Source of the DNA: Stegostoma tigrinum
Lineage: Eukaryota
DNA: 64,000 nt
Assembly: GCF_030684315.1 (NCBI RefSeq)
Contig: NC_081382.1
Coordinates: forward strand, 24,918,276-24,982,275
Reading direction: 5' to 3'
In this document: positions 1 to 64,000 of the stretch, piece by piece
Numbering within the stretch: position 1 is the stretch's first letter
Layout: each line of letters starts with the position of its first letter
Program-made: the position numbers and the translations under genes
The notes under the pieces: generated by a model
The model's database searches: none
What the model saw: only the letters and a program-made list of their open reading frames with translations
What the model was told of the DNA's origin: nothing

Positions 1-514
1 ATATGTTTGTCAGTTGTATAAGACATCCAGCTGGCATACTCCCAGCAAAGCAGCAAAAATAGATTGTCAACCAGACAGCAAAGCAGTCACAAAATGCTGA
101 GTAAACCTGTGATATACAGTATTTGGTTTGTTTCCAATTAAAATAAGACATTCTGCAGTACAGCTGTTTGGAACATGAGATCTTCCCCTGTCTTTTGATA
201 TATTATAATTTCAGGTTAGTATATGAGCTGCATGCGTAAGGCTTAGATCCAAGAAAAGAGTTTTCAGATTACTTTCGTACACTTTCTATTTTCAGTAGGT
301 GTTATTTCCCCAATTTTGCAGCTTTATTTATGACCATGCAATTTGGTCTTGTTTTACAATATTCATAATTGTTGTGGTTTGAAACCTGTGGACTGGGGAT
401 CTGAAAGCACGATAATCAAGAGAAGTTGTATACAATGATGAGCTCAGGGGTATAGAGATACTGGGAGATGTTCAGAATAAGGGAACACTGAAACATGCTG
501 ACATTGCGGCAACA

Positions 515-2350
515 CTGAGAACATACAGCTCAGGAACAGGAGTAGGTCATTCAGCAAGTTCATGGCTGTTTTGTTCGTAATCTCAAATCCATATTCACAC
601 TCAGCCCTGATAACCTTTTATCCCCATACTTAAGAAGAATTTATCTATTTCTCCCTTAGAAGCATTCAAGAACTCCACTTCAGGAAGAGAGTTCAAAATA
701 CTCTTGACTCAATGAGAAAACAAACTTTACCTCATCCCTGTTTTAAATGGCAAGCCCTGATTTTCTTAAGATATTGACCTCTAGTTCATGATTTTCCCTT
801 ACGAAGGAATATTGCCTGCTCATTTACCCTGTCAGGATCTCTTATGCTTCAGTCGTTACTTCTTACTCTTCTAAACTCTTTATTCCATCTATCAGTCTGG
901 TAAACCAATGTATTTGCATCTTTTCTTAAATAATGTGATCAATTCTGTGTAGAGTGCTCCAGAATTGTTCTCCCTGATGCCCTGGAGAACTAATTAATCA
1001 TCTCTATACTTCTGTGTTCAGTTACCCTTGTGCAAAATGATAACATGCTACAAGCTTTCCCTATTACTTGCTGTACGTGCATACTAACCTTTTATGATTC
1101 ATACATGAGAACACTGAGACCTTTCCTGCACATCAGAGTTCTACAGTCTCTCACCACCGAGGGAATTCTTTTTCATTCTTGCTGATGAAATGGAAAATTT
1201 CACATTTGCCACACAATTACCTATGCTCTTAGCTTATATATATCTTCTTGTAGCCTTCATATGTCCTCTTCAAAACTTACTTTCCTCTCTGTGCCATCAG
1301 AAAATTTGGCAATTAAAATAACCATCCCTTGTATATATATTGTAAACAGTTGAGGCTCCAGCACCAATCCCTATGACCCACCATTCATTATATCAGCCAA
1401 TTTGAAAAAGACCCATTTAAGCCAACTGTCTGCTTCTATCCATGCCAATATACTATTCCGACAAGTTTGCTTTTATTTTTTCCTACTTGTTGGAATACAT
1501 CTATTCCATATATTCTGAAATATTCCCTTAAATATCTACCACCACATCTCCATTGAACCATCCTTTAACCTAATTTGCCAATCCACTTTATCCAACTCTG
1601 CTTTCATAGCCTTGTAATTACACTTTAAAAAATAGTCTCGGACCCACTGTCTTTCCCTCAAATGGAATGTAAAATTCAGTCATATTATCGCCACTGCTGC
1701 CTACAGGTACTTTCACAATGAAAATTATTACTAGGTCCTTATCTCATTACACAATACCAGGTCAAGAATAGTCTGTTGGGTGGTTTGCTCGAGAACATAT
1801 TTTTCTAAGAAACTATCCCAAAAAAATCATCTGACCTCTTCAGCCTCCCTTTGCCCATCTGACTTTCCTGGTCCACAAGTATATTAAAAGCTTTTATTTT
1901 AAACGCCATATCTTTCTGACAGCTCTCATTGCTTTTTTTTCCCTTTATGCTGCATGCTATCATATGTTTACTGTTAGGGGGCCTCTACACCTCCCTAACC
2001 AGTGACCTCTAACCTTTACAATTTCTCATTTCTGCTCAAACTGTTTCCACATATTGGTTTCCTGAAATTAATTCATCCGTCTCCATTGTGCAAATACCGC
2101 CATTAACTGACAGAGCCACCCTTCCACCGTTTCCTGTCATTCCTAAGTGTCCAATACCCTTCAAGATTGAGGCCCCTATCCAGATCATCCTGTAGCCTCA
2201 TTGGCTACAAGTCATACTTATTGACTTCCATTTGCACACCCAGTACATCTTTCTTTTTTCAAATGCAACCTGCATTCAGATTATGGAGCCTTTATTTTTA
2301 CTCTTACACTTTGTAAATTCTAGCCTTACCTGTTTGTTTGATCATTAGAT
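515..2350 (-). mobile_element. Old, heavily decayed CR1-type LINE (3' end on the left)
   Basis: Begins with a CR1-like tail (agaacatac..ggaacaggagtaggtcattcagc), followed by degenerate antisense RT-like tracts; no ORF. Confidence 0.55.
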
Positions 2351-3346
2351 TTGTACTCTCTCTCCCTTTCTCACTGTTGGTTGATTGTTTCCCCTTTTGC
2401 CTTGAGTCTACATCTTCCCAAATTTGACCTGCTACCTCCATTCTTTAGTTTATAATACTCACGACTTCCCAGGTTATGGACTTGACAAGAACATTGACCC
2501 CAGCACAGTTTGGATGGAGATTGATACAGATCCCACTTTCCCCAGTCCTGGTTTCAGTGCTCCATGAACAGAAACCCACATTCTCCCACACCGGTTACAC
2601 ACACATGCATACAAAGACCCACAGACAGACAGACACACGATGCCCTTCAGATAAATCTTAATTACCAATGTATTGAACATGCATAACAGGCTGACTTCCT
2701 AGTCTCTGTCTGCTTCCAGGCCCCACAGTTGCTTGGAGACTCTACAGTTTTAATGGATTAAGGGAATGATCATTCAGATGTTTTAAGTGAGCCACGTTTT
2801 TGGGGAAGGAACACGAATGTCATTGTAACCAAAATCTTAGATGAAAGATTGCATACCACCACCCCCAGTCAAAACCATAACATAGGCTGCAGTGGTTCAA
2901 GAATGCATTTCACCATCACTTCCCCAAGGACAGCACATGTTGGCCCAGCCCACATCACATGAGTGAGTAAAAAAATGAAAACTATGCCTTTGAGGATCTG
3001 CATCTTAACGTGAGAGCAGCTAGCTCCTCAAATTTACAATGCAGAACCACCTCCTTTGTCCTACCTATGTCGTAGTTACCTACACAGACCATGACAACTG
3101 GATTCTCCTCCTCCTACTCCAAGTTCTTTTCCAACTTGAGCATATATTGCAAGCCCTGACAACAGGCAGCAGTACCTTTGTCTGGATTCATGCTGGTTGG
3201 AGCCATACCTGGAACATAGAAAGATGGATGTAGTTGTCGGATGTCAGTTATCTCAGCTCCAGGACATCTCTGCAGGAGTTCCTAAGGGTAATGTCTCAGA
3301 CCCAACCATCTTCAGTTGCTTCATCAGTTGTGTTTTCTCCCACTAG

Positions 3347-4514
3347 GAGGTATACACAGTGCAGTGACATGGAGAGGTGTACACGGTGCACTGACATGGG
3401 GGGTGTACACAATACACAGGAAAATGTACACAATGCAATGACATGACACGGGAGGTGTACAAATGCAGTGACATGGGGAGGTGTACACAACGCAGTGACA
3501 TGGGGAGATGTACACAATGCAGCGACAAGGGAAGATGTACATAATGCAGTGACACAGGGAGATGTACATAATGCAGTGACAAGGGAACATGTACATAATG
3601 CAGTGACATGTGGAGTCGTACACAATGCAGTGACATGGGGAAGTGTACACAGGGAGGTGTACACAATGCAGTGACACACGGAGGTGTGTACAGAGAGGTG
3701 TACACAATGCAGTGACACGGGGAGATGTACACAATGCAGTGACACAGGGAGGTATACACAGGGACATGTATACAAGGAGGTGTATACAATGCAGTGACAT
3801 GTGGAGATGTACACGGGGAGATGTACACACTGCAGTGACACATGGAGGTGTACACAATGCAGTGACATGGGGAAGTGTACACAGGGAGGTGTACACAATG
3901 CAGTGACACACGGAGGTGTGTACAGAGAGGTGTACACAATGCAGCGACACGGGGAGATGTACACAATGCAGTGACACAGGGAGGTATACACAGGGACATG
4001 TATACAAGGAGGTGTATACAATGCAGTGACATGTGGAGATGTACACGGGGAGATGTACACAATGCAGTGACACGGGGAGATGTACACAATGCAGTGACAC
4101 ATGGAGGTGTACACAATGCAGTGACATGGGGAAGTGTACACAGGGAGGTGTACACACGGAGGTGTATATGGAGAGGTGTACACAATGCAGCGACACACGG
4201 AGGTGTGTACAGAGAGGTGTACACAATGCAGCGACACGGGGAGATGTACACAATGCAGTGACACAGGGAGGTATACACAGGGACATGTATACAAGGAGGT
4301 GTATACAATGCAGTGACATGTGGAGATGTACACGGGGAGATGTACACAATGCAGTGACACGGGGAGATGTACACAATGCAGTGACACATGGAGGTGTACA
4401 CAATGCAGTGACATGGGGAAGTGTACACAGGGAGGTGTACACAATGCAGTGACACACGGAGGTGTATATGGAGAGGTGTACACAATGCAGCGACATGGGG
4501 AGATGTACACAGGG
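3347..4514. repeat. Minisatellite with a 27-bp unit (TGTACACAATGCAGTGACACGGGGAGA), 13-14-bp half-units and higher-order blocks
   Basis: Unit read directly, e.g. 4054-4080. Near-identical ORF translations starting at 3643 and 3875 show a 232-bp block duplication. Confidence 0.95.
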
Positions 4515-6125
4515 AGTTGAACATGAGGCAGCAACATGATGAGAAGTGTGGCTGTGTAGCCCCTCCACATTTAACTTCGATTTCCAGGAAAAGTGGCCAG
4601 GCTCAGAGTGCTCCTGGGAAACCAGCCTCCTGGTCAATAGAGAGAATGTAAATGGCTACCTATCTCACTACCGAACCCTATTTGAGACTGATCGTCTTAT
4701 CGAACGGAGAGTGTTAGAGACACACATACAGAGAAACTGGGACGCACACACACATTATAACATAGAGAGACCAGGCAGCACAGTGACCCATTGTAATACT
4801 GAAACTCTCAGAGAGTAAGGAGCCTAGCTGTGTATAATCTGTGACCACATTGTAGCGTACATCCTGCTGGATTGTGGCCTGATGTGGAGATGAAAGGATC
4901 AGAATCAGTCTTTGTTGCCCCTGAAAAATCAGGACAGATATGTGCAATCCCAAGACCCAAGGGAGGCATGCGCCTTGTGCCAATGAGCCAGCGTGCCTAT
5001 GTGTCAAAGCCATTATTGGAGTCCAACCTCTGACCTGCTAGCTGTCAATTCCTGGTGTGAGAGTGAACCCAGATGCATTTCTACCCAAATGAGGAGCAAA
5101 TCGGGCTCAGCAGTGTGGTTTCTCTGTTTGAACAGGCTGACGCTAGCTATTGTTTAAACTTCATTATGAAGAATGAGTGTTCATGTGCTAGATTGCTGAT
5201 ACTTGTCAAACTGTGCTCCAGTGAAGTCAGCACCTGTAGATGAGGTGTAATAAAGTAGCAATGCAAACAGTATGAGCACATATGTCAAAATAACCAAGAT
5301 CATTTTATAAATTGTTCAGCTAGCTTATTATCATCCTCAAATCTCAAAAAAACAGAAGCTAATCAATCCCAGAAATAAGGATTTATTGATATTTTGATTG
5401 CTGATATGTGTGGTAAATTGGAGTAATGAGACCTTGGGCTGTACCTGGGATTAGACAGCAGTAATTAAATGAAACACTTCATTACCTGGAAGCCAAGACC
5501 ACTGCAGCTCTGTAGATCACATGTTGTAAAGCACACTTACTTGTAAAAGAACGACCACATAACAAGCTGAATCCTTTATTGGCTTCATTTGTTGTCATGA
5601 TCAGGATTAGTTCAAATGAACAATAATGCCAGATCATCACCTTATCATGTGAAACCCAATACTTGAACAAACAGGTAACACATTCCTCCTCTGTCACCAT
5701 CCTTTTGTTCTTTGAATTAACTATTTTTTGAATAACTCAGAAGAGGTTAGCTGAAATAAATCCAAGAATGAGGGTGAATTAGACTCAGCAATGTTTAAAC
5801 GAGAAAAGTAGGCATGTAAGATTAAAGAATGGTTAACCAATTAAAGATTGATGTCTTCTTAAGTGCCTGGTATCATTTTGTATATCAGAATAATTACTAC
5901 ACATTGTTAATTGGCTTATAAGCATTCAGCCACTGAGCTCATTCAGTGGTCTACTTAATGGAAAGTGCTGCTAAAATAGTTTCTTACTTGATTATTTTTC
6001 ATTTAAATTTGAAATTGCATTACTGGATTAACCCTAAGGAGGTTTAATGATTTTGAAACCTTCCTCCATTGGCTACCCACAGTCACTTCTTTTCTGCTTT
6101 CCACTTGCTTTTCAATGAAATCTAT

Positions 6126-6221
6126 TCTCTGATGAAGGGTCTAGGCCTGAAACGTCAGCTTTTGTGCTCCTGAGATGCTGCTTGGCCTGCTGTGTTCATC
6201 CAGCTTCACACTTTATTATCC
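6126..6221 (+). mobile_element. Short Penelope-derived element with a hammerhead ribozyme core
   Basis: CTGATGA-A-GGGT-CTAG-GCCT-GAAAC-GTC at 6129-6156, followed by the family body (gatgctgcttggcctgctgtgttcatccagc). Confidence 0.75.
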
Positions 6222-6710
6222 TTAAATTCTCCTGTTAGTTTTCAGCATATCTGACCTCTCATCAAAAAGCATTTAATGCCTAGTTGTCCAGTATAGTGCA
6301 ATTCAATGGGTAAAATGGTGAACTTCTTTGGGAGGCATCCAAAGGGTTGTTAGATAAATTTGAATGTAGTTGTGGTTCAGGTTCCTCTGTCTGTGATCAC
6401 TCAGCAATACTGGATATACAGACCACGCAGCTCCAGTCTGTGTTGGTGAATGTTACGGCTGGTGTCTGTTGTGGCCCAGTGAGGACATAACTTTAACAAA
6501 TGTAAATTGTGAGCCTTTAAAATCAGGCTTGGCCAACCTCTCTGCATAGGCCAACGTGTCAGTTTTTCACTCACTTGAAGGGCTTGTGAGCAAATATTAG
6601 AAAGCTAATGTTTGCCACAACAGAAAATTTGCATGTCAAATGATACAATTCCAAGGAACAAACTGATCATTAAGTGCCAAGCAGTGTAGAAAACTAGTCA
6701 AACTTTTCGC

Positions 6711-6807
6711 TGATAATAAAATGTGAGGCTGGATGAACACAGCAGGCCCAGCAGCATCTCAGGAGCACAAAAGCTGACGTTTCGGGCCTCGACCCTTCAT
6801 CAGAGAG
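6711..6807 (-). mobile_element. Short Penelope-derived element with an intact hammerhead core
   Basis: The reverse complement of 6776-6803 is CTGATGA-A-GGGT-CGAG-GCCC-GAAAC-GTC; same body as 6126-6221, inverted. Confidence 0.75.
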
Positions 6808-9800
6808 CAAACTTTTCTCTTTTGTCTTTTTGGTTAAGAAGCAGAGTGAGAGGTAGATGACTGGGCCTAAAGTTGTGATCGCCAGGTAAATGGCTGGCAG
6901 CAGGGCCAAGCCAAGGAATTCACAAAGACTGACCTTGGCTTGCCTCCAGTGGGGGCACACTCTGAGCTTTTACCTCAGCACAATGCACATGGAAATGGGG
7001 CTCAGAAATGAGTTACCCTTCAGACTGGCTTTGCCTCATCTCCCAGCATGCTTTGTGGATTGATCTTTGGGGCAGGTGTGGCAGGGTTGGACAGTGAGTG
7101 CCCACTCAAGCAACACAAGATGGAAGAGATTGAAAGAGTATTCTTCTCTCACGACACTGTGAGCCACCTCTTAGAGGTGCCATGAAGCCAAAGGCAGTGT
7201 GCAGTGACAGAGAGAAACAAAAACACGTGAAGTCTTCATCAATTGTTTCTTGATCAGAAGAATTAACAAAACAGAAGGGGTGTGTGTGAAGAAATGAATT
7301 TGAAACTCAGGTTTGTCAACTCATTTGATGAAAAATATTTAACTTCAGAAGGAAAAAAAATCATTAAAAATAATTATGTGGTCCTAATGTTTGCACTCTG
7401 TCGTCCTGGCTAAAAGATTCATGTTGTCCTGGAAACTATAACAGGTTTCCATTGCCACCCCTGTCTGTGCAAGTAGAAAAGTAACGGAAATAAATCATCT
7501 CATGTCAGATAAGCCTGACTCGCTTCACAATCTCTGCCTGTGTGGTATCATGACTGCTGTGTACTCAAGGGGCAGAAGTCTTTGGGGAATAATGGGATTC
7601 CACGCTGCTTTCTGGTGTAAGTGACAAAACAACTTGCATGTGTAACCATTTCCGAGCTGCAATAATCTGAGACAAGAGTGCATCTTCAGAAGGGAATGCA
7701 TCTTGTTGTTTGGAAACTTGAGCATTTAAAAATAAGAAATGTTGACTTGCTCCTTCCTTCTCTGGAGTATTTGTATAAAGTGGTTGGAGATTTTACTGGA
7801 TATATTTCCATATTAGTAATCCAATGGTTTAAAAATTCATCCTCAATAGAATCTCCAAAAAATATAACAGCACTTTAACCATTAAATTGCAAGGCCCTCA
7901 TTTATACCCTTGATTTAATTTTCAGATAGTAAATGATTCCTGGGGTCTTCTGCACCAGATTCTTGAATGTCAATCTAGTGTAAAATCTTTTTAAATTATC
8001 GAATATAAGAGATGAACTCCGAAGTAATTACAAATTCTTATTATTGCAGAAATACTGTTGTGTATTCCTGCTAGAAACCCAAAGCAATACAAGGCGCAGC
8101 AACATTTATTTATAATGAATTGCACTGAAAAGCTCATCATTGGTTGGGGAGTCTGTTGATGATTTTGGCTTCTTAACTTGCAATCCCTTGATTACTTTGA
8201 CCGAATGCAACATGTCTGACATTTTGCTTGACACTGCTTTGGATAAAATAATGATATTTTCTCGCTCACAAAAATGCAGAGTCCCTACAGGCTTAACATG
8301 TCTGCATATCTTAAACAGAGAAGCTACTTTTGCTGGGAGGAAGAAACCAGTAGAACAGGGTAAAGGGGGTGCTTTCTAGTATCTTACAAGTTCTTTTTCT
8401 TAATTGATCTGATTGGGCATATAATCCAGATCTGGTATAGGGCATTGTGCGTGCATTAATGTTCCTTTACAGATCTGCCCTGGTCGAGCCAGATTTGCAA
8501 AGGTGCAAATTTTTCCCTTAGAACCCACCCCCTACGTTGTCATTTCATAAAGCTGCTGACCCATGCATTGGGTGAAACCATATGCAAATGGACTTTATCC
8601 TCTAATTTTTTTTCTTCTTCTATTTTCTGACATCAAATTGGCACAAAAGAGCATTCGACAGTGCCATGACCAGTCTGACAGGTGTACTATCGGACTCTGG
8701 CAGCACGGCCTATTCAATGTCAGAGAAAGAAGCAATAATTAGAGCAAAGAACAGAATGAACGTCAAACGAATTACCAGGCAGCAGCTCATATTTGTCAGG
8801 AAGGATTGCATACATAAGAATTAAGTGACAGTACATGCCCGAGTAATGAAAGAGAAATGAAAGATTTGCCCAAACATAGCGCGCAGGATACATGCGTATG
8901 TCTAGCTGGAAGCAAAAGCGAGTAGCCTCGACAAATTATGCTGCCGGAGTTTTGAGAACCGTTATTTTTGCAGATATTCAGAGCCTGTAATTTGTTCAAT
9001 GATCGATTTGCCGTAGCACTTCAATGGTGTGTGTTCTGAAAAATTTCCCATCTCGTCATTAAAGGTGGTCTGCAATTCTTTTTGGTCTAAGAATACTGTT
9101 TGAGAATTCAGATTTGACTGCAAATACTAGGCAAGCCCCTGGTCGAAACACGTAAGTGCGCTTCTGCGGTGGATGATTTCAACAATAACCAAAATAAATT
9201 ATGTTCAAATGCTGAAACTCTGAAGCTTCATATCGACGCAAGTACTTTTAAACTGAAGTGTGCAATAAGAGCATTCACACCAGTTTTATGTTGCTGTGTG
9301 GTTTGAAGGTTTAAATTATCGAATATAAGAGATGAACTCCGAAGTAATTACAAATTACTAAAAAATATAATGTTTTACATGGAGTTGACATCTTAGTATC
9401 CCAGTTTGCAAAAAGCATGGGTTATGGACAGCCCCTCCTCCCAGGCAAACCCCCACTGACCAACTCATTTTCTCTGTAAATTGCTAAGAGCTGAAGGAGA
9501 ACAAGGAGTCTGGGTTGATGTAATTTACTAACATGAGATTATATCCAAAAACGTAAGGAATCGTCTTCAAAATCTAAGCTATTTGTTAATTATTTTCCAT
9601 TTGCATTGTCTTGTGTCCTTCATATCAGTTACATTGTTCAGGAAACTAGTCTCACAAAACTGAGCCACATATTACCGAATAACTTCAGATCTGAGTGATG
9701 AGAATCAGACTAGCCGCACCATTCCAAAGATAAAGCCATTCCGAAGCCAGGCAAACATGCTGGAATGAGATGAATGGGCAAGTTTAGCATTGGGATGGTT

Positions 9801-10446
9801 GTGGGATTTGAGAAGCAGTGTGAGTTTAAATTCCCAAGGAATGGAAACATGCCAGGGAGCCAACTCCAAGGTGCTGATTTTTTGGGAAAGTCCCAGGAGG
9901 TAGGTTGGCTTTTTTTTAAAAAAAAGATGTTTATGAGGCCACTGCTTCAGGGGTAACCAGTTGCAGAGACCTGGCAGCTGCAGCAAGGTGGAGCATTCAT
10001 GGTTAACCAGGAGGCGTGGGGATGCTGCCACGAAGCTCAGTGACCTACAGCCTCCCCACCCCCACACATTACAACCCCTTCTGTACCTGGTACTTCCTCC
10101 AGGATCAACCTCCTCCCTCCTAGGGTAGGACAGCGCCCCCCCCCCCTCCACCCACCCATCCACCCACTGGAGAATTAGACCTGTCCCCAACCCCCCCACC
10201 CCGATCAGCACCCTGGGATTCGGGTTTAGATTCCCCTCCAGCCCAACCCTATCCCCAAGTTCAGAGATCAGAGACTACATCTTACTAACACTTGGGGTCA
10301 GGGATTGAATCTCCCAGATCTTCCAGGGTGGTGTAGCAAGATGCTAGGCTGTTCGTCAGATCAGACACATGGGGCTCGGAATCTGTCAATGGTACCCGAT
10401 ACATTCACAGCAGGCAGGACAGGGTTAACATCCCTCCCATGTCACT

Positions 10447-10532
10447 GTCTCACTCACTCACTAACTCATTCGCTCACTCGCTCACTCACTCACTGATTCA
10501 TTCACTCATTCACTAACTGACTCACTCACTCA
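10447..10532. repeat. Imperfect (CACT)n microsatellite
   Basis: ctcactcactcactaactcattcgctcactcg... Confidence 0.9.
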
Positions 10533-10797
10533 CGCCGACCCCAAGTGTTTTAACAAGAAGGAAATAAATAGCCTTGGAAAAGTGGGAGTTGTGAAAAGTT
10601 CCATTTGTTGTTCCGCAAAACTACATTTATAAAACCAAGTGAATGAAATAGATGGTGAAAACTCAGGCTCTGAGCAGCTTTGCCCCACATATAATCCCAG
10701 GATGAACAAGAGTCAAAATGCATGATTTAATTTGTGATAGGTAGAGTGGGGAGGATCTGATGTTGACTGCAGAGATTAAGCAGGTGGGGTGGCGGGG

Positions 10798-11298
10798 GGG
10801 CACTTGTGGTGTGGAGATGGAGTCTCTACTCCTGGACCAGGAGGCCCAGGCCCAAATCCCACCGGCTGCAGAGGTGTGTAATAACATCTCGGAGCATGTT
10901 AATTTGAAAAATAGGTTAAATTAAAACAATTAAGTAGAGGCTTCTGGGGATCTTATGATGCCATGGTGGTGTCCTTACCTCTGAGGCAGGAGGTTCAGGT
11001 TCAAGTCTAACCTGCTCTAGAGGTGGGTAATAAAATATCTAAACGCATGGAGGAAGGGCCTGTTGTGGTGCAGAGGTAGTGTTTCTCCCTCTGAAGCAGG
11101 AAGCTGCAGTTCAAGTCCGACCTGCTTGAGAGGTGTGTAATAACATTTCGGAATGGGTTGATTCGTAAAATAACCACTTATATCTTACGGATGATTTAAA
11201 ATAATCTCCCTATCTCTGAGTCAGCATGACTGGGGTACAAGACCCACTTCCTACAGAGGTGTATAATAAGAACTCTGAGCAGATTGGTTAGGAAAATA
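10798..11298 (+). mobile_element. Four head-to-tail diverged copies of a ~115-bp tRNA-derived SINE
   Basis: Motif AGAGGTG(T/G)(G/A)TAATAA at 10870, 11019, 11129 and 11255. B-box-like GGTTCAAGTC at 10998-11007, A-box-like TGGTGCAGAGG in copy 3, and AAAATA ends. Confidence 0.7.
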
Positions 11299-12546
11299 CC
11301 TAAGCATATGGGGGAGAAAGAGATGCCCAGCTGTGCTCATCTGAGCTAGTGTTAGAATCAAAACGGGCGAAGATGGCTTAACCCTTCCCAATGGGTAGAG
11401 CTGCAGCTCATTCCACATCATACTTATATACTTGTCCACATGTTTTCCCATTGCTGAAAGTAGGTGGCCTCATGTCAGTTGATTGCACAGGGAAAAAAAA
11501 CAGTAATAAAGGAGATTACTTAAGTAACGACAAAGGTTCAGAAACAGCATAGATATCTGACAGGATTGCAGAAATAAACTATAGACAATTCACCAACAGA
11601 TACAAAAATGTTCAGATTAAGAATTTACCTCATTTCCAGGATACACAGGGCGTTAGAGAAGTCACAAGAACATTTCTGTATCCACTTTGTATCGCCTTTC
11701 TTTGCAGCACACACTCACACGTGTAACATGGGAGGGATTTGTGCTTTCCAACACTAAAGGGGAGAGATTTTCACAAGGCCAAGTAATGGCCCTTGTTGCC
11801 TACACTGCTTCACGTACGTTTGAACAGTTTGATCCACTTGGACGTGCCCAAAAACTGCAATTATATTCTCATTTTTGATAAAGTTATCCTCCAAATAACA
11901 AGCATGTATAAAGCCGTTTGGATGACCCAATAAAATACGACAATGTGGAGAAATTGTACCCAAAGTTCCTTAAGCTTCCACACAAATTCGAATGTGATTT
12001 TCATGGGACACATAATTTAAAAATATTTAATTTAAAAAGAGAGACCGATATAAATATGTTGAAATGATTGTAATAAAGAAATGAGCTCCCTACTGGAAGC
12101 ACCTCCTTTTAGCTCAATGGTTGTGCGTTTGACTCTTATTCCAAACAAGTCAGGAACACTGTCAAACTGACAATTTTCGGCTAATCACTTCTGAAGGTAG
12201 CTGCAGCTAAGGAAAAACTGAAGGGAATCATTTTCATTGCTCCATGTCTGTGGGTCGATGCATAATTTTGACAGATTCAGACTGAAACACAAGCATCAGA
12301 GTTGTGGCCCCATGCTCCTTCCTAACACAAAGTTACTCAGTAGAGGAGAAAGTGGTTGTTATAATTATGTGAAAAATTATGTCCTAGTGGTCAAAAAAGC
12401 ATATGACTGCGATAGTTCTGCAATGTGTTTTACTTAACATGCTGGGGTTGTTTTTAACTTGTGGCCCACACTTCTTTCTGACTTAAGCGATATATTTTTG
12501 CAATGTTAACGGGTGTTTAATTGTGGAGTGAGGATAATTCTGGTGA

Positions 12547-12618
12547 ATTGTAGATTTTGGGCCCAGTTCAGCATGGCATCATTGTAGATTTTGGGCCCAG
12601 TTCAGCATGGCATCATTG
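12547..12618. repeat. Perfect 34-bp tandem duplication
   Basis: attgtagattttgggcccagttcagcatggcatc at 12547-12580 and 12581-12614, followed by attg. Confidence 0.95.
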
Positions 12619-14650
12619 CAACAGATCTTTTAGAAAAAAAAACAATGCACCTCTGCAGAGTCCCCAGCAAAAGCTAAATGGAGCACAAATTCAACACACC
12701 TCACCAAAAAGGTAGGAAAATGAATCTAAAGAACCCAGCCATCTTCAGGGGAAAAGTTTGATGATAAACATTCTCATTATCAAATGGTGATTTGTTCTAA
12801 TTACTTTTGAAGGGTAGTAAACAATTTAAACACTGTTGGAGGTAATAGTCTTGGGAATAATTTGAACATAAATTTGTGTCTTATGCATTGGCTTCCTATG
12901 CTCAAATTAAAGACCGGATTAATTTTAACATTATAATTTGTCTGAGGATCGTGATGGTTTAACGTGTAGCAGCTTCAATCACTCAGGGGGACTTCTACTG
13001 TTTTGTTTTAGTGACAGTTGCCACAGTCCTTTGTTAAAAGTGGTTCTTCTGGATATTTACCAATCTCGAGGCTTGAATAATCTGATGTGGTTTGCAAAGA
13101 AAATGTATTTTTTTCATGTGTAAATGTGACTCACTAACAAAAGCAGTCTTGTTTAGCCAGCAAAAATGTTAACATGACAAATGTGGTCCGATTAACGAAT
13201 CATAACTGTATCTGTCTCCTAAGGCCATAGCAATTTGATTTGTAGTTTTACAGGATTTTTAGAAGCAAATTAAACAGTCAGAAGACATAAAATAATGAAA
13301 AAAGCAACCACGCCTGTTAGAGGAAGGAGATTTTGCTGGTTCTGGACAGTTTCATAACACACATTCTGTTTCAGCCCCTTTACCAATTGCAGTTTAATTG
13401 CTGCAAAGAACATTATACTTGAACAATTTCTTTATTAATAATACTCTCTGAAATGCTAACCTTGTCATATTGACTAATGTGGTGCATTTGTAGGCCCAAG
13501 ATGATTAAATTGGAAGTCTTGTGCATTTTGCAAGAACAAGCTCATTATCAGGGATCCCCACATTATGTTGGATGGGTTATGAAAGAGATGCGGCTTGTCA
13601 TTCTTTTATTAGGACACTTGCTTCAAAATTAACATTTCTCCATAAAATGTAGAGGCACTATTGTCCAAACAGTTAAGCCAACCTTTGCTGGACAGTGGGT
13701 ATTCAAAGAACTCAGAAGTGGATGTAGGCTGTTCTGCAAACCTACATTATAAACTTGAACAGCCTAATGCACAAATCTCAAGTAAAGCATGGGGCGCACT
13801 CATCCGCATTATAAACCCTGTCAAACTGCTTTGATCTAAGGCCATTTTCAGGGATTATTCAAGGCGACAATTTCAAATTGAACAAAGCCTTCTCTGGCCA
13901 ACCAAACAAGTCTGTAATAACATGAAAGAGAGAAACATGGATTTCAGTCTCAGATGCAGATTTCTCATTCAATGTACCAAGAATTTGAAAAAAAATCACC
14001 CACATCCAATTTATAAAACTGACCACTGGTTTGGCTTTCATTGTTTGTTGTAAAAGAGCATTAGGTGTAGTTCCATCCATATTTTATCGACTACTTTTGC
14101 TAAACTATCAGTTTTCCTGCAGTATTACCTATGTTAAATATTGTAAGTATATCAATTAATGTAGATTACAGGTGATCAGCATGATGTTGATTGGAACCTA
14201 TAAGCTCTGTAGTAACACATGCAATACACAGTGCATTGTTTGGCTGTAGTTCAGTTATTCTAAGTACTGGCAGTCTAGTGTACATGTTTGGTGATATTTT
14301 TCATAGCAATTTATAATTTAGAAAATCCCTTTCCATATCACTAGGAAAAGCTTTGAACTCTAAGCTTAACCTGCAATGTACTAAATACTATTAGCCCTTG
14401 CTTTTATGCTATGAGAAACTGAGCTCAAGTAAAGTCAACAGTATATGCCCTTGACTTACCTTTAAATTTTGCTCTCTCTCCTATCTCTTACTTCTCTCAT
14501 TGTATTCTCTGGCCTAGGGACGTGGAGGTTAATATCTTTTTCCTACTAAGAATTCTAGATATCATGAAATCTTTTAGCATTATTTCTTCCTGGAAGAACA
14601 AGTTCTGATACCCTATTTTATCATCTGTTCAGAATCCCAACTCATATCCA

Positions 14651-14950
14651 ATGTTATGGAAACACTTGAGGTTTATGAGAGCGACCAGGAGCGACAACAA
14701 CTTAACAAAATAAGTGTCAACTTTTTTCTGGTTCAATTTTCAAGGCAATGCCTTGACCAATTAGTCAAACTGCCTAGTTTATAAACTTTAACAAAGTTTT
14801 GCACTTACCTCTCAATCATCATTAAATAGTGCATTCTCACAATCCTTCCAGTAGCCCACCAATCAGCACTGCCTTCTCATACAGTGTAAATTTTAATTTC
14901 CTCCTTAAATTAGTGTTCTTGTGAATTGTGCTGATGAGCAAGATGACAAA
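14651..14950 (+). mobile_element. Possible decayed terminus of another Penelope-like family with a degenerate hammerhead
   Basis: CCAAT-containing tract ending in CTGATGAGCAAGATGACAAA (14931-14950). The family resemblance is from memory only. Confidence 0.3.
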
Positions 14951-17495
14951 GTGTGCGATTTTAGCAGTTAATAAATTGCATATTTCACAATTACTGTTTG
15001 CATGTATTGTGCATGTGTTTACAGTTGACATAAGTAATCATTCTTGCCAATTGCAATTCTCCCTGTTATAAAATGTGCTTTGTCAAACAGTTTTGTGCAA
15101 ACTGGAATTGCCACTGTACCTAAGATTTGTTTACTTAGCACCCAGTGTGATTTACCTTTCATACAATGGGGAGTGACTGATTAATATGGTGTATGAAATG
15201 CATTGTTTTTGCTATTTACTTGCTGTTAACCCATCATTTTAAAAGAAATTTATCACCTCTATCAAGAGAGAAAAGAATTTCAGACAAATACACTAAGTAT
15301 TTGCTTCCTGTTGTCTCTCAATGTTAATTCCAAGGCCTCCGTGGACTGTCGTGGTCTTGTGACTTGAATTACAGACATTTTTGCTGTTCCAGTTCAAAAT
15401 ACACCTCTCTTTATGCTTTCCTATTGCATGTTGGAAATTGTGTCTGCGAAGGGGATCACTATCTTCTTCTGCATTTACATCCAATGCAGTTGAAATGCAG
15501 ATACATTAGCTCAAATAGCTGTTGTGTTACAATATGAGATACCTTCAATGTCCAAGTCTTAAGCCCAAGAAGCTTATTATCCTGCTGGGTCTCCTGGCTG
15601 TGAGGGTTTTATTCATGAATTGAAGAAGCTCTGATAAACAGCACATTTCCCATCCGGTGGTGGATATTTTTAGAAATTGCTTGCTAGTGGCAGTTAATTC
15701 ACAGAACTGAAAAAATACAATTGATGAGTTCAGATTTACACACTCCAGCAGACTTTTAACAGTCTGATTCACTTTATCAGATCTGCAGTTCAGTTAAATA
15801 TATATTCTTCTTTCAGTTTCTTCCATTCACATGAGGTCACTATAGTGCTGATTCATCACCTTCTCCATATCTCCTGTCAGCCATCCATTTTTATTCCAAT
15901 CACAAAGTGTTTAAGTTTCTCACTGGTGCTCACTGCTATTTTGTATTTGGCCTTTCGGTTCTCCTTCTTCTTGGTAGTACTGTATCCATCACTCATCTCA
16001 CCGCATTTCCTATCTCTCTCTCTCTCTCACTCACACCCTACAAGATGACCATACCATTTCAATCATGTCTTGGCTATTTTCCTTGATGTAGTCTCAAATC
16101 TTCATTGACTCCGGACGTATCAGTATCGTCCACAGCTATACTCTTCCCACTACTTTGAAACAAGCTATTTGATGTACTATTTTTCACCAAAATAGATAGA
16201 AGTTTATAAATTTGATTCTAGTGTTCTCAATGAGACACGTTTCACTGTAATGTGGAATAATATTAACTACATTTTTAGACCACATCAGAAAAATGGCAAG
16301 AAGGTAACAATCAGTTTTACTGGGCCAAGCCTCTGAACATCCTCCTTCAAAGGGAGAAATTCTGTTTCTCTGCTATTCAATGAGCAGTGACCTAAAAGAC
16401 AAGTTTGGTCACCCAGCAAAAATGTCTGTAATTCAAGTCACAAGACTGTAACAGTCTACTGAGACCTTGAAATTACATTGTGGAGTAATAGGAAGCAAAC
16501 ATTTAATGTATTTGTCTGAAATTCCTTCCTGTCTTGATTGAGGTGACATCCTTTTGAAATATGTTGTTTAACACCATGTAAATATCAAAGAGAAGCATTT
16601 CAAACACTGTATTAATCAATCAAGTGTACAGTTATTCCACTGGAGAAATTCAGGAGCTGTGTCATCCAGGCTCAATCATGCTGAACTTGTAAGACTTACA
16701 TTAAGTATTTTTACTTTGAAAGAAAACCAGTCACTATCATAGGCAAAGCACACACCTCTAACTAGAATTACAAATCCAGGGCTAGAATGGTGAAACAAGA
16801 TGCGAAACACAGAAACGTCAATTGGTCATTTTTAATTTAATCTTCTGGTGTTTGTTGAAGATACTAGGAATTAATTAAAGAATTTCTCCTTCACAAATTT
16901 TTAACATCTTTTGGAATCCAAACTATTATTCTCCACATCTTCTCCATTCCTCATTTCTTTAATGCCAAAGAGATTTCTTTAGCTCCATCTACAGGGCATC
17001 AAACCTTTGTCTGCAGTGAGGCAGGGTGTGCAGATCCCTTTATGTCATCCTACTTTACAGTGAAACCACTGAGAACTACTTCAAATAGCATATCAGAGGT
17101 ATCTGGTAGGCTTAGAACAGTAGCTTTGACTGTGTGAATGAAGGATTTAGATTCAATTCTTGTCATAATTAAATTCCAGATGTCTTTTTATCAATCCACG
17201 TGGCACGTTTTAAGGATGTAATGACTGGAGCCTATCTTCTATATAACCGGTAATATTCTCCAAACTGGAATTGATAAACACTTGAGCTTTTCTCATTGCT
17301 ATCCTGGGACTAGTGATATTCTGCAATGCACACATTTTAACAATGTACACTGGAAAGATGACAGTTGACAATGGGTTAAATTAGACCTATTATCATTCAT
17401 CAACAACATTTGGTAAAACTTGTTCTATGCAGTGTTTAATCTATTGATAACAAAAGAGAGTGCCATAATGTTCTGTGATTTTGTTTAAATTACAG

Positions 17496-17590
17496 TTGGA
17501 ACACCTTACTATATGTCCCCAGAGAGAATACATGAAAATGGTTATAACTTCAAATCAGATATCTGGTCACTTGGCTGTTTATTGTATGAG
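17496..17590 (+). CDS. NEK6: Internal coding exon of a NIMA-related kinase (NEK6/NEK7 family), kinase subdomains VIII-IX
   Basis: Acceptor ttgtttaaattacag|TT and donor GAG|gtaagc; 95 bp, phase 1 to phase 0. Translates to (V)[31 protein letters not shown], matching human NEK6/NEK7 as I recall it. The paralogue call comes from the next exon. Confidence 0.95.
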
Positions 17591-17858
17591 GTAAGCAGGT
17601 TGAGTTTCCTAATCTTTTATTTGAGAAGTTATGAATTCAGGGAATTCAATGCAGGAGTGTGTAGATTAACTCTCGGAAGTTGATTGTGTTGCTGAGTCCT
17701 CTCATTCTTCAATTAACTAAAAATTCAAATGCAGCCCAGATGCAAACACTGATGTTGACTTTCTCTCTGAGAATAATGGAAAGGTCTGAATAAACGATGG
17801 TTTACAATAAATAAGGTATTGAACCTCTGGTTGGAATCCAGCACCAGCAGGAGGAAAT

Positions 17859-17977
17859 AACAAGGTGTAGAGCTGGTTGAACACAGCAGGCCAAGAAGCA
17901 TCAGAGGAGCAAGAAAGCTGACATTTCAAGTCTGGACCCTTCTTCACCACCAACATGGCCACCAACCCCTGCCCCAC
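17859..17977 (-). mobile_element. Short Penelope-derived hammerhead element with a 15-bp TSD
   Basis: ccagcaggaggaaat at 17844-17858 and 17978-17992; family body with a decayed core. Confidence 0.75.
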
Positions 17978-18099
17978 CCAGCAGGAGGAAATCCAAGGAC
18001 AAAATTGCCATCAGAGGGAATACTATCTGGGTAAATTCATGACAAAGGATTATAGATAAAGATTGGAAATTAGCATTTCTGAGATTAGAGTTTGGTTGA

Positions 18100-18475
18100 A
18101 GCTTATTTGCATTTAATCTAGTTGAGGTCTATCAGATAATTAAAGGAGTCGATAAAGAGGAGGTAGTGAGGAAATAGTTTCCTGCAACTGTAATGGAATA
18201 GCTCCAAACAAGGGACATAATTCTGAAATAACACAAGATTACTTGAGGGCAAGTTTTGTAAAGCATTTCTACACGCAAAATAGAGTGGTAATCTAAGACT
18301 GTCTTCTTCTCAAGACTATTAAAGTTGGTAAATTGAAATTTGAGAATGGTAGATTGTTGTTAGGCAAGTGTATTATGAGTTACAGACTCAACGTAGATAG
18401 GTGGAGTTAGGACGCAAAGCAGTTACGATTTGATCTCAATGGTAAAATAGGTTTGAGGGGCTGAATGACCTTGTT
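18100..18475 (+). mobile_element. Old CR1 3' fragment
   Basis: gttgaggtctatcagataattaaagga..agggacataa..ttctacacgcaaaatagagtgg..gaggggctgaatgacc, a degenerate version of the young CR1 3' ends in this window. Confidence 0.6.
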
Positions 18476-18582
18476 TGCAAAACAAGTAATGGCATTTTGT
18501 TTCACGCTTCCTGGCTTCATTTAGTAAATGGAGTGAATGCAAAACAAAGATGAGTAAGTAAAGACTTACAAAAAATTAAGCA

Positions 18583-18990
18583 AAAAATTGTGGATGCTAA
18601 AGATCTGAAACAAAAACAGAAATTGCTGGAGATGACAGTTGACAGGTCTGCAGGTCTGGCCATATTGGTGAAGAGTTAACATTTGCAGTCTAGTCCCCTT
18701 CCTTCAGAACTGATAGTGGCTGGGAAAAGATGCTATTTCTTGCTGGTGACGGAGAGTGTGAGGGACAAGGAGTGAGTAGATAAGTGAAGACGGGCCCAGA
18801 GAGAGTGTGAAAGAATGCTAGGCAGATGAAGAGATAGTAAATGGCAAATAGAAAACCAGGAAAGGAGAAAAGCTGATAATGGGGACCACAAGAAGTTGAA
18901 AATGGATCAGCTGTGCTGAAACAATCCCATGTATTGACAGGGCCATGGATGTTGGGATGGGTAAAGGACATGGAAGGAGGTGTTCAGGCA
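18583..18990 (-). mobile_element. Penelope-derived terminal fragment (second subfamily) with a purine-rich extension
   Basis: Body tgtggatgctaaagatctgaaacaaaaacagaaattgctgg is shared with the 21376, 35342, 36466 and 37372 copies; decayed core ttaacatttg..ccttccttcag. Confidence 0.55.
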
Positions 18991-21375
18991 CTTTACAGAC
19001 AACTCATTTACTCTTACTAAAGCAGCTGATTCTGACATGTTTATCTATAGTTCTGCCTATGTATTAGGCATTTATTGTGTGTTCTGGCAGAAATACCAGT
19101 GTGTCGAGGATGAGAAGGAGACTAGTCAAATTCAAGTAGAAAATTAAATCTACAAGTGTAACTGGACAAAATGTAAAGAACAAAGAGCAATGCATCACTT
19201 TAGTGTCCTACGTAGAAAGGTTAGACCACGGGACATGGTGTTCAATGCATATAACTCTTTAGCTAAAAGATAAAATAGCTGCAACAACTGCTAGCTGCAA
19301 CAACTGCTGACTGCAACAACACAAAACCTTCTCAACAAATGAAGACAAATTCCTTGGCCTTCTTTACATTCCTATGTCCTCATAACAAACATATTATCCC
19401 ACTCCCCTCCAGCAATCGCTAAAAGTGATGGCTTAAAAATTCAGTACATTTCTTAATGAAGGAAAAAGCTGGTTAAAAGTTTCACACATAAACAACCTAT
19501 TTGATAGTTATTTCTATAAAGCTGGGCAGCACTTAAAGTTGCATTATTGTATTTCCTATTATTGTATTCCATCAAATCATCAAACAGTGACATGGTATGA
19601 AAGATGTAACATGTAAATAGGATGAAATGAGAGACCAATTGATTTAGTTGATTGTGTTATTGTGTGCTGGAAGGACACCACTGAGACCTCTCATCTGTCT
19701 ACAACATATTGTTGTATTATGTTGTTATGAGGCTGTGTAACGCATATACTTGAGGAAAGATGTGCATTACCTTACAACTTACAAAGAATGGATTTTCAAT
19801 CAAGCCTTTCCTCAAGTTGAACTCTCATATACTGAAACTAAATGTTTGCTTTACATATTTAATGTACTGCAGTTAGTGAAAGAGTGTCTGGCTCAAGTGG
19901 AGCTGATTTATGTGCTGGTGGTGAGTAAAGGTTGTCTGGCTTGTGCTCAGAAAAAGAAATATTGGTGCTTGGAGCTGAATGAAAATCAATGTAAATCCTG
20001 CCTGTGGGACCTGAGCTGTTGTGGGAATAGTCCATCACAGACTGAAAGTAACAGTCCCTCCTCAACTTTGATGAGAGAGGAGAAAAATCTGGAAATTGAT
20101 TCCTTTGTGCTTCTGTGCATTTTTTATAATTCAATAAACAATACAAGAGCTTCCTGAAAATAGATTACCTTTTCCATCAGCATAGACAAAATAAGACATA
20201 TAGAAATACCCACAGATCAAGATTAATACTGAAATGCAGTGAGATTGAAAGGAACAGTTATGAAGAAGGATCAAGATGAAGAGATACATTTTCAATTCAG
20301 AGATGTGCATGAATCTCATCGCTCTGGCAGTGGAGGCAGATAGTTAAAGCCAGAGTTGGTGTTTTACAATTAGAGTCATTTAGTGACTCTCGATGTAAGT
20401 TCTCAATTAGTTTTATATGTAACTGTTTGTAGAAACAGAGAAAAAACAGAAACTGAATGTAACCATTTTTGAATTGATTCTTCAATCTGTGGAATTTCAT
20501 TGAAACCAAACTTTGGATTACTTCGTATCCCATATCCTCTCGTAATTCTCATTAATCTAATTATTCTGGTTTCTCTCATATTTGAAATAATTTCTCCAAT
20601 TTCCATTAGCAGAAGAGAATTCCAGACTTCTGCCATACTTTTCATGCGGTTTTGTATTACTAACATCACCTCTGAAAGGCCTGAGTCAAACGTTTAAGCC
20701 ATACCTTCTAGTCCTAGACACCTCAACCAATAGAAATTATTTATCTTCACTAGCCTATCAGTTTCACGTTACATCTTGAAAACCATCCTTTAACTTTCTA
20801 AAATCTAGGAAAATAGGTTTGCATAATTTCTCCTTGTGATTTATTCATTTCAGTCTAAATACTTCTGGATTCACTCCAGTGTCAATATATTCCTTCTCAG
20901 GTTGGATGCCCAGAAATGCTTACAACAGTTCCAGTTATGGACTAACCAGGACTTTGTACAGCAGTTACATAACTTCTGCCCACTTATATTCTTATCCACT
21001 AGATATAAATCCAGAATTCTATCAGTCTCTTTGATTATTTTCTGTATCTGTCCTCAGTGTTCGAATAATAAATGTTGATGGACCCCCAAGTCTCTTTGGA
21101 TCTGTACTGATTCTAAATTCATCAATTAAAAAATGCTTTTATCTATGCTTTCTTAGTCCAGACCTGTCTACATTGAAATGTACCTGTCACAGCTTTGCCC
21201 TATCACTTAGTCAATTTAACATCTCTCTTTAATTTCATACTTCCATTACACTACTTTCAATACCACTACGTTTTTTGTCACCAGTAGAGTTGGATTGTGA
21301 CTTTGTATTTCATCATATGTCATTCGTAAATATGGCAAATATTTGAGGCCCCAACACAGTTCCCAGTAGAACATC

Positions 21376-21564
21376 GACTGAAAGAACTGCAGACGCTGTA
21401 AATCAGGAACAAAAACAGAAGATGCTGGAAAAGCTCAGCAGGTCTAGCTGCATCTGTGAAGAGAAAATCTGAGGAAGGATCTCCAGACCCGAACCATTAA
21501 CCCTGAATTTTCACTTCACAGATGCTGCCAGACTTGCTGAGCTTTTCCAGCAACTTCTGTTTTG
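21376..21564. mobile_element. Fold-back Penelope-derived element (second subfamily) with a 15-bp TSD
   Basis: tcccagtagaacatc at 21361-21375 and 21565-21579. Inverted arms gctggaaaagctcagca / tgctgagcttttccagc; central CTGAGGA-A-GGATC-TCCA-GACCC-GAACC. Confidence 0.75.
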
Positions 21565-21829
21565 TCCCAGTAGAACATCACTTGCCACATCCCATCAGTT
21601 GGAGTGCCTGCTCATTATCCCTGTATTACTGTCTCTGCTATTCGGTAAATTGCCTATTTAGGTTATTAATCTGTTTTCAATCTCATGAACTTCAGCTTTA
21701 GTTAGCTACTGTTGAGATTGGTTAGCTCGCCGAGCTGGTTTGTTGTTCCGCAGACGTTTTATTACCATGCTGGGTAACATCCTCAGTGCAGCCTGTGATG
21801 AAGCATCGGTGTGTTTTCCCACCTGGTTT

Positions 21830-22249
21830 TTAAACCCTGGTGTCCGTTGAGATGGAATGCCCCATTTCCAGTTTTCTTTTGTAGTGGAATTTATACGGGG
21901 TCAAGTTCAATGTGTTTATTAATAGCCTGCTTAGTGGAGTGTCATACTTCCGGGAATTCTCGTGCTCGTCTCTGCCTAGCTTGTCCCAGGATCTTGGTGT
22001 TGTCCCAGTCAAAGTCATGTTCTCCTTGTCCATGTGGATTGAGATGAGTGAGTATTGGTCTTGTCTTTTTGTAGCCAGTTTGTGTTCACGTACTCTTGTT
22101 GTTAGTTTCCTTCCTGTTTGTCCGATGTAGTGTTTCTCGCAGTCTCTGCAGGGGATCTTGTAGATGACATTGGTCCTGTCCATGGCGGGGAGTGGGTCTT
22201 TAGTTCGGGTGAGCAGTTGTTGTAGGGTTGACGTGGGCTTGTGTGCCAC
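21830..22249 (-). pseudogene. Penelope GIY-YIG endonuclease fragment (frameshifted)
   Basis: NVIYKIPCRDCEKHYIGQTGRKLTTRVREH. Confidence 0.9.
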
Positions 22250-22690
22250 TCTGAAGCCCAGCGGTCATAGGAGTCTTGTGGCGAGCTCTGTGTTCCTGAC
22301 GTAGGGGAGTGTGATGAGTGTGTCAGGGCGTGTAGAATCTTTCTGGTGCTGTTTGTGTAGGCATCTTCTGACCCAGCTCTTTGGATATCCATTATTCTTG
22401 AACAGTTGGAAGAGGTATTCCTCCTCCTCTTGGCGTAGTTCCGTGTTGCTGCAGTGTGTTGTTGCCCTTTTAAATAGTGTTCACGCGCAGCTTCGTTTGT
22501 GTGTGCTGGGATGGTTACTATTGAAGTTCAGTGTCTGGTCTGTGTGTGTGGCTTTTCGATGTACTTTCATTTGCAGTTCCCCATTTGTCTTGCGCTCTGC
22601 CATGATGTCCAGGTATGGGAGTTGTTTGTTCTTCTCCTTCTCTCTGGTGAATCTTATTCCAGTGAGGGTGTTGTTTGTGAGTTTGTGTGT

Positions 22691-23317
22691 CTATTCTAAT
22701 TTGGTACGTTTAATGATGACAATGGTGTTGTCTACGTAGTGTATCCATAGTTTAGGTTGGATTTGCAGAAGGGTGGTCCTTTCCAGTCTTTGCATCACTT
22801 CTTCTGCTTTGAGTCCGGAGATGGGCGATCCCATGGGCGTCCTGTTGATTTGCTCGTATGTTTGGCCATTGAAGCCGAAGTGAGTGGTCAGGCATAGGTC
22901 CAGTAGTTTGAGCATGTTGTCCTTGGAGATGGTTTCACTGGGGTCGTGTTCTTGATCAAGTAGTGTTGTCATTGTATCCCTTGCTAGTAGTATGTCTATT
23001 GACGTAAATAGGGCAGTGACATCAAACAATAACATGGTCTCTTTGTCCTCTATCTTTATGTCTTTGATGGAGTTGAGGAATTCTTGGGCTGAGTGGATGG
23101 AGTGGGGTGATTTGTTGACTAGGTGCCTGAGTCTTCTTTGTAGTTCTCTGGCTAATCTGTGTGATGGAGTGCCTGGTAGGGAGACTGTGGGTCTGAGGGG
23201 GACCTCCGGCTTGTGCACTTTACGGAGGCCATAAAATCGGGCTGTGTTGGTTCCCTCGGGTTTCATTTTTAAGGAGTCTGTTTTCTTGATCTGTCCTGTT
23301 TGTTTATTAAGAAACAC
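22691..23317 (-). pseudogene. Penelope reverse transcriptase fragment (disrupted)
   Basis: FYGLRKVHKPEVPLRP, FDVTALFTSI, PMGSPIS and YVDNT (catalytic YVDD mutated); premature stop. Confidence 0.9.
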
Positions 23318-23437
23318 ATTGAACTCGACCCCATGTACATTCCACTACGAAAGAAAACTGAAAGTGAGGCAGTCCAACTCAATGGACTCCAGAGTTTAAA
23401 AACCAGGTGGGAAAACACACCGATGCTTCATCAGAGG

Positions 23438-23481
23438 CTGCACTGAGGATGTTACCCAGCGGGGTAATGAAACATCTGCGG
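23438..23481 (+). ncRNA. Minimal type I hammerhead ribozyme in the Penelope terminal repeat (CpG-decayed)
   Basis: CTGCA-CTGAGGA-T-GTTACCC-AGCG-GGGTAAT-GAAAC-ATC-TGCGG, with a 5-bp stem I and 7-bp stem II. The mirror copy at 21748-21791 (- strand) keeps GTC but has AAAAC. Confidence 0.75.
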
Positions 23482-23937
23482 AACAACAAACCAGCTCGGC
23501 GAGCCAACCAACATCATCGTCCACAACCTGAGCTCCAAGTCTACTCCAAAACTTTAGTTAGCTATCTTTTGATAGGGATTTTGATGACTGCTTTCTGGAA
23601 GTCCGTAGGAGTAAAATGCCTAGACTTCACAGAATTATAGAATTATTATCGCACAGGAGGAGTCCATTCAGCTTATCACACCTTCTGCAACGGCCTGAAT
23701 GAGCATCTCACTTCATGCTATTCTCCAGCTTTCTCTTGTAACCCTGCACATTCTCCTTTTATCAGATAACATTTCAATTCCTTTTTGAATCCTGTAATTT
23801 AACCTGCCACCTCTATACTGTCAGGTAGTGCACATAATTATTTCTTCAAAAACTACAGCCACAATAGTTAGAGATGGCCTGCCTTAACAAATGTGTGCTG
23901 TGTCTCTCTAATCAAGGTATTTCTAAGATATGCAGAC

Positions 23938-24794
23938 TGTAGTAATTAGAACCCGGGTGGATCTTATTGATTATGATATCCTGGATTGGGATTGTTAACC
24001 TGGGCCAAACAGTGAGCTCTGGCGTACCGGCATAAATGCAGGATTCACATGAACATCGTTCCCATTGGGCTTTCCTTGTTACTGGTTCCCTGGCCTCATG
24101 GTGCTTTCGAGACTGCACACTTACACACTCAACACGGGTGCTGTGGGGAGAATAAGCACTGCCGCTGTATAGCAGTAGTGTGGGGGTAGCAGAGAGGGAA
24201 AAAAATATGACCATTTGGATTGTCAGAAAAGAAAATTCAACCAGGGGATTAAGAATCTCCTCAGTTCAGGTGACTGACTTTAAAAAAATATATAAATGGG
24301 GGATTCAGAGATTCTCCTTATTTCAGGGACAGACAAAAGGAAAAATTATAAACAGGGGACTCAGAATCTCCTCACTTCAGGACTGACTCTGAGCTGTCTG
24401 GCCACAGAGTACCGCGCACATGTAAATAAAGGATAGTTAGATTACCTACAGCGTGGAAATAGGCCCTTCGGCCCAACAAGTCCACATCACCTCTTGGAGC
24501 ATCCCACCCAGACTCATCCCCCTATAACCCACACACCCCTGAACACTACGGGCAATTTAGCATGGCCAATCCACCTAGCCTGCACATCTTTGGACTGTGG
24601 GAGGAAACTGGATCACCCAGAGAAATCCCACACAGATACGGGGAGAATGTGCAAACTCTGCACGGACATTTACCGGATAGTGGAATCGAACCCGGGCCCC
24701 TGGCACTGTGAGGCTGCAGTGCTAACCTCTGAACCACCGTGCCGCCCTTGTGATGACTTGGTGATGGGATAGCTGCCTCTTTGCAGTTATTTCA
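23938..24794 (+). mobile_element. Solo LTR (TG...CA) enlarged by internal duplications and a SINE insertion
   Basis: Starts TGTAGT and ends TATTTCA. Flanks cagac (23933-23937) and cagtc (24795-24799) form a 5-bp TSD with 1 mismatch. TATAAA boxes and AATAAA at 24425-24430. Confidence 0.65.
24433..24747 (-). mobile_element. Full-length HE1-like tRNA-derived V-SINE
   Basis: The reverse strand starts GGGCGGCACGGTGGTTCAGAGGTTAGCACTG..GGTTCGATTCC (A and B boxes), then the V-domain TCCTCCCACAGTCCAAAGATGTGCAGG and a CR1-like tail GGGCCGAAGGGCCT. Confidence 0.88.
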
Positions 24795-25227
24795 CAGTCA
24801 TTATCTTCAATTATAAACAGATCATTGTAGAACTTACTACTGAGAAATACTAGGCTTGAATCAAGATTTCTATGCAATAGAAACCAATATGAATTATATA
24901 TTGGAAATCTGTAATTGGTTGTGCAATGTATTTATGAAAGCTGGATTTCATTTCAACATTGTGCACTGGAAGTAGGTAATATGTTCCTTCTAACAATCCT
25001 ATCCTTTATATTTATTACAACTTCTGGTTTTTGAACATGTAGTAATTGCACCTCAAAAAGACACATCAAAAGAAAATGCATTGGTAATGTTGAACAATAT
25101 TTCAATTGTAATAATTAGGAATGTCAACACTTTTGTTTATGTTTCCTCTCACTTTAAACCTGTTTTTTTTTCACACACCCAGCTGAAAACCTTGGGTGAC
25201 ATGTGAAACCTAGTACCCAGACATGCT

Positions 25228-25460
25228 GAGATAACAAGGTGTAGAGCTGGATGAACACAGCAGGCCAAGCAGCATCAGAGGAGCAGGAAGGCTGATGTTT
25301 CCAGCCTAGACCCTGAAGAAGGGTCAAAATTTTCTGAAGAAGGGTATAGGCCCGAAACGTCAGCCTTCCTGCTCCTCTGATGCTGCTTGGCCTGCTGTGT
25401 TCATCCAGCTCTACACCTTGTTATCTCAGATTCTTCAGCATCTGCAGTTCCTACTATCTC
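25228..25460. mobile_element. Fold-back Penelope-derived element with an intact + strand hammerhead core and a 14-bp TSD
   Basis: tacccagacatgct at 25214-25227 and 25461-25474; ~85-bp inverted arms; CTGAAGA-A-GGGT-ATAG-GCCC-GAAAC-GTC at 25334-25361. Confidence 0.85.
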
Positions 25461-26029
25461 TACCCAGACATGCTACTGTGTGATCACTTGTAGTTAATAT
25501 GTATTTCTGCACTCAGCATAATTTCCGGTCTCTCCATTGGTAATGGAAATTCTTTCTCTCCCAGATGCTTCCAGTTGAGATTTAGAACTCTGAGAAATGT
25601 ACAGCCTGACCACTGTGCAGCAACATATAATTTCACTGTATCTTACATTTGATGTTTGACACTTCATGCAAATCAAAGTGAATTTTTCCATCATGGCCAC
25701 AGACACATTCAGGTTCATTAATGAACTGAACACAATCAACAAAGCTGAATTGGTTTCGGCAAATTATTTTGTGGCCAATTATTCAAAAATCCAACATAGG
25801 ACATCACATCTTTCAATTAGTAACCCAGACCTGGGTAAATTTAGTCTTTGTCAGCACTTATAAAGTGACTCACTTTTTTCTCATGACCAAGACTTCACAG
25901 GTCCAAGTTTGGTTAGAAAATGGTATTGAGATTTATTCATTGATTATAATCTAATAAATCTGATATGCCTTTGCTTGTCCTATAGCAATAACATTCACGT
26001 AAACCACAATAGGCAACATCCCATTCTAG

Positions 26030-26449
26030 GCAACAAAGTGTGGAACTGGATGAACACAGCAGGCCAAGCAGCATCTCAGGAGCACAAAAGCTAATGTTCT
26101 GGGCCTAGACCCTACATCGGAGAGGGTTCTAGAATAAATCGGGAGAGAGGGGAGAGAGGCTACCTACTAACCTCATCCCACCTCCTTGACCTGTCTGTCT
26201 TCCCTGGACTGACCTATTCCCTCCCTACCTCCTCACCTATATTCTCCTCTCCACCTATCTTCTTTTCTTTCCATCTTCGGTCTGCCTCCCCCTCTCTCCC
26301 TATTTATTCCAGAACCTTCTCCCCATCCCCCTCTCTGATGAAGGGTCTAGGCCCGGAACATCAGCTTTTGTGCTCCTGAGATGCTGCTTGGCCTGCTGTG
26401 TTCATCCAGCTCCACACTCTGTTATCTTGGATTCTCCAGCATCTGCAGT
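26030..26449. mobile_element. Longer fold-back Penelope-derived element with a pyrimidine-rich spacer and an 11-bp TSD
   Basis: tcccattctag at 26019-26029 and 26450-26460. The inverted arms extend past the hammerhead core (agaataaatcgggagagagggg / ccccctctctccctatttattc). Confidence 0.8.
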
Positions 26450-28849
26450 TCCCATTCTAGACATGTCGGTGTGAGTTATCACGCTGATCTCCCTGACTTT
26501 TGCTGAGCTCACCTGTTAGTTTGTTTTCTCCCTCTGTTTTTTGTTAACTAAAGATAAATCAAATCATGGAAAATATGGAATTTGAACCTTGTAATTCACA
26601 TTATCACTGCACACAAAAGACGGTTGCCACTTGCTTTATCCATATTGTGCAATGTGTAGATAAGCATCTTACTTTGCATAAAAGGTAACACCTGAATAAA
26701 AACACAGCCTCACTTGCCCAGGCAGCTGTATTATACTTTGAGATATTTTGGATTAACTTCATCCAATTCTAGTGACATAATTACATTGGTAGTGACCTAA
26801 TTCTTGCCAGATTGTGAGCTGCTAAATTGCTTTTGAAATTCAGTAAACTGCTGATCAGAGTAAACACCTCAAAATCTGTGCTGTTGTCATGTTTGCAATG
26901 TGAATTACTTACATTTATATCTCATGTTTCACTCTTTTTAAACCATGAGTCATTTTCAGTAAGCTGATTAGGTCCATCCACAATAAATTGAAAATACTGC
27001 ACACACATTACTCACTAGCCTTGAAGCTCATCAACATGATGTGGATTTTACAATAAAATCCACAATCTAAGTTGGGTTTATCCACATTACTGACATTGCC
27101 ATTTTAATTTTATAAAGTGTGATAAAATTTAAATCATATTGAATTAGTTAACACAGATTAAAAATAATTATGCTGGATTAATATCTGAAAGACAATAGTT
27201 TCTCCGAAGTTTAACAATATTTAAAATTTCAAGAAGCAGAACATTAATTAAAAAGGCCTTGAGTTTGCAGATCAGAATTCATTATATACAGCAGAAAAAA
27301 CACAGGCAGTATCAAATCCATCTCCTGTTCTACATGATGCCCTGCATTCAGATCCAGCATAGTCAATCAAACATAGTTTAGGTTGGAAAAATATCAAACA
27401 CCTTGTCCAATAACATCTACCTCGTATTAGCACCCAAGTCAAATTTCTACCCCAATAGAGTCTGGCTTTTAGCTGGGACTCTCCATGAGGTCACTCCAGC
27501 TGCAGGGTGGACATTTCATCGCTAGGCGGTGAACAATAATTGACCCAGACCCCTGCTTAGAATTTGCACCAGGAGTGCCTTTTGTCAGATTTTGACAGCA
27601 GAGTTGCTATTTTCACCTGTCCCAAAAGAGATAACTGGTACAGGGAGATCTTTAAAAAGTGTGCACCAAATAAAAAAAATTGCAGTAAATCAAAGGATTC
27701 TTCATAATCTAATATCTTATTAGAATCCCTAAAAGGTATATCAAAGGATACTTCATAATTAAATATATATAAAACCCATAAAAATGGAAACACCCTCTCA
27801 ATATTTTGCTAATATATTCACTGAATGAATCATTGTGAGCTGACCCTTTGGTTCTGTTCAATGTTGAGAAAAGCAATGCATGGTAATAAAACCAACGAGC
27901 TGCAATGAATGGTGACAGAAGGGAAAACAGATAGGTAATCATTGAAAGCTACTTCAAATCTGCTAAAAAACTTAGGTGCCTACCCTCCCAGAACGGAATC
28001 ACGTATCAGATTTGCAGTCGTTATCCATTCTAAATCAACTGCACATGACTATATTTTATTGTCATGCTCAAACAAACATTTTATTCCTGTATCAAACAGA
28101 GAAGATGCCAAAATATGGATTCACAGCAATGCTTCGTGCTCACGTTAATTTCAAAACATGTTTAAGTAAGTAATTACTCAAAGACTATTGCCATCCAGTG
28201 TCTCAACTGTGTTCATATACAAATTGTGCTCAGCATGACGACTGGTTCTGTAGCCTCAGATCATACCTGCCTGTCATTCTTCAGTGACCAAACAAAGGCA
28301 TTGAAACTATGGAAAAAAACACATCCTCTTGAGAGCATTTTATTGACTGAGTTGAAGCACATTCTAAACTACATAAACATTGACACTTACTTTCTCCACA
28401 GCGCAAGAGCAATGTACCAGCGATAATTCTGTGACATTCTATAGTCATCGTAGTTAAGATTTCCCATCAGCTACTCAAAATAAGGTCATCTGATCATCAG
28501 ATGTGTTTCATCTGAAGCAGTTGATGTCCCCATGGATCCCTTAGGATGGAAAAACCGTACAGAGCTGTCACTGTATCAGGATTCCACACATTTGGTCTTT
28601 CACTTGATAGTGTTTTCCCTCTTTACAGAAGAAAATATCTCATTTTGAAGTTAATTTCACAAGATTATAGTAGGCACACACAACCTTAATTGTAGATGTT
28701 ATATAAAGACGCATTTATCTTTTTTGCTTCATTGTCAAAATGTTTAGATTGAAACCAAATGGTCGCATTCTTGCTAATGCATTCATTGTCGTAACTTGTG
28801 CAGAACAAGCCTACATAATCATTGGTGGGAATATTTACACTTTTTTAAA

Positions 28850-29005
28850 TTCGATCACAAGTTGTGCGTGTTTCTGGCCAGGTCATCACTTGTTGCCCAG
28901 CCCTAATTGCCCAGAGAGCAGTTAAGAATTAATTGCATTGCTGTGGGACTACAGTCACATGGTAGCCAGACCAGAAAAGAGTGGCAGATATTTTTGTCTA
29001 AATAA
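28850..29005 (-). mobile_element. SINE/LINE-tail fragment related to 41090-41395
   Basis: ttgcccagccctaattgccc..gagcagttaag..cattgctgtggg..cagtcacat is the reverse complement of that SINE's 3' part. Confidence 0.55.
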
Positions 29006-29121
29006 TATTTTGTAACTATCTGGTTTAGAGATATTATTGCATACCTCTGGAGGAGGCAGGATTTGAACCCAGGCCTCCTGGCTCAGAGGTAGGGATAATA
29101 CCACTGTCCCACAAGATCCCT
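29006..29121 (-). mobile_element. Monomer of the ~115-bp tRNA-derived SINE seen in tandem at 10798-11298
   Basis: Reverse strand reads gggatcttgtgggacagtgg..ccctacctctgagccaggaggcctgggttcaaatcc..ccagaggtatgcaataa. Confidence 0.7.
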
Positions 29122-29204
29122 TACATGAACAATAATACTAATATCATGTGAAGCAAATGACCTTCCATAAAACGAATAGTAAAGTAAGTTGAATTATAGT
29201 ATAG

Positions 29205-29295
29205 ATAATAAAATGTGAGGCTGGATGAACACAGCAGGCCCAGCAGCATCTCAGGAGCACAAAAGCTGACGTTTCGGGCCTGGACCCTTCATCTC
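29205..29295 (-). mobile_element. Short Penelope-derived hammerhead element with a 16-bp TSD
   Basis: ttgaattatagtatag at 29189-29204 and 29296-29311; nearly identical to 6711-6807, but truncated inside CTGATGA. Confidence 0.8.
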
Positions 29296-30439
29296 TTGAA
29301 TTATAGTATAGCTGAGTTGCAGAAGGAGAGAAGTTTACATTCTAAGCTCCATAGTTGGAGAATATGAGAACTGGGGGAATTCTGACTCAATGTGGATACT
29401 CTTAAGATGCCAGAAATGCCCATTTTGAACAAGGAATTGGCAAGCTCAGGAAAGTTGGAGAAGATTTGAAGGGACAACCCTGTCAGGATTGACCAGAAGG
29501 GTGAAGAAATTGCAGCACATGGCCAAATTATTGACAGTTCCAAGATCAAGTGATTAATTTTTCAAGTTTAGGGGTGTGACCCAAAGTGCACAAAGGGAAG
29601 TGGAGTTAAGACATTTGATTTGGAGTATAAATAGTCATATCCATGTTTTTGTTTGTCTTTTATGTAAAGTCCCATTTAAGATAGAGAACATTTACAGCTC
29701 AGACTGTTTGGTCTTTGTGTTGTAAAATTTTTTCACTTAACAATGAACCTTGTGGCTTCATGCATTTCGTGAATACCTGGGATTTTTTTTGGTTTATCTT
29801 ACTGGTCTCTCCCAATATCATAACATTAAACAGAATAACAGAAACTTGAATTGGCATCCAATGGCAGTAACTGTTAAAGTTTTAAAATATTTCTAAGTCA
29901 AATTATTGAATGAACAGTACAAATCCCTTATTGTGTGCTAAATGGGTCTTTGGGATTCTTTATTGTCTTAAAAAGTATGATCAAAGATTTAGTGGAAATG
30001 GATTTTTTTCAACAATAATTTGCAATGGAAGAGGTTTAAGTATGGATTGGAATGACTCAAAACTGAATGTGGAAACCTACTTTGAAATGTAGTTTCTGTT
30101 AGAAAGCTACACTAAAGATATTGTTCAAATATTAGTCAACCACATATCTTTAGTGATGAACATTTAAGGATTTGTATACAGCTAGTGAGAAATTTGATCA
30201 TAACATTGCTAAAATTTCTTTTATCCAACTGTGAAGTCTACATCCAATTGCCTTGAAAGTCATGCCACACATTCGCAGAGATTGATTTTTGAGCCCAAGC
30301 ACACATGCACTATTTCTCAAACATCCTTTCTTTTAGACAAGTACCCATGAAATTTGTCTGAAAACATCTAGAAGATGACACATCCTCACCCACTCTTGGT
30401 ACTTCTGTTTCTCCCATGCTGCAAATTGCCCAGTACCAC

Positions 30440-30740
30440 ATCTGTAAATAATTTGAAGATGGCAGGACAGATTGGGAACATGGTTAATGAAGCATATGCT
30501 ATCTTGAGCTTTATCGACAAGTTAGTAAAGAGCAAAAACACAGACGCTTTCGGAAACCTGTATAACATACTGGATCAGACTCAACTGGAGTCTAGTTCTG
30601 GGGATAACACTTTAAGAAGAATATGAAAGCATTAGAGAGGGTGCAGAAAAATCTCAAGAGTTGATTCAGGGATAAGAACATTCACTTCTGGTGAAAGAAT
30701 TGAGAATTTGGGACTGCTCTTCTTGGAGAAGTAAAAGATC
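30440..30740 (+). mobile_element. Old CR1 RT 3' fragment
   Basis: The ORF 30375 remnant MVNEAYAILSFI..LYNIL..QLE aligns by eye to VVKKAYGVLAFI..LYKTLVRPHLE of the young CR1s. Confidence 0.7.
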
Positions 30741-30754
30741 AAAGTATTTTTATA

Positions 30755-31310
30755 TTCATTCACAGGACGTGGGTGTCACTGGCTATGCCAGCATTTATTG
30801 CCCATCCTGAATTGTTCTTGAGACAAGGTGAGCTGCCTTCTGACCATTGCAATCCATGTGCAATAGGTAGGTTCACAGTGCTGTTAGGAAGAAGATCTAA
30901 GAATTTGGTCCTAGCAATACTGTAAGAATGGTGGTATATTTCCAGGTCAGGGTAGTGCATGGTTAGGTGGGCATTTGTAGATAGTGGGTTCGCTGTCTGT
31001 TGCACTGTCTGTCCGGTTGAAGTCATGGATTTAGAAGGTGCTGCTTAAGAAGTCAGGGCTTCAGTGCATTTTGTTGATAGTATATGCTATTGCTACTATG
31101 TATCAGTGGTGGAGGGAATGAAGGATAAGTTTTTGAATGGAATGTCAAACAGGTGGGCTGCTTTGTTCTGGATGGTGTCAAGCTTCGTGAGCTGTTGGAG
31201 TTGCACTACTCTCTGGGCAAATGGGGAGTATTCCATCAAATTCCTGATTTGTACCTTGTGGAAGGTGGACAGGCTTTGGGGAGTCACGAGGTGAGCTGGC
31301 TGCTGCAAAC
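30755..31310 (-). mobile_element. Decayed LINE 3' fragment (CR1/L2 superfamily)
   Basis: ORF remnant LTPQSLSTFHKVQIRNLMEYSP..KLDTIQNKA; same family as 48205-48660; ends in a tgaatgaat tail. Confidence 0.7.
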
Positions 31311-32582
31311 CTCCCTGCCTGTAACCTGCAGTCGCAACTTGAGAGCCAGATGGGGAGTTTCCACCTCAGAACGAGATGACAATCTCTAAGTGATGGAGCT
31401 CCTCCATTTTGAAATGCACCCCTTCCTTCAACATTTAAAAATTCTTATGTGAGAAATGGCCTCAATCCTTGTGAGGGTGTTACCACACGGGGGTAGTCTA
31501 TGGCTGTAGTTGAAGCCAGGATGGTGGAGAAGGCCTCACGGCATGCCTGAAGCTGGCACCCTGGAATGCTTTCTGCACCTTACCTAGTCCATGAAGGCTG
31601 AGGCGTTTGTTGCCCCTGCCTGCTCCCCCGTGGGGGTGAGAGCGATAACATACTTCACTTCTATGATACAGCTCATCAGAACTAAAGGACAATTGTCAAC
31701 CTGAAATGTAGGCTCTGTTTTTTTCTCCCTCACAGGTGCTGACAAACCCATTGAACACTTCCAAGTTTTAATCTACATCTTAGAAAAATTGAGTTGCAGA
31801 GCTTCAGTTAGTCTTGTATAAAATTATTAGAAATGATTAGATATTAAAATATGGATGTAATGAATTAAGACATCTTCTCAGACCAGACCAAAGCTAATTA
31901 GTAGCATTCACAATACAAGGTATGAGTCAAACTGTCAAAAATAAATGGATGAAAATTTATGAGAATGATCATTTTTATGGGCTTTTATGTGTATGGAGCA
32001 TCATTTCCATATATTTGCACATTGAGATGGACAGTAAGATTCAGAATATTGTCGTGCTGAAAGTCATGCGTGAACATGACTGTTGACATATAGGGTTACC
32101 TGGACATTTGAAATATGACCCTAATTTACAAAGAGTGAGTTGATATTTTAATTTCCGGCTGTAGCAGTTCCATTGTCAGGCATCTGGTTGTACAATAACC
32201 AAGTTAAACCACTTTTATTCAGTAATTCCCCAAAGGTCCAATTTTCATAGTAACTGCACAGTAAACAGAAGCAGAAGCATAAATCTAAGTGGGTTTCAAA
32301 TACTGCACACTGAACAGATATAAACAACATTAAATAAGGGTTAGACACTTCCCATAAACACAGACAAAAATCATAGAAATTGCTACTCAGACGGAATCAC
32401 TTCAGTCCCTTTTGTCAGTGCCCCTGTTGACAGCATAAATGGAGCTTTCAACATCACTCCCATTTCTCTGCTGTTTATTCCATGGCCTTATTATTCCTAC
32501 TCTTCAAATGTTACTGTAATTTCTCATTTAATGTTGTGATTGATTCAACTAATAACAGTGTTATTGCATCCTGTAGTCGAAT

Positions 32583-35340
32583 TATCATATTCTTGTATTG
32601 CCTTTCTTTGCCACTGTCATACCAGATTGGTATGTAATGTAGGTTCAATTTTCTTGAAAACTTCAAACAGGCTTACTTAACAGACAAACTGATAGTCTGC
32701 AGTTACATTGCAACCTACCTACAGCACCTTTGTGTAACTGCTGCTGCTTGGACTAAGCATGGCTTCTTGTCATGTGCATTGATGTTTGACTTTTTAACAT
32801 ACTCACTTCATAAAACAGTCACAAAACTTTCCGGTTTTCCTTCCAAGACAAAAATTACATGCACTAAGGATGAAAATGTGTAAACCTAAAGCTGTTGTAA
32901 AACCACTTACATAGAAAGCAGAATAATTATATTTGAATTTGAGTCTTAGGGTATTTGTAGCAGAAAGGTCGCTTGACAATCCTTCCAGATCTCGCAATAG
33001 TATAACGTTCTCAATTCAAACGTGGACAGTCACATCATAGAACATAGAACATAGAACATAGAACAGTACAGCACAGAACAGGCCCTTCAGCCCACAATGT
33101 TGTGCCGACCATTGATCCCCATGTATGCACCCTCAAATTTGTGTGACCATATGCATGTCCAGCAGTCTCTTAAATGTCCCCCATGACCTTGCTTCCACAA
33201 CTACTGCTGGCAACATGCTCTCCACGCTCTCACAACTCTCTGTGTAAAGAACCCGCCTCTGACATCCCCTCTATACTTTCCTCCAACCAGCTTAAAACTA
33301 TGACCCCTCGTCTTAGCCATTTCTGCCCTGGGAAATAGTCTCTGGCTATCAACTCTATCTATGCCTCTCATTATCTTGTATACCTCAATTAGGTCCCCTC
33401 TCCTCCTCCTTTTCTCCAATGAAAAAAGTCCGAGCATAGTCAACCTCTCTTCATAAGATAAGCCCTCCAGTCCAGGCAGCATCCTGGTAAACCTCCTCTG
33501 AACCCTCTCCAAAGCATCCACGTCTTTCCTATAATAGGGCGACCAGAACTGGATGCAGTATTCCAAGTGCGGTCTAACCAAAGTTTTATAGAGCTGCAAC
33601 AAGATCTCACAACTCTTAAACTCAATCCCCCTGCTAATGAAAGCCAAAACACCATATGCTTTCTTAACAACCCTGTCCACTTGGGTGGCCATTTTAAGGG
33701 ATCTATGTATCTGCACACCAAGATCCCTCTGTTCCTCCACACTGCCAAGAATCCTATCCTTAATCCTGTACTCAGCTTTCAAATTCGACCGTCCAAAATG
33801 CATCACCTCGCATTTATCCAGGTTGAACTCCATCTGCCACCTCTCAGCCCATCTCTGCATCCTGTCAATGTCCCGCTGCAGCCTACAACAGCCCTCTACA
33901 CTGTCAACGACACCTCCGACCTTTGTGTCGTCTGCAAACTTGCTGACCCATCCTTCAATCCCCTCATCCAAGTCATTAATAAAAATTACAAACAGTAGAG
34001 GCCCAAGGACAGAGCCCTGTGGAACACCACTCACCACTGACTTCCAGGCAGAATATTTTCCTTCTACTACCACTCGCTGTCATATATCTCTCTTGCTGAC
34101 TTGCATGTTGGATGTCATGATGGTCTTCCACGTCTTCAATATTTGAACATATCTTTGTTTACGTTCCATGATCCACATGCATATCTTTCTTAACTCTGAC
34201 TAGTAGGATACTTGCACTAGCTCCCATGTCAAGTTTGGTCTTGCTTGTGTGTTTACCTGTTTTCTTTGGGCATATGATGTTAGTGACAAGAGCTTCTAAC
34301 CATTTGATTCTATGCACAGTTTGAGGACTATTTTCTGTTGGTCCTCAATGTTGCTCTGTTGCACTGTGCCTGCATCAGATCTAGGCTCCCAGCACAATTC
34401 AGATACTTCTGCAGGTAGCCCTGTTCCTTTGGCTACTCCTCCGGCATTTCCCATATCAATCTGGTTGGCTTTAAACAGACCTGAAGTGTTGATTCTCATT
34501 TCCAATTGCCATCCTTATCTTGACTGCTTACTTATCCAGGTTAGCAATAAATCTAAAAAGGGAAGTTTTACCATTATGTTTAAAATGTTGAGGATCAGAT
34601 GGGGACCTGTGGCTTTCCAATTCCTGCCAAGGAGTTTGGTAGTCATCTTCCAAACATTCTATGTATTTTGCAAATATTATCAATGCGTAGAGGATTTACA
34701 ATAAATAGACTATAAAGTTATGTGAAAATTCATCATGCAGCTACTTAATTCTATTGAGTTTTTAGACACATTCTTCACTATGCTGTTTTCAACTGCGGCT
34801 CAAATTTTACTATTCAATGCACTTTTTCATTGTTTCATGAGACCGGCATCCAAGGTTATCTTGATCCTGCAGAATCTGTAGCTCAACTGGGAACTGTCTC
34901 ACTGTCCATATAGATCACCACTCTGGTCAGCTGACAAATCAAGGACTTACTGTTCAGCCAGTGCTACTTACAAAATGATTTATTTCCCCCCAGGGAACTT
35001 GGTAAAAATATAACTTGCATAGCTTCACATCTTGCCTGTGGCTTTTCCCAGGCATTTTCAAGTCCTCATCACTGTATTTGCATTTTAAGAAAAATCTCTG
35101 CTGATCACCATGTCCTATTCCTACACTGTTTCTCTTGACACAGATTTGACATTCTCATATGGATGTGTAGTTTAATTTACTTGAAAATCTCAAACAGGAT
35201 TACTTAACGGACAAACCAATAACTTGCAATCACAAAGCAACTTCTGTGTACATCCTTAGTTCGCTGTGCTGCTAGTTAGACACCTCATGCTTGCTGGTCA
35301 TGTGGTGCCATCCTGAGCTCATTGACAATAATTAATAACA
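32583..35340 (-). mobile_element. Internally deleted Gypsy-type LTR retrotransposon fossil hosting a CR1 insertion
   Basis: Diverged direct repeats ~32583-32799 and ~35111-35340. PBS-like TGGTGATCAG (reverse complement of 35101-35110), protease remnant KLDMGASASIL (34204-34236) and pol C-terminal RSGRIVKRP (32966-32992). Confidence 0.65.
33037..34080 (-). mobile_element. Young 5'-truncated CR1 LINE with an open RT C-terminal frame (ORF 33201-34073)
   Basis: SGVPQGSVLGPLLF, KFADDTK and LVRPHLEYC motifs; (CATAGAA)4 tail at 33037-33064. Confidence 0.95.
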
Positions 35341-35341
35341 C

Positions 35342-35462
35342 GAAGAACTTTGGATGCTGGTGATATGAAACAAACAAAAATGGAAGTTTCTGGGGAGACT
35401 CAGCAGCATCTGTGGACAGAAAAACAGAGTTAACGTTTTGATTCCAGTGACCCTCCTTCAGT
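35342..35462 (-). mobile_element. Penelope-derived short element (second subfamily)
   Basis: gaagaactttggatgctgg..cagagttaacgttttgattccagtgaccctccttcag, with a decayed hammerhead on the - strand. Confidence 0.6.
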
Positions 35463-36465
35463 ACTAGCATACTAAGCTCCCAAAGCAGTAACATAATATT
35501 AATTAATTTTTGTGTGGGATGGGTCTTTATTTCCTCTTTATACTTCTACTTCTACTATCACTGAAGTCTGTGATTTGTTCTTAATGATTTACCAACCAGA
35601 CAAAATAATCTTCCATCTTTTATCACCTCAAACCGTGTAATTTTTTTAAAAAATCACTTCTCCAGATCTTCTCAAGCAAATACAGTACCTTTTTAAAAAC
35701 TTGAATCATACATAAATCTCTCTCATTCTTGGTTTTATCTGAAGAGCCTAAATTGTACATTTTCAATAGCTCCAAAGTCATTGCTGTAACAGAAGCTGTA
35801 TACAGGCATGGCTTTATCAACATTATATTTAGAATCATTACCATGTTTTGTATTCAACACATCCAGAAATAAAATGCAAAGTATTAGTGTGCTTTTTATT
35901 CCCTTCTGCCTGTAATATTCCTTTTGTTTGTTTGCACTCTTTGATCTGCCTGTCCTTCCCTTCTGTAAGAATGAATCATGCAGAGATTATTTACATTTGT
36001 AATTCTTGTTTCCAGAATCTGTACTTGATACTTTATTTGCTTTGAACTACATATGTGCATGCAGCCTGTTCCTTATTCTTTCCATGCAATTCCAAACAAA
36101 TATTGTAATGACAATTAAAAATCATTTCTTACTTCCTGTGAAAGTAAAATTGCATTCTACATTTCTCAAGACCTTTTGACCCAACATTATTCCAAGTGTT
36201 ATTGTTTAGACTTACAAAGTTACACTATGGTAATGTTAAGGCCTCCATAATTTAACTTTTCACCAATATGACATTGAGACAAGCAACACAAATGATTTTG
36301 AAAAATTAATTTTGCCCATGTTTCTGGTTTTGAATTCAACTTAAATTTGTGCACAGTGGAAGACATCTTTGCAAATACAATTCAAATTAGACAGGACTCG
36401 TTACCATAAATTGTGTAAGGCAAATATTTGAAAGATTTTCAATCAATTTGATTTAATTGGCATAT

Positions 36466-36655
36466 TAAAACCAAAAGAACTGTGGATGCTGTAAATCAGG
36501 AACAAAAACAAAGTTGCTGGAAAAGCTCAGCAGGTCTGGCAGCGTTTGTGAAGGAGAAAACAGAGTTAACATTTCGGGCCCAGTGACCCTTCCTCAGTTC
36601 TGAGGCTGATGCTGCTAGACCTGCTGAGGTTTTCCAGCAACTTTGTTTTAGTTCC
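36466..36655. mobile_element. Fold-back Penelope-derived element (second subfamily) with a 17-bp TSD
   Basis: tgatttaattggcatat at 36449-36465 and 36656-36672. The reverse complement of 36568-36597 is CTGAGGA-A-GGGTC-ACTG-GGCCC-GAAAT-GTT. Confidence 0.8.
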
Positions 36656-36714
36656 TGATTTAATTGGCATATCAGTAAGTCGTTGGGTCAAAGCTTTATA
36701 TTTAAGTCTGTTTC

Positions 36715-36731
36715 TCACACGCACGCACGCA

Positions 36732-36784
<53 letters not shown>

Positions 36785-36788
36785 ACAC
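36715..36788. repeat. (CACG)n(CA)n microsatellite
   Basis: Read directly. Confidence 0.97.
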
Positions 36789-36924
36789 CCTCTATTGAAG
36801 CCATTTGAAGATTATTAAACTACAAGATCCAGTAAACTACAAGATATGGTTAAAGCATTGGTCGATAAAAATGTATTTGCAAGTCTCAGAGAGGAATTAA
36901 AATATATCTTGTTTCCTGATGCTT

Positions 36925-37370
36925 GGAGGGTTTTTTTTTCTGTCTTTATTCAGTAATGGGATGTGGGTGTCACTGGGTGAGCCAGTATTTATTGCCTGAC
37001 CCTTGTTGCCCTGGAGAAGGTGCTGTTGAGTTAGTTGTCTTCTTGAACTGCTGCAGTCAATGCGTTGTCGATAAATACACCATGCCATTAGAGAGGGAGT
37101 TCCAATATTTGATCTAGTGATGTTGAAGAAACGGTAGTATTTTGCAAATCGGAATGGTGAGTGGCTTGGAGGGAAACTTGCAGATGGCAGGCTCACAGTT
37201 CCTATTTTATTAATCCATAATACAGATAACTAAAAAGGGACAATACCTGTGTATTTTTCATTGACTCGTGGGCTGCGTGTGTCGCTTGTTGGGTCAGAAT
37301 GTGTTGCCTGTCCTAGTTACTCTTGAGAAGCTGGTGGTAAACTGCCTTCCTGAATTGCAGCGGTCCGTGA
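36925..37370 (-). mobile_element. Two 3' fragments of the LINE family at 30755
   Basis: gatgtgggtgtcactgg..ccagtatttattgcc..gaaggtgctgttgag, with a second start near 37260. Confidence 0.6.
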
Positions 37371-37371
37371 A

Positions 37372-37562
37372 AGCAAAATACTGCAAATAGTGAAAAAAAA
37401 ACTGGAAATAGTTTGCAGGTCAGGCAGCACCTGGGAGAGTGAAACAGAGTTAACCTTTCGAGTCTGATGTGATGCTACTTCCAAGTGTTCTTCAGAGTTT
37501 AAACTCTGTTTCTTTCCACAGTTGCTGCCTGAATGCTGAGTATTTTTGACGTTTTGTTTTCA
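37372..37562. mobile_element. Old fold-back Penelope-derived element
   Basis: Inverted arms caggcagcacctgggagagtgaaacagagtt / aactctgtttctttccacagttgctgcctg. Confidence 0.55.
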
Positions 37563-39350
37563 GTTTATATTTTATACAAAAAGGACAATATTTTAAAAGG
37601 GATTCCATAAGCTCACTGACATTTGATCTGATATGTTTTTAATACCTAACTCTCAATGATGCTCCAATTTTTCATATCATCCTTTGACTGCTTTTCGACA
37701 AGGCTGTAACAAGCAATGAATATTTCCTTACCCATAATTTGTTTGTGAGGGATGGAATGTTCAGATTAAGTTAAGATGACCAGCGCTCTGTCTTTTTCTC
37801 CCAAATGCACAAACATTTTTTAAAGCAGATTTATTGAGCTTTTTTACCCCTCATGAGTTGCTAGCTCCCAGCTCCCAGAGTATTAAGTAATACTCTTTGA
37901 ATTTCCTTCGACAATGTCTTGCCTTTCATTCTCTGTTTTCTTTTGAAGTCCTGACCTCAATTTGTCACTCAGTCCAATGTTCTGCCTCGTTACCTCATTC
38001 TCAGCTTTGTCCAATACAGATCAATGCTGTAGCCTAACACTCCACCATAATGACCACAGGCTCATTTTTCTACCAGGAACCATCCCAAATGCATTTAAAT
38101 GATTGGAAATATCATTTTAAATTCTGAAAATAATGCAAAATTGCACAAATCAAATACATTGCTATAAATGTTACATATGGTGCATGCACATCTTTTCTAC
38201 AAACCTCACTTGCTATAACATTTTTATTTCAACATTTAAAACTAAAACTCCCACAGGAACAAGTCAACAACTCCCCATCACAGTTAATTACCACATTAAT
38301 GGGTCTTCCTCACTTGTTAGTATAAACTAAATATCCTACCATGGCTCATTGGATACTTATATTCATTCGCTTTTGCAATGTTTAGTCAGTGCTATGATTA
38401 ATGATGAAAAGATACCTTAGGTATATTTCAGCTGTTGAAACAGCTTAAAAATAATTGAAAATGGATGGTATGTGTCTTCTGTTAAATTTGTAAGTTAGAA
38501 GTGAAATGTGTAAAAGTGTCCCAGTTAGTCACTCCATCCTTTCCTGCCAATCAATGAGATCATACCTGATTTTGTGCATGAAACATTAAAACTCTGACAT
38601 ATACTGGATCTGTTATTAATATTTTAACACCTGAAGGTTTAAAGTCTGAACTCTGCTGCGAAATATTTACTGGCTTTCCAAACATTTCAATGCATTGTTG
38701 CATTTTTGATTTCACGATTTGTATTGATCATGTTTCACACAATCATCCACAAAGTTTATAATTGCAGATGAACACTTAACAAACTTGTATGCCGTTCCTT
38801 TGTCTGTTATAGCAGTAAAGATATTTACTCATTTAAAATAAATTTTTAATGCTGATCTTTTTCTCACTCACATATTTTGCAATAGGATGAATTGTGTTTG
38901 TCTTTCATTACCTTCATTAAGGATTCCACTTGGAGGCTTCAACCTTTCTTAAAAACCTGAACTTCATCGGGCCCTTCCCATACCACTCATTGCCACACAG
39001 GGAGCTGTCACCCTTTAAACTGTTATTGTTATTAATCATTTCTGATTTCTTCCTGGATAAGGTTGATGACCCAACCCAGTGTGAGAATTCTAAATCCAAC
39101 TGCAATCCAAAAGTAGGCAGAGAAAATCTGATTGAGCGGTGGGATGGGACACAATGCATTGTAAATGGAGGGTGCTACATTTTCTGCCTCGCTAATTGAC
39201 CAGAGAAACTAATCCATTACACTGGGGCACAATACCCTAGAACCCCCTGACTTGCAAGCTTGGCTTGTAATTAAAAAGCCAAATATTCTACGAATATTTC
39301 ATTGGGCTTTTGACATTAAATTTGATTCTTGCAGATCAAAATAGAAATGA

Positions 39351-39581
39351 GATAACGAAGTGTGGAGCTGGATGAACACAGCAGGGCAAGCAGCATCAGA
39401 GGAGCACAAAAGCTGACGTTTCAGGCCTAGACCCTTCTTCAGAAAAGCTTTTTCTGATGAAGGGTCTAGGCCCAAAACATCAGCTTTCCTGCTCCTAAGA
39501 TGCTGCTTGGCCTGCTGTGTTCATCCAGCTCCACACTTTGTTATCTGGGATTCTCCAGCATCTGCAGTTCCCATTATCTTT
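39351..39581. mobile_element. Fold-back Penelope-derived element with back-to-back hammerhead cores and a 17-bp TSD
   Basis: gatcaaaatagaaatga at 39334-39350 and 39582-39598. The - strand core at 39415-39442 is intact; the + strand core from 39454 is CpG-decayed. Confidence 0.85.
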
Positions 39582-39959
39582 GATCAAAATAGAAATGATC
39601 GGGTGAATTTTCTCTGACCAGTGGAGTTTGGGAGGGGCTGGTGTGGACAGGTGGGCTTTGCTGAGAACAGTGTAGACAAGTCATCATGGCAGGATTCCAA
39701 TGGGTTCCTGCATCCTTTAGCCTTTCCCACATGATGTTTGTACAAAGGTGGAAAGTCCTCAGCTGAGTCAGAAAGGGATTTGAGAAATGTAATAACATGG
39801 GAATTTATGCATGGATTCCTCTTTCCCAGTGGCACAGCACTTTCATACTCCAATCTGACAGCCTGGAGAAAGCTGATGGGAAACCATTCCTCACCGGAAC
39901 TGAGAAAAGCTTCGATCAGTTACACTGAAGATTTCACAGCCGTGGCCATGTGAAAGGCT

Positions 39960-40260
39960 AATGTTTGAAGCGCTCTTTCTGTCCAAAAGTGCTACCACTG
40001 CTTCCCATGGAACAAATGGTTAGAACAGATTTCAAGTGACCTTCATCCACTTTCTCCTGCACTTCCCAGCTCCACCATTTATCACTGCTGAGGGTCAAGA
40101 CACCAGCTGCCATCTCCTCAGTGCCGCCATCTTTCTCAGGGCAGATGTAATGACATCTTTGATGCAATTGAGAGGAGATGAGACCTTTGTCACAGGATCT
40201 ACTGGCTGAGAGTCAGTCCTCTTGAAACGCCCAAGTGTCAGTATCTCTGAAGTTCAGACC
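39960..40260 (-). mobile_element. Possible fossil Myb/SANT-like gene of a PIF/Harbinger-type transposon
   Basis: EEMAAGV.. followed, after a frameshift, by KCRRKWM (reverse complement of 40044-40064), resembling the trihelix W.E.A..V....QC.KKW pattern. Confidence 0.3.
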
Positions 40261-41089
40261 CTCAAATCCAGTCATTATTGACATCTGCTTCCTGGAACAA
40301 GATCTCCTTCACTGTGGAGCAAGTTAGCATGAGATGTCAAAAGCCAGCAAGATTCTTACCACTGAAGGCCAGGCCTACCTTCCTTCCTCCATTTCTTGCC
40401 CTCGGTTCTTACTAAGTTTGTCTGCTCTGTTCTCTTGCAAAGAAAGCCAGCAGTGTGATATATGTGCTACTTATGGCTTGAGTGCTGAGTAGGCTAGGAC
40501 AGCATTTGTAGAGGGTCAGGGTGAGGCATGAGTGTAAGAGGGCAAAAGGCTGAGAGTGACAGTGTGTTTGTTATTCAGATGAGGTACTTACAGAAAGAGC
40601 ATGATGTAAGACATGTTGATGACAGGTTTGCTGTGCTGGAGAAAGCTGGTCAAGCCAGTGTGTGGAAATTGGTACCTGATGGTGTTGTGCCACTCAATAG
40701 CCATACCCCACCTAATATCTCGGACCTTGGTCAATGAAGAAATTTCTGAAAGAGCATGCAGTTAAAGGACTTTTACATAATGTTAAACTGGATGGTTTGA
40801 GTTAATTAAACTCCAGCCTTAACCATAAGGCACATGAAGGAATTGCTAAAATTTGGATCATGCAAGCCAGTGCCCAAATGTTCTGGATTTATTAAATGAG
40901 AGTGTGTCCTAGTGGGAGTGATTGTGACCTCCATATTCTGCAGATAAAATTTAATTTGATTTTTGAATAATTTGGTTTGATCTAAAAACCTGTAAGCATG
41001 GTGATGGCCTCTCTGTGTCAGGCATTCGACTGACAAACAAAAACTTGGTGATGTCCTGTTACACAATGAAGCCATTCCTACTTCAGTAG

Positions 41090-41395
41090 AGGCAATGGCC
41101 TAGTGGTATTATCATTAGACTATTAACTCAAAGATCCAGACCTGGGTACAAATCCCACCATAGCAAATGCTAGAATTTGAATTCAGTAATAAGGGAAAAA
41201 TCTGGGATTAAGAATCTAATGAAGATCATGAAACTGTGGCCATTGTGGTTCACTAATGCCCTTTCGGGAAGGAAATTTGCCATCCTCACCTGGTCTGGCC
41301 TACATGCGACTCCAGACCCACAGCAATGTGATTGATGCTGAACGGCTCTCTGTGCAATTAGGGATGGGCAATGAATGCTGGCCTTGTGAATAAAT
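41090..41395 (+). mobile_element. tRNA-derived SINE (~300 bp) with a LINE-like tail
   Basis: A box TGGCCTAGTGG, B-box-like GGGTACAAATCC, and body tggttcactaatg..ggaaggaaat..cctggtctggcctacatg shared with 60790 and 50262. Confidence 0.8.
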
Positions 41396-41544
41396 TTTTA
41401 AAAATTGAGATGTGAGAAGGGCTCAGAAATACCACATAGCATCAAGGGTGAGCATCAGGAACAGTTTAGAGTTTATTTCTGTTCAGATATTTACCCCGTT
41501 TGTGCTGTACATCTGCCGATGTGCTGGCAACCACTTTGTCTTGA

Positions 41545-41882
41545 TAACCTTGGTCATTATTAGCAACTTCTACAGATACAGAGAATCTGAGACTCTCTTC
41601 CCCATGACAGAGGGCATAAGTTTAGGGTGAGGAGTAAGTGGTTTAGAGGAGATCTGAGGAAACTTTTTCTTGTCCAGAGGATGGTCGAAAAATGGAACAT
41701 GCTGCCTGACAGAGTGGTAGAGCCAAGTACTCTCTCAATATCTCATAAACATCTGGATGAGTACTTAAAATGCCAGGGCAGAGTAGGCAACAGGTCAAGT
41801 TAAATGGGATTAGTGTAGTTTGATGTTTGTTAATCAACACAAATCCTATAGGCTGAATTGCCAGTTTCTACACTGTATGATT
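41545..41882 (+). mobile_element. Old CR1 3' fragment
   Basis: agggcataagtttagggtgagg..tttagaggagatctgaggaaac..ggctgaattgccagtttct. Confidence 0.65.
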
Positions 41883-43120
41883 ATATTTCCAAAATCCAGC
41901 ATCCTCACTATAAACCAATAGTGTGGCGGCAGCTTTTATGTGGGTGGATAAACGGAATCAGTCTGAGCCTGAAAAAACATTCCACCTCAGAAAGAAATGT
42001 AACCTTTTACAAAGATTGGCGCTGTGTGTAGCATGCACACGGACCAATAATCAGTGTTAATGTAAGCCATTTCTTGTCACAGGCATTGAAATTCTCATAG
42101 ACCAGCTTTGTGACTCACATACTACTTACAGGTATTACTGTGATAAATGAATTTATTTCCTGAATGTATTCTGTGTCATGTCGCAGCAGTCACCAAGAAG
42201 ATATCCTCAGTGAAATACAATTACATACCTCACAGATGTATCCTGCACATTGTCAGTCTTTACCATGTTATTTTGTCCAGGCAATATAAGGCACAAAGGA
42301 GTTCCAAGGAGCATGTATTCAGTTCTCCCCTTTGCCCTATAGACAGAAATTATGAAACTTGTCAGAATCAGATCATCCAATATTTAAGGGTTTAGCTTGT
42401 GAACAATAAATCGCATATGAATAATTTTGTTAAAGTGACGTTCATATGCTATCAGGTAATGTTTAAACAGAGAACACATCATAGTTGCATTTCAAATTCT
42501 AATATTTTGATTCTAACAGTACAATGTACTTTTCCATTTCAGGTCAATTCCACGCATATTCAAGCATTCACCTACTATATTCTAAAAAGAATCTGTCTTC
42601 CTGAAAAATACTTCTGCTTTAGCCCCACTTGTTTACAGACATCAAACCAAAAACAACAAATCAAGCTTAAACACTGGAGCTTCAGGTTTGTAGGGGCCAT
42701 GAACCAGGCAATTATGCCCTGCAGTACTGACCCAGCGAACATACACTGGGTGAGTGGAAGGGCACCTTATCTGCATGAAGTTGTTGGGTACCTGCAGAAA
42801 TATACACACATTCATGTTACCTCTATACCTTACTAGGAAAAGATTATTATCAACCTACTTCGATATTAAAAATACTTTTTAAAAACTTCCATGCAGTGTG
42901 CCTCATCCCACTGGCTGTATCGCCCACAGTCTCACTGGGTTGCACTGAGAAGCTCTGAACTCCAAGTATAGAAAGTTTCTGTCTTGGCCCTGCCATCAGA
43001 TCTGCTCCTCCTACATGACTGACCTTGTAAGGAAAGCTGTGAAACCTGTCCGCTGCAGTAGGGGCTGACAGATCTTTTTCACTGTTGCTAGGTGTTAGGG
43101 AGGGGTGGTCGACACCTCTC

Positions 43121-43991
43121 TGATAATTAAAACCAAAATACCCAAAGAAGCTGACCTTGCCTCATAATCTGTTAAAGGAAGTGTGAAAAGTGATATAATC
43201 TGCCTCTCACCCCTAATCTGTTATAAAGGAATGGTTAGATGAAGGGAAACCCCGATACTCACTTGATAAGAAACAAGTAACAATTTATATATCTAGATCT
43301 TAACAGTAAACAAATTAACAGAACTACTAACAAACCAAATAATTCCCCGCTTAACTATTAACTATTCCTGATTAAAACATAATTCTAAGGGTATGCTGTT
43401 CCAATAAATATAGGTGCCACTTACATAACCCAAAGTAATAAGGAGAAAAATAAATTAAAACTTTGCCTCTTGAATTTACAGCCAGGATAAGTCTTCCAGA
43501 ATGTTCTCTGCATTCTTCTCTGTTTCCATTCAGGAGCACCTTTCTCTGCCAAATTCCTGTGTCAGGAGTATTAGCTAAGAGTGCCTTAGTACCTGTATTT
43601 AGATGGTGCTTACTTGAAGAGCTTAGAGATTTCTGAGAGAGCCAGTGAGTTGATCTTCAGATGGTAGTTCGCTCTCACACTGATTTTCAAATGTCTTCTT
43701 CTTTTATACCCTTGTTGACCTACTGATTCCTTACATTAGGATTGGTATTAGATTGTCAAAACCTGCAGATTTAAATTAATTGGGTTTTGGTATCTAGGAC
43801 CTGGCTTAAATTAATTGGCTAAATTCAAAAACCTGTTGTCTTGATAAAAATATTGCTTTGCCTGCTAACAGTATAGCGTTTTGATATAATGTTTCAATTT
43901 CAAGAATTCCCTGTGCATCTGCTGTTGCCTGAAGACATTTTTTAACCATTCCTAAAAAAAAATCTTTAAAACGGACCATCCACACTTCACA
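43121..43991 (-). mobile_element. Probable solo LTR (~870 bp)
   Basis: TG...CA ends, flanks cctctc / cccctc (6 bp, 1 mismatch), and GGGTATAAAAG on the - strand near 43701-43711. Confidence 0.45.
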
Positions 43992-44039
43992 CCCCTCACC
44001 ACATCATCTTACAAACAAATTCTGACGTGTCCTGTCTTT

Positions 44040-44232
44040 CAGTTGACAAAATACTGTGCCCACTTTCACAACAGTAGGGCAAAATCATAGAATGCCATCC
44101 CTCAGGGCATTGTGACTCTACCTACAGCACATGGACTGCAGTGGTTGAAGAAGGAGCTCACCACCACCTCCTAGACAAGAATGGCAACTAGAGCCAGGCA
44201 ATAAATGATGCCCACATTCCACGAGCGAATAA
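44040..44232 (+). mobile_element. 3' tail of the LINE family at 30755/48205
   Basis: catggactgcagtggttgaagaagg..ctcaccaccacctc..ggcaataaatgatgcccacattcc. Confidence 0.6.
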
Positions 44233-45099
44233 AACAAAATGCTAGATAATGACAGGACTCTCCAAGAAAACCAAGCATATTGATCTCATCATTACAGCAC
44301 TTACACATAACATCATTGTGGAGATAACAATGCATAGCTTTTGTAAACTTCTCTTCAAAAAAAATTTGTTGCCAGATATTTTTCATTATACTATTGCCCT
44401 TCAAACAGAAATATTATTCTACTATCAGAAGTACTTTCAATATTAAAACATTTTTAAATGTTCTAGGGGTTGTAAAATAGAAGTAAAATAAAATGAAAAC
44501 CCTCATTGATTTAGCTTCTTCCATGGCCAATTAAGTACTTTTGTAATGTAGTCACAAAGCAGGATAGGAACCAGGTATGGTCCAGCACTTAGTGGTGTTG
44601 GATCTGTGCCTAAACTCTGGTGATCTAGGGTTAGTGGCATACATGTTAACCCTTATGTTGAGCTAATTTCCAATCCTCTGTGGAAATAGCGTGGCATTCA
44701 GGCTGATCCAAGCTTGATCTGGTTTGTTGAAATACCTGTTCTGGCACATGGAGGACTGCAGTCAGAGGGCCGGGGTTGATGATCAGGTTGAGATTTATCC
44801 ATGTGCTGTTATCCCAATTTTGGATTCAAGCTTTCCAGAATTGAATCTAAATAGCTTCCAAGGAGTCATCCCATCTAACAACATCAGCATACTTCAGTTT
44901 AGTCCACGGATTTTGAATTGAGCCAATAATAAGCACATTAATGCAATAGAAAGGTCAACAGCGATTTCAAACACTTTAAATATTATGACAAGACGGTTTG
45001 CAGTTGAAATATTGAAGCATGTTTGCAGCATTCAAAGATGTGAATTACTTCTGAGAAAATAATTCTCAACAAATTTGTCAACGTTTTGTCATTACCTAA

Positions 45100-45850
45100 A
45101 AACCTTTGTCCTGTCACACTGATTTACAAAGTAATTCTCCCATGGTTCTTCAGTCTTAACTGTTAATAACCTCTAGCTCTTGAGCACTGGAAGGGTTAAA
45201 CTTCAGCCAGTGACAATGGAAAACTGTACACTCTCACTTTAGACTGAACTTGTGCTAATTTTAATCTTTTGAGTCAGCCAGCTGTGTGCTTGAAGTGCCT
45301 AAGGGCAGGCGAGCTCTTTACACGCAGCATGCTTGAAGGGTTAAAGAACATGCTCATTACCATACAGCTAATTTTCTGTCAGTGCTACTTATCATTTGCA
45401 AAGCGATAGCAGAGACTGTGGCCGTCTTTGAGCACTGACATGAGGTGGCAGCGACTGTCAGCAGCAAGACAGCAGCACCCTTTGGCTGGCACTTGCAGTG
45501 CATGCTAATGAGCAAAAGACACATCCCAGGGTGAAAGGTCAAAGCAATTATCAAATAATACCTTATTAAAAACAGTAAGTTACATCAACTTCAGCTGCCA
45601 TGCAAAAAAAAAATCATAAGATGAGAGGTGTCACAGGTCTGAGCAAGCAGTTTGCATGAACACTCTAAACAGAGTAGATAATATCAACAATTATCCAGTG
45701 GTGATTCATTAGAGTGAGGTATTATTCCATTATAGGGCTCTGTATGTGACAGTGAGTGAGAGTGACAAGAAGCACTTGAATCACATTATGGATTAATAAG
45801 CAGCTGGGGCACTGTGTGGGCTGCCTGCTGTGATGACATACCTCTTGCTT
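45100..45850. promoter_or_regulatory. Candidate conserved intronic enhancer
   Basis: No recognisable repeats; clustered TAAT/ATTA, TGACA/TGTCA, TGATTTAC (45120), AGGTCA (45536) and duplicated GAAGGGTTAAA (45190, 45335). Motif evidence only. Confidence 0.35.
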
Positions 45851-46214
45851 ACTGAGCCTACATACAACTGAATCTTGCTTTCTGAAGATAGACCCCCATT
45901 AGTACTGTTGGCTCCTCAGTATGTAAATGCAGCAGTGCTTTTGGAATTATTTTTAGAATCAGTCGAGAAGGTCTAAAGTCAGAACTAGTCACAATGGCAG
46001 CTGCTGTACTTCCGATGGATGTATCAAAACAACACCTGGATTATTTGTACCAGTTGGAAAGAATCAACTCCATGACTGTAATTTGCAACAAGAGTTTGTG
46101 AATGACAATAGAAAGGGCTTGAACATTCCAACCAACTGGATCAATAAACTTTGCTGCATACATTTGAGCTTTTTACTACAGTGGCTTCCATATTTTGGAA
46201 TTCATTACATTTTT

Positions 46215-46452
46215 CATAGAGTCATCGTTTCCCTACAGTGTGGAAGCAGGCCGTTCGGCCCATCATGTCTACACTAACCCTTCGAAGAGCAAGCAATCCA
46301 AGTCAACCCCCACCTACTCTGTGACCCTACATTTCCCAGGGCAAATCCACCCAGCCTGCAAATCCCTGGACACTGTGGAAATTTAGCATGGCCAATCCAT
46401 TTAACCTCATATTTTTGGACTGTGGGAGGAAACTGAAGCACCTGAGGAAACA
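46215..46452 (-). mobile_element. 5'-truncated HE1-like V-SINE
   Basis: aatttagcatggccaatcca..tttggactgtgggaggaaact matches 24433-24747. Confidence 0.8.
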
Positions 46453-46634
46453 CGTGATCATATTTCTACCTTTTCCCCCTTAAATGTGTTACCCTTTACT
46501 GAGAGCCTCCTGACGTTGCTCTCTGAAGTCGCAAAACTGAATGAATGCTAATTGCTTGTAATACAGGCTTCATCCTTAGTGAAGTGCTCGCGCTGTCATT
46601 CTAACAACCCTGAGATCATTCAAAAGACTCTAAG

Positions 46635-46965
46635 ACTGATGGAGAGCCACATTGTCAGAAGTGCTGTCGTTTAGATGAGATTTTAACCCAAGCCCCAACA
46701 GTCTCCTGTAATGGATGAGAGCTCCTGATTCGATCTGAACTGGACAGGAGCATGTCCTGTGATGTTGGCCTAGCTGATATAAAATCCTTTAACCAATGTC
46801 TAAGCCAGTTATTCTGATTATTTGTTTGCTTGCACAAATTGGCTGCTTTGCTTTCAGACTTTCAACAATAGTGACAAATGAAAAGCACCTTATTGCTTAA
46901 TAATGAAGCATTTTATGAAAGCCCAAACAGCGGGAAATAGCTCTGTAAATGCAGGTTCTGTTTTT
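46635..46965 (+). mobile_element. Old Deu-domain SINE (SacSINE1/AmnSINE-like)
   Basis: tgtcagaagtgctgtcgtttagatgagattttaacc..tgcacaaattggctgct..gtaaatgcaggtt resembles the Deu domain and tail as I recall them. Confidence 0.55.
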
Positions 46966-47477
46966 GTGATCAACAGAACTTTTAGCAGTAATGATATTTT
47001 GGGCAGTATGCTTGTTTTGAGTTTGGGACTCTGTAGTGACAGGGAGCGATCCAGTTTAGGATGGTGCCAAGCTTCAAGGGCTAGAAGGCAAATAGGAGGG
47101 CCTGTAGTAATGAGACAATTGGACGGCCCACCCCTGAGATTCGACCGTTTCTATGAGAAACCCCTGAATGGTTTTGTATTTTAGAGATCTGGAGTATATT
47201 TACATAAAGAATGTTTTCATGAATCTTTAGTGAATGTAACTTTCGGAGCTTTGTTAATGTTATGGTATAAATGTCTCATGGGAGTTTTAGGAGACTCCAT
47301 TTAGAGGATGCTATGTAACAAATATGAGAATTTAACACAGGAGTTACATAGAAGCTAGATTTGAAGTGTTGTGACTGGTTATATCAGCTGGAAAGCTGGT
47401 AACCAGACCCATAGCACTAAGTATTAAACGCTATGGTGATACTCATATTTTCACACTCGAGTCACAGCACAAGACAG

Positions 47478-47792
47478 AAAAAGGGTGGATAGGGAGAGCC
47501 TTTTTCCTAGGATGGTGACGGCAAGCACGAGGGGGCATAGCTTTAAATTGAGGGGTGAAAGATATAGGACAGATATCAGAGGTAGTTTCTTTACTCAAAG
47601 AGTAGTAAGGGAATGAAACACTTTGCCTGCAACGGTAGTAGATTCGCCAACTTTAGGTACATTTAGGTCGTCATTGGACAAGCATATGGACGTACATGGA
47701 ATAGTGTAGGTTAGATGGGCTTGAGATCGGTATGACAGGTCGGCACAACATCGAGGGCCAAAGGGCCTGTACTGTGCTGTAATATTCTATGT
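47478..47792 (+). mobile_element. Young CR1 3'-terminal fragment
   Basis: gggcatagctttaaattgagggg..tttactcaaagagtagt..gggccaaagggcctgtactgtgctgtaatattctatgt. Confidence 0.88.
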
Positions 47793-48204
47793 CAAGATGG
47801 GGCAGACCTCTACTAGAAGCAGAAGTGTACCAACTTAAAGGCCCAGATGGGCACTGTGCACAAAAGGTTTGGGGATTGGGAAGAGGCAACATATCAGGCT
47901 ATATGTACTAAACTGTACCACCTCTAAATCCTTACCTTCCCCTCCCATCCTCAGCACTATAACTGCCTCTCACTATTAATTCAAACATTGACAACTGCTA
48001 TTTCCAGCTATAACTGCCTGTCAAAATAGAACTAGGTTTCCAAATAAAATTTCATGAATGTGACTAAAGGATTTCTAAATTATACTTTAAGCCCAGGAGA
48101 TCCTTGGTTCATTCTGTGTTATGATACCTTTACCCGCTAGTCATTTGAAGATTCTAGTTGATCTGGCATATAAATACTTGTTGTAAAATTAACTGACTGA
48201 CTTT

Positions 48205-48660
48205 TCCAACTTGCCTGGATGAGTGCAGCTCCAACAACACTCAAGAACCTTGACACCATCAGGGATATAACAGCCAGCTTGTTTGGTGGCACATTGCATG
48301 ATCATCCACCCCATCCACCACTGATACTCAGTAGGAGCAACGTGCACCATCTACAAGGTTCATTGCAGAGTACAGCATTGCTCCTTGGGCAGGACCTACC
48401 AAACCCACAACCCCTACCATCTTGGAGGACAAAGGCAGCAGATACATGGGCACACACCACCCACAAGATCCCCTCCTTGAAATCCACCATCCTAACTTGG
48501 AAATATATTGCAAAAACCTGGAACTCCTTTCCTAACAGCACCATGCGTGTTCCTAAATGAAGTGAACCACAATGGCTCAAGAAAGCAATGACACATCTCC
48601 TCAAGGACAATTAGGGATAGGCAATAAATGTTGACCTAAACATCAATACTCACAACTCTA
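48205..48660 (+). mobile_element. LINE 3' fragment (same family as 30755-31310)
   Basis: WMSAAPTTLKNLDTI..KTWNSFPNS remnants; tail gggataggcaataaatg. Confidence 0.7.
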
Positions 48661-50261
48661 GAGCGGAGAAACAAAATTTACCTCAGTGGCACAATGTAAT
48701 CACTGTAGGATAAATTATTAAGTAATTGAACAAAATGTGGTGTAGGCGACTATGTGGCCATTTCTGTTCACTTTTTTAATGGTGATCAGCTTCTGCTAAC
48801 ATCTCAATCCCCATAGCCATTACCAGCCCACTTGCAGCTTTAGTTAACGAATTAACATCCTGTACATGATGATGTTTCGGGCAGGTCTAGCTGGCTTGCT
48901 GTTTGTGATGGCAGCTGGTTTCAAGTCAGTGAGTGGGCAAATGTCCAAGTAAATGATATAATTACTGCATACGATAGCAATGCGTCTGCCTCCAGAATTA
49001 TGACCTACAGTATAAAGCATGGAGAATATTTCTTTTAGGGATGAATTTGTGACATGGCTGATAGACATTGTGCATGAGGCTTGGAGAGAGAAAGTGAGAT
49101 GAGGAATGGTTCTGCATTGTTACGTCCAATTTTCTTAAAGCAGTGGACGCTGTAGATGAGTTAAAACCTGCTGCACAGAAGCATTAAAAACTGTAAAGTC
49201 CATATCGGTGTTTATTACCCCTGGCCCTGAGGATATCTCATTTGTGAACAGTCTGGATTCAAACTGAAGTGTTTCAGTTACACCCTTTAGATGGAGTCCA
49301 TAATTAGCCTTTCACAATTGGAACCTTTAATTAGTCAATCTAAATATATTAAACTCTTTGAAGACTAAAAAACTCATAAATTACTGCAATAAAAATGTTT
49401 TCTCGTAACTTTCCACAAGAATAGATAAAATTTCTTACATGGATTTCTATTTGAAATGGCGTGTCCAACCTCAGTTTTGTCTGTGACAGTGAGACTTTTG
49501 CATGCCAAAGCAGGATGTTTCATAGTTTGTCTTTCCTATTTTCTTATCAACCCTCTGGCAGTCAGTCACTGATTCTTCATGCCTTATAGTTCAATGAGTA
49601 GCCGGCAATCACCTTGTACTTCACCAACAATCCATGCAGAGCTTTCGGACGATGCATTAAAACAAAGACTAATCCTGCTGTAGCCCAAATCAGTTTGTGT
49701 CTTAATTTTGTCTACAGTCAGTGGATGTGCAGTGAGGGTCCTAGCTAATTATAATTCTCGCTGGTACTGAGACGGTGTACGTAACATTAACCCCAACTCA
49801 GATAAACAAATTAAATGCAGACAGAGTTTGTTTCTCAGATTCTGAATTTCTTGGTGTGGTGATGCATTAGACGGTCTGATCATTACTAATTAATACCATC
49901 AGAGAAAGTCCTTGTGGCATTTATTTCTTTCTGTAAGCCTGCCCTTTTTGATCATAAGGACAGATCTTGATTAAATTATGAAAAATATCCTATTATAGTG
50001 TGTGCATATGAAATGCATGTGAAATTACACCAGCGAGACCAGTTGATCATTGTTCTCAGACAAGGTAAGATGCTAACTGTTCAGTTATATAAGTGACCTC
50101 AGCTCCTGAAGTAATCCCCTCAATTTTTAATTAGTGGCAGTCTGCCACTACACACCCCTTGTTGTTAGTCACTAACCGTCCCCATTAACAACTATTCACT
50201 CTCCCAGCCTGATCATTAGCAACTCCTTTGTCTGTCCAACTGTCTCTGTCTTTGGGCTTTA

Positions 50262-50490
50262 TCCGGGGTTACATGTCGGTCAGACCAGGTATGGACAGCA
50301 GATTTCCTATCTGAAAGGACATTAGTGAACCAGTTGGGTTTTTACAGCAATTGATGATAACTAACATGGTAACTATTTACTGAGACTAGCCTGTAATTTT
50401 AGATTTATCAGTCAGTTTCAAATTCCATCACATGCTGTGGTGTGATTTGTACCTGTGCCCAGTGACATTAGCCACTAGGCTACCATCATG
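50262..50490 (-). mobile_element. Decayed SINE of the 41090 family
   Basis: cagaccaggta..cagatttcct..aaggacattagtgaacca. Confidence 0.65.
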
Positions 50491-51051
50491 CCCATCCCCA
50501 TCCAGCCCCTGTCCCTGCAATACTGATCCCATCAAAATGCATTGAAAAAGACAGAAAGCACAGTGCTACTCTGAGTGAAGACATTTTCTATTTATGCCAT
50601 TAAAATTGTAATGAAACATCAAATAAAATTTTAATGCTGCTGCTTTTAGAATTCTCTGTGCCATTTTGCATCAGTTTAGAACAGAATCCATTTCAGGAAA
50701 TTTGCCATATTGTATTTTTAATATGGAAACAGCATCATTTTAGTGAATTGGGTGTTTGAGGCAGGGATTATCAGGTGGTCATACAGAAGTAAATTCTGGT
50801 CTATTGTGCATTACAAACTTGTATTTGAGATTTCTCAAGTTTTATACCTATGGGCAAAACTAATCAGGAAATTCTATGCTACTATGTGTCATCTAAAGGG
50901 TATAAACATTTACAAAGATAATGTTTGAGACATAGAGATCTACAGGTAAACTAAATTTGTTAAGTATTTTCTCAGATACAAAAATTGCAGTAAAATCTGT
51001 CTGGTAGTCTTCATCAGAAACATTTATCATTTTATTTCCTTATCATCTCAG

Positions 51052-51165
51052 ATGGCTGCACTCCAGAGTCCATTTTATGGAGATAAAATGAATCTCTTCT
51101 CTCTCTGTAAAAAGATCGAACAATGTGACTACCCACCTCTTCCAGCGGAGCACTATTCTGAAAAG
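51052..51165 (+). CDS. NEK6: Next coding exon of the same kinase (C-lobe)
   Basis: Pyrimidine tract plus ctcag|ATG acceptor; donor AAG|gtgagt; 114 bp, phase 0/0, in frame with the upstream exon. Translates to [44 protein letters not shown] and terminal SEK are NEK6-type (NEK7 has NLY, DHY, SEE); LCKK is NEK7-type. Confidence 0.92.
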
Positions 51166-51351
51166 GTGAGTGCTTAACTGAGCTGATGATCAGGGGAGTG
51201 CTTGGCAATAGAGACACTCACTGTTTGGGAAATGTATTTAAATGTGTTAACTGTGTAATAACTGCAAATGCAATAATTACAATAGTGAGTAGGGAACATC
51301 AGACTTCAGTGTAGAATTTTAGGTCCTGCTGGGGCTGGAAACAAAGGTACA

Positions 51352-51454
51352 TGTTTTCTAATCAAGCTGTTCAGAGATGTCATTACATGCCTCTTTAGGG
51401 CATGAACCCAGGCCTCGTGGCTCAGAGGAGAGACACAACCACCACAAGAGCCCC
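51352..51454 (-). mobile_element. Monomer of the ~115-bp tRNA-derived SINE
   Basis: ttttctaatcaagctgttcagagatgtcattaca..gaacccaggcctcgtggctcagagg..ccacaagagccc. Confidence 0.65.
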
Positions 51455-54098
51455 TGGAAAGAAAGGTAGGCAAGGGAGGAACCCTGGATCAGCTGGTCAC
51501 CATTTTTCCATTGCAATTTGCATTGCCAGCCAGCTTAACCATTGGCAGGGGACCGATAGCAAGCTCACCCAAACCACAGAGTCCATGAATAATTGCAATT
51601 AAGGTCGTTAAGGACTCATGATGAGGGACATGCCAAGATTTTATAGGGGGCCTTCTTTAAGCTTCACAGTGGATCAGGGCATGGAGCAGATAGACAGCAG
51701 GGAATGACTCGTGACAACACCAAGGAAATTGACAGGCTGATTAAAAAGAAGAATGGCTCAGAGATGGTTCAGCCACATAGTGTCAGTGCACATTGTGGGC
51801 AGAGTGTTCACTGAACTCTTGGGTAGCACACGTGGGCATGAGCCAACTGACATTGCAGGGGCATTACGGTGAGAGGCAAGACTTGTCTTCCAATACAGTT
51901 GGGGAGCCACTTGAGGCCAGAAGGGTAGCATCTGAGAACAGAAGCACAACTGTCAGATTTTCGGTCCAGTGATGATGAGGAGCTATATCCCTGACAGGAA
52001 GAGCTGAGGCCTGGGCATCGGAAGGGCAGAGGAGGAGAATGAAGGGCAGGGAGTCCATGGACACTGTGACTTTGACACAGACTGCACTGTACAGATGAAA
52101 CTTGTCTGGGTGTGTTAGAGAAATTAAACTGCAATCCTGCAGGAAAATATTCACAGGGATCTGTGTTCCCCAAGCTGGAAGATTTCAGGACTCTCAGCAC
52201 TGCTTGCGATAGGGTTGCCAATCAGCATCAAAATCACCGTGACCTTGAAGCTGTTCACCTTTGGCTCCTTATAGGGATCAGTAGTGATTTTTGTTCATAA
52301 ACAGCAGCACATCAATATGTTTCACAACTCTCTGATGTAATTGTAGACAATATATTAATTGTAGGGAGATGTGGTCTCCCAAGGGAAGAAGGGCAGTGGG
52401 ATTGATTTCTCTTGCTGCGTCCCTTGCATTTCTGCTGGTGCAAGGGCTCTTGATCACCCCCATGTGTCTGTTAGACACCGACTGAGCAGTCAGTCAGACT
52501 CATCGACAGGATGGAGTTCCGTTCCCTCAATATTTAACAGGTCTGGACCTATACACTGACTTTGCTGGTGGCTGCTTCAGCTCCTTCATTACTTACAGTC
52601 GTGGCTGTCACAGCTTTTCACCCCAAAATACAAGAACCATTCCTGGAAACAAGGGAGAGTGCACAAAGTGATGGAGGTTGTTGCAGAATGCAGAGGTGCC
52701 CCAGGGTCTCACCAGGATGCCCTCATCCAATTCAGACTGGTCCCAGCTGAGCCATTCTGACCCAGCAGAACTGCATGGTTTGGAGCTCACATTGAAAAAG
52801 CAACCTACAACAGTTGCCGGTGAAGTGTGCAAGACTGCCCAGAGATTTCACTACCGTCATTCACATACTCTCACCCACCGTGCCACTCATTTGTCCATTC
52901 TAGACAAGATACTTAAAAATTGATGGAATGCTTTTCAGTTTAACATTGAAACTGGCTCTTTTCATGTTCAACTTAAGAATCACTCGCAAATAAGTTACAG
53001 GATTATGACTGAAGATTGATTTGTATGGGGCTTGTTAGAATGTGATTACAAAGGAAAACCTCAAAGAACCAAACTGTGAAGGGAGACTTGCTTGATTTAC
53101 ATTCAGAATCAAATCTTGTCTTTCTACACACTCTCACACAGATGGATGCACCATAGGGGATACTAGGCAAAACTGTGTTTGATTATTTCTATCTTTGTCA
53201 ACATAAAAATAAGAAAGAACTTTTGAAAATCCTCATGTTTCCCTGTGGCAAGATTTAGATTTTTAATCTGGTAAAGATCTGTATCAAACAATAGTACAAT
53301 CTGGCACAGTTTTGGATTTTGGACTGCAGGCTGAGTACTTTTAGCATCAAACTCTCCCCATTCCCATAGCTGTTTGTCTCAGCTTCCCTAACAAAGCAAT
53401 GTAAATAATTTTATAACACATCCTTTTCAGCTTGGATGATAACAAATGCAAAATCATACCAAGATGGGCCCACTAGCCTATCTAATGTAGTTTTGATGCC
53501 TTATGTATCACAGTACATACGCTCCTCAGACCACCTGGAGCTGTGTAATCTCCTGGAAGATGAGAAATAATCGAGCTACAAATCCAACACTCTTAAGCGA
53601 TGGTAACACAGTCTAGAGGAGAACCGATGTTATTTACATTGGAGGAAAGGTACCCTTTCTACAGTGTGATCTTCAGAAGCAACGCAGCGAATCAATATTT
53701 ACTACACCAGCTTGCAGCCCTTTTCCACAGGTACACTATTCTATAGGGACAGAAATTAATAATTATTATTTTTATATTTGAAGTTATGGTTTACCCTTAT
53801 TGGAAATTAAGAACGAACAGTTAACCTCTGATGTAACATTAGACGTGAACACATCAAAGGCCCAAAGATCATGATACAGGATTATTCTCTCCACTAGTAT
53901 CAGGTCATTACAAACAGGAAGGGAAATTATTGATAAACAAGGAATATTTACTGCATGTACATGAACAAAGTCTGTAGACTATATTGGATTGAAGAATCCT
54001 TTGTCTATCAGTTCTCACTTTCCATTGGCCCTCTTTCCACCAAAGAAACCATTTCTTTGCCAGCAAGAGCTCAGCTAAGCCCTAGATGCCCTCACTCA

Positions 54099-54270
54099 CT
54101 CACCATCGTCACCTCCTGATGGTGATCCTGGTCAACTGTTCAGCTCCATTGCTGAGGGTCCCCCATCATCACCCCACCTACTGATGGAGGTCCTGATAAA
54201 CCATTCATCTCTCTTCCTCAGGGACCCCTATCACCATTGGTGCCTGCTGATGGAGATCCCGTTACACTGG
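54099..54270. repeat. Diverged ~65-bp tandem repeat, about 2.6 copies
   Basis: cct(c/a/g)ctgatgg(t/a)g(a/g)tcc recurs at ~54112, ~54177 and ~54243. Confidence 0.65.
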
Positions 54271-55224
54271 AGTTGAAATCAAATGTCATTGTCTTGTCTC
54301 CTACTTCTTTATTGCCCTTGGTTACAAAACTTTAAAAGAAACCTGCCTTCTGCTTTTCTTTCCTCTTACAGTCTTACACTTTAAAATTAAATCTCCATCT
54401 GTGATTTATCTGTCAAAACTCTGAGCTCTGTACTTGTCCCACTAAACCTCTCCATATTTTTCCTTTCTTTCGTCCTTTTAGAAACTCCATAAAACCTACC
54501 TGCAGAACCAAGGTTTTTTTTGTTTTAATATGAATTAAGTGGTTTGGCATCAAATATAGTTTGTTAATGCTCTTGTGAGACACCTTCAGATGCTTTACTG
54601 TGACTTTCCTCATCCTGGGTCATATGGTATGGCCCTTGCCACATCATCTTTATTTCTTAGATAACAGCTAATGCTTGCTGACATGGGACCTGCTTCATTT
54701 CTTTCCTTCAAAATGATGTGACCTAACTCCAAGTTTTCTATCATCTCTGCAATTTTGAGATTCAACGCACTTGCCTGTAGACATGAAAACTAACTAGCTT
54801 GCAGGATCTTTAGTCAGCGGCAGTGAAGAAAGATGGCTGAATGTATCCAGGTGTAATTATCAGAGAGTGGGACTGCAGCAGAAGCAGTATTTTGGGGATC
54901 ACTTTGCAAAATGGGGTGAATGTAGTGGACCTGATCTATATAAGCTTTCAATCTTTAACAAAAATCACACAGGCGATTCCGGGCCTTAATTCAGTCACCC
55001 AAATGGAAAGCATGGGCTCAGTTTTACCTTTTCTGGAGATTGTGTGAGAGAGGTGGAAAATAATGGGTGAGTTGGGCCTGGAGAGATATCGGCACTAACT
55101 GAGTGCTGGGTGCGAACTTCCTCAACATGCCAATAATTAAAACCCTGAAGTAGTCGATTAACAGCCACTTAATGATCTCAACTCACCATCTTCCCAATGG
55201 CCTGCTTGAAGAGTGGTATGTTTC

Positions 55225-56088
55225 AAAGAACGAAGAACAAAGAATATTACAGCACAGGAACAGGCCCTTCAGCCCTCCAAGCCTGCGCCGATCGAGATCC
55301 TCTGTCTAACCTGTCATCTATTTTCTAACGGTCTGTGTCCATTTGCTCCCTGCCCATCCATGTACCTGTCCAAATATATCTTAAAAGACGCTAACGTGTC
55401 TGTGTCTACCACCTCCGCTGGCAACACGTTCCAGTCACCCACCACCCTCTGTGTAAAGAACTTTCCACGCCTATCTCCCTTAAACTTTCCTCCTCTCACC
55501 TTGAACTCATGACCCGTAGTAATTGAGTCCCCAACTCTGGGGAAAAAGCTTCTTGCTATCCACCCTGTCTATACCCCTCATGATTTTGTAGACCTCAATC
55601 AGGTCCCCCCTCAATCTCCGTCTTTCTAATGAAAATAATCCTAATCTACTCAACCTCTCTTCATAGCTAGCACCCTCCATACCAGGCAACATCCTGGTGA
55701 ACCTCCTCTGCACCTTCTCCAAAGCATCCACATCCTTTTGGTAATGTGGCAACCAGAACTGTACACAGTACTCCAAATGTGGCCGAACCAAAGTCCTATA
55801 CAAGTGCAACATGACCTGCCAACTCTTGTACTCAATACCCCGCCCAATGAAGGAAAGCATGCCATATGCCTTCTTGACCACCCTATTGACCTGCGTTGTC
55901 ACCTTCAGGGAACAATGGACCTGAACACCCAGATCTCTCTGTTCATCAATTTTCCCCAGGACTTTTCCATTTACTGTATAGTTCACCCTTGAATTTGATC
56001 TTCCAAAATGCATCACCTCGCATTTGCCCGGATTGAATTCCAGCTGCCATTTATCTGCCCAACTCTCCAGCCTATCTATATTCTGCTG
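55225..56088 (-). mobile_element. Young 5'-truncated CR1 LINE (one frameshift)
   Basis: WADKWQLEFNPGKCEVMHFG..LVRPHLEYCVQFW..FFTQRVVGDWNVLP, with an (AAGAAC)-type tail. The N-terminal ~30 aa of ORF 55507-56178 are flanking read-through. Confidence 0.95.
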
Positions 56089-58318
56089 TTTCCTGACCGG
56101 GTAACCAGGGCAATTGCCTGCTGGGTGGTGAAGGGTATTGTGGGGTGCAGGACAGGTTGGTGTTATACTTGTCCCCATCTGGGAGCAAGCAACGGCATGG
56201 ATATGACACAGGGTGTGGCCTCGGAAGCTTCTTCTCTTTCCAAGACTCCACCCCGTGATAAGCTAAAAGTCAAGACCTACCTTCTGGCCAAGGGATCCCT
56301 CAATATGAAGGCTTCAGCCAATGGCCTTCACGACCTAGAAGCTGCCAGACTCTGATTGGTCCATGGCCTCTGTTCAAGGCCTGAGGAACTCACTTGTCAC
56401 TCTGTAAACTGATTGGCACGTGATCCAGCAAAGTTTCTCAGTGGTGGTTTGGCCGCTTAGTCATCACCTGACCGGCTTTCTCTACACTTAACCTGAGAAA
56501 GGAAACAATCACAAAGTAGACATGAAGAAAGAAAAGAAATGCGACAGACAAAGTGCTAAATGTGAGATGGTGCTTCTTAGCTAAATGAAACAATATTTAT
56601 CTTCTGAAGGCGGCAAAGTTGGAAGATACGGAGTAGCAGAGGGATCTTTTAGGTTGGTGGGAAGGGACGTTCAAGTTCACAAAACAGTAAGACCTCAGAT
56701 ATGATTCACGCCTCGAATTCATTCTAAAGAAAAGCATGTTTTATGGGAAGAGGTGCAGAATATGTGAACGTAGGTGACAATTGGAACAACAGTGAGCCAG
56801 ATAAACTCTTAAACCTATCCCAGGATTCAAATTCAGTTAGGTCATGGCCGATCTCCAGCTCAAGTTAGTTTACCAAACTTTATTCCTTTAATCCTTTTGT
56901 GTCACAAGACTCTGTCAATCTCAGTCAGCCACAGTACGTTAGAGATTGTTAGTTTTAATTGAGATCTTAAAATGAGATCAGATATGTTTCTGACCTGCAA
57001 TTTGTTTTTAAAATTAGCAAAGAGTTATTACGTTTTGTTAGACCTCAGGTTATTTATTGTTAGCTGATCTAGAATTGTCAAGTAAAGGATATTTGACTGG
57101 AACTAGCAGCAAAGAAAAACATATGCTGCACAAATCCTGCACTTAATGAGAAAATATTTTAGAGTGACACTCATGAACTATTTCTTATATTACCCATCTA
57201 AGAATCTTTTCTCATTTGCTCATTTACTACTCAATAAAGTGTAAAATAAGGATATACTGGGGTCTGTCAAAAACAAGAAAGCTTACTTGCAGTTATGCAA
57301 TAGGACAAAGAACTAAGGTAATCTAAAAGTGCCTCTCTGTATATCCCAGTATGGATTTAATACTCCCATCCTACATTGGGTGCATGGTGAGCTTGTGCTG
57401 TTTGCCTCATGCCCAAGGAATTTCAAAACATGTAAATGTCCCCAGGATTTCCATCCCACAAGCTTTTTAAGAACCATTTACTTTCTAATGGATCCACGTA
57501 AAACCTGAAGTGACTTGGAAGAAATTATGGCCATTATGAGGTTAATAAAGAAAAGAAAAAAAATTCATAGGAAATGTCATAATGGCCTTGTTAAATGATT
57601 GACATTGCTCCCCATTGTCAGACGATTCTGATTTGACATTGTGTTCTTCTTTCCCAGGCCACAGTTATTGCCTTGCTATTTCTTATTTCCCCTCTGGTTT
57701 GTGCAAAATATATTTGCAGTATCTTTTTGCTCTAGAATTCTTGATCCCATTGCCTCATTAATTAATCTTTCCAGCAACCTTCCCAGGATTTGGATTTACA
57801 AAACAGGTATAAGTATTTATGATGTAACTCTCACTAGGGATTACCAGGAGCAATCTGTGCGCTGTATGTAATCTCAGATTCTTCTTTTACTGGCCTTCAT
57901 TTAAAATATTCTCTCATGGACTTCTGACAGAGCTGCTGTTTCATTCTCCGATTTCACTTTACCTTAATTTTTAGCTTATATTTTCTGCCTCGTGCCAGTT
58001 GTTTGATTTTTCTTACAGTTTATAGTGCAGAGTTTCAATAATTTCATCACAACATATTAATTAGTGCCTTAGCTCTATTTATTTATGATATTTTGAAGAT
58101 GTTAACGTTTTAAAGCTGTATTCTGCAATCTGTAAAATACTGATGTGCTTAAAAACATAATGATAGAATTTCTAAGGGTCTTCTCCAATGTCTCACCATA
58201 ATGTAGGCCTGGATCTTGGCAAAAATCCTGGAGAAATGGGAGAGGCCTCATCGGAATTCCTGGTGATTCTAAAATTCCAGTTAAACCATTATATTAAAAT
58301 AAACTTTCACAACTCCCT

Positions 58319-58479
58319 CAGAGATAATAGGAACTGCAGATGCTGGAGAATCTGAGATAACAAGGTATAGAGCTGGATGAACACAGCAGGCCAAGCAGTA
58401 TCAGAGGAGCAAGAAGGCTGATATTTCGGCCCTAGACCCTTCTTCAGAAGAGGGGTCTGGACCCGAAATGTCAGCTTTC
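58319..58479. mobile_element. Asymmetric fold-back Penelope-derived element with a 15-bp TSD
   Basis: ctttcacaactccct at 58304-58318 and 58480-58494; the right arm keeps GGGT-CTGG-ACCC-GAAAT-GTC. Confidence 0.8.
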
Positions 58480-60789
58480 CTTTCACAACTCCCTTACTGT
58501 TTAACAATCATAATGACGTGAGACTTCCACATATCTATCTAGGTATTTTCTTAAGTTTAACCTGCTACGTTTGTACAGTTTACTGGCACTGTCCTCTTCC
58601 AACAATTGTCCAGGAAGCCATTTGGTCATTAACTTGTATGCTTGTCTAGAATCAAATGGGTAGAAAATTAACTCCAGTGAATTTTATAGTTAGTGAGGAA
58701 ATAATATTTACATCATGGTCATGACCCATTTCTTATTTTGTACAATGTAACAATTGAAACAGTATAAATTACATGTATTGTATTCTTCACTTGATCATTC
58801 ATTATTCAATAAATAATGGAATTTAAAATGTAAAATAAGGTTCAGTGTTAGTAGGACTTTAATTCTGTTTTTTCACGACTCAACGAATGAGATGAGATCA
58901 GTAGCTGAGGTAGTCTAAAATGATTTATTTGTGACTCTATGACTCTATTTCCCAGTATGCAGTGACAATTTCACCTTGTACAGGGCACACAGTGAGTTTG
59001 CACTTTTTGTTTTATGCCCAGTAAAATTCAGCAAAAGAAAATCAAATCTTCCATGATTATTCATGAGCAATGACAGCGGGTCAGGTCAGGCAGTAGTATT
59101 GCACAGGACTTGATTCAGTTCTTCTAATCGTATAGAAGATATCCAAGTGTTACAAAGATGTGGTTTTATAAGATGGTATTTTGAGACTTTGTTTCTAGTT
59201 TAGGGTAAAAGGAATTGGGTCAAATGACTGTCTCTGAATCTGCCTAGTAACCAGATTGGGTTATGGAGTTGTTAAGGATTACAGGGATGCCCAGGTAGTT
59301 TTCTTATTAGGAAGAAGGTGTGAGATGTTCACATTTGGAAATAATTTAGCAACATCTGTGGCTAGACTGCTAGTTTCCAAAGTTTTGGGAAGATGCTGAG
59401 AGTTTCGGCTTTGTAACAGTTATGTTTTCAATTGTCCTTTAGACAAGAGAGCTAGGGTCTCAAGGATAACTCATTTGCATTTCTACCTGGATAATAGGCC
59501 CATGCGACTATTATTATTTTTATTGCGATTCTTGATAATGATTCTCATTGCCATGGAAATGGGCTTTGAGAGGGGAAAAGCTTCTGAGACACTCACAAAC
59601 ACAGTTAGTCTGCTGAGACCTGGGAAAAAGAGAACAGCTAGAGGCTGAGAAGCTTTATGGGTCACCGATTAGTAATGCAAGTGCTCAGATTTTAAATGAG
59701 CTTGAAAGATTTGCGTGGTCTACACTGGGGAGAAAGCCCTCATGATGAAAAGATAGTTCTGTGATTAAAATTCCTAGACTGGTGAAGGAAAGGAACAAAG
59801 TGAGCCTTCAGGAGTAGAAATCACTTCAGATTGGGCCCAGGAAATTCCAAGGACTATTTAAGGGTCAGTGTAAGGAGACCTGCAGAGAAGAGTTTTTGGT
59901 TGTGTTTAAAGTATAACTTGCCTGTTGAAATAGTATTTAATCAATTGTGTTTTTAAGCTGTTTAATAAAAGTCTTAAAATGTGAAATCATTTGAGCTATA
60001 AACTGGATGTTCAGTTTTCAAAAAAAGATCCTCTGACAAATGACACACAGCCCACCTCTTCCCTCAAAAAGGAGTTTCCTTAACTCCTAGAGATTATGTA
60101 GAGAGCATGCAGCAATGATGGACTCAAAATCTCAATTCTTTCAATGCTTTACTTTCACATTTTGGAAAGTTGGACCATTCCCTTTTAAAAATATTTAAGT
60201 ACAAGCATTTAAAAGTAAGTGATCGTCTTAATGATTTTTGAAGGAGAAGTGCGTCTACACAATTGTAAAAAAGGCTCCAGGACAAAAATTAGTTAAACTA
60301 GATGCATGAGATTAAACAGTAAACACTTGGTAAGGCTGTCTGAGTAATTGAAAAGGCATCTTACGCTCATTGTATCGGAGAGCCTTTTGCTTGAAGTTTA
60401 TGAAGAGAGAGGTAAAGAGACACTGAAGCCTTTGTGGGAGAAAAGCTATAAATTCAGTGTAACTGCACAAAAGATAGGATATTACGAGGAATACAGATCG
60501 TGTTTGGAATAAAATAGCGGATATATTCAATTTAACTTCAAGAAGACAAGCCACTGATATAGGGAAGCAAAATTAGTCACTATTTATTTGTACAGTGCAG
60601 AGACCAGTTTTATGGATTGAAGTAAGTCAGTAACATCTTCTGCATGTTCTCCTCATAGTAAATAAAGCATTGTAATGATTTGAACTTATTTTCTTGTAAT
60701 TTCATTTGAACGCTGCTTGTGTTGAGCAATTCTTTCACTTAATGCACAAAGCACATCTATCAGTCTCCTACAGTTGGTGGGATTGTTGG

Positions 60790-61110
60790 GGTGCAGTCAC
60801 CTGGTGGTATTATTGTTGGACTGTTAATCCAGAGATCCAGATAATGTGGTTCTGGGGACTTGGGTTCAAATCCCAACATGGCAGCTGGTGGAATTTGAAT
60901 TTAATAAATACCTGGAATTAAGATTCTAGTGATGATCATGAATCCATTGCCAGTTGTCAAAAAACCTATCTGGTTCACTAAAGTCATTTAGGGAAAGAAA
61001 CTACCATCCTTACCTGGTCTGGTCTACATGTGACTCCAGACCTACAGCAATGTGGTTGACTCTGAACTGTCTCTGCCTAGCCAGCAATGCCCTCATCCCG
61101 TGAATGAGTA
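60790..61110 (+). mobile_element. tRNA-derived SINE of the 41090 family
   Basis: B box GGGTTCAAATCCC, shared body, and tail ccctcatcccgtgaatgagt. Confidence 0.8.
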
Positions 61111-61358
61111 GAGGAGAAAAAAATGGGGTAAAGAAATCCACTGAGCAACAAAACATACTTGAAAAGAAAATTTAGAAAAACTATTTCCAAGAAATTGATA
61201 TTTAAGCATTGATCAATAATTCTAAAATCCTTTTTCAAAGATACAGAAATGACAGGCCAGATGTTCCATCAAATTTGGTCCAGAGTACGATTATGGACCC
61301 TCCATATTAAACCCCTCCACCTTTAAAACTAGTCTAATCCAAACCTGATATGGAATAA

Positions 61359-61583
61359 AGAGATAGTAGGAACTGCTGATGCTGGAGAATCTGAGATAAC
61401 AAGGTGCAGAGCTGGATGAACACAGCAGGCCAAGTAACATCAGAGGAGCAGGAAAGCTGACGTTTTGGGCCTAGACCCTTCAGAAATTTCTGAAGAAGGT
61501 TCCTGACTCAAAACATCAGCTTTCCTACTCCTCTGATGCTGCTTGGCCAGCTGTGTTCATCCAGCTCTACACCTTGTTATCTC
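61359..61583. mobile_element. Fold-back Penelope-derived element (both cores decayed)
   Basis: ~90-bp inverted arms meeting at cttcagaaatttctgaag; no clear TSD. Confidence 0.8.
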
Positions 61584-63125
61584 TGATACAGTCAGCTGTG
61601 TCTTTTGGTTCTTCTTAATTTCATGAACTGAAATAATCCATTCATAGGCATGCTATAAGGCCCTTTAACTATTTTGTAGATCCTCACCTAAGTCATGTCC
61701 AATTCTGAGCTGCTGTAAATTACTTTTCTACTTCAGTTGCATCTGTGAAATGGTTACTTCTGTTTTTGATGTAGTCTTGCGCAAGAGTTCAGCTGTCCAG
61801 TTCTCAATACACTTTTGTCGGCCAATAACTGAGGAATTCCTGCATAAGGGGCAGATGTGTCTTCTCCCTCTGCTGTCTATTCTTGTTGGTCTCCCTCTGG
61901 CAGTGCTGCAGCACAGTGCAACACACAATTATGGATCTGGATTTGAGAAAAATTTCCGATTCCAAAATACAAGTTTTGGCAAACTGAACCGCAGTTAGCA
62001 ATGACATGTAACCAAAGGTTGACTGACCTTGAAATTGGATTGGACATGCTGGAAATATATCAGTTTGTGATTTTCTTGCAGTTCTGTACCTCAATAACTG
62101 AATGAATATTAATGAACAACTTGATAAATCTGTGTTGTGAAGATAGTAGGTTGTGCAATATTAAAAATACAAATGCAAATACTTCCATTTTCAAGAAGCT
62201 GTTCAATGTAAATAATTATTACCGCAGTTAATAAAATGTGAAAATGTTCATGGTTTTATTTTTATTTTCATAAATATATTTATAAGCAGCTGCTTTATCT
62301 CAGATACATTATAATGCATTGGTTTAAAACAAAATTAAATGAATAAAGTTGCTGAAAAAGAGGAATAAGATGATCATAAATCATGTATTTCCACTGGGTT
62401 CTTTAGTTGCTGCAGCAATATTTCTGTAGATTATATTGTTTCAAAATGAACTGTGTGAACTAGTGGTACCAGATAAATAGGGCTGAATTCTGCCACCCAC
62501 CTTGAAGTTCCTCTGCAGAAGCTGCAAGTGGCAACTGACCCTTCATCAGCTGGCAGCAGGCCCCTCACAAAGCATATTGCCAGTGTTAATGATGAGGTCC
62601 GCCTCCATGAGTGCCAGCACAACCATTAGAGCAGCAACTCAGCAGTGCCACCACAAGCAGCGGACATCGCTGAGATCGCAGCTCTAGCAGGAGGGTGCCT
62701 CACTGGCGGGTTTATTTGCTGACAGGTGAATTGCATTGTGTCCAGCAGGGCAAAGCAGCCAGGCCCCAACAATCAGGAGGTTCACTGAGGGAACCAACAG
62801 TGCAGATGCCACAAGGGTGCGCTACTGTCACTGGGAGGGTGCTTCCATGGATCATAGAATGCACATAGAGAAACCCCACCCTCCGAACATGCTGCAAAAT
62901 TGCCAGGTTGACTTTATCCTTACATGGAGGCAGTCCCTGCAGTTGCCTGTTAACATACTGATCAGTGTCAGTGTAGCATAGCAGTGAGAATTACCAGGCT
63001 TTCCTCCCAATGTCTCTCCCCTCAACGTTGCTCGTGCTCCAAACTCCTAGCCCAATTCCAACAGGAAGTTTTAGTCCATGCTTTGAAATGGATCTCATGT
63101 TCAACCCAGTGGCGTTTATATATTT

Positions 63126-63295
63126 AGACTCATACGGTCAAAGAGATGTACAACACAGAAGCAGACCCTCCAGCCCAACTTGTCCATGCCAACCAGATAT
63201 TCTAAATTAATCTCATCCCATTTGCCAGCATTTGATCCATATCCTTCTAAACCCTAGTTTACCCATCCAGATGCCTTTTAAATGTTGTAGTTGTA
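63126..63295 (-). mobile_element. CR1 3'-tail fragment
   Basis: agagatgtacaacacagaagcagaccctccagcccaac..ccatatccttctaaaccc..ccatccagatgccttttaaatg. Confidence 0.7.
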
Positions 63296-64000
63296 AACTA
63301 AACAGCACAGGCAGTCAGCTGTGCAGGTTCCCTGCTCATTTTTTACACCTCTTATATACCTGCTCTCCCTTTTTATTTTAAAGCACCATTGCTTTGTTCT
63401 CAATCATCAGAAGATCAGAGTTTTAACACTGAGTTATAAAACAGCAATATCTTATTTTACATTTGTGTATCTTCAGTACAATAAACAGCATGGGTTCGAT
63501 ATTCAATCTTTTAAGGTGGATTCTTGTATGGCCATTCAATGGCCTGTGGAAGGACCCTGTCAGTGACAATGGCCCATTCTTGTGACAACAGTACCACGGG
63601 GGCCCAGTTGCAGGGAGCCTGGCTGCCTTGCCCTGCTGTCCACAATTCACCTGTCAGCGAGTGTGTCCCGTCACCCAGGGGCTGCATCCTTGGAGCTGCA
63701 GCCTCAGCAACGTCCACTACTTATGGTGCCACTGCTGAGCTTCCTTGCGTTTGATTGCGCTGGCAGCTCCTGGAGGCAGGCAGTCATCGTTAATAGGCTT
63801 GGACCCTGGCATCAGCCTCTTAACTGGCATCATTTTGTGTGAAACAATCAGAAGAATCACTGCTGATAGCGGAATTGGGTGAAATTTCCTCCCAGTGAAA
63901 TCAAGAAAAGGAAAACACAGTGATTCTTTCTAAAAGACTTTCCATATTGCATTCCCACACTGGTGATCCTAATTCCCAGGCAGTGAATGAAACTTACAGA

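What the first reader, a model, noticed from the sequence alone, without database searches (positions are those of the whole stretch)
6126..61583. Dense family of short non-coding retro-insertions, each built around a minimal hammerhead ribozyme
Seen: about a dozen 90-420-bp copies in two subfamilies (6126, 6711, 17859, 18583, 21376, 25228, 26030, 29205, 35342, 36466, 37372, 39351, 58319, 61359). They share CTGANGA-A-[stem II]-GAAAC-GTC, intact or decayed. Stem II is kept while the loop varies (CTAG, CGAG, CCAG, ATAG, CTGG, ACTG), and pairing-compatible changes occur (GGGT/GCCC, GGGT/ACCC, GGGTC/GGCCC). Eight copies have 11-17-bp TSDs, no poly(A) and no ORF. Established: Penelope-like elements carry minimal type I hammerheads with a short palindromic stem III that can work as dimers, and non-autonomous retrozymes exist in other taxa. 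Inference: this is a very high-copy ribozyme-bearing family mobilised by Penelope RT/GIY-YIG, either retrozyme-like or extreme terminal truncations. Stem I is only ~2 bp in these short copies, so activity is unproven.
Basis: partly seen in the sequence, partly recalled or inferred. Interest (0 to 1): 0.8.

Follow-up and report, generated by a model that had tools for sequence, protein, structure and literature searches.

The report
Hammerhead-bearing ends of Penelope retroelements
The short repeats are the end pieces of two very abundant Penelope-like jumping genes whose small hammerhead ribozyme motif is already known; the one odd point is that half of the young copies begin right at the front edge of the ribozyme, which may mark where their RNA starts.

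Summary
The repeats are real but are not a separate non-coding family. They are 5'-truncated, often inverted-pair insertions of the end module (pseudo-LTR) of two related Penelope-like elements. I found both parents in the same genome. Family A has an intact 1,080-aa RT + GIY-YIG copy in a partial tandem; family B has long decayed copies 48-62% alike in protein. Variable target duplications, no poly(A), an inverted second arm and a ~33-nt tail on one arm (17 of 18 pairs) are published Penelope features, as is the minimal hammerhead. Retrozyme arrays were not found. Stem II shows no two-sided change, and cleavage is untested. The density is ordinary here (96,925 exact cores of one subfamily genome-wide). 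One feature deserves follow-up: 32 of 52 young arms stop within -7..+14 of the ribozyme core (1.5 expected). A lone TATA-like box lies about 30 nt upstream of an initiator-like site at stem I in both families. These copies may therefore be run-off cDNAs from an RNA that starts at the ribozyme (inferred, about even odds). This scan noted the same family type and the same pile-up before, on other genomes.

The parts
6126..6220 (+). Family A single arm, -3..+91 (0 = C of CTGA), no tail, no TSD found
6712..6807 (-). Family A single arm, -4..+91, 10-bp exact TSD
17857..17946 (-). Older family A (A2) single arm starting at about +1, 14-bp TSD set off by about 31 extra bases on the 5' side
18578..18886 (-). 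Old family-B-like copy with tail and about 165 nt of upstream 3' UTR-like sequence; no TSD found
21381..21562 (.). Family B inverted pair: tailed minus arm from +37, untailed plus arm from -1 with the hammerhead core; 15-bp TSD
21713..23560 (-).
25229..25460 (.). Family A2 inverted pair: untailed minus arm from +7, tailed plus arm from -1; 14-bp TSD
26032..26456 (.). Family A inverted pair; the plus arm (26159-26456) carries 173 nt of the parent's 3' UTR, the link to the coding element; 11-bp TSD
29203..29293 (-). Family A single arm, +2..+92, 16-bp TSD
35333..35465 (-). Decayed family B single tailed arm starting at about -4; no TSD found
36463..36662 (.). Family B inverted pair: tailed minus arm with hammerhead core, untailed plus arm from +51; 17-bp TSD
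37377..37520 (.). Strongly decayed family-B-like inverted pair; no TSD found
39350..39580 (.). Family A inverted pair, both arms from -1, plus arm tailed; 17-bp TSD
58321..58481 (.). Family A2 inverted pair: tailed minus arm, very short plus arm; 15-bp TSD
61360..61582 (.). Family A2 inverted pair: tailed minus arm from +4, untailed plus arm from -1; no TSD found

Best explanation
The copies are dead-on-arrival, 5'-truncated insertions of the pseudo-LTR end of two autonomous Neptune-type Penelope-like elements (A and B). SHOWN: coding parents, one module at the end of all copies, two 3' end positions about 33 nt apart, inverted pairs, variable TSDs. FROM THE LITERATURE (anole element, in vitro): the RT/GIY-YIG protein nicks both target strands and starts reverse transcription inside the RNA at two nearby sites. 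That would give one tailed and one untailed arm, which join at their 5' ends. [quoted passage not shown] RT starting at +91 or +125 of that first pseudo-LTR runs off the RNA's 5' end after 95-130 nt, which gives the short class. Long copies need a template with an upstream copy (tandem read-through). The ribozyme rides along; most insertions come from uncut RNA, and a minority (7 of 61 arms starting at +28..+37) may come from cut RNA. The confidence given is for the identity; the start-site step is about 0.5.
For: Parent A: L098 is a 1,218-nt truncated copy followed by a full copy with a 1,080-aa frame from Met (RVT_1 E 3.7e-5, GIY-YIG E 0.004, YIDD, CX4CxxC linker). Seven other long-frame copies are 94.5-98.3% alike. 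The RT search had 102,633 first-look candidates. Parent B: 6 of 6 loci fetched with its GIY-YIG part carry the B ribozyme module downstream, and L149 matches residues 360-1048 of A at 48-62%. Tails: 17 of 18 young pairs have exactly one tailed arm. 5' ends of 61 young A arms in DNA not chosen for family A: 32 in -7..+14, 7 in +28..+37, 2 further in, 19 at -106 or longer, and 1 at -20 that lies 5 nt from a locus edge. That is 32 of 52 arms reaching +15 against 1.5 expected from the upstream rate. Independent check: 54 of the first 100 exact cores on contig C1 also match exactly back to -14. The only TATA-like box (at most 1 mismatch) in 330 nt upstream is at -34 in A (1 copy scanned) and -35/-33 in B (2 copies); in A1 it lies at -33..-36 in 42 of 52 long copies. 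Poseidon-type arms with their own hammerhead start at its edge in 1 of 17 cases (Fisher p 0.0006). Two young arms run past the tail into the sequence that precedes the ORF (L105, L115). PMC11167929: internal RT starts match the tail, 5' shortening of the RNA shortens the product, and ribozyme mutants insert normally.
Against: No RNA 5' ends were seen; the start site rests on motif spacing in two related families, which share ancestry. The A box reads as a poly(A) signal on the other strand, and both upstream regions also resemble a splice acceptor. The mapped D. virilis Penelope promoter is TATA-less and starts 46 nt before a 75-nt intron that ends at helix I. A third of young arms extend far upstream, so a second template class is needed. 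In older A2 copies the box position wanders. Ends come from BLAST against one natural copy and are uncertain by a few bases. The Poseidon control is small, mixed and 63-90% alike to its reference. Both Pfam matches are below the curated cut-offs, and no RT tree was built.
Confidence: 0.88

Rival explanations
1. Same parents, but the pile-up is structural: RT falls off, or the cDNA is joined, at the folded ribozyme region or at the C-rich tract just upstream, on templates that extend further.
For: The A monomer folds into one long hairpin spanning 0..+29 (-11.4 kcal/mol against -3.6 for the hammerhead fold). Many pair junctions are palindromic. Family A has a C-rich run directly upstream.
Against: A stall should fall at the hairpin's 3' base (about +29), where only 7 of 61 arms start. 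Family B lacks the C run yet piles up at the same place (about 16 of 27 B-type arms within -14..+14, counted by eye). Unpaired single arms pile up too. Poseidon-type arms with a hammerhead do not.
Confidence: 0.3
2. Ribozyme cleavage, with or without circularisation, defines the template, as proposed for Penelope elements in general.
For: Seven of 61 arms start at +28..+37, at or just after the predicted cut. Core boxes and the self-complementary stem III are kept across three families. The model is proposed in PMC4209133.
Against: The main pile-up is about 30 nt upstream of the cut, so those templates were uncut there. The +28..+39 stretch is itself a small hairpin, and 5 of the 7 arms are in pairs. 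Anole ribozyme mutants insert normally, and no reads began at the cut site.
Confidence: 0.12
3. An independent non-autonomous family (retrozyme-like or SINE-like) of 95-130-nt masters amplifies itself using the Penelope protein.
For: Short copies outnumber long ones about 2 to 1 and have a preferred 5' boundary. Retrozymes derived from pseudo-LTRs are reported in vertebrates, including one cartilaginous fish.
Against: No tandem arrays: 2 of 73 cores have a same-strand neighbour within 1 kb, and none of 16 tandem-repeat rows involves the family. Short and long arms share the commonest variant (16 and 12 arms). No shared upstream flank was seen among short copies. If the promoter is upstream, short copies lack it.
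Confidence: 0.07
4. The hairpin-shaped copies are MITEs of a cut-and-paste DNA transposon.
For: Inverted arms with flanking duplications.
Against: TSD length varies from 9 to 19 bp, the arms are unequal (one tailed), 25 of 43 units are single arms, and the arms are the 3' ends of RT-coding elements.
Confidence: 0.01

Closest known systems
Canonical endonuclease-positive Penelope-like elements, Neptune/Nematis type (PMC8557442, passages; PMC3846280, passages)
   Same: Single ORF with RT and C-terminal GIY-YIG, CX2-5CxxC linker, partial tandem forming a pseudo-LTR, strong 5' truncation, adjacent inverted copy, 30-40-bp tail on one end, variable TSD.
   Different: Copy number (roughly 0.9 million arms extrapolated from 440 kb) and a sharp 5' pile-up at the ribozyme edge. 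I did not find the pile-up described in the parts of these papers that I read.
Minimal type I hammerheads of metazoan Penelope elements (Cervera and De la Pena 2014, PMC4209133, results and discussion read)
   Same: Core boxes, unpaired base before stem II, G10.1-C11.1 pair, self-complementary positions 15.2-16.2, no loop III, mostly single scattered motifs from truncated elements; reported in fish Neptune, Poseidon and Xena.
   Different: Stem II is short (4-5 bp against 7-8 in Schistosoma). Family A has a 2-bp stem I like D. virilis Penelope. Sharks are not named in the text I read; its supplements were not seen.
Anole Poseidon element PAc (Frangieh et al. 2024, PMC11167929, main text read)
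   Same: Two 3' ends that define the tail; ribozyme at the pseudo-LTR/ORF junction.
   Different: Other clade. In PAc the ORF begins inside the ribozyme; in family A the first Met lies 166 nt after the core.
Non-LTR retrozymes (bioRxiv 10.64898/2026.07.22.740005, parts 1-2 of 5 and passages)
   Same: Type I hammerhead, pseudo-LTR ancestry, no coding capacity in the short units.
   Different: Retrozymes are defined there as head-to-tail tandem units each with a hammerhead; these copies are single or inverted and grade into coding elements.

Membership tests
EN+ Penelope-like element | Single ORF with RT and C-terminal GIY-YIG endonuclease in the parent | tested here: met
   L098, 1,080 aa from Met; RVT_1 E 3.7e-5 and GIY-YIG E 0.004, both below curated cut-offs; YIDD. 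Family B from L149.
EN+ Penelope-like element | Partial tandem forming a pseudo-LTR | tested here: met
   L098: 1,218-nt truncated copy directly before a full copy
EN+ Penelope-like element | Adjacent inverted 5'-truncated copy and 30-40-bp tail on one end | tested here: met
   18 of 43 young units are pairs; 17 of 18 have exactly one tailed arm
EN+ Penelope-like element | Variable-length TSD, no poly(A) | tested here: met
   29 of 43 units with 9-19 bp; 3' ends shown
Neptune/Nematis type | CX2-5CxxC zinc-finger-like linker between RT and EN | tested here: met
   Present in A and B, absent from the 144-aa Poseidon-type fragment; definition from PMC8557442
Neptune clade | RT phylogeny with reference elements | not tested
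   No reference sequences were on hand; the choice of Neptune over Nematis is recalled, not tested
Minimal type I hammerhead | Core boxes, extra base before stem II, G10.1-C11.1, self-complementary 15.2-16.2 | tested here: met
   cores were picked with a pattern holding these boxes, so their conservation is partly built in
Minimal type I hammerhead | Stem I of 4-5 bp | tested here: inconclusive
   Met in B (4 bp); only 2 bp in A, also in full-length copies
Minimal type I hammerhead | Covariation of stems | tested here: not met
   98 cores: stem II 94% paired, 0 of 5 pairs with a two-sided change; covariation score reached by 201 of 500 shuffles; only stem I pair -2/+29 changes on both sides, between families
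Minimal type I hammerhead | Self-cleavage (as dimer or with protein) | not testable with these tools
   Needs an assay; computed monomer and dimer minimum-energy folds are not the hammerhead fold
Non-LTR retrozyme | Head-to-tail tandem units each with a hammerhead | tested here: not met
   2 of 73 cores with a same-strand neighbour within 1 kb in 504 kb; rare arrays elsewhere in the genome are not excluded
Non-LTR retrozyme | Circular RNA intermediate | not testable with these tools
   No raw RNA reads were offered
MITE of a DDE transposon | Fixed-length TSD and symmetric terminal inverted repeats | tested here: not met

The most novel reading that the evidence does not exclude
In these Neptune-type elements a TATA/initiator promoter starts the RNA on the first base of hammerhead stem I. 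The ribozyme is then the very 5' end of the mRNA, a leader of about 32 nt that cleavage would remove together with the cap. Internal RT priming on that first pseudo-LTR yields strong-stop-like cDNAs that insert on their own and form the commonest insertion class. The genome would hold a record of several hundred thousand in vivo RT products that maps template 5' ends and the cut-to-uncut ratio.
Probability: 0.45. Interest if true: 0.55.

Novelty: new member of a known kind. Interest (0 to 1): 0.3.

Why it matters
As a class nothing here is new: truncated Penelope ends with minimal hammerheads, tails and inverted arms are in print. What could matter is scale and a mechanistic handle. The two families leave roughly 0.9 million arms by extrapolation, and family A alone covers 8.8% of 440 kb sampled. 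What RNA Penelope elements copy, and what their weak ribozyme is for, are open questions. The 5' pile-up makes a sharp prediction, a capped start at about -4 with a minor cut form at +28, that one 5'-end experiment can test.

Tried and rejected
Rfam scan of the window: no hammerhead family among 15 weak matches; the miRNA-like hits are the inverted pairs. A seeming fixed 5' end 175 nt upstream of the core was an artefact of the query and vanished on inspection. L031 looked like pseudo-LTR/ORF/pseudo-LTR but is two separate insertions with host DNA between. A first core descriptor had a wrong gap length and found 1 hit; it was corrected. A spliced upstream exon joined to the short copies was considered; no shared upstream sequence was seen in the junctions printed. 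RNA: no RNA holder listed. Contigs of four guessed-RNA runs from other organisms were laid; they cannot show starts, so they count neither way, though loose ends gather at the core's edge in two runs. A larger unselected sample was planned but not obtained, so the end counts rest on 592 kb. Lunse et al. on dimer cleavage was not held; I know it only as a title in a reference list. Repbase and Dfam could not be searched, so these families may already be deposited there.
Full report
Observation. The window lies on contig C37 of a 3.2-Gb genome. That it is a cartilaginous fish is my recollection from its repeats, not a tool result. All 14 listed places hold the repeat, in two sequence families, A and B. 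Seven are inverted pairs of arms. Nine of 14 have exact flanking duplications of 10-17 bp. In 43 young family-A units, 29 have a duplication of 9-19 bp; using outer flanks only, 23 of 43 reach 9 bp against 7 of 1000 mismatched pairs. One 31-nt core of subfamily A1 occurs exactly 96,925 times genome-wide and a 33-nt B core 2,176 times, with reversed controls at 0. In 44 stretches of 10 kb taken at round coordinates of large contigs, 39 hold at least one arm: 104 A and 22 B arms in 440 kb, or about 0.76 and 0.16 million by extrapolation. Family A covers 8.8% of that DNA against 2.4% of the window. The window is therefore ordinary for this genome.

What the copies are. The plus arm at 26159-26456 carries 173 nt more than the others. 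In the 30 best genome matches that sequence continues into a reading frame ending in a GIY-YIG domain, with shared upstream lengths from 4 to at least 1,503 nt in 45 copies. A protein search gave 102,633 first-look candidates and open frames up to 1,092 aa. L098 is a 1,218-nt truncated copy followed directly by a full copy with 1,080 aa from the first Met. It matches RVT_1 (E 3.7e-5) and GIY-YIG (E 0.004), both below the curated cut-offs, and has YIDD and a CX4CxxC linker. Craig et al. (PMC8557442, passages) give that linker for Neptune and Nematis. Seven other long-frame copies are 94.5-98.3% alike in DNA. Family B has its own parent: all 6 loci fetched with its GIY-YIG part carry the B module downstream, and L149 matches residues 360-1048 of A at 48-62%. 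No intact B frame was seen.

The 3' ends. Young arms end near +91 or near +125 (0 = C of CTGA; the reference stops at +123). In 17 of 18 pairs exactly one arm has the longer end. This is the published unit: a 5'-truncated copy, an adjacent inverted copy, and a 30-40-bp tail at one end (PMC8557442 and PMC3846280, passages). Frangieh et al. (PMC11167929, parts 1-2 of 4) show for an anole element that both strands are nicked and that RT starts inside the RNA at two sites that bound the tail. They also show that the RNA must include sequence downstream of those sites, that shortening its 5' end shortens the product, and that ribozyme mutants insert normally.

The ribozyme motif. Both families fit the minimal type I hammerhead of Cervera and De la Pena (PMC4209133, parts 1-2 of 4; supplements not seen). 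That paper reports the motif in fish Neptune, Poseidon and Xena elements and as thousands of scattered single motifs from truncated copies. Family A has GUC and a 2-bp stem I even when full-length; family B has GUU and 4 bp. On 98 distinct cores (of 165 found, sampled by family and picked with a core pattern), stem II is 94% paired but none of its 5 pairs changes on both sides, and the covariation score is reached by 201 of 500 shuffles. Much of the variation is at CpG positions, as expected from decay after insertion (inference). The A monomer prefers a long hairpin that buries the core (-11.4 against -3.6 kcal/mol). Activity is untested. Retrozymes as defined in bioRxiv 10.64898/2026.07.22.740005 (parts 1-2 of 5 and passages; supplements closed) are tandem units. 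Here 2 of 73 cores in 504 kb have a same-strand neighbour within 1 kb, and short and long arms share the commonest variant.

The 5' ends. I mapped young A arms (88% or more alike to one natural copy) in 592 kb not chosen for family A: the 44 stretches, the window, and 28 loci fetched for family B. Of 64 arms, 2 at locus edges and 1 tail-only arm were dropped. Of the 61 left, 32 start in -7..+14, 7 in +28..+37, 2 at +47 and +64, and 19 at -106 or beyond. One at -20 lies 5 nt from a locus edge and is probably cut off. So 32 of the 52 arms that reach +15 stop within 23 nt, against 1.5 expected from the upstream rate. On contig C1, 54 of the first 100 exact cores also match back to -14, close to the 20 of 34 in my sample. 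Genome-wide exact counts fall from 140,210 (+31..+61) to 96,925 (0..+30) to 71,066 (-14..+16), though subfamily variants and CpG decay blur that comparison. B-type arms show the same tendency (about 16 of 27 within -14..+14, by eye; 2,176 against 822 exact matches). Poseidon-type arms in the same DNA, which have their own hammerhead, start at its edge in 1 of 17 cases; this control is small and diverged.

Mechanism. The main pile-up is about 30 nt upstream of the predicted cut, so those templates were not cut. In 330 nt upstream of the core the only TATA-like box is at -34 in A and -35/-33 in B (1 and 2 copies scanned; position held in 42 of 52 long A1 copies). About 30 nt further on, at -4, B reads TCAGTT and A reads CCTCTCT, which resemble initiator and TCT start motifs (consensus motifs recalled, not from a call). 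In B that base is also the first base of stem I. I infer that the RNA starts there and that RT primed on this first pseudo-LTR runs off the end. Against this: no RNA ends were seen, the two families are related, and the A box doubles as an antisense poly(A) signal. The mapped D. virilis promoter is TATA-less and further upstream (PMC2377424, passages), although rotifer pseudo-LTRs have a putative TATA and initiator. I put this step at about even odds and a structural stop at about 0.3.

Novelty. Six paper searches found no paper on shark Penelope hammerheads or on this 5' pile-up. The library lacks most subscription journals, Lunse et al. was not held, and Repbase and Dfam were not searchable. 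PMC6155905 and PMC6765202 were seen as passages only. Earlier notes of this scan report the same kind of element on other genomes, and one reports the same pile-up and suggests that the template begins there. They are not independent support. A look-up for the TATA/initiator reading found none. Verdict: new members of a known kind, interest 0.3, with one testable mechanistic lead.

Noticed in passing
   Followed up: partly
window 33201-34079 and 55507-56262 (minus strand): Two related LINE-type RT fragments (RVT_1 E 2e-13 for the first; about 76-78% alike to each other); CR1/L2-type by recollection.
   Followed up: no
window 3341-4527: Minisatellite of 27- and 41-nt units with higher-order periods of 123 and 287 nt, open in several frames.
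   Followed up: no
window 28848-29002, 30753-30823, 36947-37017, 41262-41384, 61004-61067: Scattered pieces of another interspersed repeat, unrelated to the Penelope ends.
   Followed up: no
L033 3435-7656: A 4.2-kb fold-back insertion of family A with nested inverted pieces at the junction, next to an open frame of at least 327 aa that looks like a host exon.
   Followed up: no
L098 ORF residues about 190-300: The family A protein has a variable Thr/Ala/Pro/Asp-rich repeat tract before the RT domain whose length differs among near-intact copies, and a Ser/Pro/Gln repeat tail after the endonuclease.
   Followed up: no
L040 893-1017: A short tailed family A arm inserted inside the ORF of an older family A copy.
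   Followed up: no
L012 1219-1259, L048 5293-5333, L050 8753-8793: A further core variant with a 3-4-bp stem II and a very short loop; parent not sought.
   Followed up: no
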